Virus record (IMG/VR): IMGVR_UViG_3300049222_000815 | Coordinates: 1 to 61,231 of that record | Length of the DNA: 61,231 bases | Direction: 5' to 3' (one strand) | Source of the DNA: a virus | Lineage: Duplodnaviria > Caudoviricetes | Shown: positions 1 through 61,231 of the stretch, piece by piece | Layout: each line of letters begins with the position of its first letter | Numbering within the stretch: position 1 is the stretch's first letter | Position numbers and translations under genes: made by a program | The notes under the pieces: generated by a model | Databases searched by the model: none | Told to the model about the DNA's origin: nothing | Seen by the model: only the letters and a program-made list of their open reading frames with translations

Positions 1-7
1 GTATAAA

Positions 8-484
8 TTATAACAAGACATTATTCAAAGAATTAAGATCAAAATCTATTACTTCTTCTTTAGATTCTAGCGTTGCTTTTCTTTGTTTTGATATCTCTTT
101 TTCTGAAAATCCCCAAAATGTAATTTCCCAAAGAATGTGACACAAGGCTTGAGTTAAATCTATTTTAGGATCTACAATAACATCGCCGTCAATAAGTTCA
201 GACCAAGGGACAAAATCCACACCAAACTCTTCATTAGATAATTTGTCCAATAACAAAACATCAATAAATTTTTCACCTTCAGAGCTGACTGATTTTAACA
301 CTAGATCATATTGTATAGATTTACTTTCAGGTAAATTAATTAGTGCTTGATAAACATTTAAGTAAGCTAAATCTAATTCAATAATATCGCTTTGATTGTA
401 GCTTCTATTTAAATAATAATTACTATAGATAGCATTAAAGGTTTTTTTATACGAACATTTTTGAAGTAAATCTCTAAGTTTCAT
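8..484 (-). CDS. conserved hypothetical protein (DUF6557-like)
   Basis: 158 aa ORF; C-terminal 'VDFVPWSELI...LCHILWEITFWGFSE' resembles DUF6557. Confidence 0.5.
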   Translation of the reverse strand: MKLRDLLQKCSYKKTFNAIYSNYYLNRSYNQSDIIELDLAYLNVYQALINLPESKSIQYDLVLKSVSSEGEKFIDVLLLDKLSNEEFGVDFVPWSELIDGDVIVDPKIDLTQALCHILWEITFWGFSEKEISKQRKATLESKEEVIDFDLNSLNNVLL

Positions 485-714
485 TTTGGATTATCTATAT
501 AATTATAAATTGAATCATAATGATTTTCTAATTGTTGTATATAGAAATTTTGGACAGCTATACTTTGTTTTAAATCTTCTATAGCTTGATGTTGATCCTC
601 ACAAATATTTAATAACTTTTCATTAGCTTTGTGCTTGCCGTATGATATGTATGCAAGAAGCACGCAAGACATAACTAAAACCCAAAAGATAGTTGAGTCG
701 TTATTTCGTTTCAT
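481..714 (-). CDS. small membrane-anchored coiled-coil protein
   Basis: 77 aa; N-terminal hydrophobic helix then heptads; ATGA overlap with the next gene. Confidence 0.6.
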   Translation of the reverse strand: MKRNNDSTIFWVLVMSCVLLAYISYGKHKANEKLLNICEDQHQAIEDLKQSIAVQNFYIQQLENHYDSIYNYIDNPK

Positions 715-771
715 GAAACTTTGGCATAACTACGTAAGTTACACTAAGCCTAGGCAAATTAAAAAAATATT

Positions 772-1062
772 TTACTCTTCTGATTTCTCGTTTTGCTTTT
801 CTTCCATTTCTGCGACTTGTTTTTCGAAGTCAAGCATTCTTTTTAAAATGTCTAATTTGTTTGATTCTGGCATTTTATCACCTTTGATTTGCTCTTCCGC
901 ATATTTCAATGCCTCATTTTGAACAATGCTTAGCATTTGAGGGAGTGTAGTGTTATCAAACAATTCTCTAGCATAAAATGAAATTATTTTATCTTCATTT
1001 TCTTTAGTTATTGTAGACTTTTCAGACTTTGTTGGTTTTGTGGCTTTTTTTGTTTTGCTCAT
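772..1062 (-). CDS. hypothetical protein
   Basis: 96 aa ORF co-oriented with neighbours; basic N-terminus, charged helical body. Confidence 0.65.
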   Translation of the reverse strand: MSKTKKATKPTKSEKSTITKENEDKIISFYARELFDNTTLPQMLSIVQNEALKYAEEQIKGDKMPESNKLDILKRMLDFEKQVAEMEEKQNEKSEE

Positions 1063-1089
1063 ATCATATATATGATAAAATGAATTTAT

Positions 1090-1947
1090 TTATTTTACAG
1101 TTTTTTTCTTAAGAAGATTATTTACTTTCGTGCTATTTACAAATGCGCATATTTGTTTAGATGTATATTTCTTATTGCACAATTTTGAAAGGTCACTTAA
1201 AGAATATTTATTTGGATTATTTTTTAAAGCGTTTGTTATTTTTTTTACATCTTGCTCTGAAAATGTTTTTGTGGAACGAGATGGGCCAAAAAGATAATTG
1301 ATAGCTTCATTACCTTTTTTAATTTTTGATTTATCAGAATCTTCATCATTTAATTTGATGTTGACATTTGATTTAATCAAGTCAAACATATCCAAAGATA
1401 TAGCAGAAATTGCCTGATGTGTTACTCCTGTAAGATCGCCAACTTCATCAAGCGTGCGCCCCGAAAGCATTAACTCTAAAATATTTTTGTGGTGAGGTGT
1501 TAAAAAATGGCTATAATCAAAAATCCAAGATAGAATGTTTTGAAATTTATCAGAAGAATTTAATTGTTGAAAAAAAGCATCTTCTTTGCCCATTGTGTTG
1601 CAAATAGACTCAAATACAGTTACATCTCCACCTTCAGACTTAACCACTCCATCCTGGCGAGTTGATATGTAACGCTTATCTCTGTTAGAAACTCCGTCAG
1701 CAGTCCATGCAATGTAATTTCGGGCATAACTATATGCCATTTTCTTGAAGTCATTAAAATTTTCAATTTTAGCATCTGAAGCAAAATTCTCTTGATTGAT
1801 TTTTTTTAATAAAGCAATATTTATTTCAGATATAATATCTTCACTAGACAAAACATGTTTGTCATATCGATATTTGTTAACGATTTTTAATAAATCTAAT
1901 TGAAATTCAGATAGCCAAGTATTTAGTTGATTAATTGTTATTGTCAT
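1090..1947 (-). CDS. sigma-70-like factor / HTH transcription regulator
   Basis: region-2-like 'EDIISEINIALLK...YSYARNYIAW' and region-4 HTH 'MLSGRTLDEVGDLTGVTHQAISAI'. Confidence 0.6.
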   Translation of the reverse strand: MTITINQLNTWLSEFQLDLLKIVNKYRYDKHVLSSEDIISEINIALLKKINQENFASDAKIENFNDFKKMAYSYARNYIAWTADGVSNRDKRYISTRQDGVVKSEGGDVTVFESICNTMGKEDAFFQQLNSSDKFQNILSWIFDYSHFLTPHHKNILELMLSGRTLDEVGDLTGVTHQAISAISLDMFDLIKSNVNIKLNDEDSDKSKIKKGNEAINYLFGPSRSTKTFSEQDVKKITNALKNNPNKYSLSDLSKLCNKKYTSKQICAFVNSTKVNNLLKKKTVK

Positions 1948-2797
1948 GATTTAAGTAAGATTTAATTGTACTAGTCGACATGTTTAAAATTTTTGCAATT
2001 TTTTTGCGAGGAACATTTTGTTCAATTAATTTTTTAATTTTAGGTAATGCATTAGCCATTCTTTTCTCAACAGCCTTGCGAATGCCTTCTTTCCTCATTT
2101 TTGAATTATAAGAAGTAGCGATTCTCGTAAGAGGGTATTCTTTGTTCCAATCTATTTCTGTAAATTTATTATCTAATAATTTTTTTAGAGCTTTGGGGGA
2201 TGTATATCCAAGAGCTTTCGCAGTTTTACCCCTGCTATTATTATGAAGTTTAAAATTAATAATAATTTTTTCTTTTAAAGCTTCCCTTTCTGCTCTTGGC
2301 CATTTCCTCCATTTTCCATCTTTGTAAATCATATGAGATTTTTCTTCTGCAGAGTATTTCTTGCGTTTGGGAATGTATGTATGTCCTTTTTTAAATCCAT
2401 TGTTAGGCTTTGGCCCTTGAGTAAGAGCATTAAATCTGTTAGTAAAGCCTTCTGGTCGAGGATTTTCATATCGAAATAAAACATTAACTTCATTAGGAAA
2501 CGCACTCTCTTTAATCGCCGACCAATCTTTAATACATAAAGGGTTGTCATTAATTTCTCCATCTTTGTGGAACATGTAAATCATAACTGATTTAACTTTT
2601 GATTTAGGGAAATCAGATTTTATTTTTTTCTTGAGAATTTCTTTAGCTAGTTCGCAAGATCTTGCCCGAATAACGGTTTTGTAATCTTTTTCAGATCCGT
2701 CTTCTTTTTTCTCAGTATATTGAACATTCCAATATTGATCAAATTGAAATTTTACTGATCTAAATTCTGATTGTTTGCTTTTCTTTTTTCTGCCCAT
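1931..2797 (-). CDS. multi-HTH DNA-binding protein
   Basis: Fis-like HTH 'LHNNSRGKTAKALG', C-terminal HTH 'VPRKKIAKILNMSTSTIKSYL', NUMOD-like 'GFKKGH'. Confidence 0.6.
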   Translation of the reverse strand: MGRKKKSKQSEFRSVKFQFDQYWNVQYTEKKEDGSEKDYKTVIRARSCELAKEILKKKIKSDFPKSKVKSVMIYMFHKDGEINDNPLCIKDWSAIKESAFPNEVNVLFRYENPRPEGFTNRFNALTQGPKPNNGFKKGHTYIPKRKKYSAEEKSHMIYKDGKWRKWPRAEREALKEKIIINFKLHNNSRGKTAKALGYTSPKALKKLLDNKFTEIDWNKEYPLTRIATSYNSKMRKEGIRKAVEKRMANALPKIKKLIEQNVPRKKIAKILNMSTSTIKSYLNHDNNN

Positions 2798-2800
2798 AAT

Positions 2801-2838
2801 ATGCTATGCAGTATAGCATGGGATGGGCGAAATGTCAA
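2801..2838 (-). promoter_or_regulatory. sigma70-type promoter, -10 within an inverted repeat
   Basis: TTGACA-N17-TATACT with extended TG; inverted repeat ATGCTAT-N5-ATAGCAT at 2801-2819. Confidence 0.8.
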
Positions 2839-2839
2839 G

Positions 2840-3007
2840 CTATTTCCATTTGCAATAATTTGGGTCTTGCATTCTTTTGCGTCTCATATACTCCCTTTTT
2901 TGAATGCGTCTTTTTTCTTTATTTTCTTCTTCGTATTTTTTTTGAGCTTTTTTTATAGCTTCTTTACCCTTAGGGCTTGATTGATATTTTTTTTGTCTAT
3001 CGTCCAC
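2840..3007 (-). CDS. small basic protein, 55 aa (not in ORF track)
   Basis: hand-translated GTG..TAG: MDDRQKKYQSSPKGKEAIKKAQKKYEEENKEKRRIQKREYMRRKRMQDPNYCKWK; fills the gap exactly. Confidence 0.7.
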   Translation of the reverse strand: MDDRQKKYQSSPKGKEAIKKAQKKYEEENKEKRRIQKREYMRRKRMQDPNYCKWK

Positions 3008-3038
3008 TGTGACTTAGTTTTTTGTCGAAAATTTTTTT
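2998..3038. repeat. bipartite direct repeat, copy 1
   Basis: TATCGTCCACTGTGA-N13-CGAAAATTTTTTT. Confidence 0.85.
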
Positions 3039-3051
3039 TAAAAAATCAAAT

Positions 3052-3630
3052 TTATGCAGGAAATAGAGATGCAGAATTTTGAAAAAGATGATCAATCATT
3101 GATTGAGCATAAGAATTACATAAATATAAATCAGATTCGCCAAATGTATCCCAGAATATATTATATTTAAAATAAGTTTTCATTAAATGAAGCTGTCGCC
3201 TTTCTTCGTGATTAGCTGGGCCGATTGAATCTCTCGCAACATTAACTAAGAAACCTCCATTTGATTGAATCCATTCCGCTTCATTTTTAAATCTTACATC
3301 AGTAACAAAAACATAGTATCCTTTGCTTAAATGATCCGTCACTCTATCTTGAATAGTTTTAATCCAGCAATTTTCATCTAACTTGCGTCGAATATCAGTA
3401 CCATAAGTTACTAAAAAAGGGCGAATAATTTCTTTTTCTTCGTTTTTTTCTGTGAATGCAGATATTCCAACATTATCTAATAAAAATTTATCGCACTCTT
3501 CTTTTAAAGCATCCGCAAAGGCGAAACGTACTGTTTTTTCTCCTCGATCTTCTAAAATTTTAGAGCAACTCTTATAAAGAGTATCTTTTCCTGATCTCGC
3601 AAAACCTGTTATACCTATTAATTTATTCAT
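3052..3630 (-). CDS. deoxynucleoside monophosphate kinase (T4 gp1-like)
   Basis: P-loop 'GITGFARSGKDT', 'FADALKE', 'VTDVRFKNEAEWI'. Confidence 0.85.
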   Translation of the reverse strand: MNKLIGITGFARSGKDTLYKSCSKILEDRGEKTVRFAFADALKEECDKFLLDNVGISAFTEKNEEKEIIRPFLVTYGTDIRRKLDENCWIKTIQDRVTDHLSKGYYVFVTDVRFKNEAEWIQSNGGFLVNVARDSIGPANHEERRQLHLMKTYFKYNIFWDTFGESDLYLCNSYAQSMIDHLFQNSASLFPA

Positions 3631-3636
3631 TTTAAT

Positions 3637-3852
3637 TTATTCTAATTCTATATCTGATTCAAATTCTATATTACCTTCATTAGATAATTCTTCTATTTTT
3701 TCTTGTAATGCTCCAATAATAGTAATTGTATTAATATCATATTCATCAATATATCTGTAGATTAAATTTTCTAAGTCCATTCTGAATGAATCTGTTTGCT
3801 CATCATAATCTCTTGGACCGCTAAAGTAAACTTCATCTTCTTCGTCTGCCAT
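3637..3852 (-). CDS. small acidic hypothetical protein
   Basis: 71 aa, very D/E-rich. Confidence 0.65.
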   Translation of the reverse strand: MADEEDEVYFSGPRDYDEQTDSFRMDLENLIYRYIDEYDINTITIIGALQEKIEELSNEGNIEFESDIELE

Positions 3853-3894
3853 TATACATTATAATAAATAATAAAAGTTTTTTTTCTAAAAAAA

Positions 3895-3935
3895 TATCGT
3901 CCACTGTGATTTGATTTTACTCCGAAAATTTTTTT
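3895..3935. repeat. bipartite direct repeat, copy 2
   Basis: same two blocks and same 13-nt spacer as 2998-3038. Confidence 0.85.
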
Positions 3936-3937
3936 CG

Positions 3938-4666
3938 CTAATACTTTCTTGCAATATCTAAAACTGAAGGTTTAAAATGAATACGTACAGCTCCTTCACC
4001 TCCCCAAGAATTATTTTTTGGTAGTATTTCTTCTTTTAAAATGTGTTTTTCAATTTGATTAAAATTTTTAATTGATATGTAGTTGCTATGATCTACTAAA
4101 ATATGAACATAATACTCTTTATTTTTAATTGATTGATATTCTGGATTCTTTCCACCACGTAGTGTTAATTTTTGTTCGCGAAGAAAAGAATTATTGGCTT
4201 TAATATGAATATTAATGGGAGTATTTTTGACTGTGACTTTAAGGTCAGGTCCACGAGTAATGAACCTGCCTGGCTTAGTGTAAATTTCGCGTTTATTGCT
4301 GTCAGAATTAAATTCAGGAGTAATTATATCAATTTTATAATCAGGATATAACTTTGACAGTTTTTTAGCATGTAAGGCTTCTTTTAGATAGCCATTAACT
4401 TGATTTGCTAAATAAATATGAGGACAACGTTTATTTCTATTGCCTGTGCTAACAAACAATCTATCGCATAGATTTAAAAACCTATCGTCAGGATCTTTCA
4501 ATAAAGATATACAAGCAAACCAATTATAAACCTCAATAGGTGATCGAGAATTTCGACTTTCCTTAATGTCTATGTTATCCCTAATCCATTCGCAAATATT
4601 GCATCCAAATTCTTTTTCAAATTCATCCTTAAAAGATTGAAAGTTTTCATGCACAAATTTATTCAT
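3938..4666 (-). CDS. putative PD-(D/E)XK endonuclease, possible restriction partner of the adjacent methyltransferase
   Basis: 'GPDLKV...INIHIKAN' resembles a degenerate PD..(D/E)xK; overlaps the MTase stop. Confidence 0.4.
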   Translation of the reverse strand: MNKFVHENFQSFKDEFEKEFGCNICEWIRDNIDIKESRNSRSPIEVYNWFACISLLKDPDDRFLNLCDRLFVSTGNRNKRCPHIYLANQVNGYLKEALHAKKLSKLYPDYKIDIITPEFNSDSNKREIYTKPGRFITRGPDLKVTVKNTPINIHIKANNSFLREQKLTLRGGKNPEYQSIKNKEYYVHILVDHSNYISIKNFNQIEKHILKEEILPKNNSWGGEGAVRIHFKPSVLDIARKY

Positions 4667-6005
4667 AATTAAATTCTAATTGTGTGTGGTTATTGGTTTT
4701 TTGTTTTTTTTCTTTAGGTAAAGATTCCATAATTGCAAGACAAACTTTTGGTAAAAATAATTCACCTAATACTTTTCTGATAAAACTGGGGCTATAATCA
4801 TAGCCATATTTGCCAGATGTGAATTCATATTTAATGTCGTCTTGAATTTCGTGAGCAAAGCAATCAAGAATATTTGGAGGCAAACCACATACCAAAAGGA
4901 CTTCTCTAATAGTTAATACTCTAGCATCTGAATATTTGCCATCCGAATCTTTTATTTCTCTTCCTGGATGAACATTGTTTTGGCTTGAAATTGAGCCATT
5001 CGTCATAGTAACAGTTGGAGCTGATTTTGACCAATTCATTCTTTTGTATGCCGTAGTAAAGCCATATATTTCTCTCACAAGCGAGCAGTTGGGTGGAATT
5101 TCAGCGTATAAAACAGGTTTTCCATTTTCCACTACTTGATTTATTGTGGCACGATTTTTAGATCCATCACTATTAATTATAATGGGTGGATTTTTATGCC
5201 ATCCTTTATTTCCATTTTTAATTAATTCTAATTTTGTATCACTTGAATTGTTTTCAATGATGGAGCAGGGATAGTGATCTAGCTCATTAAAATAAGCACT
5301 TTGACCTGATGGAGTATGTCTCATCCAATCTACATGCTTTGGGTTATGTTTGGAGCTGAAATGCCATTTATATTCAGAACTTTGAGCAGCCTCTAAACTA
5401 GGCAAATGGGAGATAGCTGATTCAAGACTAGCTTCTTCTTCATTGATTTCTGGAAACTTCCATGATCCGTCTGGAGATATTAAGGTAATGGAACGCCGTC
5501 TATCTTGAGGAGTGTCAAAATGTTTTCCGTTTAAAATGGATGAGTGGGATTTTAAATTTGCTGGTATGGATTTTTTAATAAACTCAGCAATTTGAATACT
5601 GCCATAATCTTTGTGATGTATGTAAGTATTAGGCATGTTAGTCACATTTTCTATTAACATGTATTTTGCTCCAACTTTATTAAAAATTTCTAAAGCATGT
5701 ATGATTAATGTATTACGCGGATCATCGCTTGCTTTGGATGCATTGGCAAGACTCATGCCTTGACATGGAGGTGTTGCTACAACGACATCAATTGGGCCAA
5801 ACTTATTACAACTTTCTATTATGCTATCTTGAGTTGAAGTTTGTGATATATCACCGCAAATCACACTCTGAGTATTGGGATGAAGTTTTTTATAAAAATT
5901 AACTCTATCTTCTAACAATTCATTAGCAACTACGACATCGAAACCTTTGTCTCTGAGATAAAACTCTCCGAAACCTACATTAGCAAATAAAGATAATATT
6001 TTCAT
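4659..6005 (-). CDS. dcm: DNA (cytosine-5)-methyltransferase
   Basis: motif I variant 'SLFANVG', motif IV 'TPPCQGMS', motif VI 'IENV', motif VIII 'PQDRRR'. Confidence 0.92.
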   Translation of the reverse strand: MKILSLFANVGFGEFYLRDKGFDVVVANELLEDRVNFYKKLHPNTQSVICGDISQTSTQDSIIESCNKFGPIDVVVATPPCQGMSLANASKASDDPRNTLIIHALEIFNKVGAKYMLIENVTNMPNTYIHHKDYGSIQIAEFIKKSIPANLKSHSSILNGKHFDTPQDRRRSITLISPDGSWKFPEINEEEASLESAISHLPSLEAAQSSEYKWHFSSKHNPKHVDWMRHTPSGQSAYFNELDHYPCSIIENNSSDTKLELIKNGNKGWHKNPPIIINSDGSKNRATINQVVENGKPVLYAEIPPNCSLVREIYGFTTAYKRMNWSKSAPTVTMTNGSISSQNNVHPGREIKDSDGKYSDARVLTIREVLLVCGLPPNILDCFAHEIQDDIKYEFTSGKYGYDYSPSFIRKVLGELFLPKVCLAIMESLPKEKKQKTNNHTQLEFNYE

Positions 6006-6014
6006 ATATAAAAA

Positions 6015-6055
6015 GAGGAGACTACTATAATAGCAGCCTCCTCCTAAAAAGTCAA
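6015..6055 (-). promoter_or_regulatory. sigma70 promoter overlapping a terminator-like hairpin
   Basis: TTGACT-N17-TATTAT; stem GAGGAGGCTGCTA-TTA-TAGTAGTCTCCTC (two G.U pairs) followed by TTTTT. Confidence 0.7.
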
Positions 6056-6078
6056 GAATAATTTCTTGATTTACATAC

Positions 6079-6318
6079 TTACTTATCCTTGCTTAACTTA
6101 GCAATCAAAGCAACAACTAATACCAATGTCACAAAAGATGTGAAATTAGCACCTGCACCAACAAATCCACCAAGTAACCCTTGGAGATTTCCAATTACAT
6201 CAACAGGAGCAGAATCTCCGAAGACAGCTTGAACTACCACAAGTAGACCAAGAACGCTTAATAATGTAGCAGCAATACCTTTTACTGCTCCAGCTATAGT
6301 TTCTAGTGTTTCTTTCAT
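6079..6318 (-). CDS. small membrane protein
   Basis: 79 aa, two hydrophobic helices. Confidence 0.7.
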   Translation of the reverse strand: MKETLETIAGAVKGIAATLLSVLGLLVVVQAVFGDSAPVDVIGNLQGLLGGFVGAGANFTSFVTLVLVVALIAKLSKDK

Positions 6319-6339
6319 ATTTATTTATATTAGGGTTAA

Positions 6340-6987
6340 TTAAAATTCGAATGTTAAGGATGTACCAAAAACAAATTCACGATCAATGTCGTCTGCATCA
6401 ACTACATCAACAGACGCAGCAAGAGTCGCTTTATCGCCAACAGACTTTGACAACTCTGTACCTGCTGAATAGTAAGTTCTATCAGTAGAAGCTGTAAGCT
6501 CTGTATTGCCAATAAGACCTCTCAAGCTAACATCTGCAACTTTAGTTTCGATGGAATGAGATAATGCACCTTCAAATGTATAAAGATCATCGTCTGTATC
6601 TCTAAATGCAGAAATAGTTGGACTACCAACCATGTCAACAGAAAGCCTTAATTCAATCTCAGATAATGCTTCGCCAGCAACATCTTCAAAATGATTAAAT
6701 CCACCATAAACAGAAAACAAATCTGATAATGATGTACCTAGTCCTGCAGCAATTTTATAGCTGTCGGAACCACCATCAATTGATTGATTGGTGCATGCAT
6801 GAAGACTGCCGTTAAGTCCAAGTACTTGAGACTCAAGGTCTACAGCAGCTTGTACTGACTCAAGGGATTTTTGAGCTCCCCTATAGAAAAAATCGGAAGC
6901 ATATCCAATCTTAGCTGAGTTTCCCGCTAATGCGGCGTTAGTAAAAAGCCCGAAGGCTACTAATAATGATGTTATGTTTATTTTCAT
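6340..6987 (-). CDS. outer-membrane beta-barrel protein (TIGR02001/Gcw_chp-like)
   Basis: signal peptide ending ALA, 'YASDFFYRG..Q' motif, amphipathic strands, C-terminal Phe (LTFEF). Confidence 0.7.
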   Translation of the reverse strand: MKINITSLLVAFGLFTNAALAGNSAKIGYASDFFYRGAQKSLESVQAAVDLESQVLGLNGSLHACTNQSIDGGSDSYKIAAGLGTSLSDLFSVYGGFNHFEDVAGEALSEIELRLSVDMVGSPTISAFRDTDDDLYTFEGALSHSIETKVADVSLRGLIGNTELTASTDRTYYSAGTELSKSVGDKATLAASVDVVDADDIDREFVFGTSLTFEF

Positions 6988-7007
6988 ATATTTATTAGGG
7001 TTAAATT

Positions 7008-7589
7008 TTATTTAATTCTTATTTCTTTCCAATTTACTAATTTAGATTTAACTTGATCTCTGATATGTCTTTGTTTTGCATTGAGTTGACTCTTGCCACT
7101 TTTAACTTCTATAAAAGTAATTTCTTCATCTCCAAATGAGATATAGTCTATAGGCTTGCCTAAAAAAGTACATTCTTCGGGGTTAAATTCAAATTGATCG
7201 AGAAATGGAGCTAATGTTTCTGCAATAGAACCGAGTCGTACTTCACTACTTTTCTTTTGCGATAAAACTTTTTTCCTGTTCTCAGTTTCTTCTTCTAATT
7301 TTTGTTGCAGATCTTCAAAATCTTTTTGTAATTGCTTTTCTCTTGATTGTAATTCAAATTTTGTTTCTTCAATGAATTTTTGCTCAACAGCAAAACTTGA
7401 ATGTAATTTATTTAAATTTTCTTGAAAATAAGTTTCTTTATTTTGAAGTTCTAATTCTTTGTTTTGTAATTTTTTGTTAAGATTCTGTATTGCAGAATCG
7501 GCGTTAAGCTTACTTTTGTTTTGATAAAAAATGTAAATTGTTAAACATATTATACACGCAACGAGTGCAATTTCAAATAAAATATTCAA
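7008..7589 (-). CDS. membrane-anchored Holliday-junction-resolvase-like endonuclease (Endonuc_Holl)
   Basis: TM helix, coiled coil, 'LGSIAETLAPF...FLGKPIDYI...FIEVKSGKSQL'. Confidence 0.82.
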   Translation of the reverse strand: MNILFEIALVACIICLTIYIFYQNKSKLNADSAIQNLNKKLQNKELELQNKETYFQENLNKLHSSFAVEQKFIEETKFELQSREKQLQKDFEDLQQKLEEETENRKKVLSQKKSSEVRLGSIAETLAPFLDQFEFNPEECTFLGKPIDYISFGDEEITFIEVKSGKSQLNAKQRHIRDQVKSKLVNWKEIRIK

Positions 7590-7591
7590 AA

Positions 7592-7837
7592 TTACTTTTT
7601 GCAGATAGAAATAATACGATCATGTCTAAATGAGCGAATTTGTTTTCTTGCAAAACAGTAAGCTTTGAATCCAACATTATTTCTTTGCATTTTTTGGTTA
7701 CCAAAAGATTGATTTAATTTAATGTTACCAATTTCATAAGTTTTAATTATATTTTTAGTATTTTTATAAACTATATAATATCGTTTGCAAAATAAACAAT
7801 TAAATTTACCTTTTATTGATTTTATAAATCTAATCAT
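7592..7837 (-). CDS. stand-alone WYL-like domain protein
   Basis: 'AYCFARKQIRSFRHDRI' matches the WYL signature R-x-F-R-x-D-R-I. Confidence 0.6.
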   Translation of the reverse strand: MIRFIKSIKGKFNCLFCKRYYIVYKNTKNIIKTYEIGNIKLNQSFGNQKMQRNNVGFKAYCFARKQIRSFRHDRIISICKK

Positions 7838-8034
7838 AATAGATCATGCTTTTCGCAAAAAGCCATACTGTATCCAGCCTTATAATGAAAATTTTGAGAG
7901 AAAAAGAACATGCATAAAATGATGTAGGGCTCCCAAGAATTGAATTCAAAATTCATAAATAATAAAAATGCAACCACAAAAAGTGGGCAAAATTTATGTA
8001 AAGTATAATTGATTATTGCGTTAGTCTGATTCAT
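7834..8034 (-). CDS. small membrane protein
   Basis: 66 aa, two hydrophobic segments. Confidence 0.6.
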   Translation of the reverse strand: MNQTNAIINYTLHKFCPLFVVAFLLFMNFEFNSWEPYIILCMFFFSQNFHYKAGYSMAFCEKHDLL

Positions 8035-8452
8035 ATTTTTTAATGTTAATGTTAGCTTTTTTTAATAATTTAATTCCATCTTTATTTTTATAATGTTTTT
8101 TGAATACTACCCTACTGATGCCTGACTGTATGATGAGCTTCGCGCAGTCAATACATGGAGCGATTGTGATATACATTGTAGCTCCAAGACTTGATTGAGT
8201 AGATTTAGATAATTTTGTGATAGCATTACTTTCTGCATGTAAAACTTCACGCTTAGTACACAACTTACCATTAGGTAGGGAGTCTTCACAGTTGTTATCG
8301 AAGCCTTTTGGAGTGCCGTTATATCCGTCAGATATAATAGATCCATTTTTGACGATAATACAGCCAACTTTCTTGCGGCGAGCATTAGAAAGTTGAGACC
8401 ATGTTTTACATATTTTAAGGTAAGCTTCATCTAATTTTGATTGAGAAGCCAT
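8021..8452 (-). CDS. dCMP deaminase
   Basis: 'GYNG', Zn motifs 'HAE' and 'PCIDC'. Confidence 0.93.
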   Translation of the reverse strand: MASQSKLDEAYLKICKTWSQLSNARRKKVGCIIVKNGSIISDGYNGTPKGFDNNCEDSLPNGKLCTKREVLHAESNAITKLSKSTQSSLGATMYITIAPCIDCAKLIIQSGISRVVFKKHYKNKDGIKLLKKANINIKKYESD

Positions 8453-8482
8453 TGTACTATAAAATAATTAAAATGTCAAGAA

Positions 8483-8692
8483 CTAATTTATATTTTCTGG
8501 CTCTGTAGTCTCTACAATAACAATACTTTTGTAGCCTGGATCTTTAAATGACTTTAATGAATCCACTAAACTGTCTGCATAAGACCTAGCTTCTTCAATA
8601 GTCCAGTAATCTTTTGGCCAAGCTCTTCTGCCATCTCTAGTGACAACATAAAAAACATCTTTTTTACTTTTTCTTCCAGTTGATTGAGTCAT
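8483..8692 (-). CDS. hypothetical protein
   Basis: track ORF 8483..8737; the ATG at 8692 is preferred because the upstream part overlaps another ORF. Confidence 0.6.
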   Translation of the reverse strand: MTQSTGRKSKKDVFYVVTRDGRRAWPKDYWTIEEARSYADSLVDSLKSFKDPGYKSIVIVETTEPENIN

Positions 8693-8825
8693 AATTATTA
8701 TTATATTTGATTTTGGCAAAAGGTCTAGGCTTGTCACCTTTACCGTTTTGCTTTAAATTTTTATAGGCAGCCACACTAGCACTATCACATTTTTTAGACG
8801 AGCAAGATTTAGCTTGTTTACTCAT
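8664..8825 (-). CDS. small phage protein with GKGDKPRP motif, 53 aa (not in ORF track)
   Basis: hand-translated MSKQAKSCSSKKCDSASVAAYKNLKQNGKGDKPRPFAKIKYNNNYDSINWKKK. Confidence 0.65.
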   Translation of the reverse strand: MSKQAKSCSSKKCDSASVAAYKNLKQNGKGDKPRPFAKIKYNNNYDSINWKKK

Positions 8826-8862
8826 AATAAATACTAATTAATAAATGTATTATAAATGCAAA

Positions 8863-9342
8863 CTAAGATTTTTTCCACTCTTGAGTGCCTTTAATAGAAA
8901 AAAGATCAGAAACTTTAATTTGCGTAATAGTTTCTAAAGTACCTTTCCTTCTAAATAGTCTGTATTTAGAATTCCAAGCTTTATCTACATATGGTAAGTC
9001 CCAGCGAACTAAATCTGAAGAAGATAGCCAATCTAATAAAGCTTTACGCGGCACTAAAATAAAACTATCCTTGGTTTCAAATGCAACAAATAAAGCTTTA
9101 CCATAAAGCCAGCCTTTATACCCTTTTGAATTTTGATACTCAATGTAAATCCAATTGTTTGGGTTTTTGTTGTTTCTCTTTTTAATATCTAAAGAAAAAA
9201 CACTAGGGTTACCATTGACATGACCTTCTAGTAGAATGTCAATATTATTTTTTCTGTCTCCAGACGAAGGAGGAATAATTTTATAACCTTTACTTGAGGC
9301 TATTTCTTTAAAGAGAGACCTGTAGCTAATATTTTTTGACAT
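8863..9342 (-). CDS. putative PD-(D/E)XK-type phage nuclease
   Basis: 'NIDILL...SLDIKKR...WIYIEYQN..G..GWLYG.A..VAFE'. Confidence 0.55.
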   Translation of the reverse strand: MSKNISYRSLFKEIASSKGYKIIPPSSGDRKNNIDILLEGHVNGNPSVFSLDIKKRNNKNPNNWIYIEYQNSKGYKGWLYGKALFVAFETKDSFILVPRKALLDWLSSSDLVRWDLPYVDKAWNSKYRLFRRKGTLETITQIKVSDLFSIKGTQEWKKS

Positions 9343-9344
9343 TA

Positions 9345-10424
9345 TTAAGAATCATATAAGGCATTAAAAGATCGCGCTGTATCTTTTGACTTTTTGTATT
9401 TATTTTTAGTTATTGCAATAATAACCTCTTCAGTAACTCTATCTTCTTCTTCAGGCATGGTATACTTAATGATAGCTTTATCACGTTTGCGTACATCACA
9501 TTCCCATTTAATGCCATAATTATAATCTGGTATGGCTTGACTAAGATACTCAGTAGAATAACCCTTAGAATCTTTTTCTGACCACAAGAATACTGGCACT
9601 ACGCCCATCCAAGTTTCATGAAATGCTCCTATATTAACATAAGAATCTACAGTTTCAGAACCATCAAATGAGCCAGGATTTTGCTGATCAGCTACATTAT
9701 AATAACTTAAAACCATTCCGTCTTCATATTTTTCATGCAAATAAACATGAAAATATTTAAATAAATTAACACAATTCCAAAAACCTGTGGACTCATTTTG
9801 TATAACAATACGATTTTGAGTTTCTTTATTGAGTGATTTAAAGTTTTTATAAAATAGTTTTAAATCAGAAACAATAGAATCATGTGATTCAGAGTTTGGT
9901 GTGTGATACGGTTTAATAACTATAGGATTAGATGTATTAGAGGGAAATCCAGCATTTTCAAAAAACCAACTATGAAAGTTTAGCTCTTTAAATGTGCGAT
10001 TAATGTCTTCTTCATCTTCAGAAATTAATGTATTTGTGGAGTCAGGGTAAACGGATAAAGTAACATTGTGCTGCCTAGCCGTTACTCCAATAGATCTAAT
10101 CTTAGATAAGATGCTTGAGCTTGATGGCAAATCATCAATAGTTAAATTTAATGAGTCGCTAAAATCAGAAATTAAGCTAAAAATTGAACTACTAATTCTA
10201 TAATGATGAATATTAACCTTGGGGAGAAAATCAATAATATTTTCAGTTAAATCAAGATTGTGGCATATCCTGTTAGATAATTCCTCTAACGCGGATTCTC
10301 TACCACCACTTTCTTCAAGAGCTAAAAAGTTTTTTTGACTTATTCCCGAAAAGGTATAAGAGCCATCTGGGTCTTTTTCTTTAAGTAGTTCTGATGATCC
10401 AATTAATCCATAAAATACATTCAT
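9345..10424 (-). CDS. UV-damage endonuclease (UvsE/UVDE)-like protein, degenerate active site
   Basis: 'YRISSSIF', 'ELNFH', 'RIVIQNE', 'TW..VVPVFLWSE', 'CDVRKRDKAI' follow the UvsE motif order. Confidence 0.7.
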   Translation of the reverse strand: MNVFYGLIGSSELLKEKDPDGSYTFSGISQKNFLALEESGGRESALEELSNRICHNLDLTENIIDFLPKVNIHHYRISSSIFSLISDFSDSLNLTIDDLPSSSSILSKIRSIGVTARQHNVTLSVYPDSTNTLISEDEEDINRTFKELNFHSWFFENAGFPSNTSNPIVIKPYHTPNSESHDSIVSDLKLFYKNFKSLNKETQNRIVIQNESTGFWNCVNLFKYFHVYLHEKYEDGMVLSYYNVADQQNPGSFDGSETVDSYVNIGAFHETWMGVVPVFLWSEKDSKGYSTEYLSQAIPDYNYGIKWECDVRKRDKAIIKYTMPEEEDRVTEEVIIAITKNKYKKSKDTARSFNALYDS

Positions 10425-10434
10425 GTGATAATGA

Positions 10435-10440
10435 TTACAC
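10435..10440 (-). promoter_or_regulatory. GTGTAA putative phage promoter motif
   Basis: 16 nt upstream of the ATG at 10424; recurs at about 11 gene starts. Confidence 0.6.
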
Positions 10441-10734
10441 TAAACTATCAGGTATTTCGTCTTTTTTTGAATTATCTTCTGTATTTGATTTAGGTTGATC
10501 TTGTGAAGCTGGTGTAGATTCTTTGTCTTTATTGAGATACAAAACATAGTCTGGCTTCTTGTCTGCATCTTTATATCGATTAGGAAACATGACTACCTTC
10601 ACTTTCTTTTTAACTCCAAGCTCATCAATTTCTATAGAGCCAGATAAATATTTGCCTTTTGCACTTTCTCTAGTCCAAAAAGCCCCTATTTCGCGTTGAG
10701 ACCAATCTGATTTTGTATTTTGTTCTTCTAACAT
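10435..10734 (-). CDS. DUF736-like protein
   Basis: 'EIGAFWTRESAKGKYLSGSI...KKPDY', acidic tail. Confidence 0.6.
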   Translation of the reverse strand: MLEEQNTKSDWSQREIGAFWTRESAKGKYLSGSIEIDELGVKKKVKVVMFPNRYKDADKKPDYVLYLNKDKESTPASQDQPKSNTEDNSKKDEIPDSLV

Positions 10735-10749
10735 AGTGTATATAGTTTT

Positions 10750-11061
10750 ATGGTTATTATATTTGACTGCCAGCTTACTGAACCACCGAGTTCAGTTCAC
10801 TGCTTTAGAGATGTAACTTTGTATAGTGAGGTTTTTTTGAGAAATGAAAATATTATTAAGTGCCCAAGTGGAACTAGATCGTTTTATTGGGAATGGATTA
10901 AAAAATATGGAGCTCATGATTTTGTTAAAGAAATTATATCAAACGAAGAAGATCAAGAAGGTTTAACTATAGGTGAGGGTTGTAACATTAATTTTAAAAT
11001 ACTTAACGAAATTTCAGTAAGTCAATTAATTTTAGCTTTAATAAATACTAGGAAAATTTAG
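10750..11061 (+). CDS. hypothetical protein
   Basis: 103 aa isolated plus-strand ORF preceded by GTGTAT at 10736. Confidence 0.6.
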   Translation: MVIIFDCQLTEPPSSVHCFRDVTLYSEVFLRNENIIKCPSGTRSFYWEWIKKYGAHDFVKEIISNEEDQEGLTIGEGCNINFKILNEISVSQLILALINTRKI

Positions 11062-11368
11062 ATACTACTTTAGCGTCTTTATGTAAAGCTGTAGGCTCTC
11101 CGCTTATCACGCCATGTGTTGAGCTTTTTTGGCTAGACGCTTCTGTTTGAGTGTCTGAGTTTAAACTTGGATACATGTCTAGCAACACATTAATCTGAAC
11201 TTCTAATTCTGATATTTGCTTTAGCGTGTTTTTCAGAGAATCACAAAAACCTGCTCCCGAAGGGTTTGAGGAGATAGCTTGAAAATCTGAGACAAGCATA
11301 TTTCTATTACTAACTAAATTGTAATAAATGGATTGAATATATGAAGGAGTTTGATTGTTTTCGCTCAT
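11048..11368 (-). CDS. hypothetical protein
   Basis: 106 aa ORF. Confidence 0.55.
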   Translation of the reverse strand: MSENNQTPSYIQSIYYNLVSNRNMLVSDFQAISSNPSGAGFCDSLKNTLKQISELEVQINVLLDMYPSLNSDTQTEASSQKSSTHGVISGEPTALHKDAKVVSKFS

Positions 11369-11406
11369 TTTAATGATAGTAAAATATTAATTATTTAATT
11401 CTATAT

Positions 11407-11946
11407 TTATCTAAACTTTTTTTGAAGTAATCTCCATCTGTCTGAATCAATAGTTTTGCTACCATTATCTATAGCATAAAGCATATCAACTATTTCATCT
11501 ACAGAATTATAGATATATTTATGGGGAAGCATGCCAAGCATCCAGAGGGGAGTTTTTGTCTTGCCGCCCTCCATACTTACAAAGACGGGCTTTTTTTCTC
11601 TTACCGCAGTAACAATTTCTTCCGCACTTCCCCAAGAAGCAACATCAGGTACTAAGTGAGCAATAATAAAATCAGATCTATCTACTAAGTTTAAGTCGTA
11701 AGCTCTGACCATTCTCATTCTTTCTGTAACTCTATCGTATTGCTTTGTTTTCATCCAAGTGTCCATTTCTTGGCGTGAAACTTCATCTTCTTCAACATCT
11801 TTAATGAAAGGTTTTTCATAAGGATTGAAACATGTTATTGATAGAGGAGATAGTTTTGCGGTTACATCTTTTCTCCAGTCTCTACCGCTAAGATATTGCA
11901 TGTGACCAACTAAGTATGTTTTGGTTTTGAATAGAAGATTTTTCAT
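11407..11946 (-). CDS. nucleoside 2-deoxyribosyltransferase / N-glycosidase family protein
   Basis: 'YLVGHM...DWR...FNP...DLNLVDRSDFII...GSAEEI...KPVF'. Confidence 0.75.
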   Translation of the reverse strand: MKNLLFKTKTYLVGHMQYLSGRDWRKDVTAKLSPLSITCFNPYEKPFIKDVEEDEVSRQEMDTWMKTKQYDRVTERMRMVRAYDLNLVDRSDFIIAHLVPDVASWGSAEEIVTAVREKKPVFVSMEGGKTKTPLWMLGMLPHKYIYNSVDEIVDMLYAIDNGSKTIDSDRWRLLQKKFR

Positions 11947-11948
11947 AA

Positions 11949-11984
11949 TATGATTATATTATCATAATAAATTAATTATGTCAA
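11949..11984 (-). promoter_or_regulatory. sigma70 promoter, -10 within an inverted repeat
   Basis: TTGACA-N17-TAATAT; inverted repeat TATGAT-N6-ATCATA. Confidence 0.7.
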
Positions 11985-11992
11985 GAACAAAT

Positions 11993-12082
11993 TGGCGGAG
12001 AGGACAGGATTTGAACCTGCGGAAGGATTACTCCTTCAACGCTTTAGCAAAGCGCCGCCTTAAACCACTCAGCCACCTCTCC
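11993..12082 (-). tRNA. tRNA-Ser(GCT)
   Basis: GGAGAGG/TCCTCTCC acceptor region, D-loop AGTGGTTTAA, anticodon loop TTGCTAA, long variable arm, GGTTCAAATCC, encoded CCA. Confidence 0.95.
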
Positions 12083-12086
12083 AAAA

Positions 12087-12449
12087 TGGTGGACGTGGCG
12101 GGAGTTGAACCCGCGTCTTTAAATTGTCAGCAATACAAATCTACAAGTTTAGTTAATTTTTTTTTAAGTTGTGATATTAACATCTAACTACTTATTTGAA
12201 TTATTTACAGTTGAGGTAATAAGTAAACCATTCTGGGTCTGCAGATAGATGACCCCACAATCCCTTTATCTGCGTCAAAGGTTGTGAGGTAGCAGGTCTT
12301 AAGCTGCTAGAGCAAGCTCTTGCTTATTAAAAGCGAGGGCTTTAACACGTGACTTGTTGCCAGGTATCAATTTGTGCCTTTTTAAGGAGCCAGACACACT
12401 CCTACTTGCAATGTATAGATTCAACTCAAATCGAATCCAGTACACGCCC
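12087..12449 (-). ncRNA. ssrA: tmRNA, 363 nt; tag (A)GNKSRVKALAFNKQELALAA
   Basis: 5' GGGCGTGTACTGGATTCGA; 3' GGGTTCAACTCCCGCCACGTCCACCA; G3.U pair; tag ORF 12361-12299 ending ALAA; H-type pseudoknot pairing at 12235-12273. Confidence 0.95.
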
Positions 12450-12455
12450 AAAAAT

Positions 12456-12467
12456 TTTTCAAAGAAC
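12456..12467 (-). promoter_or_regulatory. boxA-like antitermination element
   Basis: GTTCTTTGAAAA between the promoter and the tmRNA 5' end. Confidence 0.6.
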
Positions 12468-12472
12468 TTACA

Positions 12473-12505
12473 TACTGTTATACAGTAAAAAAACAAAAAT
12501 GTCAA
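12473..12505 (-). promoter_or_regulatory. sigma70 promoter of the tmRNA-tRNA operon
   Basis: TTGACA-N17-TATAAC; inverted repeat TACTGT-N3-ACAGTA over the -10. Confidence 0.7.
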
Positions 12506-12509
12506 GAAA

Positions 12510-13799
12510 TTAAATAGGATTACCCCAATTCAATATCTTTGGCTGATCTGGGAAATGACTTTTACCTAAGATGAACATACCATTTTTTTGATCATCAATA
12601 CTACCAATAGATACATTGAAAGTTAAATTGACTGTTTTGTTTGCTGAGATGCTAGACTCAAAAGATTCAACATCAAAAATTGCACCTTTAAAGTAGTACG
12701 CCATGTTGGTAGTACTTGGGTGTAACTCTCGTTCGCAAGCATGAACTCCTCTGCAATCTTCCATGGATATAACCAAATTATTTAATTCTGTTGGGCATTG
12801 GATGAATTTAGCTAAATTTTTATTATCTTTTAATTCATTTAAAAAAGCAGTTATTTGAATTTGTATGTTGGCTGGAAAATTAAGTACTCTAGCAAAACCA
12901 AAAGTGCTACCAATCTTATGTATTTTTGTATTACCAATAGGCATGTTGATGCTAAATCCTTGTATGTGAGCTGCCCCTAAGTGATAATCACTTAAGTCTA
13001 AAGTTTGTTGAGATAATAAAGCTCCATCATCAAGAGCAATTTTAATATCTCCAGGACGTAAAGCTCCTGCCCCTTCTTGGTATACAATGTCATTCAAGCC
13101 ATTAACTTTTTCATAAACAAAACTTTCATATGTATCAGGAATGCTGAAATGTAAATCACACGCCTGTAAATCTCTGGAGGGGTCGATAGCTGGTAGAGGG
13201 TTATTGCAAACTCCTTTATATGTAGTGATTGTAAATGCGTCAAAGCTCATTCTAGCTTTTGGAGTTGAACCAATTTCAGCATTTACAGCATACTGGTTCA
13301 AAAAAGCATTTCCAATACCGATAACTTTTACTTCGTCACCCATAGACTCTAAATTAGAGTGAACTATTTGGTGGCCTGCAGCCGTAGTAGCGATAAAAAA
13401 GTTGCAACCAAATCTCCCATCTGGAGATAAATGTTTAGCTATTGCTTGATGCTCTCCATCAGTAATAAAACCTAAAACTTGCTCATTATAGCCGTCAGCT
13501 AAACAGTACTCAAAGTCTATGGATACGGACGGAGAATTAAGTATAACATTGTCTACCCTACCCAAACTGCCAAACTGATTGATAGTTTCTCTATCTAAGT
13601 TGATAGAATAATTAATATCTTGTATTCTATGTAATTGGCGAACTAAATTGCCTGAGCAATCTATCCAAGAAGTATTTCTATTTTTGCAATCAGCATCAAA
13701 TTTAACGCCATCATTAAAATGATATCCTGTAGCATCAAAACTGCAGTATAGGAATTCACTTCCATAATTGACATTATTTCTTCCCTGATTTTTTTTCAC
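12510..13799 (-). CDS. putative structural protein (tail-tube-like)
   Basis: two related beta-rich halves ('RIQDINYSINLDRETINQFGS' / 'HIQGFSINMPIGNTKIHKIGS'); function is an inference. Confidence 0.4.
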   Translation of the reverse strand: MKKNQGRNNVNYGSEFLYCSFDATGYHFNDGVKFDADCKNRNTSWIDCSGNLVRQLHRIQDINYSINLDRETINQFGSLGRVDNVILNSPSVSIDFEYCLADGYNEQVLGFITDGEHQAIAKHLSPDGRFGCNFFIATTAAGHQIVHSNLESMGDEVKVIGIGNAFLNQYAVNAEIGSTPKARMSFDAFTITTYKGVCNNPLPAIDPSRDLQACDLHFSIPDTYESFVYEKVNGLNDIVYQEGAGALRPGDIKIALDDGALLSQQTLDLSDYHLGAAHIQGFSINMPIGNTKIHKIGSTFGFARVLNFPANIQIQITAFLNELKDNKNLAKFIQCPTELNNLVISMEDCRGVHACERELHPSTTNMAYYFKGAIFDVESFESSISANKTVNLTFNVSIGSIDDQKNGMFILGKSHFPDQPKILNWGNPI

Positions 13800-16158
13800 T
13801 GCAAATAAATTTACCCTCTTTAAAGTTAACTACAATATCATTGCAGTCATTATGTATAATAAATTTAGAAATTGCAACTTCAACTTCATTTTGGATTATT
13901 CTTCTAATGGGTCTACCACCTAGATTTTGCTCAAGAGTTCTGCGTAATATTTCCGCTCTAGCCTTGGGATTTAAAGTGCATTTAATATCTTTATGTTTTA
14001 ATTTTAATTTAACATTATTAAATTCAATAGTAATAATTTTCTTTAACTCTGACTCTTTAAAATTATTAAATAATACAATACCATCAAATCTATTAACTAA
14101 CTCTGGACTTAATTTCTTTTTAGCTTCTTCAAATATCTTATCTGAATTGTTATCCTCATTTTGAAGAAAACCTACTGAAGATTTTTTATCTACTAGATCT
14201 GCCCCTAAATTACTTGTTAAAATTATAATAGTATTTTTAAAAGAAACTTCTTCTCCAGAATTATCTGTAAGTCTTCCTTCTTCTAGGATCTGCAATAAAG
14301 ATTGAAGAACTATTGGGTGAGCTTTTTCAATTTCATCAAACAATAAAACTGAATGGCCATCCCTTTTAACTTTTTCGGTTAGTAATCCACCTTTTTCATA
14401 ACCAACATAACCTGGCGATGAGCCAGAAAATTTACTAACCGCAGAAGATTCTGAGAACTCACTCATATCAAAGTAAATTAATTTTTTACTTGACCCAAAA
14501 TAATGTCTAGCTAAAGATTTTGATGTAAGAGTTTTACCCACTCCTGTTTTACCTAAAAATAAAAAACTTCCAATAGGTCGCATCGGATCTTTGAGTCCGC
14601 AGTGACTTTTAAACAATGAATTGACAATTTTTTGAACAGCATCTTCTTGCCCAATCACATCTTTATTCATTCTTGATTCAAGTTTTAATAATTTAGAAGA
14701 ATGAGTTTCATTTAATGACTCTATAGGGAGATGCAAGTTTTCAGAAACTACAGACCTAATGTCTGAAATTTTAACTGTAGCCATATTTCTAGCTTTCTTT
14801 TGACCCCATTTAGAAACAAGATTTTTATAAGAATCAAATACTTCATCTTTGACTGATTTTGGTAAGTCATCATTTAATAAAGCTTTTTCCATTTGCTTTG
14901 CCATTTTTGGCTTTTTATAAAATTTAATCTTTAATGCAGCTCCAGCCTGATCTATCAAATCTATAGCTTTGTCGGGCAACTTTTTGTCATTGATATATTT
15001 AATTGAAAGATCGACTGCTTCAACGATGGATTCTGGACTATATATAACTGAGTGATAAACAGAATAACTTGAACATAAATTAGAAATAATTTCAATAGCT
15101 TCCTCTCTTGTTGGCTCATCAACCTTAATCATATTAAATCTTCTTTTTAAAGCGGGATCTTTAGAGAAAGATTTTTTATATTCTTCATATGTAGTTGCAC
15201 CGACACATGTAATTTCACCTCTTGCAATATATGGCTTTAAAATGTTTGCTGCATCCAAAGAGCCTTCTGAGTTTCCTGCTCCAACAATCGTATGAATTTC
15301 ATCGATAAATAAAATTATATTTTTATCTGCTTTGGTTGCATCAATAAAAGATTTAAGCCTTTCTTCAAACTGACCCCTGTATTTTGTGCCTGCAATCATG
15401 GATGACAAATCCAATGCTAGGATTTTTTTATTCAATAAATAGTCATTTGTTTCACATTTAACTATTCTTTTGGCGAGATGTTCAACCAAAGCGGTTTTTC
15501 CAACGCCAGGATCGCCAACCAAAAGAGCGCAAGACTTAGTTTTGCGACATAAAGTTTCTTCTATTTTGTCAATATAAGTACTGTTAGCAGAAATAAAATC
15601 AAATTCGCCCTGTTTAGCTAAAACATTTAGGTCGACGCTATAACTTTTAAGGGGGCTAGCATTTGAAGGTTGTCCTTGTTGGTCTGCATTTTCGTAAGAA
15701 TTCATTAATGCAGGGTTATAAACTATATCGTGAGAAAGAACTTCTTCCAAGAGCAATTCAATCTCATAAATATCTAAATCGCAAACCAAAAAATAATCAG
15801 CTATATGAAAATCTGAAAGCATGACATATAACACATGCTCAACGCTGATATATTCATGACTCTTATTGCTAGACAATTGATTACAAAGGTCTAAACAAGA
15901 AATAACATCAGGACCAAAGGGGACATTATCTTGATGACCGACAGTAGGTAAACTCACAATAGTGTCTACCACTAATCCCTCAATAGGTTCAAAACTAATA
16001 TTGATTCTATCTTCTATAAAAGGAAGTATAAAAGTATCTATCTTAAGAAAAGATAAAAAAACATGGTCTAATGTTACTTCAGGGTTTTCAAATTTTTGTG
16101 CTAGTTGTCTAGCTAAAGATATGATTTCCTGCGATCTAGGAGTTAGATTTGGGTACAT
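13774..16158 (-). CDS. clpC: ATP-dependent Clp protease ATPase subunit (ClpC/ClpA type)
   Basis: Clp N-repeat domain, two AAA+ modules (GDPGVGKT, GKTGVGKT), pore loops KYRG and GYVG, ClpP-docking 'VGF'. Confidence 0.9.
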   Translation of the reverse strand: MYPNLTPRSQEIISLARQLAQKFENPEVTLDHVFLSFLKIDTFILPFIEDRINISFEPIEGLVVDTIVSLPTVGHQDNVPFGPDVISCLDLCNQLSSNKSHEYISVEHVLYVMLSDFHIADYFLVCDLDIYEIELLLEEVLSHDIVYNPALMNSYENADQQGQPSNASPLKSYSVDLNVLAKQGEFDFISANSTYIDKIEETLCRKTKSCALLVGDPGVGKTALVEHLAKRIVKCETNDYLLNKKILALDLSSMIAGTKYRGQFEERLKSFIDATKADKNIILFIDEIHTIVGAGNSEGSLDAANILKPYIARGEITCVGATTYEEYKKSFSKDPALKRRFNMIKVDEPTREEAIEIISNLCSSYSVYHSVIYSPESIVEAVDLSIKYINDKKLPDKAIDLIDQAGAALKIKFYKKPKMAKQMEKALLNDDLPKSVKDEVFDSYKNLVSKWGQKKARNMATVKISDIRSVVSENLHLPIESLNETHSSKLLKLESRMNKDVIGQEDAVQKIVNSLFKSHCGLKDPMRPIGSFLFLGKTGVGKTLTSKSLARHYFGSSKKLIYFDMSEFSESSAVSKFSGSSPGYVGYEKGGLLTEKVKRDGHSVLLFDEIEKAHPIVLQSLLQILEEGRLTDNSGEEVSFKNTIIILTSNLGADLVDKKSSVGFLQNEDNNSDKIFEEAKKKLSPELVNRFDGIVLFNNFKESELKKIITIEFNNVKLKLKHKDIKCTLNPKARAEILRRTLEQNLGGRPIRRIIQNEVEVAISKFIIHNDCNDIVVNFKEGKFICSEKKSGKK

Positions 16159-16181
16159 AATAATATTATTATATTACACGC

Positions 16182-18746
16182 TTATTTTAAATCTGCCAAT
16201 TTCATGCAAATTTTTTCATCTACAATCGACATGGAATCAATAAATAAAACATCTTCAGCTTTTCTGCCAACAATAATAACAATATTATCTTTAGATGGAA
16301 CGGAATTGCCAGATTCTAGGTATTGAGTGCAGGTCAAACCCCTTCGTGAATCAACCATTATCCCAGGAAAATTACCTAATTCATCACTTAAAAGTATCTT
16401 AATATACTGATTGCCATTACTACTAGTTTTTCGGAAACCATCTTCAACTACACCTATAAACTTAGCTTTTTGACCAGAGTCCATAGATTCATAGTATAAG
16501 GAATCTCTTAGCATTTCATTACTATCTTCAAAAACATCTTTTAATCTGCATGAATAGCTATATCCTAATAGCTTTTTTTCAAAAAACCAATTTGCAAACT
16601 TTTCGTATTTAACATTTTGCTCATAAATTTTTTTGTATTTATCATACTTTTTCTTAAAAGTTTCAAACCTAGAATCCTTCATTAACAATCTACCATCATC
16701 AGCAATAATTGCATCTTTTTTGGCAGCATGAATTGAAGCTAAAATATCATAATCGTATTTAGAGCCAAGGGAAATAAAATTTCTTTTTTCCCTATCAGTT
16801 AATAAATTAAATGCTTGAGCTTCTAACACTAATCTTGGGCGACTTAGCGTTGAATCTTCACTTAATGCTCCAGCTTGAATTAATGAAGATAGCACCCCTA
16901 TGTTTAACCCTGCTTGCTTGGCAGAAAGAAAAACATCATACTTATTAGAATTATCTGAATCTCTAAATTCAGTCAACGCTTGAAGGGATTTTTCGCTGAC
17001 CCCTTTAATGCTATTCAATCCAAATCTAATATTATTTTTATCAATAGTGAAATCAAATTGAGATTTAATTAAATTTGGTTGCAATAAATTTATATCAAAA
17101 TAAGATAATTCTCTACTAATTTTAGATATTTCATCTTGGGGATTTGGTTCAAATTGAGACATCCTCAATAAACTTAAAAAGAATTCTTTGGGATATTTAA
17201 ATTTTAAATAAGTTGTCCACGCGGCAAGAGTAGAATAAGATATAGAATGAGATTTATTGAATGAATAATTAGCACTGTCTTCAGCTACTTTCCATAATAC
17301 ATCTCCAACTTCTTGCGGTAGATTGTTGGCGGCAATTTTTTCTTCTATCTTGCTTTGCCATTCTGCCATTTTGTCTACCTTTTTCTTGCCTACAATCCTT
17401 CTAAGTTGTTCGGACTCATCTAATGTGAAACCTACTTTTACAGCCATTTTCATAAGCTGTTCTTGGTATAAGGGTATCCCCCCTGTATAATCTAAGACAT
17501 CATCGAAAAAAGGATGTACGCTTTGGAAGTTTGAGGTTTCAATATATTCAGCATAATTATCTAAAAACTCAAGAGCTCCTGGCCTAGCTATAGCTACAAC
17601 CGCACTTAACTGCTCTAAGTTTCTGGGTTTAATTTTTTGACAAACCCTAAAGTTTGTATCAGCTTCAATTTGAAATAATCCTTGAGGATTTTTTAGTGTC
17701 TGTAAGGGTTTGTATAAATTTTTGTCAGATAAATCAATATCATAAACATCAATATCTAAATTGTCACACACATCATAAATAACACTAAGAGTGCGTAAGC
17801 CTAAGATGTCAAACTTAACCATCAATTCAGAGACCCAATTCATGTCGTACCCAGTAACAAAACCACCATCATTGGTTTTTTGTATGGGGCAGATGCTGGA
17901 TATTTCTTGGTGAGATATTGCAATTCCAGAAGGGTGAACTCCTGTATTCTTATTTAAACCTTCTATTTTTAGAGCAACATTAAAGACTCTTTCATTTTCT
18001 TCAACCCACTTTTTAAATTTTTCACTCTCTTCTTTAGCTACTCTTAGTGGAGCAACTTTTCCAAACTTCTTTGGAATAAAAGAACTGACATCATTGACTT
18101 GTTGTTCTGAATATTCGCCGACAATTTTTCCACACTCTTTAACGCAGAGCTTTCCACTTAAAGTGTTTAGTGTTAATATATTAGATGTTCTGCCTGGGTG
18201 TTGCTCCTCAATGTAATTGATAACTTTTTGCCTATGCTCATAAGCTATATCATTATCAATGTCAGCCAACAAACTACCGTCAAGATATGTTACTCCATCT
18301 TTCTCTATTTTTCTAGCTCTACTTTTACTAACAAAACGCTCAAAAAATAAATCATATTTGATTGGATCTACTTTGGTAACGTCAATGAGAAACAAAACTA
18401 GAGAACCTGCAGCAGAACCTCTGCCTGGGCCTGTTGGAATATTATTCGTATGACAATAATTTAATATATCCCAATTCAAGAGAATGTAATCAATGAAACC
18501 TAGCTCTTTTAAAATAGTTAATTCAGATTTAATTCTTTCGTAGTAATCTTCTTTGTTATCGAGCTTGTCAATACCTTTTGATTTTACTCCACTAAAACAT
18601 AGGCGTCTCAAGAAATCATAATTAGAACAATCACTTGGTATGTCTAGCTTTGTATAATAACTGCTAGCTATTTTAATCTCTGGCAGTAAGACCCCAGGTG
18701 GTGCGCAGTCATCATATGAACTAAATTGATCTAAAAAAGAATCCAT
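16182..18746 (-). CDS. dnaE: DNA polymerase III alpha catalytic core (no PHP domain)
   Basis: 'GRGSAAGS', 'FERF', 'ADIDND', 'KFDILGL', 'YQEQ', 'YSFNKSH', C-terminal OB fold; start at ATG 18746 (track 18767). Confidence 0.95.
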   Translation of the reverse strand: MDSFLDQFSSYDDCAPPGVLLPEIKIASSYYTKLDIPSDCSNYDFLRRLCFSGVKSKGIDKLDNKEDYYERIKSELTILKELGFIDYILLNWDILNYCHTNNIPTGPGRGSAAGSLVLFLIDVTKVDPIKYDLFFERFVSKSRARKIEKDGVTYLDGSLLADIDNDIAYEHRQKVINYIEEQHPGRTSNILTLNTLSGKLCVKECGKIVGEYSEQQVNDVSSFIPKKFGKVAPLRVAKEESEKFKKWVEENERVFNVALKIEGLNKNTGVHPSGIAISHQEISSICPIQKTNDGGFVTGYDMNWVSELMVKFDILGLRTLSVIYDVCDNLDIDVYDIDLSDKNLYKPLQTLKNPQGLFQIEADTNFRVCQKIKPRNLEQLSAVVAIARPGALEFLDNYAEYIETSNFQSVHPFFDDVLDYTGGIPLYQEQLMKMAVKVGFTLDESEQLRRIVGKKKVDKMAEWQSKIEEKIAANNLPQEVGDVLWKVAEDSANYSFNKSHSISYSTLAAWTTYLKFKYPKEFFLSLLRMSQFEPNPQDEISKISRELSYFDINLLQPNLIKSQFDFTIDKNNIRFGLNSIKGVSEKSLQALTEFRDSDNSNKYDVFLSAKQAGLNIGVLSSLIQAGALSEDSTLSRPRLVLEAQAFNLLTDREKRNFISLGSKYDYDILASIHAAKKDAIIADDGRLLMKDSRFETFKKKYDKYKKIYEQNVKYEKFANWFFEKKLLGYSYSCRLKDVFEDSNEMLRDSLYYESMDSGQKAKFIGVVEDGFRKTSSNGNQYIKILLSDELGNFPGIMVDSRRGLTCTQYLESGNSVPSKDNIVIIVGRKAEDVLFIDSMSIVDEKICMKLADLK

Positions 18747-18748
18747 AA

Positions 18749-19390
18749 CTAAATTTCTATCTCCCATATCATTTTTTTGAATACTTCGTAATTTTGCTCT
18801 ATATCATACATAGCGTCATGTAATCTAGAAGCATCAATTTTAATATCATAATCTTTACATAAATCAATTAATTTCTTTTTTGTTTTTCTATCAATCATGT
18901 TATTTAATCTGTATTGCCAATTAAAATAATCATCATCTTTTTTGTATTCAATATTATTTTTGATTGCTTTTGCCATGCATAGAGTATCAATCGATCTAAA
19001 TATGTAAGAGTAGTCAGGTTTTTTACCTAAACATCTTCGATATATTCCGTGAATATATATATCAAAACCTAAAATATTGTGACCAACATTAATATAAGAT
19101 TCATCATACAAATACTTTTCAAAGTCAGTAAGGATAGATTTTGCATCTTGAGCTTTTTCTTTGTAAGATTTTTCTGTCCAGCCTGTCATTTTTGCTGCTG
19201 CGTCGGACATTTTTAAATCAGGCCAATGTATCCAGCAATCTTTTTTAGATACAATTTTACCTTTATTTATAACCATATAGCCTAATTGCCAAGGCTTATT
19301 GTCAAGAGAACCTAAATTTAAAGAGCAGGTCTCGAAATCAAAGAACAAATAATTTTGATTCTTATTAAATCTTAATAAATTTTCGTTCAT
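18749..19390 (-). CDS. DEDDh 3'-5' exonuclease (DnaQ-like)
   Basis: 'FFDFET', 'GHNILGFD', 'IDTL', 'HDAMYD'. Confidence 0.9.
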   Translation of the reverse strand: MNENLLRFNKNQNYLFFDFETCSLNLGSLDNKPWQLGYMVINKGKIVSKKDCWIHWPDLKMSDAAAKMTGWTEKSYKEKAQDAKSILTDFEKYLYDESYINVGHNILGFDIYIHGIYRRCLGKKPDYSYIFRSIDTLCMAKAIKNNIEYKKDDDYFNWQYRLNNMIDRKTKKKLIDLCKDYDIKIDASRLHDAMYDIEQNYEVFKKMIWEIEI

Positions 19391-19560
19391 TTTTTATTGC
19401 GACCAGCAAAAAATTCTTCAACCTCTTTTAGGAACTGAGATTTTTGATTATGGCTAAGCTGGGAGTACTGTCTTTTAATTTCTTTTAAGTTTCTTTTTTG
19501 TTCTGGATGACCTTCGTAGGTCATAGCTTTTTTAATCCTTAATAATTGTTTTTTATTCAT
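19387..19560 (-). CDS. small basic hypothetical protein
   Basis: 57 aa from ATG 19560, coupled to both neighbours. Confidence 0.6.
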   Translation of the reverse strand: MNKKQLLRIKKAMTYEGHPEQKRNLKEIKRQYSQLSHNQKSQFLKEVEEFFAGRNKK

Positions 19561-19562
19561 AA

Positions 19563-20315
19563 TTAATTCTTGTTTTCTAGATAACTTTCCATGCAAAATT
19601 CGGGACTAGCCAAATGATCAAAGTTGGGTACATTAAGAGTTCTTTGTTTGAATTTTTTGCTACATACGCATTTATATGTTTGATAAGACTCAAAATCTTT
19701 TCTCGAATTATAGTATATAGTTTTAGCTTTGGTATAACTATGACCATATTTATCACAATATGCAATTACTTTATTTTGAATGTCTATGTCAAAAGGTAAA
19801 AAATTATCTTCGATAAAAAAATGTAAATCTGTAAACCCAAAATTAGGAATGCAACTACAGAAATGTAGGCTATTCATGAATATAAAAGAGTCGTAAAATG
19901 GTATTGATATAGAAAGGTTTTCGTCATTCCAAAACTTTTTAAGATCTTCAATGTAAATTACTCCTTCGGTCTGACAAAAAGCATGAGAGTAAATTTTATT
20001 GAGTAGCTGACATCCTTGATTGTTTTTTGCAAATATTATAATTTTATGCAAGCACTCATTGCCTTTATCTTTGCTATGAGATTCGTGCGAACAGGATATT
20101 CTTAACCCAAATATTAACTGCTTCCCTAAATTTTGACTAACTTTTAAAGCCTGCAAAAAACCTATCAAAGAATCTTCAACTAAAACTATTTTATCTAAAT
20201 GATCTTGAGCTATTGAGAAAACGCTATCTGGGCCATCTTCTTTTACCTCTGATGGATCATTTAGTGTTAAAATTGACTTTCCTATAGAGTAATGGCTTTT
20301 AAATAATGGTGTCAT
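19563..20315 (-). CDS. stand-alone PHP domain of DNA polymerase III alpha
   Basis: 'FKSHYSIGKS', 'LIFGLRI', 'IIIFAKNNQG..LLNKIYS' match the DnaE PHP barrel; metal-binding His residues largely lost. Confidence 0.82.
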   Translation of the reverse strand: MTPLFKSHYSIGKSILTLNDPSEVKEDGPDSVFSIAQDHLDKIVLVEDSLIGFLQALKVSQNLGKQLIFGLRISCSHESHSKDKGNECLHKIIIFAKNNQGCQLLNKIYSHAFCQTEGVIYIEDLKKFWNDENLSISIPFYDSFIFMNSLHFCSCIPNFGFTDLHFFIEDNFLPFDIDIQNKVIAYCDKYGHSYTKAKTIYYNSRKDFESYQTYKCVCSKKFKQRTLNVPNFDHLASPEFCMESYLENKN

Positions 20316-20318
20316 GTA

Positions 20319-20358
20319 TTATGATAAACATCATAACACAAACAAAAACAAAAGTCAA
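20319..20358 (-). promoter_or_regulatory. sigma70 promoter of the polymerase operon, -10 within an inverted repeat
   Basis: TTGACT-N17-TATGAT; inverted repeat TTATGAT-N4-ATCATAA. Confidence 0.8.
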
Positions 20359-20359
20359 G

Positions 20360-21352
20360 CTATATTTTGTATTTATCAATAAAAGAATCAACTGGCTTTC
20401 CGTCAGCTAAGTGCATTTCTAACTCTATTAATAAATTATTTCTAAATTCAATAATGTCTTTGGATTCACCGCCAGATAAATCTTTAAATGTAGATGAAGA
20501 AGCTACAACTAAAAGAATGGCAAGAGGGTCAAAAACAAAAATAAGAATCAAGATAACCATGCGAACAGCAACTGAAGAATCTACATCTGGGCCACCAAAA
20601 TCAGAAACAATCTCTGCTATATATTTAATTGGGCCAATTTCAGCTTCAAGTTTTTTAATTTCAGACTCAAGTTTTGTTTTATCTAAAACTATATTTAAAG
20701 ATTCTTCATCAAGAGTTTCTAATTTGGGAAATAATTCATTTTCAATTTTATTTATATAAGAATTAATTCTATTTTGACAGTTTAATTTATTATCATTAAT
20801 TGATAATCTTTCATTTTGTTGAGACTCTTGTACTTCAGCTATCTTTTTACTTACAGAAAATCCACCTTTACTTCGTACTTCTGCAACTAAAGAATCTAAA
20901 ATCTCTAATCTTTCATTCATCTTTAAGATGTAATCTGTATCTTCTTGCTTTTGTTTGTTTATAGATTCAATTTGTTTTTGCGTAGATTGTTTCTTTATGT
21001 CTATCGCATTTAATTTATTATCTAATATAGATATTTGAGAAGATATTGAGCTAGAGCCAGACTCTTGTTCAATATGAGATTTGCTTAAAAAGCCAAAAAT
21101 ACCCATGCTAGTAATCAGAGATAAGACAACCACAGAGAAGGTTAAGTAAAACTTAATACCTCTTTGGCATTTTTTCCAATTCCTGTGAAGCCATACAGCT
21201 GTTACGAGTTTACCTATTTCAAGAGTAGAACCCATGATAAATATAGACCAAAAAGCTCCAGGGAAAATTGTAGTTAAGCCTATAATACTAAAATACGCAG
21301 CAACTGTAGCTAGCGACAATGCAGAAAACATTACTAATATTGCAAAAATCAT
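20360..21352 (-). CDS. conserved phage membrane protein with long coiled coil
   Basis: 3 N-terminal TMs ('LEIGKLVTAVWL', 'ITSMGIFGFLSKSH'), coiled coil, C-terminal TM 'FVFDPLAI'. Confidence 0.7.
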   Translation of the reverse strand: MIFAILVMFSALSLATVAAYFSIIGLTTIFPGAFWSIFIMGSTLEIGKLVTAVWLHRNWKKCQRGIKFYLTFSVVVLSLITSMGIFGFLSKSHIEQESGSSSISSQISILDNKLNAIDIKKQSTQKQIESINKQKQEDTDYILKMNERLEILDSLVAEVRSKGGFSVSKKIAEVQESQQNERLSINDNKLNCQNRINSYINKIENELFPKLETLDEESLNIVLDKTKLESEIKKLEAEIGPIKYIAEIVSDFGGPDVDSSVAVRMVILILIFVFDPLAILLVVASSSTFKDLSGGESKDIIEFRNNLLIELEMHLADGKPVDSFIDKYKI

Positions 21353-21378
21353 AAGTAATGTTACACTAAATTAGTATT

Positions 21379-22473
21379 TTAACAAAATAAGTCGTTATGC
21401 TCTACTGATTCTGGCACTTTCCAATAAGGACACCCTTCGTATTCGAGAAGCTCTATTGTTTGATTGTCTTTTTTTACTTTAATTAATTCTTCTTTATCTT
21501 CAATAAAACTAGTTTTAATTACCTTGCCAGACTCATCTTTTAAGGCATAATAAGAAAAAGGCTTTCTGTAAGAGCATATGAACGCAGGTATAGGATCGCC
21601 ATTTTTATCTAAAACTGGACTCCCTCTACTCATTTTATAACCATCTTTACCGCATGCTAGAGGACCACCAAAAGTTCCGTCGGAAGGATAAGATTGTGAT
21701 CCCGCAAAATTAGAAATCGCTTTGTCATGATCGAAAGAATCTATATAACTTTGAATTTCTGAAAGTTCATATTCTAAACCAGACAATTCATCATCAGTAA
21801 CCATCTGCATTCTTAACACGCCATTGCCGTAATGGTTGAACATGTCTTTACTTAGATCAAACTTTAAGAAAAGAAATTCACTTTCTCTGCTTTTAAATTC
21901 TGGATACAAATGCTTTACAGCTAACGAGTACATGAGGTGCTGTAAATTATCAGTTACTTCTTTACCTTTAAATACTTGCTTGCTACTTTTAAAATCTCTT
22001 ATTAATGCATAAGAATTATCTTTATATAAAAATAACTTATCAATAAAACCTTTAATTCTGTAGGAAAGATCTCCATTGGATATTGTTATGTCAAAAGATT
22101 TTTCAGAAATTGCTTCATCTGGTTTTTTTGGCTCTTCTCCGAAGAAATCATACCTAAGACCATTAACAGTCATTTTGTCTATAAGATTTATATTTTCTTC
22201 ATCTGCAACATTTAACTTTCTTGCATGATAAAAAGTAAGCCTTTCAATAGCTTTTGACGCAAAAATTGTACCTTCTTTATCAATGATTTCATAATGTTTT
22301 TTATGTCTGTCTTCTCCAAGTAATTCAAAAATAAGGTGACATATCCAACCTCTACTAGCGCCATCATTAGATTTGTCAGGCAATTTTAAAACATAATTAC
22401 ACCAGTATTTCCAACTGCATTGCTGTAGAGTTTTAATTCTACTAGCCGATAATGCTGATGCATGCTTAGTCAT
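21379..22473 (-). CDS. PD-(D/E)XK exonuclease (RecB/Cas4-like)
   Basis: 'LSASRI..LQQC', 'GFIDKL', 'DFKSS', 'Q..MY', C-terminal Cys residues. Confidence 0.82.
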   Translation of the reverse strand: MTKHASALSASRIKTLQQCSWKYWCNYVLKLPDKSNDGASRGWICHLIFELLGEDRHKKHYEIIDKEGTIFASKAIERLTFYHARKLNVADEENINLIDKMTVNGLRYDFFGEEPKKPDEAISEKSFDITISNGDLSYRIKGFIDKLFLYKDNSYALIRDFKSSKQVFKGKEVTDNLQHLMYSLAVKHLYPEFKSRESEFLFLKFDLSKDMFNHYGNGVLRMQMVTDDELSGLEYELSEIQSYIDSFDHDKAISNFAGSQSYPSDGTFGGPLACGKDGYKMSRGSPVLDKNGDPIPAFICSYRKPFSYYALKDESGKVIKTSFIEDKEELIKVKKDNQTIELLEYEGCPYWKVPESVEHNDLFC

Positions 22474-23512
22474 TTAAAAGTTTTAGGTTTTTAATTAATA
22501 CTTTTGAAAGCTTTTTGTTTTTGTGCAATTTATTGGCAAAAGATATAACTTTGGGGGTTTGATCTAAATCCTTTATTAATAGTAATTTTTGTTTCCATTT
22601 TTTAAAGTCTAAATCATTCATGTCTCCAAAATCATTTTTATCAGGTAAACAAATTTTGATGTTATCTTTATCATAATAATTTAATAGTTTTAAATAATTT
22701 TTAACTGCCGCGTCCATTCCGCGATTATCTGATTTGGCTGAATCGTTATTAAATGATATGTATATTTGTTTAAAATCAAATCCAACAATTGCACACAGCA
22801 GCTTAGATGAGATATCTAAACCAAAAGAAACTAAAACATTATTAAATCCGTTCTGCATTAGATTTAAACAGTCTCCTATACTTTCAACTATAATTACATA
22901 ATCTCTATCTACTCCATCAAAAAATACTCCTTCATCAGTTGGAACATATGCAGGATAAACCCAATTACTTTTTCTTCCTTTATGTTTCCACTTGGGTCGA
23001 TCTGGTTTATTAGACATGTCCCTGCCAGAAAAACCTATAATTTGAGAGTGCTCATTGTAAATTGGAAAAACAAAACGCTGATACATTGCTCCTTTAGTAG
23101 CTAAGCCAGAGTTTAATTGAATAAGTATATCGGAAGAGATACCTCTATCGTTATAAAATTTATAATGCGGAAATAGTTTAGATAGTAAAGAGCTTGGGTA
23201 TATAGTTTCCATTTCAATTTTTTCTTCTTTATGATTGGATCTTTCAGACAAAAAGAATATTTCCTCCTTGTTGAGATATTCCGATAAGATTTTAGAATCA
23301 TTGGTTTTTAGCGTTAAAGCTAGCAAGTTCTTAAAAGGCATGAATGAAGTTTCTCTAACATAATCTTTCCATGCTCCTGTATCTTTATAAATCTGCAACG
23401 CAGTTTGATTATCACCACCACGGTAAACAGCAGAGCACTGCCAATAAGAACCTTTGTCGCTAAGCTTGTAGCCTAAGCTTTCAAGTATTGATTTTATTTT
23501 AGTGGAATCCAT
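22466..23512 (-). CDS. dnaG: DNA primase (DnaG-like, Toprim)
   Basis: 'RFVFPI...IGFSGR', 'IIVESIGD', 'FNND', 'DFGDM'; adjacent to the helicase. Confidence 0.85.
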   Translation of the reverse strand: MDSTKIKSILESLGYKLSDKGSYWQCSAVYRGGDNQTALQIYKDTGAWKDYVRETSFMPFKNLLALTLKTNDSKILSEYLNKEEIFFLSERSNHKEEKIEMETIYPSSLLSKLFPHYKFYNDRGISSDILIQLNSGLATKGAMYQRFVFPIYNEHSQIIGFSGRDMSNKPDRPKWKHKGRKSNWVYPAYVPTDEGVFFDGVDRDYVIIVESIGDCLNLMQNGFNNVLVSFGLDISSKLLCAIVGFDFKQIYISFNNDSAKSDNRGMDAAVKNYLKLLNYYDKDNIKICLPDKNDFGDMNDLDFKKWKQKLLLIKDLDQTPKVISFANKLHKNKKLSKVLIKNLKLLND

Positions 23513-25023
23513 TAAATGTCAGGTAATTCGTTGGGGTTATTATTTAATGCGATATTATCTGTAGCTAATTGAGTTTCCACCCAATCTTGAAGGTCTCCAT
23601 TCTCTGTAATTCTGAAATTTTCAAAAGTAAAAAACAAACAATTTCTTTGAAATGTACTTTCATCAGGCATTCTAACTGGATTTATAGCTCTAGCATAGTC
23701 TTTGCCGAGGTGTCGATTTTTAACACAAGTTAGTTTGTGAGTTCCAAAATCTGGAGAGTCTAACATTTCTTCGTTGGATTTTGGGCGAAGAATAAATAAA
23801 TGAGAACAAATATGTGTTATTCTATCTGATAAAGAGACAATACTTTCATCTTCTATGATATTTTCAGTTCTACGGTTATTAGTTATTCCAGTACGATTAC
23901 TTTGGACACTGGTCATCATTGCAATCATGGGTTTGCCGTCAAATAAAATTTCACTTTTAACCATTCTTTTAAAAGTCTCTAACATTTCTCCAACAATCTG
24001 CCACTCATTTTTATTTCCAGATTTTTCTGATGCAGTTTTTATGTAATCATAGTTAAAGATCATGGGATTGCCTCGACCAACTTTACTATAATAAAAACGC
24101 TTAACTAGGTTTGACATTTCAGTAGCAGACATACCAGCAACATCATAATAATAGAGGTTGAGTTTTTTAATTTTTGGCCAAACCGACCTAACTCTATTAA
24201 CTACATCTTGTCCTGCTTGCCTCCATTTTCCAGTCTCAATTAAATGCAAAGGAACATCGGACATAGAAGAACATAAACGAGCCATTAATTCTTCCTTACT
24301 CATCTCTCCATTATCGAAATGTAAAACAGGGACACCTCCGTTTAACTTAGAGGTCTGTAAGCAAAAATCCAAACACCATTGCGTCTTACCTACTCCAGAC
24401 CTAGCAGTAATAACTGTAATATTACCTTCCCTAAGTAAGGATCCATAAAGGTCGTGCAATCGAGGATGTGGGCATTTTAAGCCAAACTCCTCGATAGGAT
24501 TATTCCCCCTATCTTCAGCCCAATCTTCCATTTCAGAAAATAAATTTTCGGGATTTTCAGAAACACTATCAAAAATGTTCATTCCATTGTTAAAAATTCG
24601 GTCAGCTTTTTCACTTAATAATTCAAACGAATCATTGGGTGAGGCTTTTTCCATTGCATTTTTAACTTCTAATGCACAACTTGCAATTCTACGCCTGGAA
24701 CTTAAAGTTTTTAAATCTTTAGCGACAGATACGATTCCTTTTGCGGATGTCTTTCTAAGCGATAGCGATTGTATATAATCTGCTATATTGATATTGTCTT
24801 CAAACGATATTCCTAAACCAATAGCTCTTTCGGATATCATTACGTAATCAATAGCTTCGCTTGATTCAATTGCATTTTTAATAATGCAAAAAATAGTCCT
24901 ATTTACTTGAGACGTTTTATTATAAAAATCATCTTCATGAATAAATGGAGCTATCTCGACAAACACATCTGGGTGATTAATTAATCCAGCTAAAAGCTGT
25001 TTTTCAAGATCAAAAGAATACAT
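23512..25023 (-). CDS. dnaB: replicative helicase DnaB
   Basis: 'TARSGVGKT', 'NGEM', 'YDYIK', 'SVQSNR', 'KNRH'; start moved to ATG 25023 because the track start lies inside a promoter. Confidence 0.9.
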   Translation of the reverse strand: MYSFDLEKQLLAGLINHPDVFVEIAPFIHEDDFYNKTSQVNRTIFCIIKNAIESSEAIDYVMISERAIGLGISFEDNINIADYIQSLSLRKTSAKGIVSVAKDLKTLSSRRRIASCALEVKNAMEKASPNDSFELLSEKADRIFNNGMNIFDSVSENPENLFSEMEDWAEDRGNNPIEEFGLKCPHPRLHDLYGSLLREGNITVITARSGVGKTQWCLDFCLQTSKLNGGVPVLHFDNGEMSKEELMARLCSSMSDVPLHLIETGKWRQAGQDVVNRVRSVWPKIKKLNLYYYDVAGMSATEMSNLVKRFYYSKVGRGNPMIFNYDYIKTASEKSGNKNEWQIVGEMLETFKRMVKSEILFDGKPMIAMMTSVQSNRTGITNNRRTENIIEDESIVSLSDRITHICSHLFILRPKSNEEMLDSPDFGTHKLTCVKNRHLGKDYARAINPVRMPDESTFQRNCLFFTFENFRITENGDLQDWVETQLATDNIALNNNPNELPDI

Positions 25024-25033
25024 AATATTCCAA

Positions 25034-25062
25034 ATGATAGCACAAACAAAAAGAAAAGTCAA
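25034..25062 (-). promoter_or_regulatory. sigma70 promoter of dnaB-dnaG-exonuclease
   Basis: TTGACT-N17-TATCAT with extended TG, 10 nt before the ATG. Confidence 0.8.
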
Positions 25063-25068
25063 GTAATA

Positions 25069-25323
25069 TTAATCGTTCTGTCCAAAAGAATTATCAACTT
25101 CTTCAATTTCAGTAAGGTACTGCTCCATAGATTTGCGGATTCCCATTTCTGTAATTTGACTACCTGAACGCGAGTAAACAACAGGTCGGCCATGTTGATC
25201 TGGATAGACTAACAAAAACCCTTTAGATGATTCTGCAGAACCTCCAGTGAACTCATATAATTTTTCAAAAAATCCTTGAGGGATTTGAAATTCAGGCAAA
25301 TTCGAAGGGTCAATATTTTCCAT
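25069..25323 (-). CDS. hypothetical protein
   Basis: about 84 aa; GTGTAA motif upstream. Confidence 0.65.
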   Translation of the reverse strand: MENIDPSNLPEFQIPQGFFEKLYEFTGGSAESSKGFLLVYPDQHGRPVVYSRSGSQITEMGIRKSMEQYLTEIEEVDNSFGQND

Positions 25324-25344
25324 AAACAATATATATTACACTAA

Positions 25345-25761
25345 TCACAAAAGAATATCCATTTTTTTAAAAAAGGATTTTGATAGTTTAGTTTTATCTT
25401 TTTCAAAAATTTCAATCAACTTAATTTCATTCAATTCACAAAAATCATTTTTTTGATGATCTCTTTTTAATTGCATTAAATAATTACTTTTATAATTACC
25501 ATGAAAAAAGGGAACATATCTAGTATGCTGATCACCTTGAACTTCAATAGCTATTTTTTCATTAGCGTTATATAAATCAAAAGTCATTCTTGTTCCTGCA
25601 ATAGGAAACTCTTCAAACACGACATCTCTATGCCAGTAATCTTTAAAGAAGTCTTTGACTAGTTTTTGAAACTTACTGCGACTATCTCCATCCCAGTCGA
25701 TAATATATTTGTGAGCACCAATAATTTTTCTGGTTGAGCCGTTTAAAGTCTTAAACTTCAA
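25345..25761 (-). CDS. Vsr/DUF559-like endonuclease
   Basis: 'FDLY...IAIEVQGDQH...DHQKNDFC...IKLIEI'. Confidence 0.75.
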   Translation of the reverse strand: MKFKTLNGSTRKIIGAHKYIIDWDGDSRSKFQKLVKDFFKDYWHRDVVFEEFPIAGTRMTFDLYNANEKIAIEVQGDQHTRYVPFFHGNYKSNYLMQLKRDHQKNDFCELNEIKLIEIFEKDKTKLSKSFFKKMDILL

Positions 25762-27443
25762 CCTTCTATTCTTTCTTCTGGTTTATAATGTTTGAATCTA
25801 TCGTGAGTGACGGTAGATGCAAGTAGAACCGCAGGTTTTATTTCACCCTTTTTAGTCTCTTGAAAAATGTGAGACATCCAAGTTTGTTCGTAAGGGTGAG
25901 CCCATTTTGTGTTTATAAACATTTTTTTATTACCTTCTTTACTGGTAATGTGAGGCCAATTAGCATAATATATATCTCCACTAATATATGATAAGCCGTC
26001 GAGAACTTCAATGTGTTTAAATTCTGTCCTAGGGCAATTAGGATCTAAACCTGTAGATGGTAGTTGATCATAATCAGGCCATGTGTCTGTTCTATATTGC
26101 TGAGGAACATTGTACCAACTGACCTGAATATTGTTATCCATATAAACTTCTGTATATGAAAGCTTTAGAAAATCAAACTTTTCTTTAAGCATTATTTGAT
26201 GAATTTTTTTATAAAGGTTTGGAATATATTTATTAAATCCATTTCTACATACACCTTCATCAGGATCAGATATTGTCATGTCATCCTCAAAAAATAAATA
26301 AAAATCAGAATCACTCTCGTCAAAATGCTCTGCAGCAAATTGTCTGCCCCCGCAAATCCCTAAATTTTGATCCATAGAAATGTGCTCAAATCCATATTTA
26401 GATGCAATATTTCTATTCCCCTCTCTAGCCTGCTCATTAGTAGAGTTATCTATAATAATTTTTTGTGTTGGGTGAGTCAGGAACCCTTCATGTTTTTGCA
26501 AAGATTTAATTGTTGCCTCTAGCTGTTCTGGGTAATTAAAAGTAAGAAAATACAAGTTGGTTTTAACATGTGATATATCGTTAATTAAAGGAGTAAATTT
26601 TTTACGCTTAGAAGTAAAACTTTCTAATTTCGCTGATCTATTTTTAATCGCTTCAATAAATTTTACAATTAATCCATTGCTATCTAAGGCATATCGTTTA
26701 TAGTATTCTGGGAATAATTTAGCCATGATTGAAAAAACACTCTCTTCAGTACCAGCCAAGCCTTCATTTATGCTTTGCTCTAACAGGTGATAATACTCAG
26801 CATTAGCTTGACTTAAGAAGTCTTTGTGTCCGCCAAATAAACCACCCCTGCACACATAATCTACTTTTTGTTGCGCATATTTATTAATTGCGTTAAATTC
26901 AAAACCATGAATTTCTTTATCCGCTTCATAGGGATAAGATAAAAATAGAAATGGATCCATATTATCAACGATCCTATTTAAAACTTCCTCATCATAAAAG
27001 TAGTTTTCATAAACAGTTTGAGTGATTCCTGCATCTAGCCATAAAAAATAATCTGTGTCAAACGGGTTCCATATCTTGGAGTCATGTAAGAAAAACATCT
27101 TAGACATAACAATAGGGTTATAGTATTCATTTTTACATTGTGGGCTTTCTGGAAGCCAACCTGCTTGATTTTGCCATGATGGACTATTTCTGATTGATTG
27201 CCACTTATTCCAGAATGGAGAAAACATTCTATTTTTAATGTCCTCCAACTCATAAATGCGAACAAAAGTATTTTCTTTTGATCTACGCTCCCAAACGAAA
27301 GACTCCAGAGATTTAGGGATCCACAGCACCATATTGCATGGAATTTTAAGAAATTTATCAAAGTGTTCTTCGTACCTAGACCAATCGCGCCCAGCGCGAT
27401 TAATGTTCCAGAGACCGCTGACTATAGTTAAATTTTTATTCAT
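25758..27443 (-). CDS. HtrL/YibB-family domain fused to a GT-A glycosyltransferase domain
   Basis: N-half 'TIVSGLWNINR...SKMFFL...NPFDTDYFLWLDAG'; C-half 'IIDNS...NLGICGGR...FFEDD'. Confidence 0.72.
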   Translation of the reverse strand: MNKNLTIVSGLWNINRAGRDWSRYEEHFDKFLKIPCNMVLWIPKSLESFVWERRSKENTFVRIYELEDIKNRMFSPFWNKWQSIRNSPSWQNQAGWLPESPQCKNEYYNPIVMSKMFFLHDSKIWNPFDTDYFLWLDAGITQTVYENYFYDEEVLNRIVDNMDPFLFLSYPYEADKEIHGFEFNAINKYAQQKVDYVCRGGLFGGHKDFLSQANAEYYHLLEQSINEGLAGTEESVFSIMAKLFPEYYKRYALDSNGLIVKFIEAIKNRSAKLESFTSKRKKFTPLINDISHVKTNLYFLTFNYPEQLEATIKSLQKHEGFLTHPTQKIIIDNSTNEQAREGNRNIASKYGFEHISMDQNLGICGGRQFAAEHFDESDSDFYLFFEDDMTISDPDEGVCRNGFNKYIPNLYKKIHQIMLKEKFDFLKLSYTEVYMDNNIQVSWYNVPQQYRTDTWPDYDQLPSTGLDPNCPRTEFKHIEVLDGLSYISGDIYYANWPHITSKEGNKKMFINTKWAHPYEQTWMSHIFQETKKGEIKPAVLLASTVTHDRFKHYKPEERIEG

Positions 27444-27955
27444 TTTTTTGAAAAGATTGCTAAGCTGTCTACTATATTAATTTTTTTATATAAACTTTCT
27501 ACGATATTATGATACTTAGGTCTATGAGTATAGTCATGAATCATTAATAAACCATCAATATCTAAATATCCAAACACTTCTACTGCACAGTAAGCTCTAG
27601 CTCTACCGTCAATTAAAATTTTACTGTATTTACTACAAGGAAGTTCATGAACTTTTTTGAAATAAGGTTGCCATTTTAATTTATGGTCTTCACTGGTATA
27701 ATCACAATGAATATTATTATCTAAAAAGAAACATTCGGCATGAAAGATTTTAGTGTTGCTTTGGACTTGAGATGAAACAGTGTCATGCCAAGCCTTCACA
27801 TGCTCAATGCTATAATAATTTTTAACATATTTAGAAAAGTATAATGTGCTTGATCCTGAACCGTACTCTAATACTGTATCGTCTTTATTTAGAATGGAAG
27901 ATATAAAACCGACCTCTTGGGTAGTCATATCCATTGGTTTATTGGGAAGCCTCAT
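27440..27955 (-). CDS. class I SAM-dependent methyltransferase
   Basis: 'VLEYGSGSST', 'SIEH', 'LIDGRAR', 'IHDY'. Confidence 0.8.
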   Translation of the reverse strand: MRLPNKPMDMTTQEVGFISSILNKDDTVLEYGSGSSTLYFSKYVKNYYSIEHVKAWHDTVSSQVQSNTKIFHAECFFLDNNIHCDYTSEDHKLKWQPYFKKVHELPCSKYSKILIDGRARAYCAVEVFGYLDIDGLLMIHDYTHRPKYHNIVESLYKKINIVDSLAIFSKK

Positions 27956-28539
27956 ATTTTTTCCACCAAAACCCTACCACCAATAGAAATAACTTTAATT
28001 GATTGAGAGTATTCAGACAAAAACATATCGATACCTCTCTTAGTTGTATTTGGGTCATCTGCTGTACCCCAGTTATAGTCGTCAAATAATATTTTGCCAC
28101 CAGAGCGACACAAATTTAAACAACCAACCCCATCAAGGTAAACTGCTTCACACCTGTGGTCTCCATCAATAAAACAGAAGTCTATAGTATTAGATAAATG
28201 ACCCAAGGCTATAAAAGCATCAGAACTAGTTTTACGCACTAATTCTATTTTCCCTGAATCCATATGAGCTTTAGTATTATAAATAAATTTATCATATTGA
28301 CCTGAAAAATATTTCCAACGACCATCATTATCAATAGCATTTTGTTCATTTAAATTTTCTGATAAATAACAATCCAATAAAGGATCAATGCATATAAGCT
28401 TTCCATCGCTAGGCAAATTATCAGCGATTGCATTTGATGTTTGACCTTCAAAGCAACCTATTTCTATGCAATTTTTAACACCTTCTTTACTTGCTAATTG
28501 CAAAATTTGAGAATCGGGACCGAGTACTGTATATTTCAT
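27952..28539 (-). CDS. class I SAM-dependent methyltransferase (Methyltransf_24)
   Basis: 'IEIGCFEG', 'FIDGDH', 'GGKILFDDY'. Confidence 0.85.
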   Translation of the reverse strand: MKYTVLGPDSQILQLASKEGVKNCIEIGCFEGQTSNAIADNLPSDGKLICIDPLLDCYLSENLNEQNAIDNDGRWKYFSGQYDKFIYNTKAHMDSGKIELVRKTSSDAFIALGHLSNTIDFCFIDGDHRCEAVYLDGVGCLNLCRSGGKILFDDYNWGTADDPNTTKRGIDMFLSEYSQSIKVISIGGRVLVEKI

Positions 28540-29459
28540 ATTATATTGGATTTTAAGAGTAAATTAAATGTATTTTTAATCATTAAATCCATTGTAAAAT
28601 TGGATTTATAAAAATTGTAACCATTTAGAGAAATTTTATTTAGGTAATTATAATCTTTTCTGACTGATTGATATTTCTCAATTATGTGTTGAGATAACAA
28701 TTCAATGTTTTGTGGAATTGGAGTTAACGCATTGTAGTTAGGCTCCCAATCTACAGGTATATATGTGTCATCTGGTATATCAATTAATAATTTAGATGTA
28801 AACCTAGGTCTAAGGAAAGGCATGCCTGTTAACCAATATTCAATATCTCGATTGCACATATCTCTGATGCCAGACATAGAAAAAGCTAATCTAGAAGAAG
28901 TTAGTTCTTGTTGGTAATTTTTAGACTTGGTGCTTTCTATATCAATGCCTTGAATTTGTGATTTAGATAAATAATCTAAAAGATTGCGGATTCCAGGTAT
29001 CATTAAACCTCTGAAATAAATATTGTCATTTTTAGGATTATAGCAATTTTCTTTATATAGAGAATTACTCTGCCAAGGTCTAAAATACCAAGGTTTAATT
29101 TTAGGTATAATTTCGGGCCAGTCTCGCTTTATTATTGTTTCGTCATAGTGACCAGAATAAATAGCTGCAATTTTATCAATTGGAAGATTTTGAAAACCGC
29201 CCTTAAGTTGCTTGAGATCAAAAAAAGTTGTAAACAATATACATTTTTCTGTGCTTGGGTTGGCTAAAAGTAGGTTATTTAAATTGAAGTTTACTTCGTG
29301 GCCAAAAATATTTCTAACACCATAACCAGAAGCATTTTTATGACTGAATTCTACATATTGTAGTTTTATTTTTTTTGTTTCTAGAAATTCAAAAAATAAT
29401 TGATTGAAATGCCAGAACCATTCCGACTTACTTGTAGAAATGTCCCCAGCAAATAACAT
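28536..29459 (-). CDS. putative GT-B glycosyltransferase
   Basis: 'IYFRG...R...YQQELTSSRLAFSMSG..DMCNRDIE...G.PF'; glycan gene context. Confidence 0.55.
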   Translation of the reverse strand: MLFAGDISTSKSEWFWHFNQLFFEFLETKKIKLQYVEFSHKNASGYGVRNIFGHEVNFNLNNLLLANPSTEKCILFTTFFDLKQLKGGFQNLPIDKIAAIYSGHYDETIIKRDWPEIIPKIKPWYFRPWQSNSLYKENCYNPKNDNIYFRGLMIPGIRNLLDYLSKSQIQGIDIESTKSKNYQQELTSSRLAFSMSGIRDMCNRDIEYWLTGMPFLRPRFTSKLLIDIPDDTYIPVDWEPNYNALTPIPQNIELLSQHIIEKYQSVRKDYNYLNKISLNGYNFYKSNFTMDLMIKNTFNLLLKSNII

Positions 29460-30100
29460 TAAGCTAATTTACGAGAACTTAACCAAGCAACAGAACTGAA
29501 TTCATTATCCATAAAAAGCTCTAAGTTATATGTAGAGAAAGATTGTTCTACATCTGAAAATTTAATTTCATGCCAATTCCAAATTTTATCTTTAATATGA
29601 GAGTTGAAGTAATCTAAGTCTTTAGCATAATCGTGGGCCATGATGTGATCACCAGGTTTTAAGAATTCTGACAACACAGGAAACTCTAAACGCTTGCAGC
29701 CACCATCACACAACACAAGTGTTTTACCTGAAGATTGTATGAATTTTACAGGATCTGAATTTCTGTCAAATATCTGCCAAGGATGTATTTTAGTATTAAA
29801 AACATTATCATTAAAAAATTTTACTTTTTCCCCCTTATCTATATAAGATTGAATTGCTGGCGGAGCAGATTTGTGGTTAGTGTCAAATGTCCATACTTCG
29901 CAATTGTTTTGTCCTGCATTATTCAATGCATCAATAACCATCAAAGTGGTTCCACCAAATGCTGATCCAATTTCAATAACCCTACTAAATTGAACTTGAT
30001 CAAAAAGAGATCTAAAGACGTTAGCTGCTTGAGGGACTTGCATTGTGGTAACTTGATGTCCGTGTTTTGAGTGGTATGTAAAATGGCCTTGCACGCTCAT
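29459..30100 (-). CDS. SAM-dependent methyltransferase (CmcI/Methyltransf_24-like)
   Basis: 'VIEIGSAFGG', 'LCDGG', 'LKPGDHIMAHDY'; likely start ATG 30100. Confidence 0.75.
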   Translation of the reverse strand: MSVQGHFTYHSKHGHQVTTMQVPQAANVFRSLFDQVQFSRVIEIGSAFGGTTLMVIDALNNAGQNNCEVWTFDTNHKSAPPAIQSYIDKGEKVKFFNDNVFNTKIHPWQIFDRNSDPVKFIQSSGKTLVLCDGGCKRLEFPVLSEFLKPGDHIMAHDYAKDLDYFNSHIKDKIWNWHEIKFSDVEQSFSTYNLELFMDNEFSSVAWLSSRKLA

Positions 30101-30105
30101 GGTTT

Positions 30106-31374
30106 TTATCTTTCTACTTGCCTTTCTACTCTTTCTGCCCAACCACGCTTTTTACTATTAGCCCAATAAACTACGCGGCTTGGTTTTTTATCTGTCATAA
30201 ACATTTCTTCGTAATGTATTGGTTTTGAATTTTTCATAAATTGATTTAATTGCTCTCCCTCTATTGATTTAGAAAATATACCTTCTCCATTTTCATCATC
30301 AAATGCAACCAAAATAGATTGGTAATCGTCTTTAGGCATTTCATGACGCTCTAAATTTACTAAATGATAAAAGGAAAACATAAAACTATCTTCCCATTCT
30401 TTTTCGTTCTTGTATGGATAAGGGTTTGGTGGAAAATAATTATCTTTAGTATATTTTTGAAAAGATTTTTTTTTGAAATGTATACCTGCATACTTCTCAT
30501 AATCACGCAAGGTTCTTTTGTTACCTAATCCATATTCACCCAAATCGATTCCATTATCTTCAACTCCAATTAATTGCCTAATCCTAGCTCTTGCGGAATC
30601 ATTTCCTTTCCACCACATATCGTCTCCACGTTTGCTTTGATCGTCCCATACTAACTTGCCAGCCCTCTCTTCTCTCATGGTTGCATGCCAAATGATTACT
30701 TTATGAGGGTGAAACAAATCATATCCATGAGTAAAACTACGCACAGTTAAATTTAATTCTTCTCCAGCAAAAAATATATTTTTATCATGTTTTACATCGC
30801 GTGCCCATTGATTGCTGCCAAAAGCAAAATGACCACTTAAAAACCTAGCGGGATAAGGTTTGGTTAATTTTTTCCAATCTCTAACTCCAGTTGGTCGAAT
30901 AAAAATAGTGTTATGGGGGTAAAAGCATGCAGCTTCAGAAATCCATGGCTCTTGAACTCTGTCTTCTGGGTCGTTAAAAGGGTTGTAATATGGTAAATAT
31001 CCTCCAATTACTGGATTATAGCCATCACATTGTAATTGTTCATGCCAATTAATTAATGTTGAATCCCAATTTTTTGCAAATCTATGATGAGAGTCGAGCT
31101 GGCAGACAAAATCTTCATCAGTTAATAGTTCATCATTAATGATTGCTCTTGCGGTAGCTAAACCTTTAGCTTCTGTATGTGGCATATCATGAATTTTGAA
31201 TCTAGAGTCATCTCTATAGTCATCAAGATTATCAAATCCATCATCTTCGCAATATTGCCTACATATTCCAAAACGGATTCTATCAGGATGCTCAGCATTA
31301 TCAAGAGCACTTTTAATTGTGGGGATTAATTCAGGCTCTCTATATGCAGGTAAGTGAACTAGTATAGTTTTCAT
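30106..31374 (-). CDS. GT60 (Gnt1-like) polypeptide GlcNAc-transferase, paralog 2
   Basis: 'HLPAYREPEL', 'QLDSHHRF', 'FLSGHF', 'FAGEE', 'THGYDLFHP'. Confidence 0.82.
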   Translation of the reverse strand: MKTILVHLPAYREPELIPTIKSALDNAEHPDRIRFGICRQYCEDDGFDNLDDYRDDSRFKIHDMPHTEAKGLATARAIINDELLTDEDFVCQLDSHHRFAKNWDSTLINWHEQLQCDGYNPVIGGYLPYYNPFNDPEDRVQEPWISEAACFYPHNTIFIRPTGVRDWKKLTKPYPARFLSGHFAFGSNQWARDVKHDKNIFFAGEELNLTVRSFTHGYDLFHPHKVIIWHATMREERAGKLVWDDQSKRGDDMWWKGNDSARARIRQLIGVEDNGIDLGEYGLGNKRTLRDYEKYAGIHFKKKSFQKYTKDNYFPPNPYPYKNEKEWEDSFMFSFYHLVNLERHEMPKDDYQSILVAFDDENGEGIFSKSIEGEQLNQFMKNSKPIHYEEMFMTDKKPSRVVYWANSKKRGWAERVERQVER

Positions 31375-32630
31375 GGAGAAGGAACTTCACCCTCTATAAT
31401 AGGCATCCAACCTTTAGATTTTGAGTGTGGCCAAACGAGCCAGGATTTAGGTATTTCAGAAGTCTGAAATTTTCTCCAGAATCTTACGAATTCGTCATTG
31501 GGATCAGAGTTTAGCAAATTAGATACTTCATTTTCATTTGCATCTAGGCGAATCATTTCTTCGCCCGAAGAATTTTTAAACGCCATAACCCAGACATCGT
31601 AATCTTTTTCTGTAAATGTTGGCTTGTGAATATCTATGCAATATTTGAACTCAGACACAAAACCTTTTTCGTATTCAGCTTTAGATTTAAAAGGTGTAGG
31701 TGGTTGCTTCCTGTCAAAAGCATGTTGGTGAACATTGCGATCTTTAAACCTAATCCCAGCATATTTTTCGTAATCTTTTAAAGATCTTATTTTGCCTAAA
31801 CCATATTTTTTAAAATTAGATCTCCTTAATCCATCCATACCTAAAAGTTTTCGATATCGTTGAAAACTTTTTTTATTTAAGTCATTCCACTTTGCGACAT
31901 CATCCCAATGCCTAGACTTGCCTTTGCGAGTGTAGTGATGCCATACCCAAGGTCGATGCAAGTGATAAAGATCATATCCCCATGTAAACGCCCTGACTGC
32001 GAGAGAGCTTTCTTCTCCATGGAAATATAAATTAGGGTCATATGGAACTTCTTCACAGAAAGATCCTAATGTAAAAATAAAATGACCACTTAAAAATCTT
32101 GCTTTTTCGGGACCAAACCGAGACCAGTTTTGTATACTTTCTGGAAAAATAAAAATAGGACCTTCTGGCATAAACCTATCAAGATAAGTCCTCCAGACAT
32201 CATTTAATCGATTTTCATTTTTTTCATCTGGATCATAAGATGGCAAATATGAAGATAATAGAGGTTTGGAACTACCTGATTTAATTAAATCTTTTAATGT
32301 TTTTTTTAATTTTGTGTCCCAACCTTTAACAAATCTATGATGAGAGTCTAACTGAAAATAATATTCTTCTTTATCGTAAAAAGATTGTATCTTACTTCGC
32401 GCTGAACAAACTCCTAAACTTTTTTTATAGGGAGTCTCTATAATGTTAAAGGTTTTTCTTTTTTTATATTTTGAAAGATCATCAAAACCATCTTCTTTTG
32501 AGTACTCTCTTGATATTCCAAATACTAAATTTCTTGGATTGTCTGCATTTTTAATGCAATTTTCAATAGTTGGAATGAGTTCTGGATCTCTGTAGCTGGC
32601 AATTGAAATAAATATTTTATTTTTCTTCAT
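31371..32630 (-). CDS. GT60 (Gnt1-like) polypeptide GlcNAc-transferase, paralog 1
   Basis: 'IFISIASYRDPEL', 'QLDSHHRF', 'PYDPNLYFHGEE', 'RSLKDYEKYAGI'. Confidence 0.85.
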   Translation of the reverse strand: MKKNKIFISIASYRDPELIPTIENCIKNADNPRNLVFGISREYSKEDGFDDLSKYKKRKTFNIIETPYKKSLGVCSARSKIQSFYDKEEYYFQLDSHHRFVKGWDTKLKKTLKDLIKSGSSKPLLSSYLPSYDPDEKNENRLNDVWRTYLDRFMPEGPIFIFPESIQNWSRFGPEKARFLSGHFIFTLGSFCEEVPYDPNLYFHGEESSLAVRAFTWGYDLYHLHRPWVWHHYTRKGKSRHWDDVAKWNDLNKKSFQRYRKLLGMDGLRRSNFKKYGLGKIRSLKDYEKYAGIRFKDRNVHQHAFDRKQPPTPFKSKAEYEKGFVSEFKYCIDIHKPTFTEKDYDVWVMAFKNSSGEEMIRLDANENEVSNLLNSDPNDEFVRFWRKFQTSEIPKSWLVWPHSKSKGWMPIIEGEVPSP

Positions 32631-33714
32631 CTTCGAAAATCTTATTAATAATATTATAAAAATATTCTTTTAAATTTCCATTAGATTCTATAAGTGATAA
32701 TAATTTATGATCTCCTTGTATTTTGTCTGGACAATCTAGCCCCTCTGATTTTATTTCTTTAGCAAAATCTTCATCAAAAGATATCCAAGCCCCTTTCTTT
32801 TCTATGTAACCCCAAAGATAAAGCATATCGATAATTTCTTTTTCTATCCAAATTGAATTGCCATTAACTCTACCATATTTTATTGGGTAGCGTACTTGAG
32901 CTCCAGTTTTTTCATTAACACTTTTTCTGAATCTAATTTTGCAGTAATGACCTATGGGATTACCTTTATCTTCAATTCTAGAGGCTGAAGGATTTTCCCA
33001 CATAATGTCATTTGTGTAACGCTCTTCAAATTCTAATATAAAATTAGCATAATGTTTAATTGCATTTCCACCTGCCTGTTTAACTTTGGGTCCACCTCTG
33101 GCAGCATAGGGGTTTGATGCAACTTCTACTCTAACTTGAGATGTTAAAAGCATCATGTGACCCATTTTTGTAATTGGTAAAACCATCTTTTTTAGAAATA
33201 CCGAAGTAACTAGAGCTCCTCCTGCCACCTGTTCACTTTCACTAAACGGTTTATCAACATCATTAATTCGACATAATGCATCAACACTATCAATAATGAA
33301 CATGTATTTCTTCTTGTCTTCATTATTGAAAACCAAATCCCTAATGAATTCAAAAACCTTCTCGAAAATATTGCAATCTAAAACAAAAAATCTTTCAGGA
33401 TCAAGATTAACTCCTGTGCGTTTAAGCATCTCTTTACTAAGACGCCCTTCCGACTTAACTACAACAACCATTCCGTTGTCGCCAAAATGCTCTTGAAAGT
33501 TCTTTGCAACGGTTAATGCACAGCTAGTTTTTCCTCCTTCATTAACTCCTGTAAATCGATGAGCTCCAGAAGGTAAGCCACCGCCTAAAGCTAAATCTAA
33601 ATTAAGACTACCGCTTGATATTTTATAATCTTCTTCCTCAAAATTATTAAAATGATACTTTTGATTATCTTTGTTTAAAAGGAATTTATTTATTTGATCT
33701 AATGTTTTACTCAT
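32617..33714 (-). CDS. recA: RecA/UvsX-family recombinase
   Basis: 'SSGSLNLDLALGGGLP', 'GVNEGGKTS', 'IIDSV', 'SQVR', 'GGNAIKHYA'. Confidence 0.9.
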   Translation of the reverse strand: MSKTLDQINKFLLNKDNQKYHFNNFEEEDYKISSGSLNLDLALGGGLPSGAHRFTGVNEGGKTSCALTVAKNFQEHFGDNGMVVVVKSEGRLSKEMLKRTGVNLDPERFFVLDCNIFEKVFEFIRDLVFNNEDKKKYMFIIDSVDALCRINDVDKPFSESEQVAGGALVTSVFLKKMVLPITKMGHMMLLTSQVRVEVASNPYAARGGPKVKQAGGNAIKHYANFILEFEERYTNDIMWENPSASRIEDKGNPIGHYCKIRFRKSVNEKTGAQVRYPIKYGRVNGNSIWIEKEIIDMLYLWGYIEKKGAWISFDEDFAKEIKSEGLDCPDKIQGDHKLLSLIESNGNLKEYFYNIINKIFEDEEK

Positions 33715-34043
33715 GATAAAAATTGTCTTATTGTTTTAGGTTTTTTGGTTATGATTTTATCTTCACCAACTTTGTTTGTCAATTTTATTTTAGATTTTGT
33801 TGGAATTTTGTAATTAAACTGTTTGTACTTAGTGTTTAATAAGGACATACCATATTCTGATTGAAAAAACACCAAAGAATCCCAATCATTATTAAAGTTG
33901 ACAGTTTGCCAAAACTTTTCGCTTGGGAATTTTTCCATTAATTTATTTAATATTTTATATTCCCTAGACCAGTAGGGCCCTTTGATTACTTTCGGCGGTG
34001 TAATTAAGTTTAATAAAATTTCTTTTTTATTTAGTTTTGACAC
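33711..34043 (-). CDS. hypothetical protein
   Basis: 110 aa, GTG start 6 nt after a -10 box (leaderless). Confidence 0.65.
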   Translation of the reverse strand: MSKLNKKEILLNLITPPKVIKGPYWSREYKILNKLMEKFPSEKFWQTVNFNNDWDSLVFFQSEYGMSLLNTKYKQFNYKIPTKSKIKLTNKVGEDKIITKKPKTIRQFLS

Positions 34044-34049
34044 CAGAGT

Positions 34050-34078
34050 ATCATAACATATGAATCAAATAAAGTCAA
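34050..34078 (-). promoter_or_regulatory. sigma70 promoter of the recA-GT60 operon
   Basis: TTGACT-N17-TATGAT with extended TG. Confidence 0.8.
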
Positions 34079-34083
34079 GAGAA

Positions 34084-35469
34084 TTATCGATTCATTAAAG
34101 CTCTCCATCCACAAGCTTGATTTTCGTCTTTTGTAGCTCCCAAAGTATGTGTTTTATAGGTACCGCCACAACCACAATCTTCAAAAATATCTACTTTTGC
34201 TCCATAGGCATTTTCACAACCCATTCCAGTATCTGTTAGGCGCCAATGCTTTGTTATATTAAAACTATTTCCATTTTTACAACTATCCAAACAATCTTGC
34301 TCTGCCTCAGGGAGATTAAATAAATCAAAGCAGTCTGAAGGATAGTTTGCAACAACTAAGTCACCACTTCCACGAGTTTCAAGCTGATCGGTCTGATGGT
34401 TAAGGTGCTCAAGGATGTCTAGACCTAAGTTATAGGGTGAATTAATGTCTCTACCAGGAATTATCGTTGGCTCACAATCTAGGTAATCTGGACATGGAGA
34501 TGATAGCCAATTATAAAATGAATGATCCATATTATATGCCCAACATCCGCTACTTAAATAGTCAAAGGCATAACAACTTTCGCCTGTACATGTTATTGTA
34601 TTTCCAGACATCGTTAAATCTGTTAGATCTATGGATAAAGTATTTATAAGCCAACTTTTAAGATAATCCATAACCATAGATTCTACTGGACGATTACACC
34701 CACTGCCCGTAGAGCCTGTATTTGAACAGCTACCTTTAAATTTCCAACCTGTATATTTTAATGTCTTACTACTTTGATATATTTCTACATTTAAACAATA
34801 GTAAACTCTCGCTTTCTCTGGAGTAGCAAAATGAGTAACGCATTTATTTAATCTTTCAGTTTCATAAACACGCCATTTCAAGGCTTTTTCATCGCAGCGA
34901 TCACATTCTTTGATGCTGGTCATATCTTTGTCATTTCTTAAACAAGGCTGTTCAGCATTGTCGGTAAAGTCATCAACTTCCAAAAATTTATCCCAATTGG
35001 GAAATGTAATACCTCCAGCTCCAGGCATATTGCTTTTCATGACTATATTAACCCCATCAGATACTCCAGCGAAATCTGTAATAGATTTCGTTGAAGGTGG
35101 ACCCAATGTAATTGAACCATCTTTATGGTAAATGTTTTTAGGATTTTCTGCTGAACCTATTTTCCAATCAGGAATAGTAAATGGCATATTAAAATAAATA
35201 CCATCTACACCATAACTAGATTTTGATCCAACTGATAGACTAGGAATAGATAGTGAACCGTTATTAATGTCATGATGATATAGTAAATCGTTTTTATTTA
35301 CATCTTCAAGAGGACTATCTTTAGCAAATAAAACATGGTCAATGTTAGGCATTTTGTTAATATCAAAGCAGGGCAATTTTTCAATTACGACAGACTGGTT
35401 ATCTTTAACTAAGTAATACTTTTTAGCATTCCCAGCATATTCCGATAAATTTGTAAGACCATGATTCAT
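34084..35469 (-). CDS. cysteine-rich hypothetical protein (possible virion component)
   Basis: 461 aa, many Cys in the C-terminal two-thirds; no recognised family. Confidence 0.55.
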   Translation of the reverse strand: MNHGLTNLSEYAGNAKKYYLVKDNQSVVIEKLPCFDINKMPNIDHVLFAKDSPLEDVNKNDLLYHHDINNGSLSIPSLSVGSKSSYGVDGIYFNMPFTIPDWKIGSAENPKNIYHKDGSITLGPPSTKSITDFAGVSDGVNIVMKSNMPGAGGITFPNWDKFLEVDDFTDNAEQPCLRNDKDMTSIKECDRCDEKALKWRVYETERLNKCVTHFATPEKARVYYCLNVEIYQSSKTLKYTGWKFKGSCSNTGSTGSGCNRPVESMVMDYLKSWLINTLSIDLTDLTMSGNTITCTGESCYAFDYLSSGCWAYNMDHSFYNWLSSPCPDYLDCEPTIIPGRDINSPYNLGLDILEHLNHQTDQLETRGSGDLVVANYPSDCFDLFNLPEAEQDCLDSCKNGNSFNITKHWRLTDTGMGCENAYGAKVDIFEDCGCGGTYKTHTLGATKDENQACGWRALMNR

Positions 35470-35471
35470 GT

Positions 35472-36335
35472 TTATGATATAGGGATAGGAAAAGCAGGAG
35501 TGCTATTAGGATTAGGAACGGGAGGAAGGTTTGATGATGTTGGTAGTGGATCTTGCCTTTCTATTAGATGGGCAAATTGAGAGATGTGGTGACTATTAGA
35601 TAATGAGCAAATTTTTGCTACGCATGTAAAGCTTTCATCAGAATAAGCGATGTCTTTAAAAAAAGCCTGAGAATTAGTTGGAGTATTTTCGTACCGTTTA
35701 AAATCAGAAGTGCAGGGGTAAATGTTTAGGGTTCTCCTGTTTAAGCCAGGCCAGACCTGTACTTCGTGTGCAGTGATTAAAATACTCATATCTTTGCCTT
35801 GATGAAAGTATGCGGTATTTCCTTCTATCTGCTGAAATGAGCCTTCTAGTTTAACAAAATTGGGATTAGGAGAAACAATTTCTAGAGCTTTTACATTCGC
35901 ATTACAAAGAGGAGAGCAATTTTCTGGACCACCTGTTTTTCCTATTGTTATATATGTGTTTTCATCAATAGAGGCGGTTGTATCTGCATTGACTCCAAAA
36001 CATTCTTCCTTAACATCTTCATCTAGTGAATTGTCTACTTCAGGATATTTGCTTACATATGGAAATGTGCCGTTTGGGCCAATTGATCCATGTTTCCCCA
36101 TGAAGGGTCGTTTTTTTTCGCAACAAGAAGACGCTCCATAATTCTCAAGAGCCAAATCTTCAGAACCATTATCACCAACAGCATAATGCTGTTTATCTCC
36201 TTTTACTAGCTCTTCGGAGGGTATTGTTGGACAGTCAGTTAATGTATCTGAAGCTTGACTGAATGCAGAAGAATTCACTGGAGGGCTATACCTTGCTAGA
36301 CCCCCATCGCTGTATAATAAATCTATTAAATCCAT
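35472..36335 (-). CDS. hypothetical protein
   Basis: 287 aa, Cys-containing, Pro-rich tail. Confidence 0.55.
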   Translation of the reverse strand: MDLIDLLYSDGGLARYSPPVNSSAFSQASDTLTDCPTIPSEELVKGDKQHYAVGDNGSEDLALENYGASSCCEKKRPFMGKHGSIGPNGTFPYVSKYPEVDNSLDEDVKEECFGVNADTTASIDENTYITIGKTGGPENCSPLCNANVKALEIVSPNPNFVKLEGSFQQIEGNTAYFHQGKDMSILITAHEVQVWPGLNRRTLNIYPCTSDFKRYENTPTNSQAFFKDIAYSDESFTCVAKICSLSNSHHISQFAHLIERQDPLPTSSNLPPVPNPNSTPAFPIPIS

Positions 36336-36337
36336 AA

Positions 36338-36928
36338 TTAAGCTGCATCAGGGCAGTGGTTTAATGTAATATCTGGCAATTCATCAGATGTTGGTTTATG
36401 ACCATTCAACTCCCAATTGCTAGAATTACCAAAAACTGTCACTGGTATTTTAGATATAATTGTATCACCCTGAATAGAAACTACTGGATCTCCATCTTCG
36501 CCTACAATTACGCTGTGAACTGGAGCAGACCAAGAACCCTGTATATCTATGCCGTTTCTAGGTTTAGAAACACCAATACCAAGCTTATCAAAACAAAGTT
36601 CTCCGCCGATATTTTTATCAAAAAAATTTAAAGAAGACATAGAATAAAATGTCCCTTCTTCTTGATTATATTCTAATCCGAACTTTTCGCTATTTTTACC
36701 TTCATGGTTGACTGTTATATATTTTTTATCTTTAAATTTTGTTTTTTTTGGTGATAATAAATCTTTAGTAAAAGCATTGTCGTTATCAGTTTCACTGAAA
36801 ACTAAAAGCTCAAAACCTTTTTCAAGATAATCGGAAATTTCTCTATTATACTGCTTATCGTTAAGAAATTTAATTTCATCAATTTTAATAGAATTTAAAT
36901 ATTCAGGAATGCTTAATATTTTTTTCAC
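36338..36928 (-). CDS. hypothetical protein with a fibre-like motif
   Basis: 'KLGIGVSKPRNGIDIQG' resembles the VGIGT.xP..LDV.G beta-repeat of fibre proteins. Confidence 0.5.
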   Translation of the reverse strand: MKKILSIPEYLNSIKIDEIKFLNDKQYNREISDYLEKGFELLVFSETDNDNAFTKDLLSPKKTKFKDKKYITVNHEGKNSEKFGLEYNQEEGTFYSMSSLNFFDKNIGGELCFDKLGIGVSKPRNGIDIQGSWSAPVHSVIVGEDGDPVVSIQGDTIISKIPVTVFGNSSNWELNGHKPTSDELPDITLNHCPDAA

Positions 36929-36936
36929 TACTTTTT

Positions 36937-37092
36937 CTATGTTTGCTTTATCACTGTTTGAGTTATTACTCCACCTTTTAACATTGGTAAGGAGTTTGAT
37001 GTTTGAGCTTGCTTGTCCGCATTAGCAATTTTTGAAATGGTGAAGCCGTTAGGGTTAACGTGTGGCTCGGTATTTTGTATTACTTCTGACAT
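36937..37092 (-). CDS. small hypothetical protein, 51 aa (not in ORF track)
   Basis: MSEVIQNTEPHVNPNGFTISK...; GTGTAA motif 17 nt upstream. Confidence 0.5.
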   Translation of the reverse strand: MSEVIQNTEPHVNPNGFTISKIANADKQAQTSNSLPMLKGGVITQTVIKQT

Positions 37093-37110
37093 GATGTTAT
37101 ATATTACACA

Positions 37111-38235
37111 TTAACTTAATATTTGTATGGTAGTGCTACTATTTAAATTTGTCAATGTGTCATTGATAGTTAAATAGGTTATTGGATTATGGCTAAACGA
37201 ATCATATAAATGCCATTTGTTATTATATAGCTTAATATACGCAGCACTCTGGCTCCAAGGAGAAGGTAGTAATGAGTCTTTTACGAAAGCTTGTGCGCCG
37301 TGACTCCAGCTGTATGCACCAAGATAATCATTAGTATCATTAAGGTCATGGGTAGTAGCTAAGAAATAAGGGTTTTGAAAAGAGGTGTAATTGCCAGCAA
37401 TATCTAAAATAGGTGTACTACTTAAATCACTAAAGAGAGTCCAATTGTTGTTAACCCATTTAATGTAATAACCATTACTAGAATTAAATTGATCATTAGC
37501 AAAATGAGTATATGTAGTATTATAATCTTCTGTTGTAGCTATCCTTGATAGGCTTCCATCTGGATTTGTTACTGAATTATATGTAACTAATGAGAATCTA
37601 GTATGAAACCGAATTGGTAAAAAAGGACTGAAAGATATTGAAGAAACATTAATTTGCAATGCTGGTGGAACATAAAGATTTGAAGACAATGTTGAGGTTG
37701 GAGTAATTGTTATGCTTGGAGTATTTGTGACAGTTGGCGTTACTGTTGGAGTATTTGTAATAGTTGGTGTTACTGTTGGAGTATTTGTAATAGTTGGTGT
37801 TACTGTTGGGGTTATACTTATTGTTGGAGTCACACTTTGACTGGGAAATACAAGAGGTATTGGATCGGGGGCTGGGGCTGCTGGGGGACTAGATGACGGA
37901 GTTGTTGTGGGAGTTATTGTTGAACTAGGTGTAATTGTTGGAGTGACGCTAGGACATGGAAACATTAAACCTTCAGTAATGGCATCAATAGATTCAAGAG
38001 ATCTAACATCATCATAAACTATAGCTTTATAGTTATATCTAACATTGCAATAATTAACTTGATCGAATCCGCTTACTGCAACGGGGTCACCTTGTACGTC
38101 TGCTGAAATGGTGTCTATTAGGTTGTAATCTCCACTCTCCGAACCAGAAACTTCTTGCCTGTAAATTTCATACTTTACAGCAAGATTAGGGTGTGTATTT
38201 TTATGTAAAAAGCTGTAATATATTTTATAAGACAT
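37111..38235 (-). CDS. Thr/Pro-rich mucin-like protein
   Basis: N-terminal Ig/FN3-like 'KYEIYRQ...YNLIDTI...YNYKAIVYD', about 90 aa of TPT(V/I)T(N/P) repeats, aromatic-rich C-domain. Confidence 0.75.
   Translation of the reverse strand: MSYKIYYSFLHKNTHPNLAVKYEIYRQEVSGSESGDYNLIDTISADVQGDPVAVSGFDQVNYCNVRYNYKAIVYDDVRSLESIDAITEGLMFPCPSVTPTITPSSTITPTTTPSSSPPAAPAPDPIPLVFPSQSVTPTISITPTVTPTITNTPTVTPTITNTPTVTPTVTNTPSITITPTSTLSSNLYVPPALQINVSSISFSPFLPIRFHTRFSLVTYNSVTNPDGSLSRIATTEDYNTTYTHFANDQFNSSNGYYIKWVNNNWTLFSDLSSTPILDIAGNYTSFQNPYFLATTHDLNDTNDYLGAYSWSHGAQAFVKDSLLPSPWSQSAAYIKLYNNKWHLYDSFSHNPITYLTINDTLTNLNSSTTIQILS
37711..37830. repeat. 30-bp tandem repeat x4 encoding TPTITNTPTV
   Basis: TACTGTTGGAGTATTTGTAATAGTTGGTGT perfect at 37741 and 37771, degenerate at 37711 and 37801. 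Confidence 0.9.
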
Positions 38236-38296
38236 AATGTTTTAGCAATCAATCTATGGTTGCTAATATATTACACTTTTTTTAAAGATAATTTAA

Positions 38297-39310
38297 TTAA
38301 AAATCATCATCCAGGGAGCCGCTTTGTTGGTATTCTCTGACTCTTCTTTCAAAGAAATTACCCATAGCTTGAACATCAACCACCTCGCCCAACCAAGGAA
38401 AAGGATTTTTATCACTAGGAAATCTGTAGTCCAAACCAATAGCTTCAAGCCTCCTATTACCAATATAATGCATGTAATCAACAAACATTTCAGCATTTAA
38501 ACCCAATATTCCCGTAGGAAGTACATCATGAGCATATTCAATTTCAAGTTCTACTGCTTTTTTGATATGTTCTACGAATTCATTTTGTATGGACTTAGTC
38601 CAAATACTTGGATTTTGCTCAATTAAAGTATTAATTAGGTATGTGCCGAATGCAATATGGGAGCTTTCGTCCCTTAATGTATACTTAATTTGATCAGATA
38701 TTCCTTGTAATTTATTCTGTCTACCTAGAGCGAGAAGCATTGCGAATCCGCTGAAGAAAAATGTACCTTCACATACAATCCAATATGTCAAAAAGTTTCT
38801 CAATATCTCTTGTTTGCCCTCTTTATTGTGAGGGTTGAAATCTTGCCTACTAATATCGTTGGTTATACTCATTAAGAAATCATCTTTAGCTTTAATGCTA
38901 GGAATGTTTTCATATGCAGCAAAAACTTCTTCAATATCCAAATCCAAACTGTCACATATATAAACTACTGTAAGATTGTGAAGGCTTTCTTCAAAGGCTT
39001 GACGCAAAATATATTGACGGCATTCAGCATCTGTAATATACTTAAAAGCACTAAGCAAAAGATTGTTGCCGACCAAAGACTCACTGCCAGCAAAAAATCC
39101 CAAGCAACGCTTGACAAGTAGCTTTTCATCTTCTGTAATTTCATTATTTTTCCATTGTTTTATGTCGTTTTGCATGCTAATTTCTGTAGGCATCCAATTG
39201 TTGGCACAGCTCTTGAGAAATAAATCCCATGCATATTTATGTTTGTGGGGTAAAATTCTATTTACTCCAGCGATATTTTTTGTTAAAAGTTCTCCAGTTT
39301 TGTTGTCCAT
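38297..39310 (-). CDS. nrdB: ribonucleotide reductase small subunit, class Ic (Mn/Fe) type
   Basis: ligands E77, E108, H111, E181, E215, H218; Val115 at the radical-Tyr site; 'NFFERRVREY'. Confidence 0.93.
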   Translation of the reverse strand: MDNKTGELLTKNIAGVNRILPHKHKYAWDLFLKSCANNWMPTEISMQNDIKQWKNNEITEDEKLLVKRCLGFFAGSESLVGNNLLLSAFKYITDAECRQYILRQAFEESLHNLTVVYICDSLDLDIEEVFAAYENIPSIKAKDDFLMSITNDISRQDFNPHNKEGKQEILRNFLTYWIVCEGTFFFSGFAMLLALGRQNKLQGISDQIKYTLRDESSHIAFGTYLINTLIEQNPSIWTKSIQNEFVEHIKKAVELEIEYAHDVLPTGILGLNAEMFVDYMHYIGNRRLEAIGLDYRFPSDKNPFPWLGEVVDVQAMGNFFERRVREYQQSGSLDDDF

Positions 39311-39341
39311 ATTAGTATTGTATAACGAAATGTATTAGATA

Positions 39342-39381
39342 TAAGATCAATTATCTTAGCACACAAAATAAATTATGTCAA
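39342..39381 (-). promoter_or_regulatory. sigma70 promoter of nrdB, -10 within an inverted repeat
   Basis: TTGACA-N17-TAAGAT; inverted repeat TAAGAT-N5-ATCTTA. Confidence 0.75.
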
Positions 39382-40436
39382 GAATTATCTATTTTACACA
39401 TTATTTTTTTAAAATCTTGTACATCTACAATAATATTTTTGCGTTTATTTTCAATTTCATTTAGCTCATGGTTTTTGCAGATTAAGTATCCATATTTTAA
39501 GTTTAAAATATTGCAAATGTTCCAATATAGAATTGTAAAATAATCTTCATTAAATATTTCAATTACTTTGGTGTTTGGCTGACAAAAACTTAGGTTAGCT
39601 AAAGATGCTCCATGCGGAGCAACAATATGGGATGCAGAGTTAAAAAATTTAGCTTGACGAGATATTGACATGCGGCTAGTGTCAATTTTTTTGTAGCCTT
39701 TGTTTTTCAAAATACTCCAAAGTTCTCGCTCATTTAATATACTCCTACCTACTGCAGGATATCTGGGTATATATAATTTAAGGTTTTGTCTATAATTCTT
39801 TTTAAGGAAGGTCTGCTTTAAAAAATCTAATGACCACTTCGTTAAATAAATATGTCTATTTGGTCTGGAGGGAATAATTAAATTTTTAAATTTGTATACT
39901 TGAGATTCTTCTTGCTGCATGCATTTAGAAAGAGGTACTCGCAATTTATCTAAACTCTCTCTTACAAAGTTGCCAGTAATTTTAGGAATCAAAATATTAG
40001 AAATATCTCTCCAGTTTAAATTAAAGTCTTGCAAGAGCTTAATTCTTGGTAGTATTTGACATAACCAATGAAAATAATTAAAACCAGAATCTAAAGACAA
40101 AAGCACGCATAAGTCATTGTAAGTTGATGTCGAACTCACTGGTAAGTCGAATTGGTATGAAGTTGAAATGTCTTCAAATTTAATTTTATCTTTAATCGCA
40201 GAAATAGAACCAGATTGATTATGTGAGTGTATTTCAATATCACTAACTAAAGCAACAAATGGGTCGTCGTGTTTATATGATTTTACTTTATTAATATAAT
40301 TATTAAAATCAATATTAGAATTGTTATCTATGCTGATTGGCTGTGTGGAAAACTTAACCCCCAGTTCTGACTGGGGCAGTTTGGAGATAGAATCTTTCCA
40401 ATCTGTATTAACGTTGATATAATCTGACAATTTCAT
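39378..40436 (-). CDS. glycosyltransferase family 61 (DUF563)
   Basis: 'NYFHWL..ILPR', 'LYIPR...RSILNE', 'Q..FF..A..IVAPHGASLANL.F...TKVIEI'. Confidence 0.88.
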   Translation of the reverse strand: MKLSDYINVNTDWKDSISKLPQSELGVKFSTQPISIDNNSNIDFNNYINKVKSYKHDDPFVALVSDIEIHSHNQSGSISAIKDKIKFEDISTSYQFDLPVSSTSTYNDLCVLLSLDSGFNYFHWLCQILPRIKLLQDFNLNWRDISNILIPKITGNFVRESLDKLRVPLSKCMQQEESQVYKFKNLIIPSRPNRHIYLTKWSLDFLKQTFLKKNYRQNLKLYIPRYPAVGRSILNERELWSILKNKGYKKIDTSRMSISRQAKFFNSASHIVAPHGASLANLSFCQPNTKVIEIFNEDYFTILYWNICNILNLKYGYLICKNHELNEIENKRKNIIVDVQDFKKIMCKIDNS

Positions 40437-42064
40437 AAACGATTAATTTTTTTAGAAAGCCAATGAAGTATGTTTGAGTGACTTGGTTGATGATAAACTT
40501 TACTTTCTAAGGGTTCTGATTTGTTAAATCTATAAAGTAGAGAGGAGTCTTCAAGAATGTTAACAGTATTTAAATATTGCCTATCATTAGGAGTAGAAAT
40601 ATTCATTTGTTTTATTTTATTTAAAACTTCATAATTAATTGTATCATGTTCGTTTTGGTAAATATTCCAGTGTGGAGTTGTTGCAAAGAAATCATCCCTT
40701 AGTTTGCCAAAACATAAATTAAGTTTAGATAAATTTAAATTAATTTTATTTAAATAATCTTTTAATACTATTTCTGGATTCCATACATATTTATTATAAT
40801 AACTACTCCATGTTAAATGATTTTGATCATTGTGAAAATCTTGATACCATTCTTGAGTAAAGTAGTCATATATAGACATTCTTTTGCAGGCGTTACTAAA
40901 GTTGGATATAAAAAACCTATCATTGAGTCCATTGAGATGGTTGTCATGACTTGCCGAATAGTAATTATTATTATCTAATAAATTAATATTATCTAATGAA
41001 TTGAAATAGTACAAATCTGGGCGACACCAAATAACCCAATCATAGTCATAGTTTTGATTTAGTGATTTTTCTTGCATTATATTTAAGCAAGATTTCATAG
41101 AACTCCATTGAAGCAAATTACCTTTAACCCCATTGATTTGAAATGCCATATTAATATCAAACTTAAGAAATTCAGAGACATCTGGGTCCGATTCAAACTT
41201 AACAGTGAATTCATTACAATAGCTCTCTAAAGACTTTAATGTAATAATATTTTTGTAAGTTTTACTTGCAGAAGGGAAATGACCAATAAAGTCAGGTTTG
41301 TTTGGTAAACTTTTAATTATTCTGGTAATTAAAGATATTGATGCAAATTCAAAATTACGCAAAAGAGAAGATGTGCATATTAGGATTTTGGGATTTTTGG
41401 TTTTGTATTTATTGAGTTTTAAGGAAGCGGTTTTATTTTTTACAAAATCTAATTGTTTTATTTTGTTTTGAATACCTATACACCAATTTGCGTGATGCAA
41501 GATAATTTCTTTAGGTATAGTTAAGTTGTTGATAGATTCATATTTAAATCCTGGATTCCAAAAATGTTTTCTGTCTAAGTATTTCCATTTAAAATTGATT
41601 TTTGATTCACTTAATAATAAATTATTAATTTCTACTTGTTCTCCACTGCCAGATTTTTTGTTTTTTAGGTTTATTAGAACTAATTCCATAAACTTAATTA
41701 GATCAAGAGAGCATCTGCAGACAAAAAAACCAGAACAGATATCAGGTTTATCATCTGAATTTTTTTGAAAAGCTATGTCATAACCTTTAATTTCTGAAAG
41801 TAGAATGCTTTTACTGCCTTCAAAGAATTGGACATCTACATCTGAACAAACTATAATCTTACCTAAATTCTCTTTCATCGCGGAAATCCACCATTGAACT
41901 TTTTTTGTTTGAGTCTCAATCCAACCTGCATCTGCAAAAAGACCCGTTTTACATACTTGTTTTGATTTTTTTTCTATAATATTAAACTCAGAATTAGCAC
42001 TAGGATAAAAGTATTTCTCAAATAGTAATTTATGAGATTTTGAGTAGAAACAATACAAATTCAT
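40433..42064 (-). CDS. two-domain glycosyltransferase (nucleotide-diphospho-sugar transferase plus RPD-motif domain)
   Basis: 'SDVDVQF', 'ICSGFF', 'HHANW'; second domain 'YDWVIWCRPDL...NDRF'. Confidence 0.72.
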   Translation of the reverse strand: MNLYCFYSKSHKLLFEKYFYPSANSEFNIIEKKSKQVCKTGLFADAGWIETQTKKVQWWISAMKENLGKIIVCSDVDVQFFEGSKSILLSEIKGYDIAFQKNSDDKPDICSGFFVCRCSLDLIKFMELVLINLKNKKSGSGEQVEINNLLLSESKINFKWKYLDRKHFWNPGFKYESINNLTIPKEIILHHANWCIGIQNKIKQLDFVKNKTASLKLNKYKTKNPKILICTSSLLRNFEFASISLITRIIKSLPNKPDFIGHFPSASKTYKNIITLKSLESYCNEFTVKFESDPDVSEFLKFDINMAFQINGVKGNLLQWSSMKSCLNIMQEKSLNQNYDYDWVIWCRPDLYYFNSLDNINLLDNNNYYSASHDNHLNGLNDRFFISNFSNACKRMSIYDYFTQEWYQDFHNDQNHLTWSSYYNKYVWNPEIVLKDYLNKINLNLSKLNLCFGKLRDDFFATTPHWNIYQNEHDTINYEVLNKIKQMNISTPNDRQYLNTVNILEDSSLLYRFNKSEPLESKVYHQPSHSNILHWLSKKINRL

Positions 42065-42080
42065 GTGTAATATATTTTAC

Positions 42081-42275
42081 ATGATAGTAACTTTACAGTT
42101 AAAATTTTATAAAGTAATATTAAGAAATCTAGTTCTGTTAAGTATATTAAATAATATATTTAAATCATTTTTAAAAAATGTATTAAATGCTATCAGGATA
42201 GGTAGAGGACTAAGTAAATTCAATAAATTAATTATGCGAGGAGACTCGTCAGCTACGTGCGTTCCTGATTATTGA
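42081..42275 (+). CDS. small hypothetical protein
   Basis: fills the intergenic gap; GTGTAA 16 nt upstream of ATG 42081. Confidence 0.35.
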   Translation: MIVTLQLKFYKVILRNLVLLSILNNIFKSFLKNVLNAIRIGRGLSKFNKLIMRGDSSATCVPDY

Positions 42276-43213
42276 TTTAAAAACCAATTAGAAAACCAAG
42301 ATTTATTATCTTCGTTTCTAGATTTTAGGTAAAGAAAAACATACTTATCTAACATTGAGTTTCTAGATTCTAAAACACCAAGATCATTATAGTATAGATC
42401 TTTATTTGGATTAAATGAACTTTTATGTAAATATTTATATCTGTTAGAGTAATTTCTATTTCGTATAGATCCGTGATCTAAAGATGTTGCAAGTTGGTTA
42501 ACGTAAGAAATCTTACCGTCAATTAATTTACCCCACTTACTTGACCAATTTAAGAAGTTAACATAATGGCTGTCTGTACTTAATAACTTAACTGGGTGAT
42601 GACGCATTAATAAATTAATATCATACATACCGTTAAAAGAGCCAAGCCACAATAAACTATCTCCACCTCCAATGATAGAGGTATCGTATAAATTACAATC
42701 GTATAGCACTTCTGATCTAGCAGCCCAACCATAACCCATTGAGTAAGACTCATTAATAGGAAGTATATTTCCAGCATTTAACCAATAATATACACAGCCC
42801 AATTTTGAAATAGGATTAACTGTAGAGAAATAACTATCAGAGCTAGAAAATAATTGACATAAATTATTAGATTGTAAATGCATGATTGTTTTTTTTGGCC
42901 AATCTGTATCGCTGAAAATTATATCTGAATCAAGCCAAGCTATATTCTCATAGCCCTCGCATAATAAAATATCAATTCCAATATTAAGTAAATTTTCTTT
43001 ACGCCACAAGCAACCTTTAGCTCTAACCTTAAATGTATTGAAGTGATCGGGCAGCGATAAATAATTATCATGCCTCAAAAGCTCAACAATTTGTATGTTG
43101 GTAGTTTGAGAACGTAGATGAGAATAAAACTTAAGAAAATTCTTGAATTTGCTTTTATATCCACACGGATTAAAATAACAACATGTAATTCCTAAACCTT
43201 TGTCTTGTGGCAT
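42269..43213 (-). CDS. putative GT-A glycosyltransferase
   Basis: 'YFNP', 'LWRKENLLNIG', DxD 'AWLDSDI', 'IGGGD'. Confidence 0.65.
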   Translation of the reverse strand: MPQDKGLGITCCYFNPCGYKSKFKNFLKFYSHLRSQTTNIQIVELLRHDNYLSLPDHFNTFKVRAKGCLWRKENLLNIGIDILLCEGYENIAWLDSDIIFSDTDWPKKTIMHLQSNNLCQLFSSSDSYFSTVNPISKLGCVYYWLNAGNILPINESYSMGYGWAARSEVLYDCNLYDTSIIGGGDSLLWLGSFNGMYDINLLMRHHPVKLLSTDSHYVNFLNWSSKWGKLIDGKISYVNQLATSLDHGSIRNRNYSNRYKYLHKSSFNPNKDLYYNDLGVLESRNSMLDKYVFLYLKSRNEDNKSWFSNWFLNQ

Positions 43214-43247
43214 AGCATAAATATGCTATACTATAAAGCAATAATTT

Positions 43248-43493
43248 CTACTTTTTATACATGTACTTGAATTTATTATACCAATAATGAGAACTTTGGC
43301 GTAATGATTCATTGGACTGCCTTACATATTCAAGCATAGAGTCTGCTAGTATTAGCTTTTGATCTACAAATGTAGAAGTAGTTTCATCTCTAGCTTCCTT
43401 TAGTATTTCTTGAATGAAATCTATATAAGGGCATGTGTTAGTAGGAATTTCTGGAGCTTCTTCAACATATTTTTGGATAGTTTTTTTTCTCAT
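43248..43493 (-). CDS. hypothetical protein
   Basis: 81 aa, 'APEIPTNTCPYID'; GTGTAA upstream. Confidence 0.65.
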   Translation of the reverse strand: MRKKTIQKYVEEAPEIPTNTCPYIDFIQEILKEARDETTSTFVDQKLILADSMLEYVRQSNESLRQSSHYWYNKFKYMYKK

Positions 43494-43537
43494 TAAAATA
43501 ATTTACACTTAAACATGTAATTTTTATGAGATGATTT

Positions 43538-44251
43538 TTATGCTAACCCAAAGTTTTTAAATAAAAAGTTTTTATCGACTTGCACAATAGGCCCTCGCAT
43601 TTGATTATCTAGATTATCACCATGTACAACTTGAGCCCAAATAGGAATATTTGTTTTTATTGATTCAGAAGGAACGTCGTGATGTATAATCCCGTATGGA
43701 GTTTGGGGGTCGTCTAGTGTAGATTTTCTACTAACGAAAGGACCTTTAGGAAACCTAAAATAGGTTGTGTGATTATGATTTGAATGGTTAATACAAATCC
43801 CTTCAGAAAAAGTTATCCAATCCCTAGTACCTAATAGCTCTTTAACTAAAAGATTATAGTCTCTACCAACCATGTCGTCATTATCCGCTCTACTAACTAA
43901 TAAAATATTACTATTATTTTTTCGTTTAAATTTATATCTATCAATAATTAAATTTAAGGTAGATTTATCAGGCAGGTTTTCTTTATTATATATAAAGTTT
44001 AAAAAATAATATTTAGACTCTAAATCTAAAAATTTTTCTTTATATTTTTTGGGAGTACTAGAATCGCACAAAAGAAAAACATGAAAATCTTTATCGCTCT
44101 GATTGAATAAAGATGGAAGAAAGTATTGCTCGAATAGTTTACATCTTTTATCCATCCAGCAATTATCGCCTTTGTATAGATCTAGAACGTTCTGAGCCTT
44201 AGGCTCAAAGCGTTGCTTGTTGAATTGAGAGACTATTAAATGATTATCAAT
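43538..44251 (-). CDS. putative rhamnosyltransferase-like GT-A protein
   Basis: 'HLIVSQFN...WMDKR..LFE...LPSL.NQ.DKDF', 'SRADNDD', 'QVVHGDN'; frame open upstream of ATG 44155 to ATT 44251. Confidence 0.7.
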   Translation of the reverse strand: MDNHLIVSQFNKQRFEPKAQNVLDLYKGDNCWMDKRCKLFEQYFLPSLFNQSDKDFHVFLLCDSSTPKKYKEKFLDLESKYYFLNFIYNKENLPDKSTLNLIIDRYKFKRKNNSNILLVSRADNDDMVGRDYNLLVKELLGTRDWITFSEGICINHSNHNHTTYFRFPKGPFVSRKSTLDDPQTPYGIIHHDVPSESIKTNIPIWAQVVHGDNLDNQMRGPIVQVDKNFLFKNFGLA

Positions 44252-44299
44252 AACTTATATTGTATTAATAAATCAAATTATCTACTTTTTATTTTAATA

Positions 44300-45238
44300 T
44301 TATGATCTTAAAGTTTTATTTTGAAGCCTGTAAACGAAATCATTATATGTATCCTTGATGCCTTTTCTTAGTGATATTTTAGGCTTCCATTTTAAATCAT
44401 CCATTAAACTAACATCTAAACGTTTAACTGGGGTGCCATCAGGCATATCCGAATTATAGTGAATGTCGCCTTCAAATTCGACAACTTCTTTTATAATTAA
44501 AGCTAAATCTGAAATAAAAATATCAGAACCCGTTCCGATATTAATTATATCGGGTAAATCTTCTATACCTAACAAAAACAAAATAGCATTTGATAAGTCA
44601 TCCGCATGTAGAAATTCTCTTCTAGCTTTTCCAGTTCCCCATATTTCAACTGAGTCAAGATTGGACTCTTTAGCTTCATGAAACTTACGAATTAAAGCAG
44701 GTAAAACATGAGAATTTTTTAAATTATAATTATCATTATAACCATAAAGATTTGTTGGCATTAATGAATGATAATATCGACCAAATTGACTGCGGTAATG
44801 CCTACACATTTCTAAGCCAGTAATTTTAGCTAAAGCATATGCTTCATTAGTTTTTTCAAGTGGGCCAGTCAATAAGTAATCTTCTTTTAATGGTTGAAGA
44901 GAGTCTCTTGGGTATATGCAAGAACTGCCCAAATTGATTAATCTTGAAATATCATGCTGGTGGCACAATTCAATTAAATTAATATTAATGAAAAGATTAT
45001 CTCTAATAAAATCTGCTGGATATGTTTTATTGGCTAGTATACCGCCAACTTTTGCCGCACAATTGATAACAATATCTGGATTGTGCTTTTTTAAAAAACA
45101 ATTCAAACTGCTAATATCACATAAATTAACTTCAGAACGCGATGTTGGAATGGGTGTATATAGAGGTGAGTTTGATAGTGCGAAAAATACCGAAGAGCCT
45201 ACCATTCCATTACTACCGCAAACTAAAACTTTTTTCAT
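44300..45238 (-). CDS. fcl: GDP-L-fucose synthase
   Basis: 'GSNGMVGS', 'AAKVGGI', 'GSSCIYP', 'YALAK', 'WGTGKARREFLH'. Confidence 0.96.
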   Translation of the reverse strand: MKKVLVCGSNGMVGSSVFFALSNSPLYTPIPTSRSEVNLCDISSLNCFLKKHNPDIVINCAAKVGGILANKTYPADFIRDNLFININLIELCHQHDISRLINLGSSCIYPRDSLQPLKEDYLLTGPLEKTNEAYALAKITGLEMCRHYRSQFGRYYHSLMPTNLYGYNDNYNLKNSHVLPALIRKFHEAKESNLDSVEIWGTGKARREFLHADDLSNAILFLLGIEDLPDIINIGTGSDIFISDLALIIKEVVEFEGDIHYNSDMPDGTPVKRLDVSLMDDLKWKPKISLRKGIKDTYNDFVYRLQNKTLRS

Positions 45239-46284
45239 TTTTTTAATTTCAAATAATCTGCGTCATACATTTTGTAAACCAAAGATTTAAAATCGCAAGC
45301 CCTCACCCAACCAATCTCTTTTTCGGCTAAAGATGAGTCACCACACAATTCATGAACTTCTGCTGGCCTATAAAAAGAAGGATCAACCTCAACAAGTGTT
45401 TTATTGTTTTCGTCTACAAATTTTTCAGACTCATTAGATCCAACGTTTAAATATTTAATTTTAGATCTATCTAAGGACATCTTTACAAAATCTCTAACAG
45501 TATGCATTTCTCCACTAGCTAAAACATAGTTTTTGGGAGATTTTTGGTTCAACATTAGCCAAACTCCAGACATAAAATCTTCTGCATCACTCCAGTCTCT
45601 TTGGGCGTCAAGGTTTCCTAATTTTAAGATTGGTATGTCTTTCCCGTTTTCTATAGCAATTTTAATACTAGCAATTCCATGACTAATTTTTCTAGTAACA
45701 AAATCCAAACCACGTCTTGAGCCTTCATGATTAAATAACCAACCTTGGACAGCATAAAGATTGTAGGATTCTCTGTATACTCTAACTATATGTCGAGCTG
45801 CACATTTTGCGGCTCCATATGGAGATTGCGGTCTTAGTGGATGTTGTTCATCTTGTGGGGAGTACTCCACATCACCAAATTCTTCCGAGGAGCCCGCATT
45901 ATAAAATCGACAATTAGGGGCAAACCTCCTTATGGATTCCAAAATATGAAGTACAGAATCTGCATCAGTACCCCAAGTTTGTATTGGATATTTCCAACTG
46001 CCAGCAACGAAAGATTGGGCTGCAAAATTAATAAAATAGTCGGGTTGAATATCAATAATGACATCTCTAATACTATGAGCATCATTTAAATCCATATCTA
46101 TAAGTTCGAATTTTTTTTCGTTTTTTAGATGTAAAATATTATCATGATTAGTCACACTAAGACGCCTAATCGCTCCATAGATTTTAAAGGATTCTTTTTT
46201 CTTGCTTAAAAAATTAAGTAAATAGTCACACATGTGACTGCCGTCTTGACCCGTGACACCAGTGACAACAATAGTTTTTGTCAT
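45235..46284 (-). CDS. gmd: GDP-mannose 4,6-dehydratase
   Basis: 'TGVTGQDGS', 'AAQSFV', 'PQSPYGAAK', 'FNHE', 'FVTRKI', 'YRPAEV'; start ATG 46284. Confidence 0.96.
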   Translation of the reverse strand: MTKTIVVTGVTGQDGSHMCDYLLNFLSKKKESFKIYGAIRRLSVTNHDNILHLKNEKKFELIDMDLNDAHSIRDVIIDIQPDYFINFAAQSFVAGSWKYPIQTWGTDADSVLHILESIRRFAPNCRFYNAGSSEEFGDVEYSPQDEQHPLRPQSPYGAAKCAARHIVRVYRESYNLYAVQGWLFNHEGSRRGLDFVTRKISHGIASIKIAIENGKDIPILKLGNLDAQRDWSDAEDFMSGVWLMLNQKSPKNYVLASGEMHTVRDFVKMSLDRSKIKYLNVGSNESEKFVDENNKTLVEVDPSFYRPAEVHELCGDSSLAEKEIGWVRACDFKSLVYKMYDADYLKLKK

Positions 46285-47204
46285 TATTTTTTCTTCTTGA
46301 GAATAGCGTCTTGAATTGGCTTGGGTAACTTTTTTTGACTTTCTGTTAAGCCGTTTTCTGCTGAAGAATATAATGTAGCTTTCATTTTCTTGTACTGCAT
46401 TGCACAAGTAGCATAAGTTTTATCCTTATCCATTCCAGCAGTATTCACTAAATCTTTATCATAAGAAGCACAATGGTTCATAAATGCTTTTTCAAGATAA
46501 TCTCCAGCATATGCCTGTGGGGAATTTTGATTACTTTCTGATTCATGTGTGTAACCAAGTTTTTTCATTTTTAAATGATCTTCATAAGAATTAGCCATAT
46601 ATTTTTTACCATTCTTGTCGTACATAGCGTGAGGCTTAAAATCTTCTTTGGAAAGGGCTTTAGATTTTTTCTTGGGTTCTTGGGCTTTTTTCCAAGCTTT
46701 AGGGTCTGGCCTATCTTTATCTCCAGGTTTTGCTGGTTTATAATTTTTACCTTCTCTTTTCTTTTTGTCTCTTATGTTTTCCCATAAACCTTTTTTAGCT
46801 TCAGACTCATCTAAAAATTCTACCATTTCATCTTCAGCTTCTTCTTCGCCCTTTGTGACTTTAGTTACACTTTTCTTTGACCACATTTTGCAAGACCAAT
46901 ATTTAGCTTTAGTTTTTGGTCCTGGATTATCGCAATTATGTCTAGCTCTAAAGGATTTACGACGAGCAGGATCATCTCTTTTAATTTCCATGTTTGGATC
47001 TCCGAAGTTGACTTTAACAACATTACCTTTTTCGTTTTTAACATAAACCGAAAACTTTTTGGGGCCACCTGGAGTCCTAAAAGGTTTATTTAAGCTCTTG
47101 CCTTTATTTTTTTCTTCAGCCCAAGCTTCTTCGGTTATAATTTCTTCATAACCTACTTCTTTAATAATTCTTGCAATAATTTGGTCGGTAAAATCTAATT
47201 CCAT
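46284..47204 (-). CDS. modular basic protein (DUF6321-like module plus small motifs), possible internal head protein
   Basis: 'LNKPFRTPGGPKKF.VYVK...FGDP...SFRARHNC...YWSCKMW', 'GLWENIR', 'FKPHAMYD...HLKMKKLGYTH'. Confidence 0.6.
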   Translation of the reverse strand: MELDFTDQIIARIIKEVGYEEIITEEAWAEEKNKGKSLNKPFRTPGGPKKFSVYVKNEKGNVVKVNFGDPNMEIKRDDPARRKSFRARHNCDNPGPKTKAKYWSCKMWSKKSVTKVTKGEEEAEDEMVEFLDESEAKKGLWENIRDKKKREGKNYKPAKPGDKDRPDPKAWKKAQEPKKKSKALSKEDFKPHAMYDKNGKKYMANSYEDHLKMKKLGYTHESESNQNSPQAYAGDYLEKAFMNHCASYDKDLVNTAGMDKDKTYATCAMQYKKMKATLYSSAENGLTESQKKLPKPIQDAILKKKK

Positions 47205-47226
47205 AACAAAGCATTATACACATTAT

Positions 47227-47637
47227 TTAAGGCATAAATCTATTTCTTTTGTATTTTTTTATACATTCAACGTAACTTTTGTCAATGTCTCCAATAAATC
47301 CATCTAAATCATCTATGAAAAACCATCCATATTCTGTATGTTCTGCGTTTAAAATAGGGAAAACAATATCTTCTAATTCTATCACATAAAAATGAATTGT
47401 AACATCTTTTTCGTAAATAATTTTGACAAATTTTAAATCTTCTATATTAAATTTTAATTGAGATTCTTCTTCTAACTCTCGAATCGCACAATGCATTGGG
47501 CTTTCATTTTTCTCGATAGATCCAGAAAATGTTGACCAGTAACCCCCAAATGGAATTGGTTGATCGTTCCATAATTCACATCTTTTAGCAAGCAAAACTG
47601 AATTTCCATGAACTAAAGCTACAGAAGAAACCCTCAT
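47227..47637 (-). CDS. NUDIX hydrolase
   Basis: Nudix box 'GSIEKNESPMHCAIRELEEES'; 'LNAEHTEYGW'. Confidence 0.88.
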   Translation of the reverse strand: MRVSSVALVHGNSVLLAKRCELWNDQPIPFGGYWSTFSGSIEKNESPMHCAIRELEEESQLKFNIEDLKFVKIIYEKDVTIHFYVIELEDIVFPILNAEHTEYGWFFIDDLDGFIGDIDKSYVECIKKYKRNRFMP

Positions 47638-50093
47638 TATTGACAAGATTCACAAATCTCTCCATTTTTCATGGCTTCAATACTGCAAGCAGAAGGCTGT
47701 GTGTCAGAATTGGAATCTCCAGTAGATTTTTCTACTTTTGATGCAGCTCTATTCCTAAGGTAGTATGTGGTTTTTAATCCTTGCTCCCAGCATGCCATAT
47801 AAATATCATTTAAATATTTTAATGATGTGGTTTTATTATATAAATTAAAACTAACAGCTTGATCAATCCATTTTTGTCGAACAGCGTTACTTTCAATTAA
47901 TTTAAACATATCTCTATCAAATGCAGTTTTGTATTTTTCTTTTATATCTTCTGGGATGTTGCCGTTAGCTAGAGATAGATCTCCATCTATACTTTTTACA
48001 AATGCAGCCAACTCAGCATTCCATAAGCCCAAGTTTTTCATGTCGTCTACGAAATGTTCATTAGTAATATAAAAATTGCCACTTTTGTTTTCGTACACAA
48101 AAAGAACAGAAAAGTTTGGCTCAATACTTTGCTCTACACCATTAATGTAACCTATTGTTGCGGTAGGAGCAATAGCCATTACGTTTGAATTCCTCATACC
48201 AAACTCATTAACGTGAGACCTAATTTTATTCCAGTCTTCGAAAGTTTGACCTTTGCCTGATTGTTTAGAAGTTTTCTGTTTGCCTCGATAAACCATTAAG
48301 TTATTGTAGGAGTCTATTGGAAATACTCCTTCACTCCATAACGAACCTTTATAAGTTTCGTATTTTCCGCGTTCGGCAGCCAGTAAAGAGCTGGCATAAA
48401 TTGCATGCATGGAATAAAACTCAAATAATTTATCATTAAATTTTATAGCTTCATCACTATCTATATGAATATTTAATTTATGCAATACATTGTGTATTGC
48501 CATCATACCTAAACCAATTGGTCTATGCTGTAAGTTTGAATTTCTAGCTTCCTGCGTTGGGTAGAAATTAATATCAATAACATTATCTAATATTCTAATA
48601 GCTGTATGAATAGTTTTTTCTAGCTTTATAAAATCTATATCTGATCCATCTTCATTAAGGTGATTAAGTAAGTTAATTGAACCTAAGTTGCAAACGGCAG
48701 TTTCTCCTATTTTAGTTTTTTGTCCGCTTTGATATGTTGACGATTTTGTATGTAAGGTTATCTCTGTACAAAGATTGCTACTGCGAACCACTCCTTCATG
48801 TTGATTAGTATATCGTATATTACAAGCATCTTTAAATGTATTCCATGGATGAGATGTTTCAAATAAAACTTTTAACATTTTTTTCCAAAGATCTTTTGCA
48901 GGTACTACTCTGTAATTTTTAATAAGACCTTCTTTCGCATTATTACATAATTCTGTATAGCGATCATCAAAATCTTTGCCAAAATAATCATGTAACGTTT
49001 TGCCATCTTCATCCATTGTATCTTTAGGGTCGAAGAAATACCAATCACCTTCACTTTGTACTCTACGCATGAATTCATCAGGAACCCAAGATGCTGTATT
49101 CATATCATGGCATCGAAGTCTATCGTCGCCAGTATTACGCCTAAGATTTAAAAAGTCTTCAAAGTCTAAATGCCAAGGTTCTAGATATGCACATCCAGCA
49201 CCTGGTCTTTTACCGCCTTGATTGACGGCAACTAATAAATCGTTATATATTTTAAGCCAAGGAATTAAGCCGCCAGAAATTCCGTTAGTACCTTCTATAT
49301 GTGAACCTGTAGATCGAAATGGTGTAACATCAAAACCTAATCCTCCAGCATATTTAGATTTTCGAGCTTCTTGCCAAGCTCCATCAAAAATACCATCAAT
49401 TGAGTCGTCAAAAGTATTTAAATAGCATGAGCTTAACTGAGAATGGGTAGTCCCACTATTAAAAAGAGTTGGGGTAGATGGTGTGTATAATTGTTTGCTA
49501 ATTAAATCATAAAATTCTATAGCTTTTTCATTTTTATTGACTTCATTTATAGATAACCCCATAGCTACACGCATCCAGAAAGATTGCGGCGTCTCCATAA
49601 TTTTTCCATCAAGTCTGATAAAGTATCTATCGTATAAAATTTGAACACCTAAATACTTTAAGCTCTTATCTCTCGTGATTTTAAGGGCTTCAGAAAGTAA
49701 TGGCAAATCAAAATCTAATAACCTTTTATCTATTTTGTTTTCCTTAACTAATTTTTTTGTATTTTGAATAAAAGATTTTCTATATTGTAATCTAAATGTA
49801 TCTGAGTCAACGCCTTCTTTGAAAACTTCTTTGTATAAATTATTTAATAATAAACCTGCTGCAGCAAAAGAATAATTTGGCTCTTTTTCTATTTTTTCTC
49901 TAGCTGATAATATCAAGGCCTGATCAATTTCTTTTGTTGTAATTTTATCAAAAAGTTGTAATTGGGCATCAAGAACAATTTCACTAGCAGATACGTCATC
50001 TATATTTTCACAAGCTCTTTGAGCGCTCGCATTTATCTTGTCTACATTGAAGTCTTCTAATCTGCCGTTTCTTTTTTTAATTTTGATGTTCAT
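47637..50093 (-). CDS. nrdA: ribonucleotide reductase large subunit with ATP cone
   Basis: 'IKKRNG', 'STPTLFN', 'LSSC', 'SNLCTEI', 'APTA', 'KTTYY', C-terminal CESCQ. Confidence 0.97.
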   Translation of the reverse strand: MNIKIKKRNGRLEDFNVDKINASAQRACENIDDVSASEIVLDAQLQLFDKITTKEIDQALILSAREKIEKEPNYSFAAAGLLLNNLYKEVFKEGVDSDTFRLQYRKSFIQNTKKLVKENKIDKRLLDFDLPLLSEALKITRDKSLKYLGVQILYDRYFIRLDGKIMETPQSFWMRVAMGLSINEVNKNEKAIEFYDLISKQLYTPSTPTLFNSGTTHSQLSSCYLNTFDDSIDGIFDGAWQEARKSKYAGGLGFDVTPFRSTGSHIEGTNGISGGLIPWLKIYNDLLVAVNQGGKRPGAGCAYLEPWHLDFEDFLNLRRNTGDDRLRCHDMNTASWVPDEFMRRVQSEGDWYFFDPKDTMDEDGKTLHDYFGKDFDDRYTELCNNAKEGLIKNYRVVPAKDLWKKMLKVLFETSHPWNTFKDACNIRYTNQHEGVVRSSNLCTEITLHTKSSTYQSGQKTKIGETAVCNLGSINLLNHLNEDGSDIDFIKLEKTIHTAIRILDNVIDINFYPTQEARNSNLQHRPIGLGMMAIHNVLHKLNIHIDSDEAIKFNDKLFEFYSMHAIYASSLLAAERGKYETYKGSLWSEGVFPIDSYNNLMVYRGKQKTSKQSGKGQTFEDWNKIRSHVNEFGMRNSNVMAIAPTATIGYINGVEQSIEPNFSVLFVYENKSGNFYITNEHFVDDMKNLGLWNAELAAFVKSIDGDLSLANGNIPEDIKEKYKTAFDRDMFKLIESNAVRQKWIDQAVSFNLYNKTTSLKYLNDIYMACWEQGLKTTYYLRNRAASKVEKSTGDSNSDTQPSACSIEAMKNGEICESCQ

Positions 50094-50257
50094 TACGATT
50101 AATTTTAAAATTTAGGGTTTAGTCTTTCAATAAATAATAAGAAAGAATTTGCATTGTACCAAAAATAATACACAATAGCAAGAATATAATTACAAGAGTT
50201 ATTAACAATTCAATTATATTAAATTTAAATTTAAGGAACTTTGTTATAGTATATTAA

Positions 50258-51004
50258 ATGAAAAACCTACTAGTTAGCTTGGCGATAGGGGAAAAGTACA
50301 TTAATGAGTATAATAATTTATTCTTCAAGAGCCAATTAAATTATGCAAGAAAACATTCTTATGATTTTAAGTTAGTTAAGGAAAGACCTGATGGAACAAT
50401 TAATCATCCAGATACAATATCTTTTGATAAGGCATTAGTGTTCTCGCAGGATTGGGTTATGGATTACGATAATGTTATTTTTATAGATGCTGATATATTC
50501 ATTAATCCTAATTCTCCGCCTATACATAAAGAAATAGCTGACACTAATAAAATTATGGTAGTAGATGAATACTCTCAGCCAACGCAACACGAGAGAATTA
50601 ATGTGCAAAAAAAAATGGGATGGGAAACTTCTGCTGTAGATTATTATGATTTAGCTGGATTTTCTATTCGAACAAACAAGATGATTAATAGCGGAGTAAT
50701 AATGATGAATCCGAATTTGCATGGAAAATTTATGAAGTCTATCCACTTTAAGTACCACTTAAGGTCTATCAATCACCCCAGAGGCTTTCATTTTGAGCAG
50801 TCAGCAATAGGATACGAAATACAAAAAGAAAATCTTGCGGATTACTTAGATAATAAATTTAATGCCGTGTGGGGAATTTATAAAATAAGTGATCCCGCTA
50901 TGAGTTTAAAAGATTTTGCAGAGAAAAATTATTTTATCCATCTAGCAGGGAAAGTAGATTTTGATAAAGTTAGTGAATTAAATTTACTATTTAATTTAAA
51001 CTAA
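50258..51004 (+). CDS. GT-A glycosyltransferase (GT8/GT34-like)
   Basis: 'YARKHSYDF', 'FIDADI', 'INSGV', 'EQ', 'YFIHLAG'. Confidence 0.75.
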   Translation: MKNLLVSLAIGEKYINEYNNLFFKSQLNYARKHSYDFKLVKERPDGTINHPDTISFDKALVFSQDWVMDYDNVIFIDADIFINPNSPPIHKEIADTNKIMVVDEYSQPTQHERINVQKKMGWETSAVDYYDLAGFSIRTNKMINSGVIMMNPNLHGKFMKSIHFKYHLRSINHPRGFHFEQSAIGYEIQKENLADYLDNKFNAVWGIYKISDPAMSLKDFAEKNYFIHLAGKVDFDKVSELNLLFNLN

Positions 51005-51725
51005 ACTCTCTGCGTAGAGAACCAGAAGGAATTAAAACATCTTTAATTTCTTGATGAAATTTTTTAAAATATTTTGGGCGAGTTGTATGGAAATCATACT
51101 TTCTGCATAAATTTTCTTCGTGATATACTCTTTTGTATAAAATATCTTTGTGTTGGTCTAAGAAGTAATCTTTACTTGAGCGACATAAGATTTCAGCTCT
51201 AGTCCAATATTCCGTATCTCCAGAAAATCTAGTATTATCATAATATCCTAGTAAGTCAAATGTTTTTCGGGGAAAAATAGCAATTCCTTCTGATGCATAT
51301 ATATCATATTTATTTGGATCTTCTTGTAGTGTTTGGGGTTCTCCTTTTTCATTAAAAGAAAGGTATGTAGTCTTTAACCCAATCAATCCTTTATCGCTAA
51401 AAGGTTGAATGATTTTATTAAATCTTTCAGGGTCGGAAGTATCATCAGAACCGTGAGCTGTGAAGAAATCCCAATCTGCATCTTTAAACTTATAAAGAGC
51501 ATGGTTTATAGTATAATAGCAACCCATGTTTTGAGGATTAGATAAAACTGTAACATTATCAAGATGATTATATTGTTTGCAGATCTCAAAAGATTTATCG
51601 GTAGATGCATCATCTATTAAAACTAGCTCAAAATTTTTGTAAGTTTGATTTAAAATGCTTTGTATAGCTTTGTCTAAATATTTTTCTCTATTGTAAGTTG
51701 GGATGATTGCTAATATTTTATTCAT
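50991..51725 (-). CDS. glycosyltransferase family 2
   Basis: 'IIPTYNRE...SILNQTY.NFELVLIDDASTD'. Confidence 0.88.
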   Translation of the reverse strand: MNKILAIIPTYNREKYLDKAIQSILNQTYKNFELVLIDDASTDKSFEICKQYNHLDNVTVLSNPQNMGCYYTINHALYKFKDADWDFFTAHGSDDTSDPERFNKIIQPFSDKGLIGLKTTYLSFNEKGEPQTLQEDPNKYDIYASEGIAIFPRKTFDLLGYYDNTRFSGDTEYWTRAEILCRSSKDYFLDQHKDILYKRVYHEENLCRKYDFHTTRPKYFKKFHQEIKDVLIPSGSLRREFSLN

Positions 51726-51726
51726 C

Positions 51727-52263
51727 TCACTTGGGTTCTCCTATTGGTCTTAATTTATAAATTCCCTTGTGAGTATGTTTCTTTTCTTCTTCTAAATTAA
51801 CAAAAGAAGGATACTCACTCCATTTGTGTAAAACTTCTAAATTGAATTTATTTGAAATTTCATTCTGGATAGTATCAGGGGATTGGATTAAATTTTCATA
51901 TTTGATAGCATAGTCAATATATGAAGAATAATTTTTTGCTTGATCCATGCATGCATCGTATCTAGATTCTTTAACCAATCCATTATCCGATTTAAGAACA
52001 TCTTTTTTATTTCTAGTTACATTTATGATATTAACATTTTTAATTAATTTTAATTGAGAATCAATTTGAGATTGAGGTAATTTATTTGAAAAAATTGAAT
52101 CAAATGATCTTTTTCCTACATCATATCCTGAATTAAGAAAATAAGATAGCCCAATTTCGTCTAGATTATATACTTTAAGATTAAAAGCATTAAATAAACG
52201 TCTTACTAAAGTAGTTCCTGTTTTAGCGCATCCAGTAATAAAAATTGGTTTAAATTGTTTCAT
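51727..52263 (-). CDS. sulfotransferase-like P-loop protein
   Basis: 5'-PSB-like 'IFITGCAKTGTTL', 'VTRNKKDVLKS', 'IKYENLIQSP'. Confidence 0.65.
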   Translation of the reverse strand: MKQFKPIFITGCAKTGTTLVRRLFNAFNLKVYNLDEIGLSYFLNSGYDVGKRSFDSIFSNKLPQSQIDSQLKLIKNVNIINVTRNKKDVLKSDNGLVKESRYDACMDQAKNYSSYIDYAIKYENLIQSPDTIQNEISNKFNLEVLHKWSEYPSFVNLEEEKKHTHKGIYKLRPIGEPK

Positions 52264-52867
52264 AAAATTTATTTTGATTTTCTTGTTTTTTTATACTTTT
52301 AATATGCAGTAACGCATACTCTGGTGTAGATGGTAGTCGGGAGCCTGAGTTAATGCCTTTGATTCTTTCGTGAACTTTGTTTTCCCATTTGATATTGAAA
52401 TTATTTTTAAATATTCTATATTGATAATCAGGCCAGTTAATCCAACCTTTTTCATTGCAAGTCCAGTTCCAGCGTTCTATGTGATCTTTAGTAAGGCCTT
52501 CAACAATATTAATTCTAGGAACGAGAAATAAATCTATATCTAAATTGGATTCAATCAATTTATGCAAATTTGATACAGTTTCTTCTGCAGGAATTTCATC
52601 AGCGTCTATTTGGAAAATGTAATCTCCTTTACAGATTTTTTTTAAATTGTTTTTAAACGAAGCAAAATCATTATTTAAATTAAATTTATTAATTTTTAAT
52701 TTGTTTTTCTTGATTACATTTAAAACTTTTTCGGTTACGGAATTAGAATCAACTTGTACTATAATTTCATCTTCCGATCTCTTGTATTTATTTACAAACT
52801 TAATTAGTTTATCAAGCTCTAAATGCTCGTTGCAAGCTGTTATGGCATATGAAATAGTAAAGTTCAT
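52250..52867 (-). CDS. glycosyltransferase family 2
   Basis: 'ITACNE', 'DFASFKN', 'FQIDADE', 'WPDYQYRIF', 'VHE'. Confidence 0.85.
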   Translation of the reverse strand: MNFTISYAITACNEHLELDKLIKFVNKYKRSEDEIIVQVDSNSVTEKVLNVIKKNKLKINKFNLNNDFASFKNNLKKICKGDYIFQIDADEIPAEETVSNLHKLIESNLDIDLFLVPRINIVEGLTKDHIERWNWTCNEKGWINWPDYQYRIFKNNFNIKWENKVHERIKGINSGSRLPSTPEYALLHIKSIKKQENQNKFYETI

Positions 52868-53625
52868 TCTTCTGAAAAAGGTATTTCTTTCTGTTTATTT
52901 AAATCTTTGATTTCTTGTTTGTGTTTTTCTGGATGAAGAGCAATGCAATCTTCTTTATACTTTGTAACTAAAATTCGAAAAATAGAATAACCATAAGATT
53001 TTAGTTTTTTGATAACTTGCTGATCATTTACACAATCTTCATGCCAAGCATAATTTTCAAAGAAAATAATTGGGAGGTTATTTTTAATAGTTTTTGTTGC
53101 ACCTTTTAAAAAATTAATTTCAAAACCTTCTATATCTAATTTAATAAAATCTACAGTATCAAAGGTAAAAGAATCAAGTTTTTTTGTTTCTATTGACCCT
53201 TCTCCTTTTCCCATTGGAACTATTTTTCTCCCACCCCAGTTAATTAAATCACTATTTTTTTCAGCACATTCAGAAAGTGCATTGAATTGCATCATCTCAT
53301 TTGTTTTACCGAGAGCTTCTCTAAACTGCAATACATTTGAGCTTAAGCTATTAAATAGTATGTTAGATGAAAGAATGTTGTATATATCTGGCTGGGGCTC
53401 AAACGCATACACTAACCCACTCTTACAGAGCCTAGCTATATTGACGGTATGCCATCCTATATTAGCTCCAACATCTATGCAGATAAAATCTTCTTTAATG
53501 AATTTACTATAAAGGTTTACTAGCCAAGGCTCCCATGTACCTGCCAGTTTTAGGTTATTGGATATGGAATCTTTATCAATTAATACGAATTGACCACCTT
53601 GGGTTTGATGCATGTATAAGTTCAT
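52864..53625 (-). CDS. FkbM-family methyltransferase
   Basis: 'IDVGANIG', 'AFEP', 'IKLDIEGFE'. Confidence 0.92.
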   Translation of the reverse strand: MNLYMHQTQGGQFVLIDKDSISNNLKLAGTWEPWLVNLYSKFIKEDFICIDVGANIGWHTVNIARLCKSGLVYAFEPQPDIYNILSSNILFNSLSSNVLQFREALGKTNEMMQFNALSECAEKNSDLINWGGRKIVPMGKGEGSIETKKLDSFTFDTVDFIKLDIEGFEINFLKGATKTIKNNLPIIFFENYAWHEDCVNDQQVIKKLKSYGYSIFRILVTKYKEDCIALHPEKHKQEIKDLNKQKEIPFSEE

Positions 53626-53632
53626 TTAGGTA

Positions 53633-54484
53633 TTATATGTGACGACTTTGTGTTTTCAATAAAAACCGATTCCATTTACTTTCAAGCATTTTGTTTTGAT
53701 ATTCTATAACTTTTTTTTCGTGCTGCCAAGAGGATTGTTCTACTTGCACTTGAGGCTTGATTGAGGGTATGAAATATATAGGAGCCAGCTCTCGTAATTT
53801 GTCGCAAAAATACCAATGCTCAAGTTGACCATTTGAGAACCACTCAACCTTGTTAAAATAATCACTTTTAATAAAAACAAAACCACCAAAAGATCTAAAT
53901 ACATCAATGGGTTTATTATTTTTAAATAAATCTCTATCTTGAGATCTGTAGAAAGGATTGGAGCTCCATGTCATACACTGATTTTTATCATGATCAACCA
54001 GGCTCCAGCTATCGTAATAAGAGGTATCATCGCTAGAACCCATTTTGCATGGAACGTTTTGCCTGACATTTGGGGTTAGCATTGAAAAATTTAAATTTAA
54101 ATATTTAAAATATTCATTAATTATATTTGGATCAAATTTTACATCACTATCAAAAACAACCGTATAATCTGAATCAACGGGCTTACCTAAATCTGCCATT
54201 TTATTTCTAATTCTTGCCATTTTTATTACTCTAGAAGGTTCCATTGTAGAGCCATAGGATTTCTCATTAGCATTTTCTGATTTACATATTCCCTTTTTAT
54301 CTTTAATCCATTCTTTTAAAATGGAAGAGGTTTGATCTTTAGAATCATTTTCATAAAAAAAATATTCAAAATCGGCATTTGTAATTTTAGCCATTTGATC
54401 TAATCTATTTAGACAATCATGGATATAATCCTCTGAATCTCTAAATAAGCTAAAAACTGAAATTCGGCATTTTTTTGTTGACAT
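53633..54484 (-). CDS. GT-A glycosyltransferase (Anp1/CAP59-like)
   Basis: 'LFRDSE', 'YENDSKD.T', 'MARIRN', 'FDSDV', 'YYDSW', 'SFGG', 'EH'. Confidence 0.65.
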   Translation of the reverse strand: MSTKKCRISVFSLFRDSEDYIHDCLNRLDQMAKITNADFEYFFYENDSKDQTSSILKEWIKDKKGICKSENANEKSYGSTMEPSRVIKMARIRNKMADLGKPVDSDYTVVFDSDVKFDPNIINEYFKYLNLNFSMLTPNVRQNVPCKMGSSDDTSYYDSWSLVDHDKNQCMTWSSNPFYRSQDRDLFKNNKPIDVFRSFGGFVFIKSDYFNKVEWFSNGQLEHWYFCDKLRELAPIYFIPSIKPQVQVEQSSWQHEKKVIEYQNKMLESKWNRFLLKTQSRHI

Positions 54485-54630
54485 AATCTATTTTCTATAT
54501 ATAATCTATGGTAATTTATTACTTAAGGTATATATAGTCTATTCTTAATATTATTAATTATATATATATAATCTATTAAAATACGAAGTATTTTATTTCA
54601 AATCTATCTTAAAAAAATAAAATTTAAATC
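54485..54630. other. extremely AT-rich divergent intergenic region with A(A/G)TCTAT repeats
   Basis: AATCTAT at 54485, 54503, 54570, 54601 and AGTCTAT at 54536; (TA)n tracts; coding-strand switch. Confidence 0.55.
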
Positions 54631-54664
54631 TTGACTAAGTTATTAAAATTTGCTATGATAGCAA
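54631..54664 (+). promoter_or_regulatory. sigma70 promoter, -10 within an inverted repeat, leaderless
   Basis: TTGACT-N17-TATGAT; inverted repeat TTGCTA-N3-TAGCAA; ATG 7 nt after the -10. Confidence 0.82.
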
Positions 54665-54666
54665 TC

Positions 54667-54942
54667 ATGAAAATTAAAAACTATATTATTTCTTCCGCCA
54701 ACTGGGATATTGAGGTTGATGGAGATGATTGTAAATCAGCTGCACAATCTGGAGTGATTATGGCTATGAAAAATTATGGTAAAAAATTATTGATGTCTAC
54801 TGTCGTAATGGTCAGATTAAAAAATGATAAGCCTAATGATTTTTCTAATGCTGAATTTTTTGCTTCTCATGAAATATTTAATGATATTGGATATCATTCG
54901 CTAGCAGAAGAATTTAAACAACTCGGTAAATTAATTAAATGA
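54667..54942 (+). CDS. hypothetical protein
   Basis: the track start 54631 is the -35 TTG; ATG 54667 fits the promoter. Confidence 0.65.
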   Translation: MKIKNYIISSANWDIEVDGDDCKSAAQSGVIMAMKNYGKKLLMSTVVMVRLKNDKPNDFSNAEFFASHEIFNDIGYHSLAEEFKQLGKLIK

Positions 54943-55475
54943 TTTTAAATATATTAAATAATTCCGAGTTAATCAATCCAGTAAATGACGGTGATGCAGG
55001 TTACGATGTTGTGTGTAAAAGCGATCCAAAGGTAGTAGGTTCTATATATCAAGGGCTTTACTATACTGCAATATCTCACATAGAATATGATACAGAATTA
55101 AATATTGAACCATCTTCTCTTGATGGTAAATATGACTTTTTTATGCTTCTATACCCTAGATCTAGCATCATAAAAACAAATCTCACGCTAGCTAATTCAG
55201 TTGGGGTTATAGATTCTGGTTACAGAGGTAATATTAAGGTTTGCTTCAAATACTGCATTCAACCAGAAGACATGAAGATAGTCGAAGGTAAAAATATACT
55301 TGGAAAAAATGCCAAAGGGATAGTGTCTTCAATAAATCCTCAAAGGATTTATCAAAAAGGAGATAAGATAGCTCAACTTATTCCTTGCAAACATAATAAA
55401 CTTTCTATAAACTATGTTGATAAATTATCACAATCATCACGAGATACAAAAGGATTCGGGAGTACAGGAAAATGA
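54939..55475 (+). CDS. dut: dUTPase (trimeric)
   Basis: 'DAGYD', 'PRSS', 'GVIDSGYRG', 'IAQL', 'R..KGFGSTG'. Confidence 0.95.
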   Translation: MILNILNNSELINPVNDGDAGYDVVCKSDPKVVGSIYQGLYYTAISHIEYDTELNIEPSSLDGKYDFFMLLYPRSSIIKTNLTLANSVGVIDSGYRGNIKVCFKYCIQPEDMKIVEGKNILGKNAKGIVSSINPQRIYQKGDKIAQLIPCKHNKLSINYVDKLSQSSRDTKGFGSTGK

Positions 55476-56071
55476 ATAATCTAAACTTAGAAGACGACAA
55501 CTTTTTGGTTGAGTCTATAAAAAATAACAGTAACGCTGAAAAATGTCTTGAAGTATTAATAAATAGACATTCTGGTCTTTGCATTAATATGATCAATGGA
55601 TATATGTCAAAAAATCACAATGATAGCTTAAGGCAAGAATTAATAAAAGAAAAAGACTTTCAAATATATAATTCTGCATTAAAGTACAACCCCCAAAAAG
55701 GTTCAAAATTTAGTACATATCTAGGAAATGAAATAAAATGGAAATGCTTAAATTTATACAATAGAGATAAACGCAGGAAGACAGTTCCAGTTGAAGAAGA
55801 GTTAATAAATTATTTTTCATATCAAAATTCTGAAAATTCAATAGACAATGAGCTTTTTGATAATATTATCAATCAAGCAGAGAATCATTCAGATGAAAGA
55901 ATTGGCAAAATATTCCATTTAAGATATGTTGAAGGTAGTAAAAATTCAGTTATGCCTTGGAAATCTATCAGTTCAATTATGAACATGAGTATACAAGGAT
56001 GCATTAATTTACATAACTCAGCTTTAAAACAATTTAGAAACAAAATAAGAAAGGAAATATCAGATGAATAA
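55472..56071 (+). CDS. phage sigma-70-family factor
   Basis: 'LINRHSGL', 'KYNPQKGSKFSTYL', region 4 'IFHLRY...WKSISSIMNMSIQGCINLH..AL'. Confidence 0.82.
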   Translation: MNNLNLEDDNFLVESIKNNSNAEKCLEVLINRHSGLCINMINGYMSKNHNDSLRQELIKEKDFQIYNSALKYNPQKGSKFSTYLGNEIKWKCLNLYNRDKRRKTVPVEEELINYFSYQNSENSIDNELFDNIINQAENHSDERIGKIFHLRYVEGSKNSVMPWKSISSIMNMSIQGCINLHNSALKQFRNKIRKEISDE

Positions 56072-56507
56072 ATATATGGCAATAGGAAACTTGACGCAGG
56101 ATCCAAAATGCAGAGATGTAGGAGACAATAAAGTTTGCCTCTTCGGTGTTGCAGTTAATGAATTTTATTATAAAGATAATCAAAAGCAGAAAACTACATT
56201 ATTTATTGATGTAGAGGCTTGGAATAGACAAGCAGAAAATTGCACAAAGTTCCTTACTAAAGGAAAAAAAGTTGCAATTGAGGGAAAACTTAAAACTAAT
56301 TCTTGGGAAAAGAATGGTCAAAAGTTTAGTAAAATATATGTCCAAGCTGACAAAGTTCACTTCTTGGGTGGAGATGATTCTAGCAACTCTCAATCTTCTA
56401 CCACAAGTGCATCTCAATCCAAGCCAGATAAAAAATTAATTAAAGCTCAAGAACAGGTAGTTGAATCTGCTGAAGAGATGGAAGATATTGATGACATACC
56501 TTTTTGA
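56064..56507 (+). CDS. ssb: single-stranded DNA-binding protein
   Basis: 'GNLTQDP', 'AW.RQAE', 'KGKKVAIEGKL', C-terminal DDIPF. Confidence 0.95.
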   Translation: MNKYMAIGNLTQDPKCRDVGDNKVCLFGVAVNEFYYKDNQKQKTTLFIDVEAWNRQAENCTKFLTKGKKVAIEGKLKTNSWEKNGQKFSKIYVQADKVHFLGGDDSSNSQSSTTSASQSKPDKKLIKAQEQVVESAEEMEDIDDIPF

Positions 56508-56509
56508 TC

Positions 56510-57601
56510 ATGGATAAAATTATTTACAAAGGAGCAATTAATTCTTTAAGTTTCGGTAATGTCTCTTACAATATATTAAGGGAGCTTTACAGAAAAGAAA
56601 TTCAGACAGCGTTCTTTCCTATATCAGATAAACTAGACTTTGAGTCTTTTGATAAAATTGATAAAGACTTTAGAGACTGGATTGTATCTTCAGCTGAAAA
56701 TAGATTTCACTTAATTAATAAAGATTACGATACATTATCTCAATGGCACTTGAATGGTAGTGAAAATAGGGTATCCAAGAAACAAACTTTATTTACATTT
56801 TATGAGTCTGACCAGCCAACTCCTGTAGAAAAATCTATAGTAGATATGCAAGACAACTGCATCTTTGGTAGTTCTCACGCGGCTGATAAATTTAAATATA
56901 TTGGTTGCGATAATGTCGATTATGTTCCTATAGGATTTGATGAAGATTTTAACGAAATAGATGAAGACTTCCTACCCAATAAAATCCATTTTGGATTGAT
57001 GGGTAAGTTTGAAAACAGAAAAAATACAGCACAAATAATTAAAAATTGGGCTAAAACATATGGCAATAATTACGATTATCAATTATCTTGTTGTATAACA
57101 AATCCATTTTTCAAGAATGATCAACTTAATCAACTCATTGCTTCAGCATTAGAAGGTAAGTCATATGGCAATATTAACTTTTTACCAAGACTTAAAACGA
57201 ATTCCGAAGTGAATGAATTTTTAAATGCAATAGATATAGATTTATCTGGACTCAGTGGAGCTGAAGGTTGGAACATTCCTGCGTTTAATTCCACAGCTTT
57301 AGGTAAATGGAGTATCGTTATGAATCATACATCTCATAAAGACTGGGCTGATTCAAAAAATTCAATTCTTATAGAGCCTGATAGCCAAGTTGAAATATAC
57401 GATCAAGCCTTTTTCCATAAAGGTACTGCCTTTAATCAAGGCAATATGAATAAGATTTCAGATGAAACAATGATAAATGCATTTAAAAAATCTGAAAAAA
57501 AATATGGAAAAATCAATAAAGAAGGATTAAAATTAAAAAGTAAATTCACATACGAAAACACACTAAACAAAATATTGGAGATTATATCAAATGAAAAATA
57601 A
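56510..57601 (+). CDS. glycosyltransferase family 4 (GT-B)
   Basis: 'VPIGFD', 'GKFENRKN', 'SGAEGWNIPAF'. Confidence 0.8.
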   Translation: MDKIIYKGAINSLSFGNVSYNILRELYRKEIQTAFFPISDKLDFESFDKIDKDFRDWIVSSAENRFHLINKDYDTLSQWHLNGSENRVSKKQTLFTFYESDQPTPVEKSIVDMQDNCIFGSSHAADKFKYIGCDNVDYVPIGFDEDFNEIDEDFLPNKIHFGLMGKFENRKNTAQIIKNWAKTYGNNYDYQLSCCITNPFFKNDQLNQLIASALEGKSYGNINFLPRLKTNSEVNEFLNAIDIDLSGLSGAEGWNIPAFNSTALGKWSIVMNHTSHKDWADSKNSILIEPDSQVEIYDQAFFHKGTAFNQGNMNKISDETMINAFKKSEKKYGKINKEGLKLKSKFTYENTLNKILEIISNEK

Positions 57602-57794
57602 TTATTTCTTAAGAGAAGAAAATGGTAAAGTATTCATGTGCTGCGGAAAAGCTGGTTGCCCAAGCGTTTCTTTTAGCGAAGATGGTTTAATTCAAATTAC
57701 CGATGACTTTGGTAATAGTGTTAAAATGAAACATGAAGAAGCTGAAATGATAAAAGGAGCCGTAGAAAAACTAACCTCCGAAAATGAGGAATAG
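57591..57794 (+). CDS. small Cys-motif protein, paralog A
   Basis: 'CCGKAGCP...ITDDFGN'. Confidence 0.65.
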   Translation: MKNNYFLREENGKVFMCCGKAGCPSVSFSEDGLIQITDDFGNSVKMKHEEAEMIKGAVEKLTSENEE

Positions 57795-57990
57795 AGAAGT
57801 AATTCTTTGCCCCCCTCTTTGTGGTCCTACTTCTTGCTGCCCTAAATTAACAATAGAGGGTGAATCTATTAAAATTGAAGATGACTATGGAGACACAGCT
57901 TTAATCAGTATTGCTGATATAGAAAAATTATCTAAAGATGTTGATGAACTTATTAGCAGCTCTAGGTCTAGTTTGGATAATAAAGGATAG
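57784..57990 (+). CDS. small Cys-motif protein, paralog B
   Basis: 'CGPTSCCP...IEDDYGD'. Confidence 0.6.
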   Translation: MRNREVILCPPLCGPTSCCPKLTIEGESIKIEDDYGDTALISIADIEKLSKDVDELISSSRSSLDNKG

Positions 57991-58249
57991 CTACATCCTT
58001 AAAATTCCAAGAGAATATTTAAAGTCTAAATCTAAACACCTACAAGAGTTTTTATCTTGCTCTCTATGCTTAGGTTTTTGGGCTGGTGTTCTACTATCTT
58101 TTTTTGATTATTTTTTATTAAAAAAATATTGTTTATCTATAATACTTTACCCACTCTCAACCGCTGCGTTCTGTTGGTTTTTTGATTCTACTTTAGATAT
58201 GATTCAGGAGATCTGGGTCTCCTTTAAAAAACAAAGAGAAAACAGTTGA
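57938..58249 (+). CDS. DUF1360-like membrane protein
   Basis: 'LSCSLCLGFW' CxxC between hydrophobic helices. Confidence 0.65.
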   Translation: MLMNLLAALGLVWIIKDSYILKIPREYLKSKSKHLQEFLSCSLCLGFWAGVLLSFFDYFLLKKYCLSIILYPLSTAAFCWFFDSTLDMIQEIWVSFKKQRENS

Positions 58250-58278
58250 ATTTATAGTCATCTATAATAATATCCATT

Positions 58279-58707
58279 ATGAAATTAGAAATTGATTCAA
58301 GGTATAGTACATATTCATTATCAATAGTGTTGCACTTAATACATAATAATGAAGATTACAAAAACATGTGGTGTGAAAAATATCCAAACACAAGCAGTTT
58401 TGCAAATAATTTTTTTAAAAATGAAAACTGTGGATGCAGGCCACATTTAGTTAACGCTTACAAAAAAGATCGGTTTAACGCTGATCTCATGACTGTAAAT
58501 TTTATCAACGAAAACCCTGATTCTATTAATTTGGAAGAATTTTTCTCCTCTAACGGTGGTCAAGAATTGCAGGGTCATGTATTCGCTATACCTGCAACAG
58601 AAGGTCACTATAAAGATTTTTTAGCTGCAGTCCAACAAAAAAATGGAATTTTTTCTTACTTCACAACCCTAAGTATAGAAGATAAAATTCTAATTACATT
58701 CTTCTAA
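58279..58707 (+). CDS. hypothetical protein
   Basis: 142 aa, 'NENCGCR'. Confidence 0.65.
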   Translation: MKLEIDSRYSTYSLSIVLHLIHNNEDYKNMWCEKYPNTSSFANNFFKNENCGCRPHLVNAYKKDRFNADLMTVNFINENPDSINLEEFFSSNGGQELQGHVFAIPATEGHYKDFLAAVQQKNGIFSYFTTLSIEDKILITFF

Positions 58708-59087
58708 TGCCTCTGTATACTTTTTCACATCCTGAAACAGGAGAATTGAAAGATATTGTTTTTGGTATGAATGAAGAAAAATCATACATAGATGAATCTG
58801 GAACTAAATGGAATAGAGAGTATGGCTCTTTTCAATTAAATTCTACTGGCTCAGTAGATCCCTGGGATAGTAAAAGCTTTATTGAAAAAACTAATCAAGC
58901 TGGAACTATGGGGGATCTTCTAGATAGAAGTGCCGATCTATCCAGAGAGAGGGCATCCCAAAATGGAGGAGTTGACCCAGTAAGGGAAAAGTATTATTCT
59001 AAATATTCAAAGGAGAGAAATGGAGCCCTCCATCCAGATAAAATGCCTAAAACTTTTGAAAACAAAAATATTAAAATTGAAATATAA
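58707..59087 (+). CDS. conserved phage protein (MPxY N-terminus, FmdB-like without Cys)
   Basis: 'MPLYTFSHPETGE'. Confidence 0.6.
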   Translation: MPLYTFSHPETGELKDIVFGMNEEKSYIDESGTKWNREYGSFQLNSTGSVDPWDSKSFIEKTNQAGTMGDLLDRSADLSRERASQNGGVDPVREKYYSKYSKERNGALHPDKMPKTFENKNIKIEI

Positions 59088-59641
59088 TGAGCATACAAAT
59101 ATATAAACCAAATAAGAATAATACAGGTTTCGCCTTTAGTTTTTATATTGGCGAACCAAGAGGTAACCATACTCCAAATTTATTTTTAAACGCCATAGCT
59201 CAACACTCCTGGGACAGCTCAAAAAGATTGGGATCTTTTTCTGGAAATAAAAATGATCCAGATAAAAATATTTCAATAAAATTTAATGAGTTTGAATGCG
59301 GTGCGATAATTAATTGCATTAACAATAGATATGAATGGAATACTTATCATGCCTTTGAGCAAAACAAAACTCAAATAAAAATATCCCCTTGGGATAAAAA
59401 AGTTAAAGTAACTAAAATTAATCAACAAACAAAACAGCCATTTGATCAAGAAATTACCGTTCCAGCGTTTGGTTTATCTGTCACAAGAAATGGTAATCAG
59501 AATTTTAAAATTCCACTAGAACCTGGAGAAGCTGAATGTATAAAAATATTATGCGAAACATTAATCCGCAAGGTTTGTGAGACTAAAATATATAAGCCGC
59601 AAAAAGAAAAAGAAGACGTATCATCAGATTACGATTTCTAA
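59087..59641 (+). CDS. putative Whirly/PC4-fold ssDNA-binding protein
   Basis: 'SIKFNEFECGAII', 'TYH', 'FGLSV...KIPLEPGE' parallel Whirly motifs; acidic-aromatic tail DYDF. Confidence 0.4.
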   Translation: MSIQIYKPNKNNTGFAFSFYIGEPRGNHTPNLFLNAIAQHSWDSSKRLGSFSGNKNDPDKNISIKFNEFECGAIINCINNRYEWNTYHAFEQNKTQIKISPWDKKVKVTKINQQTKQPFDQEITVPAFGLSVTRNGNQNFKIPLEPGEAECIKILCETLIRKVCETKIYKPQKEKEDVSSDYDF

Positions 59642-61231
59642 TGAAAAATAAAAAGAAAAAAAAGAAAATTTTAATACACAGCAATCACTCTAGAGCTAAA
59701 ACTGGCTTTGGGAAGCATATGCGTAATCTAATTACATATTTATACAAAACCAAAAAATATGAAATTATTGAATTTGCAAATGGTAGACCTTGGAATGATC
59801 CAGACTTAAATGTTATGCCATGGAAATCTATAGGTTCTCTTCCTATTGAGCCTCAGTTAATTCAAGAAATTAATGCAGATCAACAGAAAGCTAGAAAAGC
59901 TGGTTATGGACATTATAAGATTGACGATGTAATCAAACAAGAAAAGCCAGACATATACTTAGGCATTGAAGACATATGGGGATTGGATGGCATGTGGTCA
60001 AAAAAATGGTGGAAGAAAATCAACTCTATTATATGGACTCCTGTTGATAGTTTGCCTCTTTTAGAAAAACATGAAGATGCAGCCAAAAATACTCAAAATT
60101 TAATTGTTCAAGCTTCATTTGCTAAAAACGCTTTAAACGAAAAAGGTTTCAATAATGTTCATTTAATGCCTGTTCCGTTAGATCACTCTAACTTTTTTAA
60201 ACTAGATGAGCAATCTAAACTTAAATTAAGATCAAAAAATAACATATCAGATAATGATTTTATTATTGGTTTTGTTTTTAGGAATCAATTAAGAAAAAGT
60301 GTCCCTAACCTGCTTGAAGGTTTTAAAATTTTCTTGCAAGAACATCCAGAATCTCAATGCAAGCTCTTGCTTCACACGCATTGGGGTGAGGGCTGGGATA
60401 TTCCTAGACTTTTAAAAGAGAAAAATATTGATCCTAATTTAATTTTAACTACTTATTTTTGCGATAAATGCAAACAGTATGAAGTAAAACCTTTTACAGG
60501 TCAAGATATTGATTGTAGATTATGTGGATCTGAAAAATCTCAACAAACAGCACAAATTTCAAGAGGGGTTTCTGAAACTCAATTAAATGAAATTTATAAT
60601 TTAATGGATGTTTATTGTCATCCATTCACATCTGGAGGTCAAGAAATTCCAATTCAAGAAGCTAAACTCTGTGAGTTGATAACTCTCGTTACAGATTATT
60701 CTTGCGGATCAGATTATGCGTCTAATGAAAGTGGGGGGCTACCCTTATCTTGGACTGAGTATAGAGAGCCTGGAACACAATTTATAAAAGCTTCAACAGA
60801 TTCAAAAGATATAGCTAACCAATTAACAAAAGTCTATAAAATGACTGAATCTAAAAAAAGCAAATTAGGTAAAAAAGCTAGAGACTTTGTAATTGATTTT
60901 TGCTCTATTGATTCAGTTTGTGCTAAGTTTGACGAATTAATTTCATCAATGAATCCCTCAACATGGGATTTTGATTTTTCTTATGTAGAGAAAAACCCTC
61001 AATATGTACCTAAAAATATTAAGGATGACAGAGATTGGATTATTGATTTATATAATAATATATTATTAATTGATGCAGAAAATGAAGATCAAAATGGTAT
61101 TGATCATTGGATGCATAGATTAAAAACAGATCTAAATAGACAGCAAGTTTATGATTATTTTATCAAAGTTGCCAAAGAAGATAATGCAAAAAATAAAAAA
61201 ATGCCATTCACAGACTTACTTAGTGAAGATG
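59641..61231 (+). CDS. glycosyltransferase family 4 with Zn-ribbon insertion, truncated by the window end (not in ORF track)
   Basis: MKNKKKKKKILIHSNHSRAKTGFG...; 'RNQLRKS', 'LLLHT', 'CDKC-x14-CRLC', 'LNEIYNLMDVYCHPFTSGGQEIPIQEA'. Confidence 0.85.
   Translation, partial: MKNKKKKKKILIHSNHSRAKTGFGKHMRNLITYLYKTKKYEIIEFANGRPWNDPDLNVMPWKSIGSLPIEPQLIQEINADQQKARKAGYGHYKIDDVIKQEKPDIYLGIEDIWGLDGMWSKKWWKKINSIIWTPVDSLPLLEKHEDAAKNTQNLIVQASFAKNALNEKGFNNVHLMPVPLDHSNFFKLDEQSKLKLRSKNNISDNDFIIGFVFRNQLRKSVPNLLEGFKIFLQEHPESQCKLLLHTHWGEGWDIPRLLKEKNIDPNLILTTYFCDKCKQYEVKPFTGQDIDCRLCGSEKSQQTAQISRGVSETQLNEIYNLMDVYCHPFTSGGQEIPIQEAKLCELITLVTDYSCGSDYASNESGGLPLSWTEYREPGTQFIKASTDSKDIANQLTKVYKMTESKKSKLGKKARDFVIDFCSIDSVCAKFDELISSMNPSTWDFDFSYVEKNPQYVPKNIKDDRDWIIDLYNNILLIDAENEDQNGIDHWMHRLKTDLNRQQVYDYFIKVAKEDNAKNKKMPFTDLLSED

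Follow-up and report, generated by a model that had tools for sequence, protein, structure and literature searches.

Candidate protein O-glycosylation genes in a 61-kb fragment of an uncultured tailed phage

Approximately one-third of a 61-kb IMG/VR phage fragment is given over to sugar-adding and sugar-tailoring enzymes, which probably (probability of about 0.55) serve a cytoplasmic, lipid-carrier-independent O-glycosylation of the phage's own Thr/Pro (TP)-repeat proteins. The fragment (referred to as the window, 61,231 nucleotides, with a CheckV completeness of ~43%) is one part of the genome of an uncultured tailed phage of roughly 140 kb. The proposed system would be a form of the already known phage self-glycosylation, as mycobacteriophage capsid and tail-tube proteins are described as glycosylated by phage glycosyltransferases (GTs) (PMC12363180 and PMC12619734, citing Freeman 2023). 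The original prediction was of a pathway of giant-virus scale in a bacteriophage; a comparable gene count, 24 putative lipopolysaccharide (LPS) genes, is already given for cyanophage P-SSM2 (PMC1079782).

Gene content of the window

All 14 GT-like ORFs predicted within positions 25758-61231 were recovered in the ORF list (Table 1), with 10 passing a Pfam cut-off, 1 matching a PHROG, 1 being weak, and 2 being ESM-Atlas leads alone. HMM searches of the latter two ORFs (28536-29459 and 42269-43213) gave no match. The first has an ESM-Atlas feature score of 0.95-0.98 and a structure TM of 0.65-0.67 to named GT clusters, and the second shares 46% identity with its counterparts in G001 and G003, two relatives of 146 and 139 kb that are nearly complete (CheckV, 98-100%). 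The weak GT8-like ORF (50258-51004) aligns with a GT8 ORF of G003 (pairwise BLASTP, E 1e-5), and the last ORF of the window (59641-61230) is open at the contig end. As predicted, the GT genes are interleaved with recA and the genes for ribonucleotide reductase (RNR), dUTPase, a sigma-like ORF, and SSB (ORF list and Pfam).

The expected genes for GDP-fucose synthesis, gmd and fcl, were both found by Pfam and NCBIfam searches. Four SAM methyltransferases had been proposed, of which two are clear and one is sub-threshold, whereas ORF 27440-27955 has no HMM match. A similarly positioned ORF of G001 (35% identity, 199 aa) to the sub-threshold one (29459-30142) clears the RMNT_CmcI cut-off. The proposed sulfotransferase-like gene matches Sulfotransfer_3, but weakly and over a short stretch. 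The two near-complete relatives encode additional GT families and 10 to 11 sulfotransferases each, with an APS kinase in one.

Table 1. Sugar-related and neighboring features of the window
Feature	Position	Strand	Evidence
HtrL_YibB domain fused to GT2-like domain, 561 aa	25758..27443	-	Pfam: HtrL_YibB 44.5 bits, E 1.9e-11; GT2 part sub-threshold, E 2.2e-4
Possible SAM methyltransferase	27440..27955	-	GSGSS-type motif by eye; HMM searches empty
Methyltransferase (Methyltransf_24 / O-methyltransferase)	27952..28539	-	Pfam E 3.2e-13
GT-B-like ORF (Glyco_trans_1_2 / GT90 / RXYLT1_C-like)	28536..29459	-	Atlas lead only
Probable sugar O-methyltransferase (TylF/CmcI-like)	29459..30142	-	Sub-threshold Pfam, E 0.003-0.006
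GT60-family (PF11397) paralog 2	30106..31374	-	Pfam E 3.7e-49; phrog_24687 E 2.5e-106
GT60-family (PF11397, 'GlcNAc') glycosyltransferase	31371..32630	-	Pfam E 1.4e-60
Three Cys-rich ORFs, no family assigned (461, 287, 196 aa)	34084..36928	-	Adjoin TP-repeat ORF
TP-repeat ('mucin-like') protein, 374 aa, candidate glycan acceptor	37111..38235	-	
GT61-family glycosyltransferase	39378..40436	-	Pfam E 9.4e-28
Two-domain transferase, Nucleotid_trans + DUF7796	40433..42064	-	Pfam E 2.9e-10, 1.5e-14
GT-A / GT2-like ORF	42269..43213	-	Atlas lead only: clusters auto-named GT2-like, 0.99
Rhamnosyltransferase-like ORF, partial domain (Rhamno_transf)	43538..44155	-	Pfam E 3.2e-16
GDP-L-fucose synthase, fcl	44300..45238	-	NCBIfam E 1.1e-116; score of 389.6 bits falls short of the 500-bit equivalog cut-off
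GDP-mannose 4,6-dehydratase, gmd	45235..46407	-	Pfam E 3.9e-100
GT8-like ORF, weak	50258..51004	+	GT8/DUF273 Pfam E 0.003-0.008, below cut-off
GT2 glycosyltransferase	50991..51725	-	Pfam E 2.2e-25
Sulfotransferase-like ORF, weak	51727..52263	-	Sulfotransfer_3 E 4.9e-7 across 21 residues only
GT2 glycosyltransferase	52250..52867	-	Pfam E 1.6e-10
FkbM-family methyltransferase	52864..53625	-	Pfam E 1.2e-18; TIGR01444 E 5.5e-25
CAP59/Anp1-like mannosyltransferase-type GT (CAP59_mtransfer)	53633..54484	-	Pfam E 4.9e-12
GT-B (GT4-like) glycosyltransferase	56504..57601	+	phrog_2170 E 7.8e-20; Pfam 23.1 bits, below cut-off
GT-B (GT4-like, Glycos_transf_1), DUF4214 tail	59641..61230	+	Pfam E 8.8e-8; phrog_2170 E 1.5e-21

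GT60 enzymes, HtrL fusion, and TP-repeat ORFs

The GT60 ORF 31371-32630 is proposed as a candidate initiating polypeptide O-HexNAc transferase. An alignment of 10 homologs shows its DxH-type motif, QLDSHHRF, unchanged in all of them, and its GEE and WDD motifs are also invariant. The AF2 model of this ORF is of moderate quality (pLDDT 72.6, pTM 0.58), and its best PDB matches are the polypeptide GalNAc-transferases pp-GalNAc-T10, T1 with a mucin glycopeptide, and T2 (E about 1e-7, TM 0.40-0.46), which suggests that the predicted fold is nearest to that of the mucin-type enzymes.

The TP-repeat ORF 37111-38235 contains ~100 residues of a VTPTITNTPT-type repeat underlain by a 30-nt tandem repeat, with an S+T+P content peaking at 0.77 in 30 aa. 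A Kyte-Doolittle scan detected no hydrophobic N-terminus, and the structure model was unsuccessful (pLDDT 41.5). The N-terminus shares 52% identity with a 533-aa TP-repeat ORF that G001 encodes in its structural region. The adjoining Cys-rich ORFs had no family match in Pfam, PHROG, or NCBIfam and are fast-evolving, sharing 25-33% identity with syntenic ORFs of G001 and G003. TP-repeat matches were present in all five large related records, with six such ORFs (533-1180 aa) in G001 and three in G003. Those of G001, the sole relative with an annotated structural region, adjoin lambda-like genes for tail proteins M, L, and J; G001 has a lambda-type tail tip, and head genes were not recognized. 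Gene position and a Laminin_G_3 lectin domain on one TP-repeat ORF of a sister group suggest that TP-repeat proteins may be located in the virion.

The co-occurrence of GT60 with TP-repeat proteins, raised as a check by the original prediction, was evident among 80 unique GT60 loci. TP-rich ORFs made up 41/72, 22/63, and 13/56 of the first, second, and third ORFs upstream of GT60, respectively, versus 0/79, 1/78, and 2/77 downstream and 100/1143 among all flank ORFs. The upstream TP-rich ORF was co-directional with GT60 in 46 of 46 loci (duplicates included), and the median gap was 78 nt. A subset of clades accounts for this positional association. When GT60 sequences were clustered at 90% identity, a TP-rich ORF lay upstream in 12/38 and downstream in 0/43, and at 70% identity, upstream in 5 of 18 clusters (p 0.017). 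In the window's own clade, recA rather than a TP-repeat ORF is directly upstream of GT60, with the window's recA (32617-33714) overlapping the start of the GT60 ORF by 14 nt. The ORF directly upstream of GT60 homologs in bacterial genomes was S/T/P-rich in 14/60 cases, compared with 29/813 flank ORFs overall. PF11397 was found in only 6 of the 46 (PT)5-bearing viral records searched, which indicates that TP repeats also occur outside GT60 phages, and in 4 of the 5 such records of at least 100 kb.

A homolog of the HtrL-GT fusion occurred within 10 kb of GT60 at 83/95 loci (10/11 in the window's own clade and 73/84 in other clades). The remaining GTs of the window were near GT60 at 0 to 12 of the 84 other-clade loci, and recA and RNR at none of them, so that the conserved core consists of GT60 and the HtrL fusion only. 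The two genes co-occur in two phage lineages that differ in polymerase, the sister group having a family-B polymerase in place of PolIII-alpha. There, the gene order is TP-repeat ORFs, GT60, further GTs and methyltransferases, and the HtrL fusion, with the variable GTs lying between GT60 and HtrL in a single co-directional block.

Proposed pathway and alternative acceptors

In the proposed pathway, the soluble GT60 enzymes (31371-32630 and 30106-31374) would attach the first HexNAc to Thr in the TP repeats of candidate acceptors, namely ORF 37111-38235 and several large fiber-like proteins of the unsequenced structural part. The first sugar would then be extended by the HtrL-GT fusion, and the strain-variable GT-A/GT-B set may append further sugars, including fucose supplied by the phage gmd and fcl. 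The chains would be capped by methyl groups and, in relatives, by many sulfates, and the glycosylated proteins would be incorporated into or onto virions before release at lysis. Of the soluble, stepwise protein glycosylation originally predicted, the soluble enzymes and the absence of export machinery were borne out, whereas a protein target is suggested indirectly, by the TP-repeat ORF in the cluster, the TP ORFs upstream of GT60, the fold likeness of GT60, and the absence of DNA-glycosylation enzymes.

The main rival, which we regard as possible but rather unlikely, is that the phage GTs, gmd/fcl, and methyl- and sulfotransferases act on lipid-linked LPS, capsule, or S-layer intermediates of the host and depend on its flippases and polymerases, altering the cell surface, e.g., against superinfection or grazing. 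Several families in the window carry LPS or capsule annotations (HtrL_YibB, V_cholerae_RfbT/FkbM, GT2, GT4, Rhamno_transf, and gmd/fcl), and GT25 and Caps_synth occur in relatives. A Kyte-Doolittle scan bore out the predicted lack of membrane anchors in all GT ORFs but 40433-42064 (13/14), where one marginal TM-like segment was detected. LPS and capsule pathways likewise use cytoplasmic GTs that are soluble and need no anchor, and thus this lack is compatible with envelope remodeling. However, as also predicted, the Wzx, Wzy, Wzz, and priming transferase families were unmatched in the window, as was GtrA. Neither the window nor the two near-complete relatives yielded a priming transferase, flippase, polymerase, ABC permease, GtrA, or transporter-like polytopic membrane protein, and none of the 141 (G001) and 172 (G003) ORFs of these relatives has more than four TM-like segments. 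Envelope remodeling also leaves unexplained the tight co-directional linkage of GT60 and TP-repeat ORFs and the likeness of GT60 to polypeptide GalNAc-transferases. A cell-surface change in the host has been hypothesized for the 24 'LPS genes' of P-SSM2 (PMC1079782). The ORFs scanned in the window, G001, and G003 included no integrase or lysogeny gene, which leaves a lysogenic-conversion role without support.

It is improbable, though conceivable, that the GT60/HtrL core alone serves TP-repeat proteins and that most variable enzymes have other targets, for example small molecules, host proteins, or a polysaccharide or decoy that is released. Only the core is conserved alongside TP-repeat ORFs, and the GT islands of the window, G001, and G003 are strongly unlike one another. 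However, high turnover would equally be expected if one acceptor carried a variable surface glycan, and the sister-clade variable GTs sit inside the GT60-to-HtrL block.

Glycosylation of modified phage DNA bases to escape restriction is very unlikely, although phage GTs decorating DNA with glycans are known (Pyle 2024, cited in PMC12619734). The window does encode a dCMP deaminase, a dNMP kinase, a C5-cytosine methylase, and a deoxyribosyltransferase-like ORF. However, ThyA-type pyrimidine hydroxymethylase (PF00303), ThyX (PF02511), and TET/JBP dioxygenase (PF12851) were each found in 0 of 5 sequences, comprising the window and four relatives, three of which are at least 93% complete. To our knowledge, at least 14 GTs together with sulfotransferases are far beyond known DNA systems.

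A cellular polysaccharide locus misbinned as viral is scarcely credible: GT60 homologs occur in bacterial genome assemblies too (208 stretches), but the GT genes overlap or abut recA, RNR, dUTPase, and SSB on a single strand, and the bacterial-type replication genes of the window, its collinearity with the 139-146 kb relatives, and the tail genes of G001 support, at the sequence level, a phage-borne region 25758-61231.

Genome organisation and relatives

The window is linear and corresponds to an entire IMG/VR record (61,231 bases), with a G+C content of about 31% and a CheckV completeness of about 43%. In profile searches, replication and nucleotide genes of bacterial type were identified in its left half, encoding PolIII-alpha, DnaB, DnaG, an RNase T-like exonuclease, a PD-(D/E)XK nuclease, a C5-cytosine methylase, a dCMP deaminase and a dNMP kinase. 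A megablast search with 24 kb of sequence revealed no close relative among cultured phages, whose PolIII-alpha proteins share no more than 33% identity with that of the window. The GT61 glycosyltransferase (GT) of the window had no match among cultured phages, and GT60 (PF11397-family) enzymes were found there only in four jumbo Xanthomonas and Stenotrophomonas phages, at 37 to 39% identity. Gene order in the window matches that of two long IMG/VR relatives, G001 (146,036 bases, rated 100% complete) and G003 (139,273 bases, rated 98% complete), and core genes are mostly 55 to 95% identical. G001 encodes lambda-like minor tail proteins M and L, a K-like minor tail protein and a central fibre protein J. 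The collinearity and these tail genes indicate that the window is part of a tailed phage of about 140 kb with a lambda-type tail tip, the structural half of which lies outside the window. No capsid, portal or terminase gene was recognised in G001 by PHROG and Pfam. A cellular origin of the glycan gene region was excluded by its synteny with near-complete phage records.

Several other features were observed in these genomes. A 2,984-amino-acid (aa) ORF upstream of the G001 minor tail genes has the size of a tape measure protein and, if it is one, would imply a very long tail. The window encodes a tmRNA (Rfam RF00023, 135 bits) with a predicted tag ending in ALAA and an adjoining tRNA-Ser(GCT), and a full-length, 794-aa ClpB/Hsp104-like double AAA+ ATPase flanked by PolIII-alpha and a 429-aa ORF without a family match. 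The C5-cytosine methylase gene overlaps the start of a family-less 242-aa ORF, and the two may represent a methylase with an unknown partner because no TET/JBP match was obtained. The sole multi-transmembrane (TM) ORF of the window, encoding 330 aa within the replication module, has three to four hydrophobic segments and a long coiled-coil-like middle and is 60 to 62% identical in G001 and G003.

Table. Coordinates of features in the window and in relatives G001 and G003
Genome	Feature	Position	Strand	Remark
Window	C5-cytosine methylase	4659-6005	-	
Window	Methylase and 242-aa ORF	3938-6005	-	
Window	tRNA-Ser(GCT) and tmRNA pair	11993-12449	-	
Window	tmRNA	12087-12449	-	
Window	ClpB/Hsp104-like ATPase	13774-16158	-	
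Window	PolIII-alpha	16182-18767		
Window	Multi-TM ORF	20360-21352	-	
Window	DnaB	23512-25062		
Window	HtrL fusion	25758-27443	-	HtrL_YibB and GT2-like domains
Window	GT-like ORF	28536-29459		No profile match; ESM-Atlas lead only: GT-B/Glyco_trans_1_2/GT90-like
Window	GT60 paralogs	31371-32630, 30106-31374	-	
Window	Three Cys-rich ORFs	34084-36928	-	461, 287 and 196 aa
Window	Thr/Pro-repeat ORF	37111-38235	-	Candidate acceptor
Window	GT ORF	40433-42064		One marginal TM-like segment
Window	GT-like ORF	42269-43213		No profile match; ESM-Atlas lead only: GT2-like
Window	NUDIX hydrolase	47227-47646	-	
Window	GT8-like ORF, weak	50258-51004		Pfam E 0.003-0.008; pairwise E 1e-5 to G003 GT8 ORF
Window	GT-like ORF	56504-57601		phrog_2170, E 7.8e-20; under Pfam cut-off
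G001	Sulfotransferases, APS kinase, inorganic pyrophosphatase	9468-18046, 54730-55380, 23230-24685		Loci L027, L028, L030
G001	2,984-aa ORF	117986-126940	+	
G003	ATE_C and TupA-like ATP-grasp ORFs	126116-126910, 124016-124801		Locus L043

Glycan genes of the window and its relatives

All 14 GT-like ORFs listed in the original prediction were recovered by ORF calling and profile searches. Ten of them passed the Pfam curated cut-offs, namely the HtrL_YibB fusion, two PF11397/GT60 paralogs, a GT61, a Nucleotid_trans+DUF7796 ORF, a Rhamno_transf, two GT2, a CAP59 and one Glycos_transf_1. The gmd gene was clear, and fcl matched the NCBIfam GDP-L-fucose synthase model (E value of 1.1e-116) with 389.6 bits, below the equivalog cut-off of 500 of that model. 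The four proposed methyltransferases comprised two clear cases, one sub-threshold match and one recognised by motif only, and the match of the proposed sulfotransferase-like ORF spanned just 21 residues. The expected interleaving with core genes was also found: recA, both RNR subunits, dUTPase, a sigma-like factor and SSB lie among the glycan genes, and the end of recA overlaps the start of GT60 by 14 nt. The GTs had been described as lacking obvious membrane anchors, which held for 13 of the 14 by Kyte-Doolittle hydropathy, the exception having a single marginal segment. The gene observation itself was confirmed, and its interpretation as soluble, stepwise protein glycosylation was supported in part. 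A NUDIX hydrolase ORF near gmd and fcl, with generic NUDIX/MutT families as its best profiles, recalls the arrangement of GDP-mannose mannosyl hydrolase in colanic-acid clusters.

The relatives encode a larger set of glycan genes than the window. G001 contains 10 Sulfotransfer_2 (PF03567) ORFs together with an APS kinase and an inorganic pyrophosphatase, and G003 contains 11 sulfotransferase ORFs (10 PF03567 and 1 PF17784). Such a load of carbohydrate-type sulfotransferases is unusual for a phage. The GTs of G001 include Fringe/GT31, a GT92-like enzyme, two GT61, two DUF2827 and a GT25+GT34 fusion, and the genome also encodes a mannose-6-phosphate-isomerase cupin and a sugar-tailoring island with UDP-glucose dehydrogenase, DegT aminotransferase, formyltransferase, hexapeptide acyltransferase and epimerase/dehydratase genes. 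G003 encodes GT-D, GT8, GT10, GT25, GT31, GT90 and GT92, in addition to three Caps_synth/Gly_transf_sug ORFs, two DUF6492 and a DUF5672. The glycan islands vary among the window, G001 and G003, and the replication core is conserved. An ORF with an arginyl-tRNA-protein transferase C-terminal domain (ATE_C, E value of 1.9e-9) and a TupA-like ATP-grasp ORF are located among the sulfotransferases of G003.

Linkage of GT60 to Thr/Pro-repeat ORFs

The candidate acceptor is a 374-aa Thr/Pro-repeat (TP-repeat) ORF without a family match, located between the GT60/recA block and RNR. A repeat of type VTPTITNTPTVTPT, encoded by a 30-nt tandem repeat, makes up about 100 residues, and S+T+P reaches 77% in a 30-residue window. 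No hydrophobic N-terminus was detected by hydropathy scan. The first 184 residues share 52% identity with a TP-repeat ORF of G001 (533 aa, structural region), and this N-terminal domain had one homolog among all fetched loci. The C-terminal domain is a near-orphan, with 2 other relatives among 1.84 billion representative sequences and none by word search, and a single-sequence AF2 model of the protein had a pLDDT of 41.5. TP-repeat matches were present in all five large related records, including six ORFs of 533 to 1180 aa in G001, five in a block adjoining the tail genes and one directly after J, and three ORFs in G003. The window ORF adjoins three adjacent Cys-rich ORFs that match no family; these are 25 to 33% identical to their syntenic counterparts, compared with 84 to 95% for the flanking genes, and form a fast-evolving block.

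A pattern search seeded by a GT60 alignment revealed at least 582 viral stretches encoding a GT60 relative, 80 of which were taken forward and combined with 17 close loci to give 95 loci. A TP-rich ORF lies within 10 kb of GT60 in 54 of the 95. In the 80 loci remaining after removal of identical GT60 proteins, the first, second and third ORFs upstream of GT60 were TP-rich in 41 of 72, 22 of 63 and 13 of 56 cases, respectively, compared with 0 of 79, 1 of 78 and 2 of 77 at the corresponding downstream positions and 100 of 1143 among all flank ORFs. With duplicate loci counted, there are 46 TP-rich ORFs directly upstream of GT60; all point in the same direction as GT60 and are separated from it by a median of 78 nt. 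Because the loci are related, the GT60 proteins were clustered by identity. At 90% identity, the upstream ORF was TP-rich in 12 of 38 clusters versus 0 of 43 downstream (Fisher p 3.8e-5), and at 70% identity, in 5 of 18 versus 0 of 20 (p 0.017). The association of GT60 with TP repeats is real, but only some of the clades account for it. The gene upstream of GT60 in the clade of the window is recA. In a sister group, which has a family-B polymerase and in which recA and RNR homologs occur in none of 84 loci, the order of TP-repeat ORFs, GT60, variable genes and a 558-aa HtrL fusion is kept. The variable genes there include GT25, a methyltransferase, an RXYLT1-like gene and GT10 or a GT7C-like gene, and one of the TP-repeat ORFs carries a Laminin_G_3 lectin domain. 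HtrL-fusion homologs are found no more than 10 kb from GT60 in 10 of 11 loci of the window's clade and in 73 of 84 loci of other clades. In the reverse direction, PF11397 was found in 6 of 46 viral records with a (PT)5-coding stretch, drawn from 50 of 80 such loci, so TP repeats alone do not predict GT60; among those of at least 100 kb, it was found in 4 of 5.

The best bacterial GT60 matches come mostly from Bacteroidota assemblies (Saprospiraceae and Cytophagaceae), and several of them are short contigs that may be phage themselves. A similar upstream tendency was seen in bacterial assemblies: the ORF directly upstream of the GT60 homolog was S/T/P-rich in 14 of 60 loci versus 29 of 813 flank ORFs, counts based on a less stringent S+T+P threshold and on rough ORF predictions in GC-rich DNA. 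Same-strand ORFs of 1186 to 1452 aa with Pro/Thr-rich stretches directly precede the GT60 homolog in loci L313, L314, L316, L317 and L305 from Sphingomonadales and other assemblies. A 673-aa ORF occupies this position in a Saprospiraceae locus (L256); it resembles the phage-type TP-repeat proteins, and the locus may be a prophage.

The GT60 label rests on a match to Pfam PF11397, "Glycosyltransferase (GlcNAc)"; the two window paralogs are members of this family, with scores of 168.5 and 206.1 bits where the cut-off is 21, and their activity is predicted from sequence. The motifs QLDSHHRF, GEE and WDD are invariant in 10 of 10 aligned homologs, the first containing a conserved DxH-type metal/nucleotide-sugar motif; the metal motif of polypeptide GalNAc-transferases is also D-S-H. 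No PDB chain was matched by sequence (phmmer). The best PDB matches found by Foldseek with an AF2 model of moderate quality (pLDDT 72.6, pTM 0.58) were polypeptide GalNAc-transferases T10, T1 with mucin glycopeptide, T2 and PGANT9 (E values of about 1e-7, TM scores of 0.40 to 0.46 over the GT-A domain). Chondroitin polymerase, TarS and collagen galactosyltransferase were lower-ranked GT-A matches.

Proposed pathway and comparison with known systems

Cytoplasmic O-glycosylation of the phage's own TP-repeat proteins best explains these data, with a probability of roughly 0.55. By analogy, the mechanism would most resemble mucin-type or SRRP-type cytoplasmic O-glycosylation. A broader proposal is more tentative: widespread uncultured aquatic phages may make "phage mucins," fibre-like virion proteins with long O-glycosylated TP repeats. 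The group concerned would comprise the 582 or more GT60-bearing stretches, which fall into two or more lineages that differ in their replication modules. In this broader proposal, the polypeptide-GalNAc-transferase-like GT60 would start O-glycosylation of the repeats in the bacterial cytoplasm, a hypervariable repertoire of eukaryote-like GTs (up to about 20 or more) would lengthen the glycans, and fucose, methyl and multiple sulfate groups would complete them. The supply of PAPS may be partly phage encoded, as suggested by the APS kinase of G001. These bacterial viruses would then have a sulfated mucin-type glycocalyx comparable to those of animal cells and giant viruses.

The main alternative is that the phage GTs remodel the host envelope. 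Several window families bear LPS or capsule annotations, GTs of this type are normally soluble, and such a role was proposed for 24 "LPS genes" of cyanomyovirus P-SSM2 (PMC1079782). Large phage glycan clusters have been known since 2005, and the sets described here resemble those of P-SSM2 in size. For P-SSM2, host LPS was the hypothesised target and no acceptor protein was proposed, whereas the linkage of GT60, TP repeats and HtrL argues for a protein target here. Envelope remodelling leaves this linkage unexplained and is considered unlikely. A Wzx/Wzy, ABC-dependent or GtrABC locus is further disfavoured because no priming transferase, flippase, polymerase, chain-length regulator or GtrA family was matched in the window, nor was any found in the scanned G001 and G003 ORFs. 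By hydropathy, none of the 141 ORFs of G001 and 172 of G003 has more than four TM-like segments, the maximum being three to four in the homolog of the multi-TM window ORF, so the missing export machinery is not an artefact of a fragmentary window. That the variable GTs also serve other acceptors is improbable. DNA glycosylation by the phage GTs is extremely improbable, since it needs a source of hydroxymethyl-pyrimidines, and none of five records (the window and four relatives) contained ThyA-like PF00303, ThyX PF02511 or TET/JBP PF12851.

If cytoplasmic O-glycosylation of TP repeats is correct, mucin-type, possibly sulfated O-glycosylation would be common throughout an abundant group of uncultured phages, with an initiating enzyme from a family studied mainly in protists. 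Expectations for virion contact with hosts, grazers, particles and mucus would change, and the pathway would offer a ready-made cytoplasmic toolkit for bacterial glycoengineering. The GT60 at 31371-32630 and the TP-repeat ORF form a conserved, directly testable candidate enzyme-acceptor pair. Searches of the main texts of open papers retrieved no account of phages with GT60-type enzymes, TP-repeat acceptors or multiple sulfotransferases, and nothing relevant on O-glycosylated tail fibers or on mucin-like or threonine-rich phage proteins.

Eukaryotic mucin-type O-glycosylation is initiated by GT27 polypeptide GalNAc-transferases, and the GT60 enzymes of Dictyostelium and Trypanosoma cruzi are polypeptide alpha-GlcNAc-transferases; except for cytosolic Gnt1, these are Golgi type-II membrane proteins. 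The phage GT60s share with them the GT-A fold, the DxH-type motif and Thr/Pro-rich repeats as candidate acceptors, but they lack TM-like segments and are predicted to act in the bacterial cytoplasm. The long Ser/Thr-rich repeats of Gram-positive serine-rich-repeat (SRRP) adhesins are O-glycosylated independently of lipid, HexNAc first, by GtfA/GtfB and then stepwise by cytoplasmic GTs including GT-D/DUF1792; initiation is by a GT-B (GT4) pair, and export is by an accessory Sec system. The proposed phage pathway is likewise a cytoplasmic, lipid-independent, stepwise O-glycosylation of long repeats, and G003 encodes a GT-D fold ORF, but the candidate initiator is GT60 instead of a GT-B (GT4) pair. 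No SecY-like polytopic membrane protein of the kind that belongs to an SRRP-type accessory SecA2/SecY2 system was detected by hydropathy in the window, G001 or G003.

Chlorovirus glycans are capsid N-glycans, whereas the likely acceptor here is an O-linked TP repeat. The autonomous glycosylation of chloroviruses and giant viruses (PMC4691112 and PMC7019647) resembles the present system in the use of virus-encoded soluble GTs, GDP-mannose dehydratase and GDP-fucose synthase. The eukaryote-like flavour of the GTs is evident from GT60, GT61 and CAP59 in the window and GT90, GT92, Fringe/GT31, GT10 and GT34 in the relatives. Unlike giant viruses, the window encodes bacterial-type PolIII-alpha, DnaB, DnaG, SSB, a sigma-like factor and tmRNA, and G001 encodes lambda-like M, L and J, which places the window outside the eukaryote-infecting Nucleocytoviricota.

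To date, documented phage self-glycosylation is confined to a small number of actinophages and involves a handful of GTs. Virion glycosylation of mycobacteriophages Che8, Corndog and Myrna (Freeman et al. 2023, as cited in PMC12363180 and PMC12619734) involves few GTs, such as Che8 gp110 and Corndog gp38, and the C-termini of capsid and tail-tube subunits. As in these phages, GTs are encoded in the phage genome here, and the gene content of the window suggests similarly soluble enzymes that would modify structural proteins of the phage itself within the host cytoplasm. Compared with the mycobacteriophage systems, the window has 14 GT-like genes in 35 kb, a candidate GT60 initiator, long Thr/Pro repeats as the likely acceptor, and genes for GDP-fucose synthesis and methylation, and the relatives add further GT families and 10 to 11 sulfotransferases.
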